Shown here piece by piece: positions 1-64,000 of a DNA stretch of 64,000 bases. The stretch is from Rebecca billardiae RCC1528. Its lineage: Eukaryota > Protista > Haptophyta. Position numbers and translations under genes: made by a program. Below the pieces are notes generated by a model. That model made no database searches. It had not been told where the DNA came from and was given only the letters and a program-made list of their open reading frames with translations. The first letter of the stretch is position 1, and every line of letters starts with the position of its first letter. The stretch lies in contig OZ251248.1 of the NCBI GenBank assembly GCA_965240325.2, forward strand, positions 124,001 through 188,000. The letters are read 5' to 3'.

Positions 1-105
1 CGCCCTCGGTCGTCCTGAGCAGGGCAGCGCCCGCCGCCCTCGCAGGCTCGTCAATAATATATTAATAATATATATATAATGATACGACGATCTGCTTATA
101 GTCCG

Positions 106-195
106 CTCAGTGCCCGCGTCGGCCGCCTGTGTGTACTGCTGGCTGCTGCTTGCTGGCTTCTCGAGACTCCTGCCATCCGACTCAGCACACGTACT
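106..195. repeat. Degenerate duplicate of the bZIP 3' CDS end (copy of 232-293)
   Basis: ctcagtgcc..cgtcggccgcctgtgtgtactgctg...cttctcga...cagcacacgtact occurs twice; this copy carries several small insertions. Confidence 0.85.
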
Positions 196-232
196 CACAT
201 TGCAGCGGCTCAGCCCGCTCCGAGTGTCTGAC

Positions 233-2477
233 TCAGTGCCCGTCGGCCGCCTGTGTGTACTGCTGCTTGCTCTTCTCGACCCAGCACACGTACTTGGCGA
301 CCTGCGTCGGGTTGAGGATGGTGCGCAGCCCGTTGAGCACGACATGCTGGTTCTGCAGGTGCTCTTCCACCTGCCAGCCACGTCAAGGGGTGGGTAGGGT
401 AGGGTTGGCGGCGGCGGTTAGGGTTTGAGGCATGCGTGGTGTGGCGTGCGGGAAAGCGTCGGCTCGACGGCACACGGCAGCCGAGCGCGCGGCCCGACCA
501 ACCCAACCAACCCTACCCCCTGCCCTACCTTTGCGCGCAGCTCCTCGACCAGCTTGGCGCACGTGACGAGGATCTCGCGGTCGCCGTGCACGTGCGCGCG
601 GTGCTGCGCGAGCGCCTCGAGCTGCGGCGGCGAGAGGCTGAGCTCGGCCGCGATCACGTCGAGCATGTGAGAGCCCACGGACGGGCGGCGCACGCGCGCG
701 GAGGAGGAGTCGGTGGCGTCGGCGGCGGCGGCGGCTGCGGGCTGCTGCGCCTCTGGCGCCGCGCCGCCGCCGGCCGCTGCCGCCGCCGCCGCCGCGTCGG
801 AGCCGTCCGCGCCGCCGTTCGCAGCAGCGCCCGCGTCCGCCGCGGCCGGCGCGGCCGGCGGCTCCGTCACCTGCGGCCAGCCGGGGGCGGAAACCGCAAA
901 AGGAGAACAAATGCAAAAATGCCGAGCGGGCGGGGAGCGCGGAAGGGCGGCGCGCGCGCGGGCGGGAGAGAAGTCGGGTGAGAGCGCGCGCGCGGCGCGG
1001 CAGCCAGCCGCGCCCTGCCGCGCGGCAGGCCAGACGCGGAGCCCGCCGCACTGGCCCCCGCGCGCTCGGCCCGCGCCCCGCCCGGTTGGGTCGCGCACGG
1101 GGAACGGCGGCATGCAGGCGCGCGAGTGACGCGGCCGAGGGCGGGGCCGCGCGCTCGGCCGTGCGAGATGCGCGCGCTGCGCCGAGTGCGCGGCAGCCCT
1201 TCCGCCCCGCAGCAGCTCGCACTCCCTCCCGCCCCACGACCCGCCTCCCCGCTGGCCCGATGCCCCCGATGCCCCCGAGGCCCCTTGCGTGTGCGTGTGC
1301 GTGTGCGTGTGCGTGTGCGTGTGCGTGTGCACTGCACGCCGTGGCATGCAACGGGGTAAGGCGTGCGCGCGCGCGGGTGTGTGTGCTCGTGCGTACCCTA
1401 CCCCTAACCCTACCCCCTAACCCTACCCCCTACCCCGACCCCTAGGTGCGTGCGCGTACCCCTTTGGAGAAGGCGAGTGTGACGAGCGCGGACGGCTCGA
1501 GGATCTCCTCGATGATGTCGAGGTAGCCCAGCATCACCGTCTCGCGCTGCCGCTTCGAGCCCACGTACCTACGCGCGCGAGGGGCGGGGGCGGAGGGGGC
1601 GGGCGGGGGGCCGGTCGGTCGCTCCGGCTCAGCCGAGGCTGGCGGCGCGGCGGCGCGGCGGATGCAGCGCATGTGCGCACGGGCACGCGCGCGCGCACTT
1701 CTCGATCAGCGCGTTCGTCTCGGGCTGCAGCTGCTCCACCGAGCGGCGGCGCAACAGCGTCTCCATCGCGGACAGCTGCGACGCACGCTCCGACTCAGAG
1801 GTGGGCGGCGCGGCCTCGGCCGCGGGGAGCGTGGGCGCGGCGGCGGCGCCGGAGCCGGCGAGCGCGCGCTTGTGCGCGAGCTTCGCCTTCGCCGCGTCGA
1901 TGCGCGCCTGCGCCCGCGCCGCGCGGGCCATCGCCGGCGTGTGCCGCGCGCGCCGCCGCGGTCGGCCGAGGCAGGCGGCGCGCGGCGCGCGCCGGCGCGC
2001 GCGCGCGCGCCACGCGCCGCGGCCGCGCGCGTGGACGGGGCATGGGGCGCACGCCGGCGCGGACGGGCGTCGGCGCGCGGCGCGCACCTGCATCTGCGCC
2101 ACGTCGTCCTCGAGCCCCTGCACGTACGACTTGTGCCGCCGGCGCGCGTCGCGCGCCGCCTGCGCCTTGCGCGCCATCCGCAGCTGCACCTTTGCGTCCT
2201 TCTTGCCCTCGCCGCCGGCGGAGGCGTCGGCGTGCGCGTCGGCGCCGCCGCCGCCCAGCTCGAGGTCGAGGTTGATCCCGCCCCCCGCCGACTCGAGCCC
2301 GGCGAGCAGCCCGTACGGGTCGTCCTTGAGCCCGCCGCCGCCGTCGCCGCTCAGCCCCTTGGCCGAGTCCATCGCCTTCTCGCCCGCGGCCCAGAGGAAG
2401 CATGAGGCGAGGTCGTCGTCGACGAACTCCTGGACCTTGAGCAGGTCGGCCAGCTCGAGCTGCTCCGAGCCGCCCAT
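233..2477 (-). CDS. bZIP transcription factor (multi-exon)
   Basis: Basic region and zipper RMARKAQAARDARRRHKSYVQGLEDDVAQMQ; C-terminal LRTILNPTQVAKYVCWVEK. GT-AG exons 2477-2088, 1907-1699, 1568-1460, 870-529, 370-233 join in frame. An extra exon within 871-1459 is not excluded. Confidence 0.8.
1286..1330. repeat. (TGCGTG)n microsatellite in a bZIP intron
   Basis: About 7.5 perfect copies read directly. Confidence 0.9.
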
Positions 2478-2857
2478 GCTGCCCCGCCCCGAGCGCCGCG
2501 CCGCGCGGCTCGTGCACCGACGGCCGCGCTGCGACGCTGCTCGCGCGCGGCGGCCCTGCTGGATCCGCCGAGCCGGCTGGCGGGCGCTCGGCAGCGGCAG
2601 CCCTGCGCGCGCGCGCGAAAGCCGACAAGCCGAAAAGGCGTGAACGGCGGAAAAGAAAAGCCGCCTTGCGCTTGCTTGCGCTTTTCGCCCAGCGCAGGCT
2701 GCGGGGCCTTTTCCGCCCGGGAATCCGACGCCCCGGACTGGCCAAAAAAGATCCGGTGCGGGTGCGGCCGCGCGCGCGGCGAACTCTCGCGTGACTCGCC
2801 AGCCGTCCGGCGTCGCGCCGACCGCCGATCAGTCGATCACCGCTCTCGGCCGCCGCC

Positions 2858-5433
2858 ATGCCCGCGCTGACGTTGATTGCGTGCGCCGCGCTGGCGTTCG
2901 CGCGCCCGGCGCCGTCGGCGACGCGCGGCGGCTCGCGGGCCGGCGCGTGCGCGCGCACCGCCGTGCGCGCCGCCGCGCCCCGCCCCGACGTGCGCGAGCG
3001 CGACGCCGCCGCGCGCCGCGAGCTGCTGCGCGCGGGCGCCGGGTTTGCGCTCGCGTCCGCGGCGCAGCTCGGCTGCGCGCCGCCGCCGCCGGCGTGGGCG
3101 GCGAGCTCGCTGAACAAGGCGTCGAGCGCGGGGTCGGCGGTGAACAAGGACCCCGACTCCCTCCTCCGCTACGGCCTGCCCATCTCCCAGCCCGACATCC
3201 GCTCGATCCAGAAGGAGCTCGAGGAGTCGAAGCCAAACTGCTTGAAGGCGCTCTGGTCCAAGGCGCTGGGCAACGTGCAGAAGGCGCGCGGCGTGCTCAA
3301 GGCGAAGGGGGAGAAGATCCAGGCCGCCGTCGCGCCCGAGCGCAAGGCCGACGCCGCCGACGCCGCCGCCAAGCTCGGCAGCGCGATGGACGCGCTCGAG
3401 GTGGCCATCACCAAGCTGGACGCGGTGCGCGCAACCCTACCCCCAACCCTACCCCCAACCCTGCCCTGCCCCCAACCCTACGCTGCTTCGTCGCCGCGCC
3501 CGGAACACGCTTGTACTGGCCGTTTGCGCGCGTGCCCGCATGCACACACCGCGCGCCGGGCGCGCCGGGCGCGCCGCGCCGCGCCACTGACTGCCGGCGC
3601 CGCGCCGCGCGCCCGCGCGCCGCGCGCACGCGCGCGCACCGCCTGCAGGATGCGGCGGTGGCCGCGCAGACGCAGGCGGTGGGGCTGGTTGGCGCGATCG
3701 AGGAGGCGATGGTGGCGGGATTCCCGTATCAGGTGCGGCGCGGGGCGCCGCGCGCCTAAGGCGCGGGCGCGCGGGCTGGCGGCGCGGGCGCGTGGGCGCG
3801 GGCGTTGGCGCGCGGCAGCGCGGCGCGGTTGCGCAGCCAGCCGGGGTGTGCGCGGCGCGGCTGCCGGCGGGTGGGCAGATTGCGATCTCCGCCGCGGAGG
3901 TCGTGGCAGGGCCGGCTAGGCGGGCTGGGCCGCGCGCCCGGAGCCGGCCGGCCGTTGGGCCGCGCCGCGCTGCGTGCCGAGCGCGCGCCACGGTGCCGCC
4001 GCGTGTGGGCGTGTGGCGGTGCCCTGCGCGTGAGGCCGCGCGCCGCGCGCGCGCCGGGCGGCGGGGCGGCTGGCCGAGCGGCGCGCGGCCGAGCGCTCTC
4101 ACACGCGCGCGAGCCCCGCCGCCTCTCGCCCACGCCACGCCCCCCGGACTCTCCCCTTCCCGGACTCCCACCCCGGACTCTCCCCGCAGATTCCGGACGA
4201 GTTCGACGCGCTGCCGCGGCTGCTCGGCCGCGCGAGCGTTGAGCTTGTGCTCTCGCGCGGGCCCAGGTCGGAGGAGAAGACGTTCGACGTGGGCGGTGCG
4301 CGCGCGGGGCCGCGCCCCGCCCCCGCCATCGTTCCGGGGAGGACGGCGGGGGGGTCGAGCACGGCTGGAGCGAGGGCGGCGCCGGTGCCCGTGTTGACGC
4401 GCGCACCGCGCACCGCCCACCGCCCACCTCCGCGCCCGCGCCCGCGCCCGCCGCCGCGCTGCGCGCCCGCGCTCTCCCCCCGCCCACGCCGGGCCCCGGC
4501 AGGCGAGTTGGCGCAGACCATCCGCGTGGTGCTGCTGCTCGACGGGTACAACGCGCCGCTCACCGCGGGCAACTTCGTCGACCTCGTCAAGAAGGGCTTC
4601 TACACCGGCATGGAGATTCAGCGCTCAGACGGTGAGGGGATGTAGGGGTTGGGTTTTGGGTTTTGGGTTAGGGTGAGGGTTAGGGTTAGGGCGCCCCGGA
4701 GCGCCCCGCCTGCCCCGCGCCCGCCGCGTGACCGCTTGAGCCGCCGCGGCACCCGCGCGCCCGCACCCCCTACCGTACCCTACCCTACCCTGCCCTGCGC
4801 CGTGCAGGCTTTGTGGTGCAGACGGGCGACCCGCGCGGCATCGAGCCGTCCGACGAGTCCGCGCCCAACGGCTACCAAGTCGACGGCAAGACGCGCAACG
4901 TGCCGCTCGAAGTGTTCCCAGTCGGCGCCAAGGCGCCTGTGTACGGCGCCACATTTGACGAGGAGGGCTACGGAGGCGCCGCCGCGACGATCCCGTTCCA
5001 GGTGCGGGCTGGGGGGCAGGGCTGGGGGCAGGGTGAGGATGGCGCGGGCGGGCGAGAGCAGGCGAGCGCGGAGAGCGGGAGGGCGGGCGGGCGGCGCGAG
5101 CGCCGGCGGCGGACGCGCCCCGCACCGCGCGCGGCGCGCGCATGCACGCTCACGCGCCGCGCCTCCGCCGCGCGCGCGCGCACGCCCCAGGCGTACGGCG
5201 CGCTCGGCATGGCGCGCGAGGAGTACTCGGCGGACTCGGCGTCGTCGCAGTGGTTCTGGCTGCTCTTCGACTCGGACCTCACGCCCGCGGGCAAGAACCT
5301 GCTCGACGGCCGTTACGCGTGCTTCGGTTACACCATCGACGGGCAGGACCAGCTGCGTGCTGTCAAGGTGGGCGACGTGATCAAGAGCGCCAAGCTGCTC
5401 TCCGGCGGCGACAAGCTGGTCGCGGGCAAGTAA
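2858..5433 (+). CDS. CYP38: Thylakoid lumen cyclophilin, CYP38/TLP40-like
   Basis: Motifs [62 protein letters not shown]-terminal signal peptide ending ALA-F. Exons 2858-3424, 3649-3732, 4190-4295, 4503-4631, 4808-5001, 5191-5433. Confidence 0.9.
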
Positions 5434-5654
5434 GCGGCGGGGGCGCGCGAGCGAGGCGTCGCGGCTGCCCGCCCACGCGCTCGGGACTCTGCCATCGTCA
5501 GCACTCTCGGAGCGAGCGCGATCGATTAGGCGGCCGCGCCACTTAGTCCGTGACGACGGGTGGCGTCCGACCGCCCGCGCTGGGCGTCGCGCAGACCGCG
5601 CTGACAGCGCAGTAGCGCCATATATCATCAGCTACTATATATATATATATACAT

Positions 5655-6677
5655 CCCCTTACCGCAGGTTGCTTCCGTATACGAAGCAAAGATGATGGGT
5701 TCGCCCCCGCGGCGGGTGCGTGCTCGGCGGGCAGGTGGACGCCGCGAGAGGGGCGCGCGATGCGGCTGAGAGGGCATGGCTTCACTCGTGAGCATGTTCG
5801 TGGGCCACCCAAGCCTCATCGCCGCCGCCCTCCCCCTTCTCCGGTGCCACGGCGTCCGCCAAACGGAGTGCCAAACGAGTGTTCGAGCACGCCCAGAAGC
5901 AAAGTTTTGAGGGGTGCTCAGTTCGCCTCTGAGGTGCTCGTATCGCTGCGGGATGGTGCCGCACGCGGTACCGCATCAGGCGGGGTGAAGGACGTCACCC
6001 GCCGGTCGGCTCTCGGTCTGCCAGTCAGTGCCTGTGGTGCTCGGACGCTGCTCTCCGAGCTCGAGATCCATCATGCGGCTTCCTGTGTGACGTCGGCAAT
6101 GAGGAGGGTGTACTTGCGCAGCGGGGCGCGCGCGTCGCGCATGTGATCGACACCGAAACAGACGAAGAAGCATGACCGCCCATCCCGCCGAGCTCCTGGC
6201 TGACTTGCACTCGGCAATCACGCCGCGCGCGCGGCCTGCGGCTGCTGCGTGCGGCAAGCCGCCAAGCGTGTCACGCGTGACTGGCAGGTGAGTGAGTTCA
6301 GCGCGACGAGTCAGGTGAACGCGCGCAGACCAGCGCGTGCAGTACGTACACCGCCTACAGCCATCTCGACCGATCGCCTACCTGCCTGAAGCAGCTGCAA
6401 GGCGTGCAGCCGGGTGTCGCGGGCACACGGCCAGCCTGGCGGGCACGACACGCCCGTACGGCAGCTCGGCGCGCTGCCGCGCGATGCCATCGTGGAGGCA
6501 TTGTAGCTGGAGGGACCAGTCTGGCGGCTGTCTGAGGGTAGCTAGACCTAAGACCATGCCTGCACAGTGTCATGCGGCGTTCAGCGCCCAAAGGCGCCCT
6601 GACTGGCCGCAGGGCGCCCTCAGCGGACGCCGTCAACTTTGCTTCCATACGAAGCAAAGTGAACTGCGGTGAAGGGG
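5655..6677. mobile_element. Non-autonomous TIR element (CMC/EnSpm-like), about 1.0 kb
   Basis: Imperfect TIR CCCCTT-ACCGCAGGTT / AACTGCGGTGAAGGGG, AT on both flanks, the same subterminal palindrome TTGCTTC..TACGAAGCAA at both ends, adjacent to a (TA)n run. Confidence 0.65.
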
Positions 6678-7588
6678 ATAGCTGAATATATCGGTCGTCG
6701 CCCGGCCCGTGCTCGCGCTGTATCTCGGATGCGCGTTGACGTCAGCGGTACCGGGTATTCCGCGGGATGCCGCGGCGCGCGCCCCGGAACAGTGGCACGC
6801 GGTAGTTATTCATCACTTATAGCAGCATATATCTATATATATATATATATATAGATAGTATCATCAGAACTGGACGGCAGTCACTGGGACGGGCGCGGCG
6901 TGATAGTATCGATGTGACGCACGCCACCCACGGCCGCCTCTGATCAGCGGCACGATCGACTGCTCGACGACGACGCGACCAGACGTGCCGCCGCTAGGCG
7001 CTACCGTGCCGTAGTGAGTATAGCTCGCTGACTGCTGCCTGACGACGGCGCCAGTCGACGCAGGAAGTACACACCGTATAAGTAGTATACTACACTAGTA
7101 CACTACGACTTACAGTGCGACGATACTTAGACTGCGCTATACTACGTACTACGACGGCGCGCAGCCCGCGGTCACTGGCGGTGGCCGCCGCAGGCCACTC
7201 GGGCACCGCGCCGCCCGCGCGGCCGCGGCGGCTCGGGACCGGGCTCGGCCGGCGGCCGGACGCGCGCGCCGGTCTCAGAGTCTCAGACTCACGTCCGTGT
7301 GCGTCGATCTCCGGCAGACTCCGCGGTGTGACGGACAGGCGGCCGGGCGTCAGGGGCTGACCGGGCGGCGGCGCGCTCAGATAGTCAGATATGACAACGC
7401 GTCACGCGCCAATATTGATATATATTGATGAGCGGGTCGTAGCCGGGCGCGACTAGCTGCGCGATATAGCTGCTGCTAGCTCAGCCCGCGCGGTACTGCT
7501 GGTGTCCGGCCGCCGCCTAGCCGGGCGCCGCCGGCCCGCCGACGTGATTAACTCGTCTAATAATGGCACCCTATCACAGTGAACACGC

Positions 7589-9366
7589 CCCAGCGGCGGA
7601 GCGGACAAACAAAACTGCTTGGGAACCGGCCGATTTGGCAGGGCGATGGCGGGATCTCAGTCTTCCGCCCGAGGCCTTCCGCCGTCGCTCGGCCGCTCTA
7701 GCCGGGCCCACGGGCACGATCATCCGTGGGCCCATCCCGTACTGGGCGGACCGTATAGCTGGCCATTACATGGGACACTAGCTCGGGTGTCGCGCCACGA
7801 CTCTGCCACGAGAAGAGCCCGCGTCCGAAGCAGGCGTGTTCGAGCTCGCAGCAGCACGCGACCGACATGTGATGCTTGCTCCCACCCGTCCCGATGGATG
7901 GCGGGCCTGGGTGGCTATCTGAGTGGGTGATTGGGTGCCAAGACTTGCCCGCATGCCTCTTCGGGACGGCTGGAAATGTCTCGCCCCCAATATCCTCCAC
8001 CTCAAAAGTGCTGCACTTTTTTGGGCTCGAGCGGCACATCGAGCGCATGCCCGTCGGGTCACATCCTCAAGCAATCAAGGCGCACTTGAGCGTTGTTTGT
8101 GACGCGCCTGGTGTCCAGATGTCCATCGAGTGCGTGCTTCTTGTCCGACCTGGCGGTCCATGCCTTCACGTCTACGATGTTTATGGATCGGACGCAGGTG
8201 ATGGACTGCTGCGAGAGCTCTGGACACCGACGGCCAGTACACCAGGCGAATGGTGCCGACCATGGCTGACGGTGCGTGTGCCTGCACACTTCGGGCGTGC
8301 TTTCGAGCGCCCGCCTCCCCGACCGCCAGCGCCTCTACTTCCCACGCTAGGGCTGCATGATTCCCACCCAGTTTTGTGCTCATGCAATGATGCCGCCTGC
8401 GCGGCCCCGTCTGCGCACGCGCGCAGAACAGCTCGTTTGCGCTGACTCAGGGCGACCTGAGCGAGCTTGACTACCTCCACGACCTCGTTGCGCACTTGCG
8501 CACTCGACGACGTGCCGAGGTCGCGGTTCTGCCGATGGTTGCATCTCGTTCAGGCGCACATCACAGCCGTGTGCATCAGTCGGATGACCGTGACGAATGC
8601 GAGCAGCTCAGCGAGGCACGACCATGCCCAGTCGGGTGCGCTTTGGGGTGCCGGGCGAGTGCGAAGGCCTCGCATTCCACGATTCACATCGCTCACGTCA
8701 CCCTCTCTGCGTCGACCCACTGCCCACGCGCTTCGCGCGCCGTCGCGCAGATCACTGCTCATCAGCTTGCAGCTCAAAGGAGGCGATGCGGTCGCGGCAG
8801 TGCGCTGGCTCGTCGAGCTGACGTGCCGCGGTCGCGGCAGCTGGGCGCCAGCTTGGCAGCTCGTGTGCGCTCTTCTTCCGCGAGCAGCTGCCGGCCTGCT
8901 TCAGCTTTGTGGGCAAGCGCGCGCGATGTCTTTCCGCGGGAGTGCGCAGGGTGCAGCTGCGGCAGCAAACGCATCGTGCTCGAGCAGCGCGCGAGGAGGC
9001 GGCACGGGCGATTCGAGGCTCATTCGAGTCGCGGTGACTCTGCCAGGGCATATACTCTCCACACCTCACCTACCGAGCTGGACCCTGTCTTCGCTTCCTC
9101 CAGCGATCCGCGCGCGCACACGCGGTGTTGACAGCTCGATCAGCCAGTCTCGGTGCCGTTCGGCGCCGAGCTCGAGGACGGGCAGGGCGAGCAGCTGCGC
9201 TGGCATGAGAGCTCTCTGACGCTTCTGACAGGGCGCTATGCGTGTCTAGCTGTCCGCTGACATGTCCCAGTCGCCGCAGGCCCTCCGTGGGCTCGGCCAT
9301 CGAGCCTCATGCGAGCGACCCGCGAGGCGGGCGTCCGCCATTTTGTTTGTCCGCTTCGCCGCTGGG
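7589..9366. mobile_element. Non-autonomous TIR element with CCCAG ends (CMC/EnSpm-like), about 1.8 kb
   Basis: 26-bp TIR CCCAGCGGCGGAGCGGACAAACAAAA (7589-7614) matches 9341-9366 with 1 mismatch. No clear TSD. Interior has broken ORFs. Confidence 0.8.
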
Positions 9367-9675
9367 CATAACTGACGAGACGCATACGGCATATGCACTT
9401 ATGCTCGCCTGCTGAGTGCTGGGCGTGTGATCGGTCGTCGGCCGCCTGCCGCCCGGACTGCTTGAGTGGGCGCTGAGCAGTAGTCGATCGAATAGCAGCC
9501 GCGGCGCGCTCATCATCGTCGCGCACGCGTCCCGGCCGAATGACCGTTGTGAGCACGCGCCGACTGCCAGCACTGGCAGCAGTCCCGGTGCCGCGGCCGA
9601 GACATCGTCGCCTGCTCAGCAACCCTGCGTGACTCAGCAGCACGCGCCGCGCACGGACCACGCGCCCCACGCGCG

Positions 9676-10134
9676 TCAGAAGTCGATGCTCACGAGCTGC
9701 TCCGCGAAGCGCTCGACCTGCGGGATCGCCTCGGCGGCGAGCGCCGGCTCGGCGTATGTCGCGACGATGAGCAGCCGGTTGGTCTTGACGACGAGGATGC
9801 CGCCGTCGGTCTGCATCGAGGTGAGCCGGCCGTAGAAGGAGTGCGGCTGCACGCTCGTCACCATGTACTGCGAGCCCGACGCGTACACGTAGTCCCGGTG
9901 CAAGGTGCCCGCGAGCGTGCGCTCGAGGATCGTCGCCGCCTCGTGCGCCCGCAGCGTCAGACCCTTCTGCACGAGCACGATCGACTTCTTCGACGGTGTG
10001 GTCTCGACCGGCGCAAGCGGGAGGACGGCCACGCCCTGCACGATCTTCGAGTCGCTCACGAGCGCGTGCGCGTATCTCTCGATCGCCTTGGTCGCCGAGG
10101 CCGTCGCCGCGTCGACGGCCTGCGGCGCCGGCAT
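9676..10134 (-). CDS. Divergent profilin-family protein
   Basis: 152 aa, intronless; GSQYMV, GGILVVKTNRLLIVATY and VERFAEQL match the profilin C-terminal half. Confidence 0.75.
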   Translation of the reverse strand: MPAPQAVDAATASATKAIERYAHALVSDSKIVQGVAVLPLAPVETTPSKKSIVLVQKGLTLRAHEAATILERTLAGTLHRDYVYASGSQYMVTSVQPHSFYGRLTSMQTDGGILVVKTNRLLIVATYAEPALAAEAIPQVERFAEQLVSIDF

Positions 10135-10716
10135 CGTGCGACTTCCAGCTCGGTCGTCCAGCGGAGCGGGTGCGCAGTGCGCACTGGGCACGGCGTGACG
10201 GCGACGACTGGCCGGCCGCCTGCCTGGCTGCCTGGCAGCCGGACCCAGCGTGCGGAAACATTCCAACGGGGAAGGGCCTTCCGCCGCGCGCCTGGTCGCC
10301 TTGGCCTCGGTCAGTCGGTCTGGCTCCAGCAAGCGACCACGGAGACGGCGCAAGTGCGAAGCGGATGCGCGCCTGCTGAGCGGCATCTATCGCCTGCCAG
10401 CCGCCCAGCCCAGACGGTGCGCTCGCTGGCGCCGTTCCAGTCCCCAAGTGACGTCGCGGCCCGACGCTGACCGACCCGGCCCGTCGCATGAGCAGCCCTC
10501 AGCATAGATTAGATCTGAGCGCCATCGTGACGATCCATCAGGCTAACAGCGGGGTGAGTGTGTACTGCACTGCTACGCCGCACAGCGCGCAGCAGAGGCT
10601 GCGCGACCACCCGCCGTCTTCATCAGCACACGAGCACCGGGTCGGCGGGCGACTTGTCCATGGGCTGCAGGCGCTCGGCAGCACTGACGGCGCGTCTGCA
10701 ACGCCGACCGGTACGG

Positions 10717-11193
10717 CTACGGCTCGCGCTTCTCGTCGACCGGCCCTGTGCCCGGTACGCGCAAGAACTCGACGACGAACTTGAGGTCGTCGGTGAGCGG
10801 CTTCACCTCGTGGTGGACGGCGGGCTCGATGATGCCGACCGCGGGCGCGCGCAGCACGTGCACGCCCTTGTGCGCGCCCTCGTTGATCTGGTAGCGGAGC
10901 TCGCCGCTCGAGACCTGGATGCGACCCCACGTGCCCTTCTTGGTCGAGTGCTCCTTGAGCAGCCCCGACGGGATGCGCTCCTTTGTGAAGGCCCCCTCCT
11001 TGGGCACCTGCGAGTACTTGACCACGTCTGCGGGGAGGGTGGGCATCGGTGCAGCGGCGGCGCCGGGGCACATCGGGCAAGAAGGGAGCTCGACGGCGCT
11101 TGCGGCAGCGGCGCGCGCCATGGGATTGGTGGCGACCGTCGTTGCCACTGCGATGAGCATGATCACGACGAGGAGAGCGTACGTCCACTGCAT
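10717..11193 (-). CDS. DUF1971 (YeaR/TehB N-terminal-like) cupin with N-terminal signal peptide
   Basis: FTKERIPSGLLKEHSTKKGTWGRIQVSSGELRY...IIEPAVHHEVKPL...FVVEF; hydrophobic leader MQWTYALLVVIMLIAVA; intronless. Confidence 0.85.
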   Translation of the reverse strand: MQWTYALLVVIMLIAVATTVATNPMARAAAASAVELPSCPMCPGAAAAPMPTLPADVVKYSQVPKEGAFTKERIPSGLLKEHSTKKGTWGRIQVSSGELRYQINEGAHKGVHVLRAPAVGIIEPAVHHEVKPLTDDLKFVVEFLRVPGTGPVDEKREP

Positions 11194-11484
11194 GGTCGTC
11201 GGCGAGTTGGCGCGGTGGCGGTGCGGTACTGCGGTTTGGTTGGGTCGGTGAACAAACGGTGTCGTGTCGGTCGGGAAGCCGCTCGCGTTACGGCGGCGGA
11301 AATGAGCCGTTGCTATCATAGTCGGCATTTTCGTCGGTGATGAAATCTCGCCGGTAAGTAGTAGGCAGTATGATTAATTAATTAATAGTCATGTAGTGGG
11401 AGTACTTTACCCGCACGCGTGCTCAACTTCGTGACGCTCCGAGCTCTCTATCGCGCAGCTGCTGGTCAGGAGCACCGTGGAGCG

Positions 11485-12186
11485 ATGTCGGTGCCCGCCT
11501 GGCTGTCCGCGTTGCCGTGGGTCGTGTGGGGGATCGGCATGCCGCTGCTGCTCGTCGCACCGCTGTTCAACAAGTACTTCCCCAACCTGGCCGGCCCGCC
11601 CGTCGGCCCGCCCTTCAGCCACAAGGGCGACTCGGCCACGCCCTTCCAGACCGCCAAGTCGGTGTGCCTCTCGACGTTTCCGCTCTTCTTCTTCACTGCC
11701 GGCCTAGTGGGCGTGCTCGCCGACGCGCCGTTCGCCGCCGAGCCGCGGCTCGAGCTGTACGTGAAGGCGGTGATCCTCCCGCTGGGCTGCGTCATGATCC
11801 CGTTCCACATCGTCATCATCTTCCGCCGCGGCACCGGCCATCTGGTGGCCAACCTGCCGGTGATTCTGTTCTGCACGGCGGGGCAGCTGCTCTTCATGGC
11901 CACCAACGCGACCTGGGCGTACTACGCACTGGCGTGCGCGCGCGCCGGCGGCTCGCTCGAGCCGCATGCGCCGACCGTGCGCGCGGTCGTCTGGCTCGTG
12001 GTCGGAGGGATGCTCTCGTCAGTGGTCACCTGGGCGGTGCGCGCCGCCGTCCTGCTGTGGAGTGCGCTGAACGTGCTGCGCGTCGCGCCCACCAAGAGCG
12101 TGGTCAAGCTGTGCGAGGAGCTGTACTTTGGCGTGCCCGGCAGCACCGAGGATGAGGAGGCGAAGCCCATGATCGCACTGTTCTGA
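11485..12186 (+). CDS. Multi-pass membrane protein of unknown function
   Basis: 233-aa ORF with about 5 hydrophobic segments and strong G/C third-position bias; family not recognised. Confidence 0.7.
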   Translation: MSVPAWLSALPWVVWGIGMPLLLVAPLFNKYFPNLAGPPVGPPFSHKGDSATPFQTAKSVCLSTFPLFFFTAGLVGVLADAPFAAEPRLELYVKAVILPLGCVMIPFHIVIIFRRGTGHLVANLPVILFCTAGQLLFMATNATWAYYALACARAGGSLEPHAPTVRAVVWLVVGGMLSSVVTWAVRAAVLLWSALNVLRVAPTKSVVKLCEELYFGVPGSTEDEEAKPMIALF

Positions 12187-13339
12187 TCGGGCCGTGAGCG
12201 TCGGGCGCTCACAGCCGGCCGCGTGGCGCGGCCAGATCTCGGCCCAGCCGCGGCCAGCAGCGCATCGGCTGGCATGCAGCTGCCCCGCTGCAGCACGCGT
12301 CGCCGCGATCACGACCCGGCCGGCGACCTTCGGCCGCCCCGGAGGCCGGACCCGGTCGTCCGCCACCGCGGGCCCGTGGGCCGGGGTGGCCCGCTGCGCG
12401 TGTCGCTCACACGCCCGAGTCATACGGGCCGCGGGCACGTGGCCGTGACCGCGCGGCCCGACCAAGACTGGGCCGGGGTCAGACTGGGTCGTGGCGCGGG
12501 CGCCGCACGGCGGCACGCAGGCCGCACGCGGCAGTCAGGCACTCTCCCGCCGCCCCGTCGTCGTCATCACGAACTATTGACTACGTTACGAGTGGTCGCC
12601 GTTGCTTTCTTGCAATGCCCCCAGGCGTCGCACGGAACTCCGTACGGGCTACTGCTGATAACTGACTACTCCGGCCGGTCGGAGACGGAGACCGGGCTGG
12701 ATCGCCCATGCAGGGTGTCGTCGTGAGACGTGACGCCGTGTCGGCGTCGCGCCCGCGGCCCCCGGCCGCCCCGCGTCGCCGTCGGCACGGCCGGACGGGC
12801 GCGGTCGCGCATTAATCCGCGGATATACAGTGACAGTGCTGGCGCCTGATGAGGCTTAGATGGCCGTCGCAGACGACTAGACACTGCTATATATAGTCTG
12901 AGCCGATCGACTGCGCTGCCTCCGGTCCAGCTGCCGCGGCCGGCCCTGCCGCAGCCGCCGCGCGACCGCCGGCCGCCGGCGGCCGGGCCGGCGGCGCGGG
13001 CCCGCTGGCGGCGCCATATCAGACTCAGAGGCGGCGGCGGTGCGGCCGAGTGGCGATCAGTGCCAGAGTATAGTAGACTCTGTAGAGACTAGAGTGCCAA
13101 CCGGATACCGAGGTGCCAGCCGCGCGTCATCACCAGCACTTGGCACGCTGGCACTCCCACTACCGGTATTATACTACTATATATATATAATATATATACT
13201 ATATATATATATAGTCTGACTCATCAGTCGAGTCGGAGTAGGCCACCCAGCGACTCGGATAGCTACTGAGTCACATGACAATGACGCTGCCGATGAATGA
13301 CACTCGTCATCGTGGCCGTCAAATCCGTCAATAGGCTCG

Positions 13340-13899
13340 TCATGCCGCTGGTTGACGACGCTGCGCCAGTGCGTCGCGAGCGCGGCCGATGATCGCTCGG
13401 AACGAGTACGGCTCCTGGATGGCCAGCTGCGCGAGCACCTTGCGGTTCAGCTCGACCCGCGCGAGGCTGAGCCCGTGGATGAAGCTGCCGTACGTCAAGT
13501 TGTACTCGCGCGCGCCCGCATTGATCTGCATGATCCACCGCTGCCGAGCGGTGCCTGCGAGGGAGGCCGGCCGGCCGGGCGCGCGCGGGCGGCGGCGGGG
13601 TCGGTGCACGCGCGGCCGGGCGGGGTCGGGGCGCGCGCGCGGCGCGCGCGGCGCACGCGGCGCGCACGTCGCTTGAGTCGCCTGCCCTTGTACGCATGCT
13701 GCAGCGCGCGGTGCACGCTGTTGCGCGCGAGCCGCCAGCAGTTCTTGCTGCGGCCGCGGAAGCCCTTCGCGAGCTCGAAGATCTTCTGCTTGCGCGTGCC
13801 CAGCCCGCGGCGCAGCTGCACGAGGCACTGCGGCGAGGCCCAGCTCCGCAGCGCGAGGCGCGCCGAGGCGCCGCACGCGCTGAGCCTCGCGATCAGCAT
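13340..13899 (-). CDS. MRPL20: Mitochondrial ribosomal protein bL20m
   Basis: KIFELAKGFRGRSKNCWRLA...AYKGRRLKRR / WIMQINAGARE...LNRKVLAQLAIQEP. Intron 13555-13667. Arg-rich, acid-free presequence. Confidence 0.92.
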
Positions 13900-14020
13900 G
13901 CCGGCCCTCCCCGTGTGAGTCGTGCTGGTGAGCCTCGCCCTCGCGTGGACTGGACCTTGCTGCAGAGCTACCGCTCCGGACGCAAGCAACTGCGGAAGCC
14001 CGGACCGGAGCGCGAGGCCA

Positions 14021-16471
14021 ATGATGGCGTCGGGCGCGCTGCGCGCGCTGCGCGCGCTGCGCAGGCGGCCATGGCCGCCGGCGCGCTGGGCGCCTGCGCC
14101 GGCGCGCGCGCCGCGGCACGCGAGCACCGCCGCCTTCGCCGCCCCGCCCGCCGCGCCCGCGCACACCGAGCCCTCCACCGACGTCGGCCGCGCGATCAAC
14201 CGGAAGCTCGCGGCGGCGGGCGACGACGGCGCGGCGGTGATGCGCGTGTGCGCGCAGGACTTGCGCTGGTTCACCAACTCGAACCACTGCACGGCGTGGT
14301 ACCGGCTCGGCCGCGCCTCCGCCGAGCTGGGCGAGCCCGAGCAGCGCGAGCGCTTCTTCGACACGCACGGCGCGCTCCTGACGCAGATGCTCGAGCTGCT
14401 TGCTCACGGCGCGCGCCACATGCGGCCCGCGCAGCTCGCGGCGACGGCGCACGGGATCGCGAAGCTGCGGTACGCGCCGGCGGTGGCGATGCTGCCCGTC
14501 CTCGCGCGCCGCTCCGAGGCGCTGCTCGACGGCTTCGAGCCGCACGACCTCGCCTCGCTCGCGTGGGCGTTCGCGGCCGCGGACGCGCACGACCATCGGC
14601 TCTTTGGGCGGCTCGAGTCGGTCGTGCGCCGGCGGCTCCCGGACGTGGGCGCGGCGAGCCTCGCGCTGCTCACGTGGGCGTGGGCGCGCTCGGGCCGGCT
14701 CACCGAGCCCGCCGCCGCGCCGCTGCTCTGCGACCTCGCAGACCGCGCCTTCGAGCTGGTCGACGAGCTCGAGCCCTGGCAGCTGACACGGATTCTGTGG
14801 GCGCACGCGAGTGCGGCCAGCGCAACCGAGGCGGCGGCTGCGGAGTCGGGCGCGGCCGCGGCGGCCGCCGCGGCGGAGGGCGAGGCCCTGGCGGCTGCGG
14901 AGGCGGGCGCGGGCGGGGGCGGGCGCGTGGGCGAGGGGGCGCACCTCGAGCCCGCGGCGGCGCTGAGGGGCGACGGCGGCGGCGGGCTGGCCGAGGGCGG
15001 CGGCGGCGGCGGCGGCGGCGGCGATGGCGGCGGCGGCGATGGCGGCGGCGGCGGCGGCGGCAGCGTCGTCGACGCGGACGCCGACGTGTCCCGCGAGCGC
15101 GTGCGCCCGCACGTCACGCGGCTCTTCGTGTGCGCGGCGCGCGCGTACGCGCCCCGCCTCCACCTCTTCAGCACGCACCAGCTCGCGCTACTCGGCAGCG
15201 CGTACACTCTCGTGGGCGTGGAGCACAAGCGGCTGCTCAACGCGCTGGCGGAGAACGCGCGCGCGCGCCTCGTCGAGTTCGGGCCGGAGGACCTGGGGCA
15301 GCTGGTGGGCGCGCTGGCGCGCGGCGCGGGCGGGAGCACGGGCGGCGCGGGCGACGCGGAGCCGCGCGTGCGACTCATCCAGGACGCCTCGGCGCTCGCG
15401 GCGCGCGACGCGCACGCCTGGGGCTGGTGTGATCTACTGCGCGTGCTTCGCGCGTGTGCGCTCGCGCCCGCCGCCGATTCGTCGACGCTCTTCGCGAGCG
15501 CCGCGCGGCGCGCCGAGCGCGAGCTGCCCGAGCTGGACGACGTGCAGCTCACCACGCTCGTCTGGGCCTTCTCCGAGTCGTGCGCGCGCGAGCCCGCCTT
15601 CTTCTGCGCCGTCGAGGCCGAGCTGACCGCGCGCGCGCCGGCGCTCAGCCTGCCAGACTTGGCGCAGGTCGCGGCGGCGTCCATTGTTCTCGGCCTGCGG
15701 CACGAGGAGCTGCGGCGCGCGCTGCTGCGCGCGCTGGAGGCGGCGCCCGCGTCGGCGGTGCGCGCGCTGCCGCAGCCCGCGCTCACGCAGCTCCACCTCT
15801 TCGCGTGGGCGCACGCCTTCGACCCCGAGAGCCGCGTCGCGCCAGACCTGTCCGTGCGCGCGGACGTGCTAACCGCCGGCCGCCGCGCGATGCTTGAAGG
15901 CGCCGTGCCGCGCCCGTCCTTCCACCATCGCAAGCTGAGCCGCGCGCTCGCGGCGGAGTGCCCGCTGCCGCACTGCAATGAGTTCGCGGTGCGCGAGCTC
16001 GACCTCGGCTACCGCGTGGACATGGCGTTCCCCTCGCGCCGCGTCGCCATCGAGATGGACGGCCCGGCGCATTACGACGCCAGGGGGCGGCGCTCGCGCC
16101 GCACCGAGCTCAAGCGCCGGCTGCTGCGCGCGGCGGGCTGGGAGGTGGTCTCGGTGCCGCACGGGGAGTGGGAGCACCGCGACGGGCCGCAGCGCAGCGC
16201 GTACGTGCGCGCGCTGCTGCAGCGCGCGGGCCTGCCGACGGTCGGCGGCGCGCGCGGCGCCGGCGGCCGCGAGCGCGAGCGCGCAGCACCAGGCCCAGCT
16301 GCCGCGCGGCCGTCACACGCACACCCGTGGCGCTCGGCGGCGGCGCCGTCGGAGGCGGGCGCGTGGCGTGGCGCCAGGGCGGAGCGTGGCGAGCGCCGCC
16401 GAGGCCCGCGCGCGGACCGCGACGGGCGCGCGTGGCGGCGGCCACGCGGCGCGGCGGCGCGTGATCGGTGA
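14021..16471 (+). CDS. RAP-domain helical-repeat RNA-binding protein (FASTK/OPR-like), probably mitochondrial
   Basis: Repeats like FEPHDLASLAWAFA; C-terminal RAP motif VDMAFPSRRVAIEMDGPAHY...LKRRLLRAAGWEVVSVPHGEW; Arg-rich presequence. Confidence 0.88.
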   Translation: MMASGALRALRALRRRPWPPARWAPAPARAPRHASTAAFAAPPAAPAHTEPSTDVGRAINRKLAAAGDDGAAVMRVCAQDLRWFTNSNHCTAWYRLGRASAELGEPEQRERFFDTHGALLTQMLELLAHGARHMRPAQLAATAHGIAKLRYAPAVAMLPVLARRSEALLDGFEPHDLASLAWAFAAADAHDHRLFGRLESVVRRRLPDVGAASLALLTWAWARSGRLTEPAAAPLLCDLADRAFELVDELEPWQLTRILWAHASAASATEAAAAESGAAAAAAAAEGEALAAAEAGAGGGGRVGEGAHLEPAAALRGDGGGGLAEGGGGGGGGGDGGGGDGGGGGGGSVVDADADVSRERVRPHVTRLFVCAARAYAPRLHLFSTHQLALLGSAYTLVGVEHKRLLNALAENARARLVEFGPEDLGQLVGALARGAGGSTGGAGDAEPRVRLIQDASALAARDAHAWGWCDLLRVLRACALAPAADSSTLFASAARRAERELPELDDVQLTTLVWAFSESCAREPAFFCAVEAELTARAPALSLPDLAQVAAASIVLGLRHEELRRALLRALEAAPASAVRALPQPALTQLHLFAWAHAFDPESRVAPDLSVRADVLTAGRRAMLEGAVPRPSFHHRKLSRALAAECPLPHCNEFAVRELDLGYRVDMAFPSRRVAIEMDGPAHYDARGRRSRRTELKRRLLRAAGWEVVSVPHGEWEHRDGPQRSAYVRALLQRAGLPTVGGARGAGGRERERAAPGPAAARPSHAHPWRSAAAPSEAGAWRGARAERGERRRGPRADRDGRAWRRPRGAAARDR

Positions 16472-16954
16472 TGCGAACTTGTCCTGTCAGTGCGATCCAC
16501 TGCTGACACCTGACAGAGATCACATGCGTCAGAGTGATTCAGCGTCGTCATGGCCAGCGATTGTGACGACACCGGAATGTTATCGGCGCGTGCTTTTGTT
16601 ATCTATATGGTAGTAGCTGCTCATGGGCGCCCTTTGACTGGCCACGAGTCCAACCGCGAGCCTGAAAAGCACTATGGAGCGCAGCGGTGCGGGTCAGATC
16701 TTGAACGGCGCGACTAGATCCGCGTGGCTTGCATAAGAGCAAGCGGTTGGTGGCAGCGGTAGGCAGGCCCCTGATGAGGCTTGTATCTCGCTCGTGAACT
16801 ACGAACTTTACGACCGCGCAACGCCCGGCCCGGCGGCTGGCGGGTCGTTCATCGCGCGCCATCAAGGGCGGCGGGCGGCGGATCGAGCCTGTCCTCGGAG
16901 CGCCCGGGGCGCGGCGGACGGGCGCCAAGCCCACGCGTGGCGGGCGCGGGCGCG

Positions 16955-18867
16955 ATGTGGCTCGGCGCGCTCTCGCGGCACCTGCCGCTCCGCGGCCTCA
17001 CGACCTCCGCGCTCTCCGCCGCGGGCGCGCGGCGCTCCGCCGCGCTCTCGTCCGCGGGCGCGTCGACGATGCGCATGGCCGGCCCGATCGCCGGCCGCGC
17101 GGCCGCGGCCGCCGGCCTCGCGGTGGTCTCGGGCGGGCTGATCTCGGGCCCGTCGTTCCTCCCGTCGGACGGCGACTCGCTCGGGCTGAGCATCTCGCAG
17201 GCCGACTTCTACCGCCGCTACAACCTGCGCTCGCTGCTGGGCAAGGGCACGTTTGGCGAGGTGTGGATGGCGGAGGACGAGCAGACCGGCCGGTACGTCG
17301 CGGTGAAGAAGATCGTGTACGACCCGGAGCTGGCGGAGCAGGTGCGCACGGAGGTGCGCGCGATGCACGCGTGCGGCGGGCACAAGCACATCGTCGAGCT
17401 CCTCGAGGTCTACGACGTCGCCGCCGGGTTTGGTGGCAAGCGGCACTGGTGCCTCGTGATGGAGTTGGCGGAGGGCGGCGGGCTGTTCGACCACCTGGTC
17501 GCGCAGGGCGCGTACTCGGAGCGGCAGGCGGCGGAGCTGATGCAGCAGTTCGCCCGCGCGCTCTACCACCTGCACTCCAAGGGCATCGTCCACCGCGACA
17601 TCAAGCCCGAGAACCTCGTGCTGATGCGCGAGGACGTGCTCAAGCTGATCGACTTCGGGACGGCGATCGTGCTCGGCCCGGACGAGGAGGTGATGGCGGG
17701 CGGGCGGTGCGGCACGACGGGGTACTGGGCGCCGGAGCAGATCGAGGCGAAGACCTCGTACGGCCAGCCCGTCGACCTCTGGGCCGCCGGCATCGTCCTG
17801 TATATCCTGCTCTCCGGCTTCCACCCGTTTGATACGGAGGGACGCGCGTCCGTCACCGAGATCAAGCGCGCGATGCTCGCGGGCGAGTTCAACTTTGACG
17901 GCTCGGAGTGGCGGAACGTGTCGGAGCCGGCGAAGGAGCTGGTGCGCTCGCTGCTCGAGCGCGACCCGGACAAGCGCTGCACCGCCGCCGAGCTCGTCAA
18001 CCACCCGTGGATCCGCGGCGAGCGCGTGTCGGACACGCCGCTGCCGGAGACGCACGAGCGACTGCGCGCCTACACCAAGGTAGGGGTAGGGGTAGGGGTA
18101 GGGGTAGGGGTAGGGGTAGGGGTAGGGGTGGGGCGACGGGGCTGCGCGCGTACGCCGAGGGCGGGGACGGGGAGGGTGGGCGGCGGAGGGGTAGGGTAGG
18201 GCGCGTGCGTGCCGCGTGCAGAGGCGGCCGTGCTCCCCCCGCCCGCCCCGCGCGCGCTGCCGCCCCCCGCCCCTCCGCCCCCCCTCTGCCCCAACCCGAA
18301 CCCCCAACCCTACCCTAACCTAACCCCTGCCGCGCAGGCGCGGCACGCGTTCCACGGCTCGCTGCTGCTCGGCATCCTGATGCACCAGATCCGGGCGGCG
18401 AAGGAGGCGCGCGCGGTGGCGGCGCAGGCGGCGCGCGACCCCGCCGCGCCGCCGCCGCCGCCCGAGCCGGCGCGCAAGCCACGCCCAGGCTTCCTCCGCT
18501 CGCGCGTGTCGGAGTTCGACATCCCGGCCGAGGGCGGCGGCGCGGCGTTCGGCGGCGCCGAGTTCGACGCGCTGCGGATGGGCTACGAGCTCTTCGACGT
18601 GGACGGCAAGGGGTACATCACCGACTCGGACCTGCGGCGCGTGTGCGCAGACCTCGGGTACTCGCTCTCAGAGCGGGAGCTGCAGCACGTGATGGCGGTG
18701 CTGGCGCCCACCATGTTCACAAACATGGCGGCGGCGTCGCACAAGGTGCGCGTGGGCGGCGGGCGCGGCCGGCACGCGCCCGCCGCCGCGGGCGCGGACG
18801 GCGGCGACGGCGGCGACGGCGGCGCGGCGCAGCGCGAGCAGCAGCCCGACGCCGGCGGCCCCGACAC

Positions 18868-18900
<33 letters not shown>

Positions 18901-21900
18901 CGCGGCCGCGCATGCCGAGCATCAGCGCACCATCACCTTCGACTCGTACATGCGCGCGCTCAACCGATCGTTTGCCAAGCGCTTCCGCGAGGGCGACACC
19001 ATCTTCAAGCAGGGCGACGAGGTGGACGGCTTCTACATCCTGACCAAGGGACAGGTGCGTGGGCGTGCCCGCGCGTGCCGCGCGGGGTGGCGCGTGCGTG
19101 GCGCGCGCGGCGGGCGGGTGGCGCGGGCGCGGCCCTGTGCTGCGCTCGCGCGGCGCCGGGGCGGCGGGGCGGCGGGGCGGCGGGGCGCGGGGCGCGCCGA
19201 CCGACGACCGACGGTGCTGGGTGTGGGCCGCTGCCGCTGCCGCGGCCTCGGCCTCGGCTTGGGCCGCACGGCGGCACCGCTGCCACTCAGCCGCGGCCGC
19301 GTGCCCCCGCTGACGCCCGCACGGCCGCGCGCCCGCCCGCTGCGCGCCGCCTCCGCCGCGCTCGCGCTCGCTCCGCCTCGCCACCCGCGCACGCACGCGC
19401 GCGCGCACACACACACGCTCGCAGGTGCTCGTGCTCGTGCAGTCGCGCAGCGGGCCGGAGCAGGAGGTGGCGCGGCTCGGCCCCGGCGACTTCTTCGGCG
19501 AGACGGGCATCCTCGAGGGCCGTCCCGTGCGCTCCTCCTCCGTCGTCTGCGCCACCACCCCCGTCGAGGTCTTGTTCATGGACAAGGCCGAGTTCTCCGC
19601 TCTGGTGTCGTCGGACGCGACCGGGCTGCTGGCGCGCGGGATGGAGGCGCGCGCGGAGGCGCGGCAGAACGCGCGCATGTCCAAGCTGCTCTCCGCGCTG
19701 CAGGCCTCGCCCTCACAGACCGTACGCTCCTTCCCCGCGGGCTCGACCATCTACAGCCAGGGCGAGGGCGCGGAGGAGCTGTACCAGTGCATCGACGGCC
19801 GTCTCACGCAGTCGTACACAACCGACACGGGCGAGTCGATCGGGCTCGGGAGGATCCACCGCGGCTCCTTCTTCGGGTACGACGCGATGATCTCGGGCGT
19901 GCACGACACCACCGTGGTCGCCGCCACCGACGCCACCGTCGCCATCCTCCCCTTTGCCGCGCTGCGCCCCGCGCTGGAGGGTTCCGAGTGGCTGCAGTCC
20001 GCGGTACGCGTGCGCGCGGACAGGCTGCACGACGTGGTCGCGTCGGTCGGGCAGCGCGCCAAGGCGGGGCACGCCGAGTCGCAGATCTACGCGACGATGG
20101 CCAAGGTCGCCGCGAGGTGCGACGCGACGCGCGTGGCCGAGCGCCACGCGTGGCCGCGCCGCGCGCTCGGCTGCGCGTGGCCGCGCCGCGCGCACGGACC
20201 GGACCGCCCACCGCCCACCCGCGCTGCGCGCGCGCGCGCGTGTTTGCGTAGCGATGGCGCGGTCGCGCGTGCGCGCGCGCTCGGCCCGCGCTCTCCGGCG
20301 CGAGCGCCGCTCACGCCGCGCTGCCCTCCCCCTGTGTGCCCACCTCTGCGCGCGCGCGCGCCGCCGCCGCCGCCGCCGCCGCTCCGCCCCCGCCCGAACC
20401 CGGCGCGGCCTGCACGTGCGCTCTCGGCGGCCATGCTGACGCGGCGGCCATGCTGACGCGGCGGCCATGCTGACGCGGCGGCCATGCTGACGCGGCGGCC
20501 ATGCTGCTGGGCAGGCAGGGGATGGCGGTGGACACGGCGGCGTGGGAGGGCGTGGTGACGGCGATGGAGCCGGTCGAGCTGGCGCAGGACGAGGTCCTCT
20601 TCCGGCAGGGGGACAGGCCCACCCACGTCTATCTCATCGACGAGGGAGCGCTCAAGGTCCGACCCGCGCGCGCGAGCGCGGGCGGGCGGGCGCGCGCGGT
20701 CGCAGCCGCGCACGCGCGCGGCACGCGCGCGCCGCCGCCCTTGTTTGTCATGCTCCCTCGTGCCCCCATCCCCACCCACAAACAACCCAACCGATGCCTC
20801 GGCGCCGTGCCGGCTGCGTGCAGCTGCACTACAAGACCGAGAGCGGCGCGGAGAACGTGCTCGCCGAGCTCGGCCCTGGAGACCACTTCGGCGAGACCGC
20901 CTTCATCGACGGCCGCTCGCGGCGCAACACCACGGTCTCGTGCATCGCGCAGCGGTGTGCGCGCGCGGCGCGTGATGGCGCGGAGGGCGCGGAGGGCGCG
21001 CGGGGGGCGCGCGCGGCGCGGGCGCCGCGCGCGCCGCGCGCGGCGCCGAGGCGCGCGGCGGCGGCTCTGCTGCGCGTGTGCGCGTGCGGTGGTGTGTGCC
21101 ACGCGCGGCTGCCACCCTGCCAACACCACCGCGGCGGCAGCGCGCGTCAGCGTACTGCGGGCTGCGTGCGGTGTGCGTCATGTGCGTGCCATGTGTGCAT
21201 GTGCGCGTGTGCGTGTTTTGCGCGTGTGCGTGTGTGTGCGTGCGTGTGCGCGTGTCACGCGTGTGAGCGCGGCCCAGCACGCGCTGCCCGAGTACCACCG
21301 CCTAGGGTTAGGGTTAGGGTTAGGAGTTAGGGTGAGGGTGAGGGTGAGGGCGCGCTGCCCGAGCCCGTGCTCACCGCCCTCGCGCTGCCCTCGCGCGCCC
21401 CCCGCCGCGCGCGCGCGCGCCCGTAGCTGCAAGCTCCGCCGCCTCGAGCGCGGCGCGTGGGAGAAGGCCCTCGCCTCCTCCCCGCAGCTCAACGAGGCGG
21501 TGCTCGAGGCGGCGGCCTCGCGCTCACGCTCGCGGCTCCGGACCATCATCGAGGCGGCGGCGCGCAGCGGGCTGGCAGAGACGATCAAGCTGGGCAAGGG
21601 CGAGGCGGCGTTCACGCAGGTGCGCGGCGGTGCGCCGCCCCGCGCGCCGCGGCCGCGCCGGCCGCACGGCGGCCATGCTGCCAGCCGTCTGCTCCGCTGG
21701 AAACGGCGGCCATGCTGGCAGCCATGGCTCTGGAGGGCGGCCATGCTGGCAGCCATGGCTCTGGAGGGCGCGCGCGCGCGGCGGCCCGGCCGCTGCCCGC
21801 CCCCGCCGCCCAAGCGTGCCGCCGCCCAGCGCCGTGCGCGCCGTGCGCGCCGTGCCCGGCGCTCACGCCCGGCGCCCCGCCGCTCCTCTCACCGCTCCCC

Positions 21901-22321
21901 GCCCCCGCAGGGCGACGCCGCCACCAGCTTCTACGTCGTCAAGTCCGGCGCAGTCCAGACGTCCTATCTCTCGCCCGAAGGCGGCTCTGTGCCGACCCGC
22001 CAGTACGGCCCGGGCGAGTGCTTCGGCGCGTCCGGCGCGCTGGGCAGCCTGAGTCCGGGGAGCGCGGCGGGGGTGCGGCGGAACACGGCGACGGCGCTGG
22101 AGGACGGGACGGTGCTCTTCAAGCTGCCCCACCGCCACCTCCTCCTCCTGATGCGCGACGACACGAACGCGCAGTCCTCGCTCACCAACCTGAGCAAGCG
22201 GCGGCGGCAGAGCGACGAGCGCGACGCGTCGGGCATCGAGGTGAACAAGAAGCACCTGCGCGACGAGGAGGCGTTCATGATGAAGCGGCACCCGCCGCGG
22301 GAGGCCATCGACGAGGACTGA
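16955..22321 (+). CDS. CAMK-type protein kinase with EF-hand and four cyclic-nucleotide-binding domains
   Basis: Kinase motifs GKGTFG, VAVK, HRDIKPEN, DFG, APE; EF-hand DVDGKGYITDSDL; four F/YxQG...FG repeats. Exons 16955-18079, 18338-19054, 19425-20116, 20515-20656, 20824-20954, 21427-21619, 21911-22321 join in frame. Confidence 0.88.
18080..18128 (+). repeat. (GTAGGG)8 telomere-like array starting at the 5' splice site
   Basis: Read directly; the first unit supplies the GT donor. Confidence 0.95.
20425..20506 (+). repeat. 17-bp minisatellite GCGGCGGCCATGCTGAC (about 5 copies) at an intron 3' end
   Basis: Read directly; ends 8 nt before the end of the acceptor AG at 20514. Confidence 0.95.
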
Positions 22322-22624
22322 CGGCCGCGGCGTGGCTTGGGAGGATGCAGCGGGTCGATCGGGCGGCCATGCTGATGATGCGCGCGAATAAAAAATAGAG
22401 GGTCATGCACGCTCAATTCTCAATTCAAAATGGGCCCCCGACGACAGACAGGGTGGTGGTGCGCTTTGCGCTGCGCGGCACACGGCACAGCACCCATGGC
22501 GGCGGCCCGGCTGTGACGCCGAGCGCGCACGGCATCACTCGCTCCGGCGGCGGAGCAGCCCGCCGCCCCGCCCACCGCGCGCGCGCGCGGCGCACCCTAG
22601 CGGGGCGCGCCGACTCGCCGCGCC

Positions 22625-25600
22625 ATGCTCACCGGCGCGCGCCGCCGGCTCGGCCTCGCCGTCGGGCTGTGCGCGTGCGCGCTGCTGCTGCTGCAGCATC
22701 AGCTCGTGCCCTCGTCCGGCGCGTCGATGCGCGCGGACGTGCGCATCGTGCAGCCCGCGGCGGCGACGGCGGCGGCGGCGAACGGCGCGTATGTGCCGAC
22801 GACGGAGAGCGCCGCCGCGCGCCGGATGGAGGCCGAGCCCTCGAAGCGCGCGGCGCGGCACGCGACGGCGGCGCCGACGTCGGCGCCGGCCGGCGGCTCG
22901 GCCGAGCCGCCGCCGCTGGAGGCGCACCCGCGCGCGCGCGTGGGCGGGGACGTGTACGACGAGCCCGTGCTGCTGCGCGAGGCCGCCGCCGTCGCGCGCT
23001 CGCTCCCCGACGGCCGCCGCCAGCTCGTCCTCGTCCCCACCTCCAAGTCGTACGCGCACCTCGGCCTGAATCTGCTGCTCAACTTGCAGCGGCTCGGGTA
23101 CGAGCACGTGCTGCTGCTCGGCGTGGACGCGGGCGTGTGCGCCGAGGCGACGGCGCTCTCGCCGCTCCCCACCTCGTGCGTCTGGGACGGCGGCTGGCAG
23201 CGCGACGCCGAGCGCCTGCGCCGCGCACGCCCGTGGCTCGGCTACTGCGTCCCCGGCCCGTCAGGCTGCCAGTACGGCCTCGAGCCGCAGGCGTCGTATC
23301 GGCAGTGGCTCTCGCGCTGGGTGGTGAACGCGCGGCTCGTCGCGGCGGGGTACGACACGCTCATGCTCGACGTGGACACCGCGCTCGTCGACGACGTCCT
23401 AGCCGTCCTCTCCGCGCCGCCGCTCTCTCGCTACCAGCTGTTGTTCCACGGAGAATCTTTCGGGGACCCGTTTGGAAACGTGCAGTGCGGGCTGGTGGCG
23501 TGCCAGGGCGCGCGGCCGGGCGGCGGCGCGGCGAGCGTGGTCGCGGGCTTCGCGCTGCGCATCTTCCGCTTCCTCGACACCGCGCACGAGCGCCGGCTCG
23601 CGCGCCCGCGCCCGCCTGTGCCCAACCGCACCGAGCTCTTCGACGCGCGCTTCACGCCCGCGTGGGCGGAGCTGATGCCCGCCAAGTTCTACTTTGTGTT
23701 CGACCAGGTGCACCTCGTGGACGTGGTGCAGTCGCAGGCACGCGCCCGGCGCGCGCGCGCGTGCGGGGGGGGGGGCGGGCGGCGCGCGCGCGTGGGCGTG
23801 CGCACACCGCCGGGCACCCCCGCCGCGGCGCGCCCGCCCGCACCGCCCACGCCGCCGCGCCGCCCCGCACTTCATCCCCTCCGCCCCTAACCCTAACCCC
23901 CTAACCCTACCCTTGCCCTAACCCCCTAACCCCGAACCCGAACCCGAACCGCCCTCGCGACGCGCTCACCACGCAGACGCTGGGCGTGAACACCTTCCGG
24001 ATGGCACGCGGGTACAACTGCGACGTCGAGTTCCACTCGAGCGCCGGACCGGACCGGCCGGGCGCGGTGCGCGAGCGCGGCGCGGCGGACGGCTCCGGGC
24101 GCGGCAGCGTCGCGGTGCCGGCGATGCAGGCGGCGGGCGCCAACCTGAGCGCGCTGCCGCCGCTCAGCGCGCGGCGCGTGAACGAGCTGTACAAGGCCTT
24201 CGTCGAGTCGCGCGGCGCGTCGCGCGAGTGGCGCCGCCGCGAGCTCATCGACGCGCTGCCGCGCGGCTGGCGCGAGAGGTTTGCTCTCGACCGCAGCTCG
24301 GCGGCGATTTACGAAGCGGACCTCACAGACGGCTGGCCCGCCGACACGGCCGAGCTGCCGCTCGAGGGCGGCGCGCCGCCGCTCGCGCCGATCCGCGAGG
24401 GCTCGCTCGCGCACAGCTTCCTGCGCCAGCTCGAGCGCGACCGCGCGGCGGGCGAGGCGCTCCGCGCGGCGCAGCAGCACTCCGACGGCGCGGCCGCGCG
24501 GCAGCCGCCGGGCGGCGGCGCGGCGGGCGCGGCCGCGGCGGGCCCCGGCCCACGCGCGCCGCCGTCGGAGCCGGAGCGCGTGGCGCTGCTGCCCACGTGG
24601 CTCGTCTCACACTGGCGCGAGGGTGCGCCGCGCCGGGCCGCCCCAGCCGCTGCGCGGCCGCCCGCCGTGCCGAGCGCCGCGCTGAGCGCCCACCCGAGCG
24701 CCGCGCAAGCCTGAGTCGCGCGCGCCGCGCCGCGCCGCGCCGCGTCGCGCGCACGCGCGCGGCCAGGGATTCGCGGCGGGTGGGGCGTGGACCCGCCCGC
24801 GGCGATCGCCGTGCACGCCACGAACGCGGTGGACAAGCTCCTCGTCCTCACCGCCAACGGCCTCTTCGACCGCCGCGCGTACGCCGCCGCCAACGACACC
24901 ATTCACGCGGACACCTTCATTCACCGCACGCGGCCGCCTGTGATTGGCTACCTGCCAGCGCTGGGCGGCGCGCGCAGCCTCGGCGCGGCGCGCGAGAAGG
25001 GGGGCGCGTACCGCCCGCCGCTGCAGTTCGACGCCGCCGACGAGTACAGGGCCGCCGTCCTGCAGGTGACCGCGGCGCCGCGCGGCGCGCGCGCGCGCGT
25101 GCGCGCGCACCACCGCCCCGCGGCTGCCGGCTGGTGGCGGCTGGCGGCGCGCGCGCGCGCGCGCGCGCTTGGCTGGGGCGGGGCGCGGCCGTGGCGCGCG
25201 TGCGCCGCCGCCGCCCGCGCGGCCACACCCGCGCGCTCACGCGCGCGCGCGCGCCCTCGCCGCCGCGCGTGCACGCAGGGCCTCCCCGCGGCCGCCGCCC
25301 TCTCCGGCCGCGTCCTTGCGTACCCGCGCGTGCCGTGCGCGTCAGCATGGCTGACGCACGAGCGCGCGCAGGGCGCGGGCTGGGCCTTCCGCGGCTGCCG
25401 CACGGGGCTGTGCGGCGAGTGGCGCGTGGTGGTGGTGGGGTATGCCAGCGAGGAGGAGGCGGAGGCGCGCGGCGCGATGCGGCGCGGCGGCGCGGGCACG
25501 CCGCCGCTCCCGCCGCGCCCGCAGCCGCTCCCTGCCGACAGCGGGCTCCAGTGTGCCATGCATCCAAACATGATGTGGCCGGACAGTCCGGTGCGCCACC

Positions 25601-26097
25601 GTTACGGCAGCTGCTGTAACGGCCACGCCGCGTTCAACAACGAGCGCTTCGTCGCCGTGGGGTACGCGCTCTCCGCGTGGGACCTCGAGGCCTACGCCGC
25701 GCAGCTCGGGCCCGCCGCGCAGCCGGCCGCCGGGCGTAACCTCGCCTTCGCCGCCGAGGCCGCCGAGCTCGCCGCCGCCGCCGCCAGGGGCGGCGCCGCG
25801 CCGCCGCTGCTGCAGGTGAGCGAGGCGCGGCTCCGAGCCGAGCTCGCCAGCTTCGAGGCGGAGCCGATCGTGTGGCTCGCGTGGCCGCTGAATGTGACCG
25901 ACCCCGCGGAGGGTCCGGGCCGGCTCGCGCACCGCATGCGCACGTTCTGCAGGCGCGACGACAAGAGCTCGCGCCCGAGCCTGCGGCGGCCAAAGCCGCC
26001 ACGGCCGGCGGCCGGCGACGGCGGCGCCGGTGCGGCCGACGCAGACGAGGCGGGCGACGCCACGCAGCCGCCAGGCGGCGATGACGCCGCCGCTTGA
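22625..26097 (+). CDS. Nucleotide-diphospho-sugar transferase (GT77-like), type II membrane protein
   Basis: N-terminal TM; LVAAGYDTLMLDVD (DxD motif); FDQ motif. Exons about 22625-23737, 23977-24622, 24767-25065, 25279-26097. Confidence 0.78.
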
Positions 26098-26337
26098 CGG
26101 CGGCGGCGGAGCGGGCGGCCGTAGTCGCGAAGCCGCCTCACGTCGGTCGTCGGCCGCGACACACACGGCGACTGCGGAGTGCGGCACCGGGTCGTCGTCA
26201 GCAGTCTCACTCAGTCACCGCCGACTGCCCGCCCGGGTGCCGGGACCGCCGCCTAGTGGGATCAGAGATCCGCGATGACCGTTACACTCCCGAGTGACAC
26301 AATCACTCCGCCCGCGACGAAACTTAATAATATAAGC

Positions 26338-28960
<2,623 letters not shown>

Positions 28961-30385
28961 CAGTGGGCCGCTCTCGCGGACCCGCCCGCCCGCGTCTCAC
29001 TACTCTCACTTGACTCACTACTACTAGTACTAGTATGGAGATCGATAGTTAATATATATAGTCGGGTCCGCCGCGGTCCGGTGCCTCCGATCAGGCTCAG
29101 GCGGCCTCAGCCTGACTGCGCGGCTCGCGGACCCAATCCGCGGTCGCTGCTCGGACGGCTCGGATAGCTCGATAGCTCCGCACGGTGACGGGGGCAGCGC
29201 TGCCGCGGCGCTACTCTCCTCATAAATAAACATTAGTATCAGGGCGCGGGCGGCGGGGTGCTGGGACGAATCAGAGAGGGGCTTCATCAATGGCGCCGCC
29301 AACCCCGCCTCGGGCGCGTGGACCCACAGCATGTCGCCAGGCGGTACGCCGGCGGGGCCCGGCCGGCAGCGAGTGCGGCAGCGGCATCGTGTAATCGTCC
29401 GGCGGCGGGCCCGTGCCCGGCCGCGGCAGCGCGGACCATTCGCCCGGACTGGCAAGCGGGACGTGTGCGCACCTCTCCAGTCTCCACCCGGGCCGTGCGA
29501 TCCATGCACGCGTTGGTTGGAGTGCGCCGCGTGCACGCATGCGCGCCGACCTGTTCGGGCGGTAGTACTCCGCGCCATCCGGCGCTATCCCGTATCCGGG
29601 ATCGGCGCGGACCGCGGAGGACAGCGGACAACCCTGCCGTGACGAGCGCGCGCAGCGTGGGCGAGCCGTGCGGCGGCGCGGCGCGAGTTGAACCGGACGT
29701 CAAGCACCGCACGCGCCGTGCGCCACTGCGCCCGCAACCAAGCCCCGCGCGGCGCATGAAGGCCCGCGCGCGGGCTCGTCGGAGAATTCTCGCCGCCATG
29801 CTTGATGTTGGTTGGGGCTGGTTTTGAGAACATGGCTCGATCGACTCGATACTATGAATCAGGGAATCACTCGAGCGACGAATAAGGGAACGTTCAAACC
29901 TGAGCAAAGTGAGTTTGCATGATGAGCTCTGAAAAAGCCCGCGAAAGTACCCCTTTTGGACGGCTCGACAGATGAAATTGTGTCGTGGCCGCCCGCGTCC
30001 TTTTCCGTAGTTGACATTCGGCGTCGCGCCAAATAAGTGCAATCACACCGCATCCCTTTTACTGACTGTACTGTTCTCACACTACTGCTCCTACTGTGAT
30101 CTCTTCTGATGAGAGACTTCGGTGCTTCACAAGCTTGCGGCTTGTGGCCACTGGCCAGTCCAGTGGCGCGGCGGCCGCTCGGCGACCAGAGGCGGACAGG
30201 GCGCGCGGCGATCTCGCTGCGCTTCGGCAAGTCGGTCGGCTGTGGCGGCCCCCAATACTTATTCCGCCGCGGCTTGCCCCACAAGCGCGGGCTTGGCGGC
30301 GTCGCTCGCCGCGTGAAGCACAGGCGCGCCGGCCTCTGGCGGGCGAGCAGCAGGGGCGCGCGTCGCGTGGTGCGCGTCGGGCGCG

Positions 30386-33124
30386 ATGGCGGACGACTCG
30401 ATCCCGTCGCTCATCGGGCCCAAATCCAACCAGTATCAGCTCGACCGGACACACCTGCTCGGCGACGGCCACTCTGGGCAGGTGTACGCGGGCTGGAAAG
30501 TGAACAACAAGTCGCTGCAGGTGGCGATCAAGCTCGACAAGACGAGCGGCGCGAAGCACGAGTGGGCGATGCTGAAAAAGATGCAGGGGAAGGGCGTCCC
30601 CACCGTGCACTACACCGGTGCGGCGCGTCGCGCGGGCGGCTCGGCGGCGCGATGGCGCCGCGCCGCGCCGCGCGCTCGGCCGCGCACGCGCACGGGCGGG
30701 CGGCGCGCGCGAGGCGGCGCGCGCGGGCGCGCGCTCACGCGCACGCGCGCTGCCGCCGCTCCCCGCCCCGCCGCTCTCCCGCCGCTCTCCCCGCCGCCTC
30801 GGGCGCGCAGGCGTGTCTGGCAAGTGGCACGTGTGTGTGATGGACCGGCTCGGCCCGACGCTCGCGACGTGGGCGGACTCGATGCGGTATACGCACCCGC
30901 ACTCGCACTTGCGAGAGCAGGTGAGCGCGGTGGGGCGCAAGCTGCTGCGGCTGCTGCAGGGCCTGCACGAGAAGGGCGACATCCACGGCGACGTGAAGCC
31001 CGAGAACTTTCTCGTGCCGTTCAAGCCGAACGGCGACCAGGGCCCGGCGACCAACATCGACATGGTGCGGCACGACCCGGTGATGGTCGACCCGGGGTTC
31101 TCGTCGTCGTGGCGGAAGAAGGGCTCCGACAAGCACATCGACTACTCGCAGGCGCTCGGCCAGTTCCACGGCACCACGCGCTACGCGTCGCTGCACTGCC
31201 ACGCGGGCCGCACGCTCGCGAGGCGCGACGACCTCGAGAGCCTGGGGTACACGGTGCTGTACCTGCTGCAGGGGCGGCTGCCGTGGCAGGGGCAGGAGGG
31301 CGCGGACAAGGAGCAGCGCGACCAGAAGGTGCTGCGCATCAAGGGCTCCATGACGCCGTCCGCCATCTGCGCCACCGCGCCGCCGCAGGTGCGCACGCGC
31401 GAGCGAGCCGCGCCGCCGCGCCGCATGCGCCGCCGCGCCCGCGCGCCGCGCCGCGCCGCGCGGGCACGCGCGCTGACACCCGCCGGCGGCGCGCGCGCCG
31501 CGGCGCGCGCAGATGAAGTACTTCATGACGTACGTGCGCCAGCTGCCCTTCCAGGAGGACCCGGACTACGAGTTCCTCGACCACTGCCTCAACTTTGGCG
31601 ACTACTCGCACATGCCGTCGTGGCACGCGCGGCTCAAGAGCCTCACCGACTCGGAGGAGGCGGCGGCGCCCGCGGCGGCGGCGCCGGCGGGGACGAAGCG
31701 GAAGCGCGAGAAGAACGACACGGGGCCCGAGGAGGACCGGCCCGTCGCGAAGCGGATTAAGACCGAGCCGCCGCAGGAGCCGTGCCGCGCCTTCATGTGG
31801 TTCGTCATCTCGAACAACCCGCTCGAGGGGCGCGAGGCGTACACATCGCACACTACCTACCAGAACCTTCTGAACAAGGTGAACGAGTTCTGGAAGCAGG
31901 GGCTGTGGATCAAGCACATCTGCTTCGACGGCTCGGTGTACACGGCGCTGTTCAACTCGAACCACAAGTACGCGCAGCAGACGCTCTCGCACCAGACCTC
32001 GCTCGAGGACCTCAAGCGCTTCATCAAGGAGTACTGGAACAAAGGCTACTACGTCACCTCGCTCGCGCGCGACGCGGTCGGCTGGGGGATCGTAGTCACC
32101 AAGTTCCAGGTGTGTGTGTGCGCGGGCGTGTGTGTGCGCGCGCGCGAGTGTGCGTGTGCGTGGGCGTGTGGGCGCGGGCGTGTGGACGTGGCCTTGGGCG
32201 TGGGCGTGGGGCGTGGGCGTGGGGCGTGCGCGGGCGGTGCCGCGCCGTCGCGTGCCCCGCGGTGCAGTGGCGAGGGGGGAGGCTGGGCGGCCGCGGCGCG
32301 CGGCGCCGCGCTCACGGCCGCACCCGACCCCACCGCGCCGCCGCCTCGCCGCCGCCTCGCCGCCGCCGCCGCGCGGCGCCGCGCAGCCGCACCAGGCGTA
32401 CTACAAGCAGTCGTACTGCGTCTCGTGCATGATCCCGATCAACTGGATCAAGCAGAAGTGGCAGAAGGACTTTTACATCTCGTGAGCGCGCGCCTCCCGC
32501 GCGCGCGCGCGCGCGCGGACGGGCCGCGCGCCATCGGACCGTCGGGCTGCCCGCAGCGGCTGCGGACGGCCTCGACAGCGGCGTGGCGCGCCGCGCGCGG
32601 TGCCGACACCGTCGCCGCCTTCGAGGGCGCCCTCGCCCGGGCCGCGCACCACCCCTCCGCGCGCGGCGCACACGCGCAACACACGCAACCCTGCACTCAC
32701 GCACGCCGCGCCCCACCTCGGCGCACTCCCTCCCGCCGCCGCCTTTGCCGCCGCCGCCTTTGCCGCCGCTTGTCGCGTGCCGCCGCTGCCGCGCGTGCGC
32801 GTGCGCAGCTGCTGCGCGTTCTCCGAGGAGCCGCAGCTCGCGTCCGTGATCATCATGAGCAAAGGCGAGCCGTACTGCTCGCAGAAGGTGGAGGTCGACT
32901 TCAAGTACCCCAGCGAGGTGATCCACAAGCACTGGGACGCGGGGTACATCATCACCAACGTGGCCTCGTGGCAGGACCAGAACGTGTTCGTTCTGTCCAA
33001 GCCCAAAAACACAACCTTCTCGACGCAGGTCTCCTCGCGCACGCGCGACTACAAGAAGGAGATCAAATCGGCGTGGGACAACAACAGATCGATGGTCACG
33101 CTCGGCTACTGCCGCGTGACATGA
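30386..33124 (+). CDS. Casein kinase 1-related kinase, MUT9-like (MLK/PPK type)
   Basis: HGDVKPENFL, GTTRYASLHCH, RRDDLESLGY; C-terminal repeats including QKVEVDFKYPSEVIHKHWDAGYIITNVA. Exons 30386-30617, 30811-31388, 31513-32109, 32387-32481, 32809-33124. Confidence 0.88.
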
Positions 33125-34904
33125 GCGGCGCGCCGCGCGGCGCGGGGCTCCGCCGCGCGCGCACGCCGGCCGAGCCGAGGAGCGACCGACGGGCGCGCGC
33201 GCAGGCTGTCAGCCGTCGCCGGCGGACACTCAGCGCCGCGCTGCGGCCGCGCGGCCTCGCGCCGGCCATGCCGCGGCCATCCGCCGCGCCACTGCCCGAG
33301 CGCCTGAGCGGGGTGCCTCGGGCGCGTATCTGAAGAGCCGGCGATCGCATGGACGAATGGGCGGACTCCGATGATGTCGACCTAGTGACAATGACGCCTG
33401 ATGAGCCGCACAGGATGAGGAGCCGTATTATCCGCGGCGCCGCCGGCGAGCCCGGCGACGGCGCCCGGCATCGTCACCGTCTGCTCGTCCGCGGGGCTCC
33501 GCCGCCTGCCGGAGTCCGGACTCACTCCGCCTCCGGACTGGACTGGTGCGACTGCATCGTCGGCCGGGCGCGGCCCGCTGCGCGGTCCTCTTAGCCGCGC
33601 GCCGGCTGCCCGTGTGGTGGTGGCGTGGCATCCTCGCAGGCACCGGGCCTCCTCATCTGCCCCGTGGCCTGCCGCACAGCTCCCGCCTGACGCTCGCCCG
33701 GTCCTCTCAATGCTCACGCGACTGAGATGCGTACGCCGGGCGCTGCGGCGGACACGTGTCAAGTGCATGCGAGTTGCGATGCACCCCGCCTGCCAGCTGG
33801 GCCCGGGGTGCATGTAGCGCCAGTGGACAGCGCAAGCGCATGTTTCGTCTGATGTGAATGCCCTCGCCGGCAGGTGCCCAGGGCGCTTGTGGTGGTAGCG
33901 CCGCAGCCTGATGCGGCCCTACCGCGTCGGCGCGTGACAAGGCGCGGCGGCGGCATGGCAGAATCGGCAACGCGGTGTGCGGCTACCGTCAAGGCAAGGC
34001 AGTGCCGGCAAACGCGCTGCGCCGTTGTACATTGTCAGAACGCATGAGCAGCGCTAGCCGCAGCGCAGTTGTTTGCACGGCCGCTACAGGCGGCCGGCCG
34101 CCACCGGTCGGCCGCGCCGAGAACTCAGTGAGTGGCCGGACCTGAGTCACTGAGTGAGTGACTGACTGAGTGAGTGGACCGGCTCGGCACTCACTCTCCG
34201 GAACGGCTTGAGACTGCACGTGCGGTGACGACATGATGACGACGTTATGGGCCGAAGCCTGCTACATCAGCAGACTGTAACGGGCGCCGGGCTGTCGGAA
34301 TAACGGCTCCCACGCGCGCGATCGGCGACGACGGTCACGGCGACGACCCGCCTGTCGACCGCCGTCGACCGCGTAATACGACTCGTCTGCACAACGACGA
34401 TTATAAAGTTATAAACGTAGTATAGTAGTAGATCGATTATATTATAATTAGATATTGTAGCAGCCCACCTGCTGAATCATCGTGTCCATCGTCGTCTCAT
34501 CGGCGGCAAGGCGCCAAGGCGCGAGCCTCAGCCTGCGGCTGCGCTGCTGAAAATGCAATAATCGAGACATCCGAGTGATGCTCGCATCGATGGGGCCGGC
34601 GCCGGCCGTGATGGGTGTACCGCTCGGACGGCTCGTGCCTCGTGGAATGCCGGGTGGCGAATGACCACACGGCACCTTGCTCGCGAGGGTCCCCGAGGGC
34701 GGCCGGGCGTGGCCGAGCTGACTCCTCAGCCCGGCTGGGCGCCCGCCGCCCGGCCGCAGCGGCATTGCCGCCGCCCGTGCCTCCGCCCCAGCGGGCGCCA
34801 GTCGCCGCCGGCACGCCAGCCCGTGCGAGTGCGGGGCGACGCCCCACGCTTCCGCGCCTCCGCGAGCACGCGCCCTCGAGCGGCCGCCGCGCCCGGAGCC
34901 GCGC

Positions 34905-35428
34905 TCAGTCGAAGATGCACCGCACGTCACGCGCGGGCGCGCGGCAGAGGGGACACAGCCACTGCGAGCGCGGCCGCACCTTGATGGAGGTGGCGCAGCG
35001 CTCGCACACGCACTTGTGCATGCACAGCGAGGACTCGTCGACGGGCACGAAGGCGTGCGTCTTCTTGAGCTCCATGCAGATCACGCACAGATCGTCGTGC
35101 GAGACGGCGGTGTACGACCCCTGCGCCGGCGGCGACGGCTGGAGACTCATCATCGGCGGCACGCCGCCGCTGTGCCCGCCGCCGCCGCCCAGGGCGGCGC
35201 CCCGGCCGAGCGCCGGCGTGCCCGCGTCCGCGGCGCGCGCGGCTGAGCCGTGCGCCGCCGCGCCGGCGAGCATCAGAGACTTGGCCTGGGCGAACTCGGT
35301 CTCGGTCAGCAGGCCCTGCGCGCGCATGCGCCCGAGCTCAGCGAGCTCCGCGGCGACGCGTTGCCCGGCGGTCGGCCCCACGGCCGCGGCCGCGGCCGCG
35401 GCTGTGGGCGTGCCCGGCTGGCCGCCGC

Positions 35429-35470
<42 letters not shown>

Positions 35471-37898
35471 CGCTGCCGGCAGGCGACAGCCTCATGGCTG
35501 GCAGGTGGCTCAGGCCGGCGGCGGCTGGGGGCAGGGGGGTGTACGACGCGGCGCGCGCCGCGCGCCTCTCCGAGCCGATCGGGAGCTGCTGCGCCTGCTG
35601 CTGCTGCTGCTGCTGCTGCTGCGCCTGCTGCGTCTGTGCGTGATGCGCTGTGAAGAAGCCAGCTGGGGACGAGGACCCCCCGGCCCCAACACCAGCCCCC
35701 GCCTGCGCGAGGCAGGCGGGCGGCTGGGCGGCAGCAGTCCGGCTAAGGCCGTCCGCGCCCGCGCCAACCGCGCCTCCCGGCATCCCGGGCGGCGCGTGCG
35801 CCGCGCGCACGCGCGGCTGCTCGCCAAGCGCCGCCGCCGAGCCGTGCGCGCCCGCCGCCGAGCCGGGTGTGCCCCAGCCGGGCGCCGCGCCCACGGCCCC
35901 CGCGTGCGGCCCCACCGTCGAGGGCGCCGCCACGGCGCACATGCACCCGCCGCCGCGCGCCAGACCCCACCGCAGCCCCGCGTCAACGTGCGCCTGTGTG
36001 AACTGGAAGATGGGCAGCGACAGTGCCGACACGGCCGCGTCCGCCTCGTCCTGCGCCAGGCCGGCGAGCATCAGCCGGCGGTAGATCGTGTCACGGATGC
36101 CGCTGGACATGCCGCCGGCTGGCGCCGTGGGCGAGAGCGCGCTCTCGGCTTGCAGCGGGAAGGGCGCAGCGGCGCGCGCGCCGCCCTGCGGCTGCGTTGG
36201 CCGTGCCGAGCCGATCCCACCCACAGCCGGAGGCGGCGGCGCGGCGCCGGGCGGCAGCGAAGGCGTGTGCGGCGCGTGCGGCGGCGGCAGCGCGCACGGG
36301 CCGGGCGCAGCCTGCTGCGGCCCGCGCGCCGGCTGCGCGCCCGCAGCGGGCGAGTGCGCCGCGGAGCCAGCAATGCCGCGGCAGCTCGGTGCGCAGCCCG
36401 CGGCCCCACGGCCGGCGCCGCCGCCGTCGCGCGGCTGTGGGGCGGAGAGGGCGGCGGCGGCCGCGGCGGCGGCGGGCGCGTGGGGGTCGCCGCCGCTGCG
36501 CGGCGGCGCGTGGACGGGCGTGCAGGCGGGCGCGGCGCTCCCGCCGCCGCCCTTGCGCTGCGAGGGTCCCTTGCGAGCCGCCGCCTTGGCGCCCGCAGCA
36601 CCGCTCGCCGCCGCGCCGCCGCCGCGCGCCGCCGCGCGTGCCGCGTGCGGCGGCGTGGCGTGCGCGCCGCCCGGCGCCGGGCTCGGCTGCTGCTCGCGCG
36701 CGCCGGGGTGCTGCGTGGGCGACGGCGCGCTCGCCTCCGCCTGCAGGACCCCCTCCGACGTCGCGCGCCCGCCGCACGCCGCCCGTGCCCGCGCCTTCGC
36801 CGCCTCCGCCTCCGCCTTGTAGCGACTCTCAAGCGCAGCCTGGAGCTCGAGCGCGCGCATGCGCTGCGCGGCGGCCTCGGCGGCGTGCTGCACCTCGACG
36901 CGCTCCGCCTCGGCCTGCGCCTCCTTCCGCGCAGCGCGCTCCGCCGCCTCCACGCGCTCCGCCTCCGCGCGCAGCCGCTCCTGCCGCTCCGCCCATTCGC
37001 GCCGCCGCCTCGCCTCGTCTGCCTTTGCCGCCTTGGCCTTGGCGGCGGCGTCGGGCTCGGCGGCGCGCTTGCCCTTGGCGCGGCGCGGCGCGCGGCCCGG
37101 AGCCGCGTCCGCGCCGTCCTCGCTGCCCTCGGCCGCGCCGCCACTCCGCTGCGCCGCGCCGCCGCCACCCGCCGCCGCCGCCGCCGCGCCGCCGCCGCCC
37201 GGCGCCCGAAGCAGTTCAGAGCACAGCGTGGCCGCGCCGGCACACACTGCGGCCGCATCGCCCGCGAGCACGGCGGCGAGCAGCGCCCGGGCGTGCGCGG
37301 CGCGCGGCGCGGCGGCGGCGCCGCGCGTGGGCGCCGCGAGCCACGTGAGCACGCTCGGCAGCACGATCGGCAGCGTCAGCGGGACCAGGCCCGCGCCGAG
37401 CAGGAACGTTACCAGAACGTTCTCGTTGCCCGCCCCCCACCAGACGCCGCCGAAGCAAAGGGCGGCGACGGCGGCGCGGCGCCACGCGCGCGCGCGGTGC
37501 CTCGCGTCGTCGATCGCGCAGATCCGCACGACGACGGGGAAGCTGCACGCGTACAGCACGAGGATCAAGTACACAAGCGAAGCGTTCTCCGCTTCTTCCG
37601 GCGAGAAGGACGGCGCCGTCGCCTGCCGCCACGTGGAGACCTGCATCTTGGAGGCGTCGGGCGCGGCGCGCGGCGTGGTCTCGCGCTCGAGGATCTCGTC
37701 GATCCGCGCGCGCTCCGCCTCGCTGATGCGCGAGCCCAGCGCGCCGTCCGCGTCGGTGAGCGTGACCACGACCATGCCGAGCGCGCCCGCCACAAACAGC
37801 ACGAGGTACACCATGCACGCGGTCTGGGCGCGCGCCTCGGCGGGCGTCGAGGGGCGGTACGGGTTCCAGAGCACCTCCTCCACGCGTATGCGCCGCAT
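34905..37898 (-). CDS. Membrane-anchored RING-HC E3 ligase-like protein with SHOCT domain
   Basis: N-terminal TM helices, coiled coil, polyQ/polyG, SHOCT-like ELAELGRMRAQGLLTETEFAQAK, C-terminal CVICM...CMHKCVCERC...CPLCR. Confidence 0.8.
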
Positions 37899-38390
37899 GC
37901 CCGCGCGCGCCAAGCCCGGCCTCCTCCGGCCGGCCTCCCGCGAGCTCGAGCGCGCCGCTGCCTCCGCGGCGACCACCGTCGACGCGTCAAAAGCCCTGCG
38001 CGATGACTTTTCAGTCGCGCAGCCTGCGCTGGTGCGCAAGCACTGCGCGCGCGCTGCGTGTGCAGCGCCAAGGCCGCCCAAGGCGGGTAAAGTCAGCCCG
38101 TACTGTAGCTGTTCACAAATCACACGACAGCTCTCACAGCGGATGAATACACACGAGCGGCTAGATCTCCCTCGTCACAGCGTCAGACATAAGCTACGAC
38201 GATGACGATACAGTCCGTCACACTTGCATCATCTAGATGCGTGTGACCCACGGCGATTGAGCGTAGGAGTGGGCCCAGCGGCGGCGGCATGACGGCGACG
38301 GCATGGAGCATGGCGCGACGCCATATATCGTCACTAGCAGGACGGATGCGCCCGCGGTCCCTCGCCAGCGCGGCCACGCTGTGCGCGCGC

Positions 38391-39834
38391 TCACTCGGCC
38401 GCGCCGCTGAGAGGCGGCGCGCCGCCGCCGCCGCCGTCGGCCGCGGAGCGCCGCGCGTCCGCGTCGGCGGCAGCAGCGCCGCGCTCGGCCGCCGCCGGCG
38501 GCTGGTGCCGCCAGTAGCACCGGCGCATGTGCTGCGCCCACGCGCGCGTCTCGAAGAAGTCCCTGCACGGCCTCCCGTCCGCGCGCGCGCAGAAGAGGCA
38601 GTGCAGCCGGAGGCCCACCACCGGCTTCAGCGCCTCGAGGTGGGCCGCGAGGCCCCAGGCGCGCGGGTAGCGCTGGCCGCACACGGCGCACAGCTCGGTC
38701 GGCCCGGCGAAGCCGCCGTCGCCCTCCCCACCCGCCGGCGCGTCTGCTGCCGCCCCGTCGCAGCCACACGCGGGCAGCCCGGCTGCTGCGGCCGCAGCGC
38801 TCGGCGATACGGCCGCCACGCCCGCGGGCAGTGCACCCGCCGAGCCCGGCGGCGCGGGCGGCGGTTGGTACCCGTGCAGCGCCTCCTCGTGCTGTCGCAG
38901 GTCGCGCGCGGTGGCGAAGGTGCGCGCGCACGCGGCGCACGCCAGCGCGCGCTCCGCCTCCGGCCGCCAGTCCGCTCCGTAACAGCGCAGCTCGTGCGCG
39001 CATCGCTCGTGCGTGCGCCGGCCACGCTCAGACCCGAACGTGCGATGGCAGCGGCCGCACGCGAACGGCTTCGCCGCCTCGCGCAGCGCGATCGAGGCCT
39101 CGTGCACGTAGCTGGACTCGGGCAGGAATGGATGGCTCGCACCCGCCGCCTCCGAAGACGCCGCCGCGGCATTCGACGGCGGCGGCCGCGGCGGCGGCGG
39201 CAGCGACGACGACGACGACGACGACGGTGGCGGGTCAGGTACGGGCGCGCCGGCCGCCGCGCCGCCCTCGACTGCGCGCACACGCCCGTCGGCGGCGGGT
39301 GCGCCGCCCTCCGCCTCGCGCCGCCGCTCCCGCGCGAACACGTACGCCTCCGACAGCATCCCGTGCCCGTGCTGCGCCTGCGTCTGCGCCGATTTGAAGT
39401 TCTTTCCATTCTTGTTCCGCCGGCACTCGTAGCCGGGGAAGTCAGCTGGCTCAAAGGGCGAGCACTGCAGCGTGCGCAGCGCCGCGCGCGCCGCGTTGCC
39501 CGCCAGGTTCCAACGCCCCGCCTGCCCCACCACCAGGCTCACGATCACCAGCGGCTCATCCACGCCCGCGTCCGAGTCCGCGTCTGCGCCGGCGCCGGCG
39601 CCGGGCGGCGCAGGCATCACGACCGCACCGTCCGCGCCACCGGGCGTGTCCGCGGCGGCCGCCGACTCGCGGCGCGGCGGGGCGAGCACGCTCGCCGCGC
39701 ACGCGAAGAAGTGCGCGAGCAGGTACCGGTGCAGCCGGAAGTCCTCCAGCCCCAGGTGCGGGTGGTTCCACACGACCCGGTCGAAAGTGCATGCGCGCGC
39801 GGCCGGGACGCCCGGCGCCGCCGGTGTGCCGCCG

Positions 39835-39870
<36 letters not shown>

Positions 39871-40322
39871 ACGCCGCCGTGCTGCTCGCGGCCGTCGGCG
39901 GCGGGGCCGACGCGCTCGTGCTCGGCGCGGTCGGCGTGGATGGTCGCGGCGATGTCCCACGAGTTCACCCCGTGCCGCGTGCGCACGCGCAGCCGCGCGT
40001 GCGAGCCGCGCGCGAGCTTCTCGAGCGCGCTGAGAATCGAGCTCGCCTCGGGATATTTTCGGACCACCTCGTCGCGCGAGTCGAAGGAGGTGGCGAGGAC
40101 GTCGACGTGCGCGCGGGCGGGCACGCGGAGGTAGGCGTGTGCCGGCGTGCGCTCCGCCGCGCCGCTGCGCGCGAGCTGCCGCGCGAGCGAGAGCGCGAAG
40201 GAGAAGTTGCCGTCGCCGAGGATGAGCACACGGACCGAGCTCGGCGGCGCGCGGCACGCGCCGCCGTCGGTGACGAGCGAGCTGACCGTGTCGGCCTCGC
40301 TCACGCAGTCGGAGGGCGGCAT
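38391..40322 (-). CDS. BMT5-like (DUF2431) rRNA uridine-N3 methyltransferase with C2H2 zinc fingers
   Basis: ILGDGNFSFALSL, ATSFDS, KYP, FDRVVWNHPH, FPGY motifs; about four C2H2-like fingers. Start may instead be 40490. Confidence 0.85.
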
Positions 40323-40627
40323 GCGCGGGGGCGGGGGCGCGGGGGTGTCGCGCTCGTCGTGCCCTGCCGCCGGGACGCACGGGGCCTTCCGCTCGAGCGC
40401 CCGGCACGCGTTGGATTCCCAGCGGACGCGCGCGCGTGCTGCGGTGGGCTGGCAAGTGAGCGGGTGGAAGGCGCGCGTCCACGCGGCCAAGGCGCCGGGT
40501 CCGGGGCTTTCAGAGACTGAGCTCGCGCCCAGCCCCGGCGCACCGGGCGACTGACTGGCTGCTCAGCGGAGCCCAGTCCAGGCGGCACGCGCTCCACGCC
40601 TCCCGCGCGCGCGGCACGTGCTGGACC

Positions 40628-42682
40628 ATGCCGAAGAAGCGGCACCTGCACCCGCGCCCGCTGCTCGACCAGTCGGCGCTGCTCGCCTTCTTCAGGGAGC
40701 GCGGCTGGAAGGAGCCCAGCGCGCGCCGCCTCGTCGGCCACTTTGTGCGCGACGGCACGCGCGTCGCCGAGGTCGACGGACTGCCGCGCGACGCGTACGA
40801 GGAGCTGGGCGCGCACTTCGCCGAGATGACGAGCGTGGTCGAGTCGGAGTCGTGGTCGTCCGACGGCTCGACCACCAAGCTCCTCGTCCGCCTCGCCGAC
40901 GGCCACCGCATCGAGACGGTCGTGATCCGCAACCATCACGGCGGCAGCGCGCGCTCCGACGCGACCGTGTGCGTCTCGAGCCAGGTGGGCTGCCAGATGG
41001 GCTGCACGTTCTGCGCGACGGGCACGATGGGGCTCCTCGCCAACCTCTCCGCCGGCGAGATCCTCGAGCAGCTCGTGCACGCCCGCCGCTACGAGCGCGT
41101 GCGCGCTGTCGTGTTCATGGGGATGGGTGAACCGTTGGCCAACTGCGACGCCGTCCTCGAGGCCATCGAGGGCTCCATCGACACGCAGCGCTTCGGCGTG
41201 AGTCCGGATCGGTGCGCGCGTGCGCGCGGGGTGTGGAGCGTCCGCGTGGCGCGCGGGGGGTCGTGGCGGCGTGTGCGGCCTGTCGGGCGCGCGCGCACGC
41301 GCGTCCCCCCCCCGGGACGCAGGCGGCCGCTGCGGCTGTGCTGTTGAAGCGCACCGCACCGCCCGCCGTCGGCCGCCCGCCCGCCCGCCTGCCCGCCTGC
41401 CTGCGCCGCACGTCGCGCGCCGCGCGCGCCCGCGGCCGGCGAGCGGCCGGGGTGCACCCACCCGACGTCGCCTCGCCGCGCTTTTCACGCTCCGCCCCGT
41501 GCACCCGCGGCCGCCAGCGTGAGCCTCTCAACCCTAACCCCTAACCCTAACCCTAACCCTAACCCCTAACCCCTAACCCCTAACCCTAACCCCCGCGGCC
41601 GCGCAGCGTGAGTCTCTCGACTGTCGGGGTGACGCCGCGGCTGCGCCAGCTGGCCGAGCGCGCGCCGCACGTGCGCCTAGCCTTCTCGCTGCACGCGCCG
41701 ACGCAGCCGCTGCGCGAGCAGATTGTCCCGTCCGCGCGCGCGTACCCGCTGCCCGAGCTGATGGACGCGGGTGCGCGCGCCGGCCGCGCCGCGCGCGTGC
41801 GCGCGTGCGCGGCCGCGTGCGCGCCGTAGCCCACCGATAGGGCCGAGGGCCGCCGCCTTTTTTTGGCTCCGAATGATTTTGGGGGTTGATTCTGACGCAC
41901 GCGCGCCCCCCGAGCGCACTGCGCGCGCCGCCGCGGCCGGCGCCGCGTGTGCAGTGTGCGAGCACGCCAGTGCGACGGGCCGCGCGACCCTCATCGAGTA
42001 CGTGCTGATCCGCGGCGTGAACGACAGCGCGCACACGGCGCACGAGTGCGGCAAGCTGCTCAGTGGGACCCTCGGCGCGCGCCGCGCGCTCCTCAACCTG
42101 ATCCCTTACAACCACACGCCAGTACCACACGAGTACGAGCCGCCCGCGGCCGAGGCGGTGGCGGAGTTTGCTCGGATCGTGCACAAGGAGTACGGGCTGC
42201 AGGTGACGGTGCGCAAGGAGAAGGGGTCCGAGTGCGCGGCGGCGTGCGGCCAGCTCGTCGTCGACTCGGCGGCGGCGGCGGGCAAGCGCGGCGCGGCCGG
42301 CGCGGCCGGCGCGGCCGGCGCGGCCGGCGGCGGCGCTCGCGTCGACAGCCTCGACCTCGAAGATTTGGCGAACACGGGCGGCCGCGTGGGGGGCGGCGTG
42401 CGCGCGGGCGGCGCGCGGCAGAGGCCGGCCGCCGGCGCCAGGCAGGGCCGCGCCGGCGGCGGCGCCGCCGAGGCCAGGCGAAAGCCCCAGCCATCGTCGC
42501 CGCCCGCGGCGGCGGCGGCGCGGTCGTCGGCCGCGCTGCCGGCAGCGGCCGGCGCCCTCCTCGGCCTCCTCGGTCAGAACCGCGCGCTCTTCGTGCTGCT
42601 CTGCGTGCTGAGCGCGGTGCTTATTTACAACTGGTTCGTTGCGCGCGCGTTCGGCGTGCTCGTCCGGACGGCGTTCGGATGA
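40628..42682 (+). CDS. RlmN/Cfr-family radical SAM RNA methyltransferase with C-terminal TM helix
   Basis: [49 protein letters not shown]. Exons 40628-41211, 41607-41770, 41955-42682. Confidence 0.92.
41529..41594 (+). repeat. (CCCTAA/CCCCTAA)n telomere-like array just before a 3' splice site
   Basis: About 9-10 units ending 12 nt before the end of the acceptor AG at 41606. Confidence 0.95.
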
Positions 42683-42955
42683 GTCGCACGCTGTTGCACG
42701 CTGCTCCGCGTGCGCGCCTCAGGCGCGCACGGTCACTGATGTAGCTCGCGCGACAGCCGTCGGCGCACCACAGACACCGGCCGATGCCCCAGCTCCAAAG
42801 AAAAGAAGAATGCGAAAAAGGAGAAAAGGCGGGACCCGCGCATTTCGCATTTTTTCGTGCCCGGAAATTCCGCCGCCACGTGTCGGCCGATCGCGGCCGC
42901 CGCCGCGCGGCGCTCGGCGCGTTTTCGGTCACAGGTCAACCGCGCCGCGCACGCC

Positions 42956-45900
42956 ATGGCGAACGCGCCGCTCAAGGCGCCGAGCGGGCTGAATGGCTTC
43001 ATCATGCGCGTGCTGCTGTGCATCTACGTGCTGCGCATGATGCCCGTCATGCAGCTCGCGCTCAAGGGCCAGATCGCCGCCCGCCGCCTCGGCCAGGTGA
43101 TGGACAAGCGCGCGATGGTCGCGCCGCCGAGCACGCCGCCGCCGACCGTCTCGGAGCTGATCGGCCCGGCGGGCGAGATGGCGCACGAGCTCGCGAGCCT
43201 GCGCGACGTGCCGTGGCTCGTCGAGCTCCTCGCGCAGGACGAGCGCGGCGCCGTCGTCGTCAGCGTCACCGCCGAGTACGTCGCGGTCTCGCGCGTGACG
43301 CCCTGGCTCGCGCGCCGCACCGTCTTCAACTGCTCGGCGAGCCGGTGGCAGCTGGAGGTCGTGGAGCTGCCGACGGAGGGCGGCGCGCCGCCGAGCGCGC
43401 CGCCCAAGGCACCGCCCGCCGTCGCCGCGCCGCCCGCGCCGTCCATCGCCGCGCCGCCATCGCCCGGCCCGGCCGCGGCCGCCGCCGCGCCGTCGGACGG
43501 CGACGGCGCGGCCGGCGGCGCCGCGGCCAACGCCTCCGACGCGGACTCCGCGTCGGCGTCGGGCGCGCGGCAGCTGGTGCGCGCGGCGGAGCTCGTCGAG
43601 CACCCGCCCGCGCCGCCGCCCGCGCCGCCGCCGCCGCCCGAGTACCTCGACACCGTCCTGCGTCTCAAGAATTTCCGCACCAAAAAAAGCCATTTAATTC
43701 TGATGCCGAACGCAGAGGCGGCGCGGCTGCGCGCGCTGCACCGCCGCGCGGTGGTGCGGCGGCAGGTGATCCAGATCGACCGCGACGTGAGGCGCACGCA
43801 GCTAGGCCGCGGCGGCCTGCAGGTGCGCGCCGCGCCGCGCGTGGGCGCTCGGTCGGCGCGGCCGCGGCCGCGCGCGCGCGCGGTGTGTCGCATGCCCCGC
43901 GCACGGATCCCACCGCGCGCGTGACACGGCGTGCGCCGGGTGTGCCCCCTCGCGCGCGCGCGCGCGTTCGCAGGCGCGCATCGTGCGCGAGGTGCTCGTC
44001 GCCTACGCCCTGCAGGCGCCCCTCGCCGAGCGGTACGTCCAGGGAAACCACCTGCTCGCGGTCGCGCTCACGCAGGCCTTTTTCGGGTCCGGTGTTCTCG
44101 AGGGCGCGCCCGGACTGCTGCCGGAGGGCGCGGCGGCGGGCGTGGTCGGCGGCGCCGCCGGCTCGGAGCCCGCCGCCGCCGCCGAGCCGCCGCCCGCCGG
44201 CTGGGCCGCGGCGGGCACGTCGCCGTCCGCGTACCCGCACCTGGACGGCTCGCACCTCGAGCAGCTGCGCGCGTGCTTCGTCAGCGCCGGACTTTTCCCG
44301 GACTCGGGCCCGACGGCGCGGCAGCTCGGCCGGCTGGCGGCGAGCGCGGGCGGCGCGGCGGAGGCGGAGGCGTGGGCGGCCGCGCAGGTGCTCGGCGCGT
44401 TCAAGTACGTCATGGTCACGCAGGTGCGTGCGCGCGCGCGCGGCGAGGCGCGGTGGCGCGGCGCGCGGCGCGCGGCCAGTGCGCCGCGCGGCGCGTGCGC
44501 TGAACGGCGCGGCGGGTGCGCCGCGCGGCTGGCCGGGTGCGCGGCGGGTGGGCGCTGCCGAGCGGATTGGCCGGCGGAGCGCGGCGCCACGCGCGCGCGC
44601 GCACGGCACGCGCACGCGCGCGCCCTGTGCTCACGCCGCGTGCACACGCGCGCGCCCCGCCGCGCGGAATGGCCGGGACGCGCGCGCGCCGCGCCGCGCC
44701 TCGCGCCTCGGCAGGGCTTGGCCGCGCTGTGCCCCGGCGGGAGCGACGCCGCGTTCGGCGTGGCCGGCGGCGGCGTGGCCGCGCCGTCGCCCGCGTGCGT
44801 GCGCGCGCTGCTCAGCGCCATGCTCGCGCGGACGCAGGGCCCGCTGGCGCGCGCGCTCGCCACACCCGCCGCGGAGCCGGCGGTGGCGGACGCGGACGAC
44901 AGCGGCGCGGCGGGCGGCGCGCCCGCGCACGCGCACGGCGACGGCGGCGACGGCGGCTGTGACGGCTGCGCGCAGCCCGCGCCCGGCGCAGCCGCCGCCG
45001 CAGCCGCGGAGACGGCCGCGGCGGCCGCCGCGGGCGGTGCGGAGGCGGCGTCGGCGGGGGCGCCTGCCACGGTCGACGCCGGCGCCGGCACTGACGCCCC
45101 GGCCGGCGCCGGCATGCAGTTTGGCCCGATCGCGGCGGCCGTGCTGGAGCTGCTCGAGCCGCTCAGCCTCGCGTCGCTGCTCACCATCCCGCCCGCGCCG
45201 CCCGCGTCGGCCACGGCGGCGATGGGCGCCGTCGAGCTGGGCGCGGGCGCGGCGGGCTGCGCCGTCGCCTACCCCACGACGGCGGAGCAGGTGTGTGCGT
45301 GCGCACGCGCGCACCATCTCTCCGCCGCGCGTGCCGCGGCGTGCGCGCGCGGCGCGGAGCCGTGAACCCTAACCCTAACCCTACCCCTCGCGACCTGCCC
45401 CGCCCCGCCTGCGGGCCCCGCCCACCACCGCCGCCCCCACCGCCCGGACGCGCGTGCGCAGGACCACTTCGTCGCCGTGTGGCGCGCCTTCTTGGCCGCG
45501 GACGGCGCGCCCTCCGCTCGCTCGCTGCTGCTCAAGCTGGTCGGAGCGCGCGCTCTCGGCTACTGCCAGGAGGTGCGGCAGCGGGGCGGGGCACGCGGGA
45601 AGGGTGTAGGGTAGGGCTAGGGTGGCTAGGGGCTGCTGCCAGCAGGTTAGGGGCGGGGTGGGCTCAGCGGGGGGCGCGGTGGGGGCCGGCGTGTGCGGAG
45701 AGGGTACTGCGGGCGCACAGCACAGCACAGTGCGTGCGTGTGCGCAGGCGTGCGTGCGCGCGCGCCGTCCGGAGTAGGTGGCGAGGGGACGGGGGTGCCA
45801 CCAGCGCGGACGCCCCGACCCTGCGGCTGCGCGAGCGCACGGCTGGGGCGCGCGCCCCGCCACGCGCCGCGCGGTGCGTCACGAGGCGGCCGGACCGCGC

Positions 45901-46508
45901 TCTCACAGCGCGCCGCCCTCCGCGCGCGCGCCGCCCCGGCCACCCCGCGCGCGTGCGTGCGTGCGGCCGGCGATCTCAGGAGTCCGGAGCTCGCAGCTGG
46001 TACTCGCCCCCGGACTCGTGGCTGCTGCACAAGGCCGGTATCTTCGATCTGGACTGGTGCGCGCACCGCACGCGCGAGCAAGCCGGCGCGGCGCGCGGTG
46101 GGAGGGCGCGCCCGGCCGTGCGCGCGCGAGTGCAGCGTGCGATGGGGCGCTGGGCCGCGGTGGCGCTAGCTAACCGACAGCGTGCGACGCGCGCGCGCCG
46201 CGCACCGCAGGTCGGCGGCGCTGGACGAGGCGGCGAGTGCGTCCGAGGCGGGCGCAGGCAGCAGCACATCGGGCGGCGCGGCCGGCTCCAAGCTCGGTGG
46301 CGCGCCGCGGCCCGGGCAGAGCAGTGCGCTGGCCGGCCCCGCGGCGCGCGCCGCGGGCGGTGCGGCGCGCGCCGCGTCGGACGAGCAGCTTGGCGATCTG
46401 AGCGCGCGCTTTGCGTCCGGCTGGAAAGTCTCCCGGCTCGAGATGGCGCTGCTGCGTACGCGCCTCGCGACGACCAACAAGAAGCGGGTGGCAGCGCCCG
46501 CCGCGTGA
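42956..46508 (+). CDS. Divergent TBC (Rab-GAP) domain protein
   Basis: IDRDVRRT (IxxDxxR) and YVQG (YxQ) catalytic fingers. Exons 42956-43822, 43974-44423, 44715-45290, 45462-45572, 45980-46056, 46211-46508. Confidence 0.7.
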
Positions 46509-47065
46509 GGATGCCCGAGGCCGCCACGGGCAGTCGGGTCCGAGTGGCGTAGTGATGGGCCTCACTCGTCCGATCCCGGCTGATCAGACATATTCATCGC
46601 GACGATATCATAATGACGAAAGAAATCGATTTTCGGCGCGCGTTATACCGTAACCCGTCCGCACTTCCGCCCAGTGGGGATGCGCGTTGGATTTTTTTTC
46701 ATGATGCCCCGTATTCATCGCGGCACTTCGCGCCGCCACATATCAGTGGAGAAAGACCGGGCCGAAGCCGTTTGTTCCTTTGGTTTGAGCATGGTCGGTT
46801 GTGCGCACGCCCATTCGATAATCGATGGCGCGCTCCGAGCGGCGGGCGTGCGCGCATGTGTGCCGCGAGGGGGGCTGCGAGGCGTCGGCCGGCTTGCCAA
46901 GGTGGTTCCCCGGGGCGGCGTCACCCTCGCCCGCCCCTCCTCGCCCACCCTCGTTCCACGGGCGGCCACACGTGAGCTGTTAAGATGACTTCTCGGGGGC
47001 CGCGCGGCACGCGCGCGGAGAGGCGAGGAAGTGTCTGCTGCCACTCTCGTCGGAGAGACGGAGAG

Positions 47066-49222
47066 TCATTCGATGATCCTGATGCCGTGGTCACTCAAGT
47101 CCGGCGGCGTCGGCAGTGCGCCCTCGCCCGCCGCCTGGCCGCCGATGCGCGCCATCGCAGCGCCGTGCCCCGAGCGGAAGAGCTCGCCCGTGCGCGTCAG
47201 GTAGATGGCGCGCGCGCGGCGCATACGCTCGGCGGTGGCGGCGTCCGCGGCGGAGCGGCCCGCCCCGGCCGCCTGCTCCGAGCGGCTGCGCGCGCCGCCG
47301 CCCGAGTCGGCACCGCCGGGTGGCGCCGGCAGCTCCGCGTCCGCCGGCGGCGCCACGAGGTGCAGCGCGCGCAGCTCCGCGCCGTCGTGCTCGCCGTCGA
47401 AGCCGCCGTAGGTGTGGACAGTGCCGCCGAGCGCGCACATTGCGACGCACGCGCGCCCGCCCGCGCCCGACGCGCCGCGCGCGGGCTGCGCCGTGCCCAC
47501 GGCGTGCCACAGGGCGACGGGAGCGCTCACGGGGGAGGCGACCGGTGCGCTCAGGGCGGAGGCGTGCGGTGCGCTGCTCAGGGCGGAGGCATCGGCAGCG
47601 CCGGCTGCGGGCGCGCGGGTGGAGCGCGGCGCTGGGCGCGCGGAGCCAGCGTCGTCGTCGATGGCGGCCGGCTCAGCCGTGGGCGCCGCCGAGCCCGGCG
47701 CGGCGGCCGGCGCCGCCACCGCCGCCGTCACCAGGTACGCACTGCCCTCGCAGAATTCAAACTCCGCGTCCACGCCGCCGAAGATCAACAGGCCCAGGCC
47801 CAGCGGCAGCGCGGCCGCGCACGCGTCAATGCGCGCGCTCAGTGCTGGCGCGCCGTCGGCTGCGGGCGTCGGCGCGTCCGCGGCCAGGGCCGTCCCCTCA
47901 CGCTCGCGTCCGAGCGGCCCGGACGCGCCCGCGGGCCCACCGCCCGCCCGAGCCGGCGCGCGCGCCGCTTGCAGCGTGGCCGCCGGTGCGAAGGCGCACG
48001 GCGCGAGCCCGCGCGGCGCGGCGCCGCCGGCCGCGCCGACGCTCCGAAGCTGCGACCAGCTGAAGGTGCTCAGGTCGAGGACACTCACGTCCTGCTGAGT
48101 AAGGAGGGAGCCGTCCTGCCCGCCAACCACCACCAGCGCGCCCGCCGAGCGAGGCCCCGCGCCCGCCGTGCCCGCAGCAAGCTGCACGCCGCCGCCGCCG
48201 CCACCGCCGCTGTCAGCCCAGCCGCCGCCGCCGCCGCCGCCGTCCACCACAGCGCCGCAGTGGTGCGCTCGCACGACCGCCTGCCCGCGCGTCTCGTGCC
48301 GGAGCCACGCGCCGCGCACGGTGGCGTCGCGCGCGCCCGCGCCGCCGAGGCCGCCCGACGGCGCCTCCAGCGCGAGCGACCACACGTCGCCGCGCGGCCC
48401 GTCCGCGCCCATGCCGCCGTGCAGCAGCAGACGGCCGGCCTCCGGCCAGTAGACGCCCACTGCAGAGGAGCAAGGGTTAGGGCTAGGGTTAGGGTTAGGG
48501 CTAGGGCAGGGCGAGGCGTCTGGGGCGGCGGCGGTGTCGTGCGTCGCGGCGTCGACGCGGAGCCAGCGCCCCGCCCCAGCGCCCGCGGCCGCGCCCCCCG
48601 CGCTCCACACCAGCACCCACGCGTCAGCGTGCAGCACGCCGCCCTCGCCCGCGCCGCCAAAGATCAGCATGGCCGCCGCGCGGCGCGCGCCGTCCGCGCG
48701 CGCGAGCGGGGGGTAGGCGCACGCGACGTGGTAGCAGCGGGCCTCGGGCTGCGGCTCGGTGGCGCCGGTCACGACCACCGCCCAGCTCACCGCGCCCCCC
48801 GCCGCGCCGTCCAGCGTGCCCACCCGCGCGTCGGCGAGCGTGCCGCCGTGCTCGCTAATTCGGCCGCCGAAAACACAGAGCTGCGTCGGCCCCAGCGGGA
48901 CCAGACTCGCGCCCGAGCGCCCGCCGGGGCTCGCGGGGCCGCTCGACTTGCATGCGCGCCAGGGGCGCGCCGAGACGCGCAGGCCGTGCGCACGCACCTC
49001 GCGCACCGCGCGAAACACGCCGCTGTCCGTCGGCGCGCGCGCGGGCCAGAGAGCGGCGTAGCGCCTCGCGAGCGCGAGCGCGGCCGCGGCGCGCGCGGCG
49101 GAGCTCGCGGCGGCGAGCGCGAGCACGGGCGTGTAGTCGGCGCACGTCGCGTGCGCGGGCGGCGCGGATGGCAGAAGCGCCGCCGCGATGTGCGCCAAGA
49201 GCTCAGGCGGGAGCGAGTCCAT
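47066..49222 (-). CDS. F-box/Kelch-repeat protein
   Basis: MDSLPPELLAHIAAAL (F-box-like); six Kelch GG motifs VFGG, IFGG, LHGG, VVGG, IFGG, TYGG. Confidence 0.82.
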   Translation of the reverse strand: MDSLPPELLAHIAAALLPSAPPAHATCADYTPVLALAAASSAARAAAALALARRYAALWPARAPTDSGVFRAVREVRAHGLRVSARPWRACKSSGPASPGGRSGASLVPLGPTQLCVFGGRISEHGGTLADARVGTLDGAAGGAVSWAVVVTGATEPQPEARCYHVACAYPPLARADGARRAAAMLIFGGAGEGGVLHADAWVLVWSAGGAAAGAGAGRWLRVDAATHDTAAAPDASPCPSPNPNPSPNPCSSAVGVYWPEAGRLLLHGGMGADGPRGDVWSLALEAPSGGLGGAGARDATVRGAWLRHETRGQAVVRAHHCGAVVDGGGGGGGWADSGGGGGGGVQLAAGTAGAGPRSAGALVVVGGQDGSLLTQQDVSVLDLSTFSWSQLRSVGAAGGAAPRGLAPCAFAPAATLQAARAPARAGGGPAGASGPLGREREGTALAADAPTPAADGAPALSARIDACAAALPLGLGLLIFGGVDAEFEFCEGSAYLVTAAVAAPAAAPGSAAPTAEPAAIDDDAGSARPAPRSTRAPAAGAADASALSSAPHASALSAPVASPVSAPVALWHAVGTAQPARGASGAGGRACVAMCALGGTVHTYGGFDGEHDGAELRALHLVAPPADAELPAPPGGADSGGGARSRSEQAAGAGRSAADAATAERMRRARAIYLTRTGELFRSGHGAAMARIGGQAAGEGALPTPPDLSDHGIRIIE
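48473..48511. repeat. TTAGGG/CTAGGG array inside the F-box/Kelch ORF
   Basis: agggttagggctagggttagggttagggctagggcaggg; encodes PCPSPNPNPSPNP on the minus strand. Confidence 0.92.
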
Positions 49223-49467
49223 GCGCGGAGGTGACGACGCCGATGCTGCTGACGGCGATGCGCGAGGCCGTTCGCGCGCTCGAAGGTTCTTTGATTCTTT
49301 CCAGCCGGAACCCAGGAGGTGTGCACCCGGCACGATGGCGGCGGCGCGCGTCGGACGGCTAATTTGGACACAGTTGATACAGTGTACCGAGCAGCCTACA
49401 TCGGGTGCAGCTGCTGTGCGCAGCGTCTGGCCATGCACGCCCTGCTGCTCCTGCCCCTATGCTACGC

Positions 49468-52400
49468 CTATGGCAGCGGCGCGCTGCGCGACTGCTGTTG
49501 AGTGCGACCGACGGTGGTGCGCACGGCGGCGGTGGCGTCAGTCGGCCCGCCGGCTGCGGCGGGTGTGGCAGCGGCTCCTGACCCAGCTGCTGCCCCTGCG
49601 CCGCACGCAGCCGGCGCGGCTGCCCCCACGCCACCCGCGCCCTCACTCCCCGCCGCCGCCGGCGGCGCAGCCACCAGCTTGAGCATCCGCTGGGAGGCCA
49701 GCATCAGCTCATAGCTCGCGTTGATCTGACGGAGCGTCTCAGAACGCCTGCGGTGCCGCGGGCGCGAGCGCACGCGCGGAGGGCGGGCGTGCGAGGGCAG
49801 GTGGGCGATCGCGCCCCGTCGCGCGGGGAGGACGGTCGGCATTGCGCGCGAACCGCGCGGCGCAGCGCCGCGCCACGCCGCGCCGCGCCGTGCCGCACCG
49901 GTCGTGCCACCAAAGCCGGAAATGCGGCGTGTCTGTGAAGCACTCGTACAGCTTCACCAGGTCGGAGCGGCGCGAGACGAGGCTCCGCGGCAGCGGCGGC
50001 GGCTCCACCGCCGACTGCGCCGAGCGAGCGAGGGGTGGCGGGGGCGAGAGCGCGCGCGGCGCGGCGCGGCGCGGCGCGGCACGCGGCACGCGGCGGCGGC
50101 GCGCGCACGGCAGTGCTCGTGAGCGCGCGACGCCAATGCAGGGCCTTGGGCGCCGGCCGTGCCGCGCGCGCGGCGCGCGGCGCGCAGCGCGGCGCGCGCA
50201 CGAGCTCGCGCAGGAAGCGGTCCCGGTCGAACGTCTGCATCCACGCCGCGGGCGCCTGCGCCGGCCTTGCCGAGAGCGCGTGGCCCCAGTCGACGGCCGC
50301 AGGAATAAACCCGCGCGCTCCATACATTTCAAGGGGCATGAGGAAGCGCATCGTCGTCTCGCGGAAGTGCTGCCGGAGGAGCTCGTTCGCGATCTTGAGC
50401 GCGCCCGCCGCGGTGGGCGCGCCGCGCTGCGCCGTCGCCGAGCCGTCGCGCCTCGCGCCCGCGCCGCCCGGCCCGCCGCCGCCGCCGCCGCCGCCGCCGC
50501 TGGCATCGGAGGCGGCGGAGGCGGCGGCGGCGCATGAGCGGAGCAGCGGCGCGGCGCCGCCGCCCGCCGACGCGGCGAGCGCGCGCCGCGACGCGCTGTC
50601 CGCGTCGAACAGGTCCGCGAGCTGCTTCAGCACGATCTGGTCCGGCGTGACGACGGGCGCGCGGCGCGTGCGGATGCCGCCGCCGCCGCCGCCGCCGCCG
50701 CCCAGCGCCGACGAGGTTCTCACGAGAAGCTCTGAGCTGCTGCCTGTGCCGCCGCCGAGGCCGAGGGCGAGCGCGCCCGCGAGGTTGGACGCGGCGGCGT
50801 CGGCGCCCGCCGCCGCGCCCGGCTGGTCCAGCGCGATCACCGTGTGCCACGGCTGGCGCATCTTGAGGAAGTACGGGTTCGTCACCCCGAGTATCGCGCC
50901 GCGGCCCGAGCCGTCGGCGGCGGGCGGCGGCTCGCGCGCCGACGCCGCGTAGCGTTCAAAGTCGGCGTCGTGGATGGTGAAGTAGGGGCGGAAGTCGCCG
51001 CAGAAGGGGACGGGCGCGATGAGCGAGACGAGCGCGAGCACCGCGTCCGAGCACCGCGTCGGCGACGCCGAGTGCACCAGCAGCGTCGTCCCCGTGATCA
51101 CCAGCTCCCAGTGCGTCCACAGGCATTCGTAGGCGGCAGCGGCCGCGGCGCCGCTCAGCGGGAGCTCGCCGCCGCCCGCGGGCGAGGCGAGGCGCGCGTC
51201 GTCCGCGGAGAGGCCGCCGTCGCCCACGTCCACCCCGAGGCCGCCGGGCGGGGTGAGCGGCCCCGCGGGCGTCGAGCCTCCACTCGCGCCCGCGCCCGAG
51301 CCCGCGCCGCCGCCCGCGGCCGCGGGCGCGCCGTCGCCCGCGCCGCCCGCCGCGCCGCCGCCGCCCGGCGCCGCCGGCGTGCTGACGGCGACGCTGCCGG
51401 TGGAGAAGCGGCGCTGCCGGCCGCCCTGCGTGCTGGGCGCGAAGGCGCGCAGCAGCGAGACGTCCTGCAGCGGCGCGAACGAGTCCGTCGCGCTCTGCAG
51501 CACGTCCGACAGGCTCGGGTGCTGCGACATGGCCAGCATGGACGCCGAGTGCGTCCGGAGCGGCGGCGGCGTCTGCGTGCGCCGCCCCGCGCCGGCGAGA
51601 AGGCTGTCGCCCGCGGCGGAGTTGGTGCGGCGCGGCGAGATCGGCCCGGTCGAGTCGGCGCGCGGGGGCTGCACGTCGAAGAACCCGCCGCTCGGCCCGA
51701 GCGGGCTGCCTCCGCCGCGCCGGCTCTGCCCGTGGCTCGGCGCCGCCGCGCCGTGCGCGCCCACAGCTAGCTCACTGGTGACGCGCATGCACGCGGGCGG
51801 CCCGCACAGCGGCGACGGGCGGCCCGGGGCGTGCGGCTTGGCGGCGGCGCCGCGCGGCGCGGACGCCTCCTCCAGCGCGCTCGCCTGCAGCGCGCGCAGC
51901 CCCATGCTCGGCACGCACAGCCGCGCGCGGATGCGCGCGCTCAGCAGCCGCAGCTCAAGCACTTGCCCACCCACGGGTGCCGGCCACGCGCACACGTCGC
52001 GCAGCGCGCGCTCGACCGCGGGCGGACCCGAGGTGAAGTAGAGCGGCGCGAGGAGGCGCGCCATCGCGCGGTACAGCCGCACGTGCGGCAGCGAGGAGAC
52101 GACCACGATCGACTTTTGGAACGTGCCGCGCGAGAGGTTCGGGTCGCGCTCCTGCCGGAAGAGTGCAAAGCCGTAGAGCGCGCGCGGCGAGTGGGTGGCG
52201 TCCTCGAAGGGCGCGCTCTCGCCCGAGCCGTCGTCGTCGTCGGTCGCGGGGATCCGCCACGACGACGGCGACGAGCCCGGGGCGCGCGTGCGCGGCATGC
52301 GAAACACGAACTCGGTGTCGCCGAGCGCGGTCGCGTGCGAGTCGGGGAACGACAGGTAGCACAGCGCGGTGGCCTCGTCACTGTCGAGCGAGCCGGCGGG

Positions 52401-52529
52401 CACCTGGTGCTCGATGACCTGGCCGTAGTCCACGTCGAAGTGCACGACGCACACGCACGTGAGCCAGCGGCGCAGGGCGTCCACGTCGAGGGGCCCGTCG
52501 TCGGCCGCGTCGGAAGGCGGCTCCGCCAT
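49468..52529 (-). CDS. DENND6: DENND6 (FAM116)-like DENN-domain Rab GEF
   Basis: CVCVVHFDVDYGQ, CYLSFPDS, YGFALFRQ, RGTFQKSIV, DFRPYFTIHD, ILGVTNPYF. Exons 52529-50202, 50014-49899, 49747-49468. Confidence 0.9.
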
Positions 52530-52659
52530 CGCAGGCCGGCCTGCCCGACCAAGCCACCTCGGCTTCGTCGCGCGCGAGGCCGAAACCCGCAGGATGAAGA
52601 AGGAAGTTGAAAGTCCGCCGCTCGGAGCCGTCCGGCGCCGAGCGCATCAGCTGATCAGC

Positions 52660-54150
52660 ATGGCGTGCGTAGATGTTCACGTGCGTAGATGTTCACAGTG
52701 CCCACCACCCTTTCACGCTGACCGACGAGGCCTCGCGCGCCGTGCTCCTTCCAGGCTGTGAGGTGGAGCTGACGGGCCTCGAGGGCCGGCCAGAGCATAA
52801 CGGGCGCAAGGCCACGGTTGCCGTGCTATGTCGCCTCGAGCAAGCGCTTCCGAGTTCGCCTCGCCGGCGAACACGGCCAAGGCGACGTCGGCCCGCTCCG
52901 AGGTGAGAGCGAAGCTCAGCTGCTCGAGGTCGAGTCTGCGAACGTGCGGCTCGTGCTCAAGCCCGGCGGCGTCGACCAGACTGGCCAGCACTTCCTCTGC
53001 CTTTCTTGCGACGAAACGCATACATTCGGCGACTTGCATCCGCCTGAGCTCTTCGCGCGCAGGGGAGACGTTTTGGTGTGCAGCGATTGTGGTGAGCCTG
53101 GCCTGCACTGGGAGTGCCCCCGATGCCGCGACCCCGCCGCCTACGACGGCGCGGACAAGCCCGGCTTCTGGGAGCAGCGCTGCGCGTCGTGCGCGCGCAC
53201 TTTCTTCGCCGTCGCGCGCGAGGACCAGCAGCTGCCGGCGCTGCTGCTGTTCAAGCTGTCAGGCGGGGCGGGCGGGCGGGCGTCGAGGCGTGGCTGCGCG
53301 AGCTGCACGAGGCCGCGGGCCTGTCCGTGTACCTTTTCGAGCTCGTGCGCGGCCTCGTGGCGGACGAGCTCTCCGCGCGCGGCGTCGCCCTCTCGGCGCG
53401 GTGGCTGAAGGAGCAGCGCGCAGCCTTCTGCGCGCTCTGGCGGCGGGAGCACCCGGACCTCCCCACCCGGACCTCGTCCGGGACGCCGCGGAATTTGCGG
53501 CGAGGGCGCTGCGCTGCCCCCTCGTGGAGTATGGCTTCTACCAGCACCTGACGCCCAGGCACCTGCTGTCCGGGCCCATGATGGCTGCCGGCCTCGCGCC
53601 ACGCGCCTTCTGCTGCCCCGCTGACTACGCGCTGGCGGTCAAGTCTGGCGGCCATGACTGGTTTCGATTCATCGCCGCGTGCCAGCTGCCGCACGCGCCG
53701 GGCCTCGCGGGCATGGACCCCTCGGCGTGGCGCGGCGACGGCACGGACCCGAGCACGTGGCCCTTCTTCCACGCCGCGGCCCACGACGCGCGCGGCGACC
53801 CGAGCAACAAGACCGACCGGCCCACGGTCCGCGTGCGCACCGCGCTCGACGCGCACGCCTCCGTCCTCGGTGAGCGGCCGCTCCTGACGGCGGCGCCGCG
53901 CTTCCACCTCGAGGGCGCCGACAGCCCGGCGAGCGCGGGGCTCCCGCGCGTGCGCTGGGTGGAGGCAGTGGCCGAGCCCGACGCGGCCCTCACCCTCGGG
54001 GAGTGGCTGCTCTGGAGCGCGCGCTGCGGCGGCGTGGACTGCGCCTACAACCCGGACTGCTGCTACTATCTGTCACACTTATCCGTCGCCCGCCGCAGCG
54101 CCGACTACGCAGTCCCACGGACCGCGTCGACTCTCACTCGACTCAGATGA
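52660..54150 (+). pseudogene. Frameshifted gene with SH3-like 'VELTGL..RPEHNG' module and CxxC zinc-ribbon motifs
   Basis: Protein-like reading continues across four frameshifts (about 52681, 52822, 53275, 53462) and ends at the TA tract and transposon. Confidence 0.7.
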
Positions 54151-56238
<2,088 letters not shown>

Positions 56239-57248
56239 TACTTCGTCGAGACTCGACGGCTGACGACGGTCGACGCGTGGCACTCCGCGACCACCGCGGG
56301 GGCGGCGCGCGGCGCCGCGCGTCGACGCCACGGACGGTGCGTCGAGCTTCCGCTCGGCGAAAATGCCGGGCGATGGAGTGATGGGCGACTACGAGGGGGG
56401 GGGGGGACGACGGCGAGGAGCGCTGATCCTGGTGTTTGTCTCTGCTGCTCGATCTGCTGCTACAGCTTGCTGACTCTGACGCCTGCCCGTAGTTGCATAC
56501 CACGTCGTTAATATATATACCCGGCTGCGACTCTCGGACCGTGACGGACTCAGACTATATTCCCGGGAAGCGAGCTAAGCAGTCTAATCAGTGAATATAC
56601 GACGGCGCGGTATAGTAAGTAAGTACGTAGTAGTGTCCGCGCCGTGCTGTCTGTGTCTCGTGACTGAACCGCGAGCCGCTCACCGCTCGTCACTCACGGG
56701 CCCAGGCCCGGCCGCGGCACCGGCCGTGGCGGCCGCCGGCCGCCCGTCGGGTGATGACGGCGGCAGTAGCCGCCAGCCGGTGTCGGTCACGGTGAGTGTG
56801 ACCCGGACCCGGTCGGCTGCGCGCGGGGCGGCAGCGCGGTCCGGTCCGCGCGGCCGTCGTCCCCTGGCACTCCTGGCAGCGCCTGACTCTGAGTCCCGGC
56901 GGCGCGGATGACTCCGGGCCGGCCAGCTGCCCGCCCGCGTCGCATGACGGCATATAGCAGCGCGGCATAGTCAACATCACTCATTCACTCCGAGCTGGAG
57001 TCGGCTGGCGCGTGACTCGACGATGATGCCGCGACCCCGACCGGGAGGCGGCGCGAGCGACTCACCGTCGGACCGTCGCGGGCGTCGGACGGCCGAGCAC
57101 GGCTCGCCGAGCCAGTCGGCTCAGCGGGTTCATTCGGGCCACTGCCTCTTCCGCACGCGTCCCCATACGGCGGCGCGCCCCACGGCTCATCCCCGAAAGC
57201 ACTGCTCCCCGAGGGCCCAGCAGCACCGCATTCAGATCAGCCCGAGAT

Positions 57249-57988
57249 TTAACAGTCCGCGCCGGCCGCAACCGGCCGCTCCATCTCCGCCGTGGCGACA
57301 GGGATCTCAGGCTCGGCCGCGTGCGGCTCGGCGTCCAGCTCGGCGGCGGGCGCCTCGTCGGCGGCGGCCTCGGCCGCAGGCGCCTGCCCATCCTGCGCCT
57401 GCGCTTTCTTCTTCTCCTGTCCGGCGCGGTAGGCTGTCCGCAACGGCGGGCGCGCGGGCGAGCCGCGGCGGGAGGGTGCGCGGGGCGGTGAGCATGCCGC
57501 GCGCCGCGTGCTGCGCGCTGCCGCAGGCACGGACGCCGGCGCGGCGGGGGCGTACCTTGCAGGAACGCGCTCACAGCCGGCGAGAGCGTGTCGAACTCGA
57601 GCTCGTCCAGCGCCGCGACCACGTCGCTCGCCGTGATCGTCGAGCGCTTGGCTTCGCGACAGAGGTCGTTTGCGGTCGCCGTCACGTAGAGGATGAAGAT
57701 GGAGGCTGCGCGCGAGAAGCCCGATCGGGCGTCGCGCCCGAGCTGCAAGTCGTCCGGCATCCGCGCCTTCACGATGCGCGCGACTGCCGAGGCGGGGAGC
57801 TGCAGCTCGTCGACTGGGCTCGAGTCGGGCGGTCGGACGCGCTTGGCGCCGATGCGCTCGGCTGCGGCGGCCGGTGCGCTGTCCTCGGGCTCCTCGGGCG
57901 TCGGGGCGGCAGCGGCGGGCGCATCGCTCGCGGGCGCCACCGCCAGCTCGATGTCGGTTGCGGGCGCCTCCGCCGCTGGGGCTTCCAT
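57249..57988 (-). CDS. POLE3: Histone-fold protein, DNA polymerase epsilon subunit 3 / CHRAC17-like
   Basis: ELQLPASAVARIVK...SRAASIFILYVTATAN...KRSTITASDVVAALDELEF; intron 57434-57555. Confidence 0.85.
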
Positions 57989-58129
57989 CGTGCGCTCCTC
58001 GCCGCGTGCGCGCGCCACGGCCCGCGCGCGAGCCGGCCTCGATAGCGCGACGAAGTTCGTTGGCACTCCGGCTCGCCAGCGCAGCCGAGTCCGGGGCACC
58101 CGGTGTCGCTTGGCGAGCGCGAGGATTCC

Positions 58130-58951
58130 ATGGCTGCCGCGGCCGGCGCCACCAGGCGCGGGCTCCTCGTGTGCGCGCTCCTGCGCCTGACCGCCGGCAA
58201 CAGGAAGCACCCGCCCCCGCCCAAGAGCTCCGATCCGGACATCATCAACAACTCGACGTGCCAGCCGTTTCACGAGCGCGTGGGCGAGTGGACCGACTCG
58301 GGCTGGCACGATTGCGCTGTCGTCGGCGGCTCGCCGTCGCTGCTCAAGCACGAGCACGGGGCCGAGATCGACAATCGCTCCGTCGTCATCCGCGTGCACA
58401 ACCACGGGGGCGGCGACCCCCGGTACGCCAAGTACGTCGGCACGAGCACCAGCGTGCACATCATCGCAGGCAGCCGCACGAAGCTGGCGACGGTCAAAGA
58501 GCGAGCGCGAGAGACCGGCGTTCTCTTCCCGACGCTGTCGAGAAAAAACTTCGACAGCGAGCGCGAGCGCGCGGCGAAGGGCGAGCGGCCGCCGCGCGTG
58601 GCGATCATGTCCGACTGCCTCTACCGCCAGGCCCTCGCGCTCGTGCGCATGCCCTCGAGCGGCTTCCAGGCCGTCAACTTTGCGACGCGCGTGTGCGACG
58701 GGCCCGTCCACCTGTACGGCTTTGGCGACACGGGCGGCGCCAAGCCCGAGTTCTACCACTTCGACGACAAGCCGGGCTCGGTGGCGGACAGGGAGGCGCG
58801 GAAGAGCCTGGCGAAGAGCCATGACGTGCCCCGGGAGCATATGCTGCTCAGGACGTGGGCAGAGAACAACAGCACGCGCCCGCGCATCGTTCTGCACAGC
58901 CGGAGACTCAGACGGCGGCGGCGGCGCCACCGCCGCAGGCGGACCGCCTGA
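58130..58951 (+). CDS. Sialyltransferase-like GT29 protein
   Basis: Sialylmotif L (CAVVGGSPSL...GAEID...VIRVHN...VGTST), S (PSSGFQAV...CD..VHLYGF), VS (HDVPRE). Confidence 0.85.
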   Translation: MAAAAGATRRGLLVCALLRLTAGNRKHPPPPKSSDPDIINNSTCQPFHERVGEWTDSGWHDCAVVGGSPSLLKHEHGAEIDNRSVVIRVHNHGGGDPRYAKYVGTSTSVHIIAGSRTKLATVKERARETGVLFPTLSRKNFDSERERAAKGERPPRVAIMSDCLYRQALALVRMPSSGFQAVNFATRVCDGPVHLYGFGDTGGAKPEFYHFDDKPGSVADREARKSLAKSHDVPREHMLLRTWAENNSTRPRIVLHSRRLRRRRRRHRRRRTA

Positions 58952-59605
58952 GGCTGAGTCAGAGCAGTGGCCCTGGCGATCACGCGTAATCACGGCGACA
59001 TATCAGCATCATGCAGCATGTGTGCGTGTGTGTGTGTGTGTATCAGACTACGAGTATATAGCGCAGCATCATATCATCTCGATCCTAAGAGTGGTCATGC
59101 GGGCACGGCTGACGATAATCGATATATGTATGATGACTCGGCGACTGCTCCGATACGGGCGATACATGCCGCTGATGAGACAGATCACAGCGCAGAGTTC
59201 GAGTGAGTGAGTCATGATGAGTGATGACTGATGATGCAGATCGATGCTGCGCGCCAGCGCTGACGATGCCGCCGTCGGACGACGATGATGCGCGGCGCAG
59301 GCGCTAGTGAGCAGGCGGCATTGTCGTAGTCGTCATCACATTCGCGACGGCGCCATCGCGCGAGCAACCTGAGGCCTCGGACTGCTCGTCCACCTCGCCG
59401 TCGCCATCGCTCGTCACGTACGGGGCAGCAGCTGTTCCGAGCGCCCGAGCGCGCCTGCCAACGGCCGCGGCGCCTGCGAGGCGAGGCGTCCGCCGTGAGC
59501 ACGGACTACGGAGCACACTGCACAGCACCCGCCTTAATAGGACCTTCCCGCCCGCCCCGCTGCGCGAGCACCGCCCCGCCCGCGCACACCGCCCGCCCCG
59601 CTCGG

Positions 59606-60658
59606 TCAGTACCCGCCGATGCTCCCGCCGCCGCGCCCGGCGATGTATGGCAGCACCATCTCCATCACCAGCAGGATCAGCGGATTCCACACAATTAAAT
59701 AGCGGATCGCATCGAGCAGGTTGAGCCACATCAGCGAGTGGCGCTCCCACGGGAAGACCTGCGAGACGTGGACGCGCTCGCTGCAGTACGCGCACGTGTC
59801 CTTCTTGCCGATCAGCGCCCAGCCGCGGATGCACGACTGGTGGTACCGGTGCCCGCAGTTGAGCGCCACCGTCGGCTCGGCCTCGTTGCCCGTGCCCGCC
59901 AGGCAGCCGGCAAACGGGTTCTCGAGCCGCATCGTCGTCGGGTCGAGCTGCGAGAGCTCGGACTCGGACTCGGCGGCGGTGCCGACGAGCGCGCCGGCGC
60001 AGACGCAGCACATCGTCGGCGGCAGCTCGCGCCGCTCCTCCTCGTCGCGCGACGTGCCCAGCCCCATCCGCGCGGCCATGGTCTCGGCACAGAGCGACGC
60101 GCAGTCGCGCGTGAGCACGCCCAGATAGAGCCCGCCGCCCAGGATGGCGGCGCCGACCGGCGCGCCGTACCCGGCGAGGCCGAGGGCGCGCGGGATCGCG
60201 AAGAACTCGGAGAGCACCACGACGTACCCCAGCGCGCCGCACGCGAAGCACACGCGCGTCACAACCGAGAACCATTTGTAAACCTGCCGCGGCGTCTGCT
60301 TGGCGAGCTCGCGCCGCGTGGCGAGGTACATGACGTGGCCCGTGGCGACGGTGAAGAGCGACCAGACGGCGAGCACGCTCGGGAACACAAAGTACACCGC
60401 GCACCCCGCCGGGATCAGCCACAGCCCCACGAGGCTCACGAGGAGGTACGCGCGGTCGTGCTTCTTGCGGCACTCCATCACCAGGTACTGGAAGCCGACG
60501 AGCGTGACGACGAAGACGAAGAGCACGATGAGCGCGCGGCGCTCCTCGCGCTGCGACCGATGCACAAAGTACCGGTGCGTCGTGCCCACCCGGCGGCCGA
60601 TCCGCGCCGGCGGGGCGGTCGGATGCCGAATAGAGGCGGCGTGCGCGCTTGCTTCCAT
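59606..60658 (-). CDS. RNF121/RNF175-like multi-pass RING-H2 protein
   Basis: GLWLIP, TPRQVYKWF, LNCGHRYHQSCIRGWALIGKKDTCAYC, LLDAIRYLIVWNP. Confidence 0.9.
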   Translation of the reverse strand: MEASAHAASIRHPTAPPARIGRRVGTTHRYFVHRSQREERRALIVLFVFVVTLVGFQYLVMECRKKHDRAYLLVSLVGLWLIPAGCAVYFVFPSVLAVWSLFTVATGHVMYLATRRELAKQTPRQVYKWFSVVTRVCFACGALGYVVVLSEFFAIPRALGLAGYGAPVGAAILGGGLYLGVLTRDCASLCAETMAARMGLGTSRDEEERRELPPTMCCVCAGALVGTAAESESELSQLDPTTMRLENPFAGCLAGTGNEAEPTVALNCGHRYHQSCIRGWALIGKKDTCAYCSERVHVSQVFPWERHSLMWLNLLDAIRYLIVWNPLILLVMEMVLPYIAGRGGGSIGGY

Positions 60659-60856
60659 CGCTCTGCGCTTTTGACCACGGCGCGGGCTCGTTGTGCGCAG
60701 CGTCGTCGGGAACCAGCTTGAAGCTTGCACAGCAGGACCGAAAGTCCTGCCACTGTGCTTTCGAGCTGCGGGCGTTCGGTTTGGCCCGCACGATGGCGGC
60801 GGGCCGGCGGCCCTGCCCAAGTACTTGAGGCTTGCTCACTGCTGCAAAGGCCCCCG

Positions 60857-62059
60857 ATGCGGGGCGGTGGCCGGGCTCAAGACGTACGCGACAGCCACGC
60901 GGCGTACCGTCGCCGCGCGCTGCTAGCCCTGCTCCCGCTGTGCCTCGCCGGACCGGGCTCGGAGGCCAAGGGCCCGACGGCTCGCACCGCGACGTTCAAC
61001 TGCAGTAACGGGCCGGGCATGCTCCCAAACCTGCTCGCGTGCCCGCTCACGCTGGAGCAGCGCGAGGCGCTGAGGCTTGGTGCGGTGCAGGTGCTCTTCG
61101 TGCACGTGCCCAAGTCGGGCGGCACCACCGCCGAGACACTGCTCACCGAGCTGCTGCGCGAGTCGTCGGGTCGGGAGCCGAGGCGCGCGGTGCTGCGACG
61201 GCCGGGCGACACGATCAAGTTCCTGCGGAAGAGCGTGAAAGAGCGGGCGCGGATGGCGCTGCTGCAGTCCAAGGCGACCGTGCACGTGGACACGGCCGAG
61301 GACCCCGGCGTGCTGCGGCTCATGGCGACCACGGTGCGCAACCCGGTCGACCGCATCGTCTCGAATTACAAATATTCCATTCCACGCTCGCGCCGCAGCA
61401 CGCACCTCGCAGCGGGCGCGTGCACCATGTTCGGCCTCAACCGCTCGGACCTCGGCGCGTTCGTGCGCTGGTACGGCGCGCACCGCGGCGCGCTGATCGA
61501 GTACTCCAACTTCGCCACGCGGCTGCTCGTCAGCCAGCTCGAGAACCCCGCGCACCTGCAGGCGAGCGACGGCGGCCGGTACGTCGGTCGCGCGTGCGAG
61601 CTGAGGCCGTTGCCGCCGGTGACGGACGCGGACCTGCGGTGGGCGATGCGCCGCCTGGCGCGGATGTCGCTGATCGGGCTGGTCGAGGACCTCGACGAGT
61701 CGCAGCGCATGTGGCGACGCGCGTGGACCGGCGGCCCCACGCGTGCCGCGGGCGGCGCTGCCGCGGCGGCCGGCACCGCTATGCGAGCGTGCGGCAACGC
61801 CGGCCACGCCTACTGCACGGGCGCCACCGGCGTGCGCGCGACCCTCGCGCGCGAGTACCCCGCGCTGCTCGCGCAGCTCGAGGCGGACAACCGCTTCGAC
61901 ATCGCGCTGTGGAACTACGCCGCGCGGCTGTACGAGGCGCAGCGTGCGGCGTACGCTGCCCACGCCGCGGCCGCGGCCGACAGAGCCAGAAGGCGCAGTG
62001 TCAGGCGACTCGGCGGCGGCGGCGGCCGTAGTCAGCGACAGCCGCAGCGGAACTTGTAG
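60857..62059 (+). CDS. Golgi-type carbohydrate sulfotransferase
   Basis: 5'-PSB FVHVPKSGGTT, 3'-PB RNPVDRIVSNY, C-terminal NRFDIALW; N-terminal hydrophobic segment. Confidence 0.87.
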   Translation: MRGGGRAQDVRDSHAAYRRRALLALLPLCLAGPGSEAKGPTARTATFNCSNGPGMLPNLLACPLTLEQREALRLGAVQVLFVHVPKSGGTTAETLLTELLRESSGREPRRAVLRRPGDTIKFLRKSVKERARMALLQSKATVHVDTAEDPGVLRLMATTVRNPVDRIVSNYKYSIPRSRRSTHLAAGACTMFGLNRSDLGAFVRWYGAHRGALIEYSNFATRLLVSQLENPAHLQASDGGRYVGRACELRPLPPVTDADLRWAMRRLARMSLIGLVEDLDESQRMWRRAWTGGPTRAAGGAAAAAGTAMRACGNAGHAYCTGATGVRATLAREYPALLAQLEADNRFDIALWNYAARLYEAQRAAYAAHAAAAADRARRRSVRRLGGGGGRSQRQPQRNL

Positions 62060-62381
62060 CTAGCTGCTAGCGCTGTCACGCCGTGATTACACGCGATGGG
62101 ATATGCCATATGGCGCGACACGACTGCCATAGTCTGATGATGACCCTGACGGTCATCATCGTGATCGTGACGACGACATCGTCACGTCCATCGGCGTCGT
62201 ACGTCAGCAGGCGCAGCAGTAAGCGAATATAACAAGCAGCGCGACATGTGAAATGACTGTCGACCGGCGGAACATGACGATAAGTCGTGATGACGATATG
62301 ATCTGCGAGTGTGGTGCCATGCGGCGCGTCGGCACCGCGGCACGCGGGCTCGGGGCCCTCGAGTGGCACGCCGTGCCATCG

Positions 62382-62876
62382 TCAGCCCTCCGCCGCCTCG
62401 TCGTCCTGATCCACGTACACGCGCAGCTCAAAGTCGGGCGAGCGCGCGAAGCCAGCCGCGGGGTCGTCGAGGTCGTCGCGGTGGAAGACGGCGAACGCGC
62501 TGCCTGCTGCCGCGCCCGGTGCGCCCAGGGTGGCTGCGGCGGGCTGCGGCGGCCCGGCGGTGGTGTGCGTGGCATGCGCCGGGCTCTCGCCGACGAAGCC
62601 ACCGGCCACGGCGGCGGCCGGGGCGCCGCCCGGCGCACCCGCAGCCGCAGGCGCCTCCGCCGCGCCGCCGGTCGGCCCATGCCGCCGCAGCGCCACAAAG
62701 GCCGCGTGAAAGTGCAACCGCCACTGGACCTCGGTCGCCAGCCCGAGGGCCGCGTGCGCGCTCAGCACCAGGCGCACGTCCGCGCTGGCCGCGAGCGCAT
62801 GCGCCGCGCCGGCTGAGGCGGGGCTCGGCGCCGCCGGCGCGCCGCCCTCCTCCGTCGAGCGGCGAGCGGCGGCCAT

Positions 62877-62924
<48 letters not shown>

Positions 62925-64000
62925 CTCAGGGGGGGAGTCCAGCCGGAGCTCCACCGCCACCTCGCCGTCTGCGAGCCACGCGGCGAGCTGCGCGGCGGAG
63001 CGGCTGGTCGGCGGCTCCAGCCTCGCCCCGCTGCGCAGCGACCACGCCCGCCACGCGCCGCTCACCGCGCGCCGGCCCTCCCCGAGCGCGTCCAGCTGCA
63101 GACTCAGCGCCGCGCCGCCGCCTCCGGCCGAGCCGGCGGCCTGCGGCGAACCAAACGGGAGAGGCGGGCCAAAGGGCCCGCGGTGGGCGCCGCCGCTGAG
63201 GTCGAGGCCCGCGCTCGCGGCCCTGCCCAGCTCGAACCGCGCCGCGGCCTCCTCCTCGCCGTCCACCAGCGCGCGAGCCGCGCCGCCACTGCCGCCGCCA
63301 TCGGCGGACAGCTGCTGCGCCAGCCCACCCGCGCCGCCGCCCGCTGCCGCCGTCCACGGCGGCGGCGCGAGGACGACGCTCGGGTCGAGCAGCGCCGCGG
63401 CGCCGGCGTGGCACAGCACGAGGCGGCGGAGGCGCAGCGTGCGTGGCGCGGGCTGCACCTGCCCCGGCGCGCGGAACACGCGCTCGAAGTAGTGCGTGTA
63501 ACGAATCTGGCCTGCGCCGCGGCACGCGTCGCCGTCGCTCACGCGCGCCGCGCGAAAGAAGTGCAGCGCCGCGCTCGCGTCGGCGCACGCCGGGTGGCGG
63601 AGCGCGATGAGCAGGCTCGCGATCATCACGCCGGTGCGCCCCTTCCCCGCCTTGCAGTGCACGGCGATCACGTTGCGCTCGTCCGCCGCCAGCCACGCGC
63701 GCGCGTCAGCCACGAACAGCAGCAGAGCGTTCAGGGTCGGCGGGTGGTGGTCCGGGAAGGGGATGCGGATGGCTGAATGGAAGTGCGCCGGGTCGTAGTC
63801 GCGCTCGTCGCAGAGGTTGTACACGCGGTGGCACCCAGGGTGCTTCGCGTGCATGAACCGCGCCACGTCGAGGATCGAGTTCCTGTAAGCCGCCTCAATG
63901 TTGGTCGCTGGGAGGCCCATCGCAATGATGGTCGGCGTGATGTAGGTGAGGTCGAGGTCGAAGCCGTCGCCCTCGTAGCGGTACTTTGAGCCGGAGACGA
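62382..64000 (-). CDS. PTEN: PTEN-like phosphatase (5' end outside the window)
   Basis: FDLDLTYIT, IIAMGLPA, YRN, VYNLC, FPDHHPP, HCKAGKGRTG, C-terminal DLDD...PDFELRVY. Confidence 0.9.

What the first reader, a model, noticed from the sequence alone, without database searches (positions are those of the whole stretch)
371..48511. Telomere-like arrays confined to transcribed DNA and polarised around splice sites
Seen: TTAGGG/TAGGG(G)-like arrays occur in about 10 predicted introns of 6 genes and in one exon; I saw no comparable array in the intergenic spacers. In sense orientation, G-strand arrays sit near 5' splice sites (about 500-528 and 1394-1446 on minus; 4632-4691; 18080-18128; 45601-45652). 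C-strand arrays sit toward 3' splice sites (387-426 on minus; 4765-4796; 18289-18328; 23884-23950; 41529-41594; mid-intron 45365-45387). Exceptions are 3433-3480 and 21303-21350. Established: CCCTAAC contains the branch-point consensus CTAAC, GTAGGG can act as a donor, and UAGGG/G-runs are bound by hnRNP A1/H-type proteins. Inference: telomerase-like insertions at breaks in transcribed genes may be retained where they supply splicing signals that these introns, which mostly lack T-rich pyrimidine tracts, otherwise miss. This would be a telomere-repeat splicing code or intron-remodelling system.
Basis: partly seen in the sequence, partly recalled or inferred. Interest (0 to 1): 0.85.

Follow-up and report, generated by a model that had tools for sequence, protein, structure and literature searches.

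The report
Telomere-type repeats at intron ends
In this very GC-rich, probably haptophyte, genome short telomere-type repeats lie almost only in introns, next to the splice sites; at least one was inserted at a DNA break and now probably serves as the branch site, but the strand polarity is shared by all intron repeats and is not a telomere-specific code.

Summary
Fifteen TTAGGG/TAGGG(G)-like arrays are present. Fourteen lie in 10 introns of 6 genes, one lies in an exon, and none lies in 19.5 kb of intergenic DNA (P about 3e-6; second-order Markov (composition-matched) simulated sequences give 0 arrays). G-strand arrays cluster at 5' splice sites and C-strand arrays 9-26 nt before 3' splice sites (p=0.009).

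For:
- Array 41529-41594 sits between two copies of a 28-nt target that spans an acceptor and the exon start, which marks an insertion at a staggered break. Arrays 21303-21350 and 18080-18133 have weaker 13- and 19-nt flank repeats.
- In all 5 introns with CCCTAA arrays, the array holds the only CTNAC branch-site motif. Of the other introns, 17 of 23 have their own (p about 0.005).
- All 8 introns of two genes, including four that carry arrays, are absent from relatives.

Against a telomere-specific "code":
- 41 non-telomeric intron repeats show the same G-5'/C-3' polarity (rho -0.59), as do introns without arrays.
- CCCTAC-type arrays carry no branch motif.
- Two real exceptions exist, and most introns have no array.
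- No RNA data could be obtained.

Best reading: these are interstitial telomeric insertions plus slippage, filtered by compatibility with splicing and in places taken over as splice signals. Other windows of this genome were noted earlier by the scan for the same pattern.

The parts
387..426 (-). Array a. C-type on the sense strand. It ends 16 nt before the acceptor of intron 528->371 and holds that intron's only CTAAC.
493..528 (-). Array h. G-type on the sense strand. It begins with the donor GTAGGG of intron 528->371.
371..528 (-). Intron of the bZIP/DOG1-like gene, between LRAK and VEEH. It is absent from the relative's contig L001, where this coding sequence is continuous.
1394..1446 (-). 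Array i. G-type on the sense strand, 13 nt after the donor of intron 1459->871. That intron is also absent from L001.
3433..3480 (+). Array j. C-type (a CCCTACCCCCAA-like 12-mer), 8 nt after the donor of CYP38 intron 3425-3648. This is a true exception to the polarity. The intron has its own CTGAC 58 nt before the acceptor.
4632..4691 (+). Array b. G-type, starting at donor GTGAGG of CYP38 intron 4632-4807. Its inner units are perfect TTAGGG.
4765..4796 (+). Array k. C-type made of CCCTAC units, so it has no CTNAC motif. It ends 11 nt before the acceptor of intron 4632-4807.
18080..18133 (+). Array c. (GTAGGG)8, giving tandem in-frame donors at the start of kinase-gene intron 18080-18337. It is flanked by a 19-nt direct repeat (18062-18080 and 18142-18160, 16 of 19 identical) whose left copy is the end of the exon.
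18188..18201 (+). Array d. Two TAGGG units in the middle of the intron.
18291..18328 (+). Array l. C-type, ending 9 nt before the acceptor. It holds the only two CTAAC motifs of intron 18080-18337.
21303..21350 (+). Array e. (TTAGGG)4(TGAGGG)3, G-type, in the 3' part of intron 20955-21426 but upstream of the predicted CTCAC branch site (53 nt before the acceptor). It is flanked by an exact 13-nt direct repeat (21280-21292 and 21351-21363), with 10 nt of filler.
23884..23950 (+). Array m. C-type, CCCTAA/CCCCCTAA units, ending 26 nt before acceptor 23976. It holds five CTAAC motifs. The donor of this intron is uncertain (23738 GC or 23798 GT).
41529..41594 (+). Array n. About ten CCCTAA/CCCCTAA units, ending 12 nt before the acceptor (41604-41606) of RlmN-like intron 41212-41606. 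It holds nine CTAAC motifs.
41505..41532 (+). Copy 1 of the target duplication: the old intron end, CAG, and the first 15 nt of the exon (still reads VSLST). It now lies inside the intron.
41593..41621 (+). Copy 2 of the target duplication. It contains the acceptor in use and the start of exon 2 (VSLSTVGV), confirmed by RlmN homologues.
45365..45387 (+). Array o. (CCCTAA)2CCCTA in the middle of intron 45291-45461. It holds that intron's only CTAAC motifs.
45601..45652 (+). Array f. G-type TAGGG units, 28 nt after donor 45573 of predicted intron 45573-45996.
48473..48511 (-). Array g. C-type on the sense strand, inside the 790-aa Kelch ORF. It is read as PSPNPNPSPNP in a loop between blade strands. 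No in-frame GT donor is available to splice it out.
20425..20506 (+). Non-telomeric analogue: a 17-nt unit carrying CTGAC, repeated about 5 times at the 3' end of intron 20117-20514. It gives four tandem branch-site motifs 24-75 nt before the acceptor.

Best explanation
These are short interstitial telomere-type repeats, together with slippage-grown telomere-like microsatellites, that survive inside genes only where the splicing machinery tolerates or uses them.

Shown:
- The arrays are real, intron-bound and polar.
- Array n lies between two copies of a 28-nt target that spans an acceptor and an exon start.
- The downstream copy carries the acceptor that matches the conserved protein.

Inferred origin:
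- A staggered break in or next to an exon was repaired with added telomeric repeats, by telomerase or by capture of telomeric DNA.
- The duplicated acceptor kept the gene intact.
- The upstream copy and the array became intron.

Inferred filter:
- Introns here use a CT(C/G/A)AC branch site 19-111 nt upstream of the acceptor, followed by a long C-rich tract free of AG.
- TTAGGG carries AG in every unit. A G-strand array in that tract would create early acceptors and would be lost.
- A C-strand array is AG-free and C-rich and brings tandem CTAAC branch sites, so it is tolerated and can take over the branch-site role.
- Near the 5' splice site, G-rich repeats fit the general G-rich intron start, and GTAGGG/GTGAGG units can themselves act as donors.
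- Upstream of the branch site and away from the donor, either orientation is neutral (arrays e, d, o).

The polarity is therefore the general G-5'/C-3' architecture of introns in this genome, not a code specific to telomere repeats.
For: - Arrays far exceed chance: 10 clusters against 0 in Markov simulations.
- Distribution: 14 in introns, 1 in an exon, 0 in 19.5 kb of intergenic DNA.
- Target duplication around n: Smith-Waterman score 20, reached by 0.2% of 1500 random intron sites. Array e has 13/13 and array c 16/19. Only 1 of 41 non-telomeric intron repeats scores 11 or more, and none 13 or more.
- RlmN homologues align without a gap from ...SPDR (41211) to VSLSTVGV (41607 onward). So the copy-2 acceptor is the one in use, and copy 1 still encodes VSLST with synonymous differences.
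- Branch motif: 17 of 23 introns without a CCCTAA array have CTNAC 12-130 nt upstream of the acceptor, where chance gives about 0.15 per intron. None of the 5 introns with CCCTAA arrays has one outside the array, and all have one inside. Fisher p about 0.005.
- AG-free tracts are long, typically about 100 nt.
- General polarity: introns without arrays have G/C skew +0.12 in the first sixth and -0.17 to -0.27 in the last third. 41 non-telomeric repeats give Spearman -0.59, p = 4e-5.
- Insertion of telomeric repeats at breaks, sometimes with target duplication and filler, is documented in mammals (PMC7215372, PMC2246262).
Against: - No RNA evidence: introns, the acceptors in use and the branch points are all predicted.
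- Only one target duplication is individually significant. Taken together, 3 of 15 arrays at p of 0.1 or less is not compelling.
- Many units are not TTAGGG (TAGGGG, TAGGG, CCCTAC, 12- and 13-mers). Part of the set may have grown in place by slippage and never involved telomerase.
- Random break repair does not explain why intergenic DNA has no array. That needs an extra assumption, such as transcription-linked breaks or faster loss outside genes.
- The organism's true telomere repeat was not verified here.
- Array j is a C-type array next to a donor and is tolerated.
Confidence: 0.58

Rival explanations
1. A dedicated telomere-repeat splicing code. The repeats are selected as such. UAGGG and G-runs are bound by hnRNP-like proteins at the 5' end, and CCCUAA acts as branch site at the 3' end. 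Together they make up for missing pyrimidine tracts and remodel introns.
For: - Arrays cluster tightly at both splice sites.
- CCCTAA arrays hold the only CTNAC motif in 5 of 5 introns.
- T-rich tracts are absent.
- Other windows of this genome were noted for the same pattern (unchecked notes).
Against: - The same polarity holds for 41 non-telomeric repeats and for introns without arrays.
- 19 of 29 introns have no array yet show normal-looking signals.
- CCCTAC arrays have no branch motif.
- There are two real exceptions.
- No protein-binding or splicing data exist.
Confidence: 0.1
2. Growth in place only. The arrays arose by replication slippage and small tandem duplications seeded by the splice signals themselves (donor GTAGGG, branch site CTAAC) in strongly G/C-skewed introns. 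Telomerase played no part, and the likeness to telomeres is coincidental.
For: - (GTAGGG)8 is a perfect multiplication of the donor hexamer.
- A non-telomeric 17-mer carrying CTGAC is likewise multiplied 5 times.
- The units are heterogeneous.
- Introns are full of tandem repeats.
- Restriction to introns follows naturally from this origin.
Against: - The 28-nt and 13-nt flank repeats enclose the array plus unrelated filler, and what follows the two copies differs. This is not a tandem duplication.
- Arrays e, n, m, o and g are true TTAGGG/CCCTAA units at 50% GC in introns of about 82% GC.
- Array e is not next to any splice signal.
Confidence: 0.2
3. Introns born from breaks healed on both sides. 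Telomerase extends both 3' ends of a break in an exon, and the ends rejoin with filler between them. On either strand this reads G-array...C-array. The G-array supplies the donor and the C-array the branch site, so the whole insert is spliced out as a new intron.
For: - Three introns (528->371, 4632-4807, 18080-18337) have exactly this G...C order, with the G-array starting at the donor.
- The order is symmetric between strands, so it needs no selection.
- Single arrays are only 4:2 polar.
- Two of the three paired-array introns (528->371 and 4632-4807) are absent from relatives, with no codon lost. No close relative was found for the kinase gene that holds the third.
- Head-to-head telomeric stretches at repaired breaks are reported in horse (PMC7215372).
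Against: - 9-16 nt of non-telomeric sequence always separate the C-array from the acceptor.
- Gain cannot be told from loss with only two taxa.
- Introns of the same genes that have no array are equally absent from the relatives.
- The outer units are not canonical.
- There are only three cases.
Confidence: 0.08
4. Copies of an introner-like or MITE-like mobile element with telomere-like terminal inverted repeats.
For: - The G-array and C-array are mutually complementary and pair end to end in predicted folds.
- Flank repeats resemble target-site duplications.
Against: - With the arrays masked, the introns share nothing but low-complexity GC matches.
- Array units, lengths and flank-repeat lengths (13, 19, 28 nt) differ from case to case.
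Confidence: 0.03

Closest known systems
Short interstitial telomeric sequences inserted during double-strand-break repair in primates, rodents and horse (Nergadze et al. 2007, PMC2246262; Santagostino et al. 2020, PMC7215372)
   Same: - Short (20-70 bp) telomere-type arrays at internal sites.
- Some carry a target-site duplication from a staggered break plus a few filler nucleotides, as for arrays n and e.
- They avoid exons.
   Different: - In human, the share lying in introns fits random insertion, and no splicing role is shown. The authors leave that question open.
- Here there are none in intergenic DNA.
- Here the arrays abut splice sites with matched strand.
- One array was rescued by a duplicated acceptor.
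- The units are often variant.
Intron gain or extension through break repair with short direct repeats (Daphnia model of Li et al. 2009; recalled from memory; mechanism listed in PMC13685798)
   Same: - Direct repeats flank inserted intron sequence.
- The duplicated sequence provides a splice site.
- Intron turnover between relatives is high.
   Different: - The inserted DNA here is telomeric repeat.
- In the one clear case an existing intron was extended at the expense of 15 nt of duplicated exon. It was not created from nothing.
Complementary (GT)n/(AC)n repeats that bridge intron ends in teleost fish (Lin et al. 2016; recalled from memory)
   Same: Repeats at the 5' and 3' ends of an intron are complementary to each other. 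The predicted folds pair them and bring the splice sites together.
   Different: - The repeat type differs.
- Only one of three folds beats shuffled controls (z = -4.9; the others -0.2 and -0.3).
- There are no functional data.
Tandem UACUAAC repeats that bind SF1 in the Gomafu/MIAT RNA (PMC3116199)
   Same: (CCCUAA)n gives tandem CUAAC, the core of the branch-site sequence that SF1 recognises.
   Different: - In Gomafu the repeats sit in an exon of a non-coding RNA and sequester SF1.
- Here they sit where a working branch site is expected.
- Binding was not tested.
Plant telo-boxes (PMC3022908)
   Same: - Telomere-unit motifs inside transcribed regions.
- An origin by telomerase acting on transcription-linked 3' ends has been proposed.
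   Different: Telo-boxes are single units enriched in 5' UTRs and promoters of translation-related genes, where they act on transcription. Here the repeats are arrays at intron ends in unrelated genes.

Membership tests
Short interstitial telomeric sequence (break-repair insertion) | The units are identical to the organism's own telomere repeat. | tested here: inconclusive
   Perfect TTAGGG/CCCTAA units occur in arrays e, n, m, o, g and the inner part of b. Arrays c, a, d, f, k, j and i use TAGGGG, TAGGG, CCCTAC or 12-13-mers. The telomere repeat itself is not in the window. Only unchecked scan notes say that chromosome ends carry (TTAGGG)n.
Short interstitial telomeric sequence (break-repair insertion) | Signs of insertion at the site: target duplication, filler nucleotides, or a deletion relative to an empty site. 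| tested here: met
   A 28-nt duplication surrounds array n (p = 0.002). A 13/13 duplication plus 10 nt of filler surrounds e. A 16/19 duplication surrounds c. Among non-telomeric repeats only 1 of 41 scores 11 or more. The other 12 arrays show nothing.
Short interstitial telomeric sequence (break-repair insertion) | An orthologous empty site in a relative. | tested here: inconclusive
   Relatives L001 and L083 lack the whole introns that hold arrays a, h, i, j, b and k. They lack the array-free introns of the same genes as well, so this is not an array-only empty site.
Short interstitial telomeric sequence (break-repair insertion) | Distribution consistent with random insertion, as found in human. 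| tested here: not met
   There are 0 arrays in 19.5 kb of intergenic DNA, against 14 in about 7.7 kb of intron.
Introner / MITE-derived introns | A multi-copy family with shared internal sequence. | tested here: not met
   blastn of 29 introns with the arrays masked finds only low-complexity GC matches. This covers the window only.
Introner / MITE-derived introns | A target-site duplication of fixed length. | tested here: not met
   The flank repeats are 13, 19 and 28 nt long, and 12 arrays have none.
Branch-site element (yUnAy / CUAAC) | The motif lies at a working distance upstream of the acceptor, with no AG in between. | tested here: met
   The CTAAC nearest the acceptor lies 14-83 nt upstream in the 5 introns with CCCTAA arrays. 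The range in other introns is 19-111 nt. The arrays are AG-free.
Branch-site element (yUnAy / CUAAC) | The lariat actually forms at that adenosine. | not testable with these tools
   No RNA run was listed.
Intron-bridging complementary repeats | The 5' and 3' repeats pair with each other more stably than composition predicts. | tested here: inconclusive
   All three minimum-free-energy folds pair the arrays. The z-scores are -0.20, -0.32 and -4.88.
Plant-type telo-box | A single unit in the 5' UTR or promoter of translation-related genes. | tested here: not met
   These are arrays in internal introns of kinase, CYP38, bZIP-like and RlmN-like genes.

The most novel reading that the evidence does not exclude
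In this haptophyte, telomerase-repaired breaks in transcribed exons are a regular source of new or extended introns. The G-strand repeat provides the donor and the C-strand repeat the branch site. Healing on both sides gives the G...C order on either strand without selection. GC-biased decay of old arrays then produces the generic G-rich-5'/C-rich-3' intron seen throughout the genome.
Probability: 0.12. Interest if true: 0.85.

Novelty: new variant of a known kind. Interest (0 to 1): 0.58.

Why it matters
Internal telomeric repeats are known as scars of break repair, but no role in splicing has been shown for them, and papers on the mammalian cases leave that question open.

This window contains a case that can be read directly. 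A telomeric insertion hit the start of an exon. The gene was saved by a duplicated acceptor, and correct splicing now seems to need the insert's own CTAAC units.

If RNA data confirm this, it links three things:
- telomerase-type repair;
- intron growth;
- the origin of branch sites, in a lineage whose introns turn over fast (8 of 8 introns differ from relatives).

It would make repair-driven intron evolution testable in a cultivable alga.

The finding also documents the intron grammar of an extremely GC-rich genome:
- GTGCG donors;
- CT(C/G)AC branch sites that lie far upstream of the acceptor;
- long C-rich tracts free of AG.

Tried and rejected
- **RNA evidence.** The look-up of sequencing runs listed no run, so read laying could not be used.
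- **Close relatives by protein search.** The Kelch ORF gave no hit. Kinase exon 1 gave nothing above 56% identity.
- **Metagenome scan with RlmN-like exon 1.** It gave only relatives at 50% identity or less. These were useless for an empty site but did fix the exon junction.
- **Exact-sequence look-ups.** Two single-exon window proteins were not on record. The source genome therefore seems absent from the protein collection, and the organism stays unproven. Diacronema lutheri-like is inferred from 72-73% GC and gene content.
- **Other CYP38 homologues.** P0126 and P0130 lie on short contigs with an uninterrupted reading frame, possibly transcripts, and P0136 was not on record, so they did not help to tell intron gain from loss.
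- **Array i flank repeat.** It spans the donor and looked suggestive by eye, but it is not above the controls (score 7, p about 0.45). Dropped.
- **Kelch array as an intron end.** Rejected. There is no in-frame GT donor, and splicing would remove a blade strand.
- **Introner family.** Rejected.
- **Hairpin selection.** Not supported in 2 of 3 introns.
- **Literature.** Searches found no report of telomeric repeats acting as branch sites or donors. Subscription journals are not covered.

Full report
**What the window is.** The window has 72.4% GC and holds about 22 eukaryotic genes. They are recognisable by a very strong GC3/GC2 periodicity. Pfam finds CYP38, profilin, RAP/FAST-like, a kinase with EF-hand and cNMP domains, an RlmN-type radical-SAM enzyme, Kelch, GT29, sulfotransferase and others. 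The GC content and gene content fit a pavlovophyte haptophyte such as Diacronema lutheri, whose genome is 73.25% GC and 43.5 Mb (PMC8379373). Identity was not proven: exact-protein look-ups found nothing. No RNA run was listed, so every intron below is a prediction. The predictions rest on coding periodicity, frame-consistent GT-AG pairs, a splice-site matrix built from 14 clear cases and, for three genes, homologous proteins.

Ten clusters of at least three TAGGG or CCCTA units are found, against zero in second-order Markov simulations. Fourteen arrays lie in 10 predicted introns of 6 genes. One (48473-48511) is read in frame as PSPNPNPSPNP in a loop of a Kelch blade; no in-frame GT donor could remove it, and removal would take out a blade strand. 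None lies in 19.5 kb of intergenic DNA (65% GC), against about 7.7 kb of intron. If the 10 intron loci fell at random in non-coding DNA, the probability would be 0.283^10, about 3e-6.

On the sense strand:
- G-type arrays have their centres at 0.07-0.17 of intron length (five arrays), 0.44 and 0.79.
- C-type arrays have their centres at 0.72-0.89 (five arrays), 0.50 and 0.14 (Mann-Whitney p = 0.009).
- Five G-type arrays start 0-27 nt from the donor, and five C-type arrays end 9-26 nt before the acceptor.

The CYP38 homologue P0123 fixes intron 1 of that gene as 3425-3648. Array 3433-3480 is therefore a true C-type exception, 8 nt after a donor. Array 21303-21350 is a true G-type array in the 3' part of its intron.

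**The polarity is not specific to telomere-like repeats.** Introns without arrays have a G/C skew of +0.12 in the first sixth and -0.17 to -0.27 in the last third. I took 41 non-telomeric tandem repeats inside the same introns as a control. Their sense-strand G/C skew falls with position (Spearman -0.59, p = 4e-5). Strongly G-rich repeats split 5:0 for the 5' half, and strongly C-rich repeats split 8:2 for the 3' half. The introns have a common grammar:
- GTGCG-type donors and GCGCAG acceptors;
- first 40 nt with 49% G;
- last 40 nt with 51% C and only 10% T.

**Branch sites.** A CT[ACG]AC motif lies 12-130 nt upstream of the acceptor in 17 of 23 introns that have no CCCTAA array. There is usually exactly one, at 19-111 nt, where chance would give about 0.15 per intron. 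AG-free tracts before the acceptor are long, typically about 100 nt. In all five introns that carry CCCTAA-type arrays (a, l, m, n, o) no such motif exists outside the array, while the array supplies one to nine CTAAC motifs (Fisher p about 0.005). CCCTAC-type arrays (k, j, part of i) contain no yUnAy motif. A non-telomeric 17-mer carrying CTGAC is repeated five times at the end of intron 20117-20514, so multiplied branch sites are not limited to telomere units.

**Evidence of insertion.** Array 41529-41594 lies between two copies of a 28-nt segment (41505-41532 and 41593-41621). The Smith-Waterman score is 20, reached by 0.2% of 1500 random intron sites. The segment comprises the last 13-14 nt of the intron, including the CAG, and the first 15 nt of the exon. 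RlmN homologues align without a gap from ...SPDR (ending 41211) to VSLSTVGV (from 41607). So the downstream copy holds the acceptor in use, and the upstream copy still encodes VSLST with synonymous differences. What follows the two copies differs, so this is an insertion with target duplication and not a tandem duplication.

By the established rule that the first AG downstream of the branch point is used, a branch point upstream of copy 1 would select the CAG of copy 1. That would put 89 nt, including the array, into the mRNA. Correct splicing therefore needs a branch point between the two CAGs, and the only candidates there are the CTAAC units of the array. This step is inference.

Array 21303-21350 has an exact 13-nt flank repeat plus 10 nt of filler (control p about 0.04). 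Array 18080-18133 has a 19-nt repeat, 16 of 19 identical, whose left copy is the end of the exon (p about 0.08). Of the 41 non-telomeric repeats only one scores 11 or more, and none 13 or more. The other twelve arrays show no flank repeat.

**Comparison with relatives.**
- A metagenome contig (L001, 67% GC) carries a homologue of the bZIP/DOG1-like gene (40-73% identical over the conserved stretches). Its coding sequence runs uninterrupted across all three intron sites of the window gene, including LRAK|VEEH, where intron 528->371 with arrays h and a sits. It has one private intron about 25 codons upstream.
- A genomic Logan contig (L083, 64% GC) carries a CYP38 homologue (53% identical over exon 1, 45-82% in the later exons). 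It lacks all five window introns, including those holding arrays j, b and k, and has one private intron.
- Neither contig has any telomere-like array.

Intron turnover is therefore high. With only two taxa, gain cannot be told from loss, and the array-free introns are equally absent from the relatives.

**Other tests.**
- The G- and C-arrays of the three doubly flanked introns pair end to end in predicted folds. Only one fold is more stable than shuffles (z = -0.2, -0.3, -4.9).
- With the arrays masked, the introns share only low-complexity matches, so there is no introner family in the window.

**Explanation.** I read the arrays as interstitial telomeric insertions of the kind documented at repaired breaks in mammals, sometimes with target duplication and filler (PMC7215372, PMC2246262). 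They are mixed with arrays that grew by slippage. Both kinds are filtered by splicing:
- G-strand units carry AG and cannot sit in the long AG-free tract between branch site and acceptor.
- C-strand units are AG-free and C-rich and bring CTAAC, so they are tolerated there and can become the branch site.
- G-rich units fit the G-rich intron start and can serve as donors (arrays h, c and perhaps b).
- Upstream of the branch site and away from the donor, either strand is neutral (arrays e, d, o).

This accounts for the polarity, for both mid-intron cases and for one of the two exceptions. Array j remains unexplained. The filter does not by itself explain the empty intergenic DNA. Transcription-linked breakage, or an in-place origin for many of the arrays, are the candidate reasons.

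**A bolder reading is not excluded.** A break healed by telomerase on both sides and then rejoined reads G-array...C-array on either strand. Three introns have exactly this form, with the donor inside the G-array. I rate this reading at about 0.1.

**Relation to earlier notes.** Other windows of this genome were noted for sense-oriented CCCTAA arrays at intron 3' ends, and one follow-up judged that the orientation was not yet beyond chance. This window gives a larger sample, a control class, the branch-motif exclusivity and one documented insertion.

Noticed in passing
window 20426-20506, 21668-21748, 22362-22374, 48665-48677: The 13-mer GGCGGCCATGCTG occurs 10 times exactly, where 0.8 matches are expected even with one mismatch allowed. 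All copies are on the sense strand of their gene: two introns and the 3' flank of the kinase gene, and the Kelch coding region. Its function is unknown.
   Followed up: partly
window 235-2477 (-) and 2858-5433 (+), compared with L001:5001-6199 and L083:611-2001: All 8 introns of two window genes are absent from homologues in related GC-rich contigs. Each of those contigs has one private intron at a different position, so intron turnover in this lineage is high.
   Followed up: partly
29 predicted introns across the window, e.g. 30618-30810 and 32110-32386: The intron grammar here is GTGCG donors, GCGCAG acceptors, a single CT(C/G)AC motif 19-111 nt upstream of the acceptor, and AG-free tracts of about 100 nt. 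There is almost no T-rich tract.
   Followed up: partly
window 871-930 (-): The 3' end of intron 1459->871 is unusual for this window. It has a T-rich tract (TTTTTGCATTTGTTCTCCTTTTGCGGTTTCC) instead of the usual C-rich one.
   Followed up: no
window about 26250-26400, 28800-28950, 54150-54300, 55950-56250: There are short, extremely AT-rich islands (10-35% GC at each codon phase) inside otherwise 60-65% GC intergenic spacers.
   Followed up: no
window 18142-18201: The intronic copy of the exon end (it reads LRAYAE, against LRAYTK in the exon) is followed by a degenerate 6-nt-periodic G4 tract that ends in two TAGGG units. This could be a decayed older copy of the donor array.
   Followed up: no
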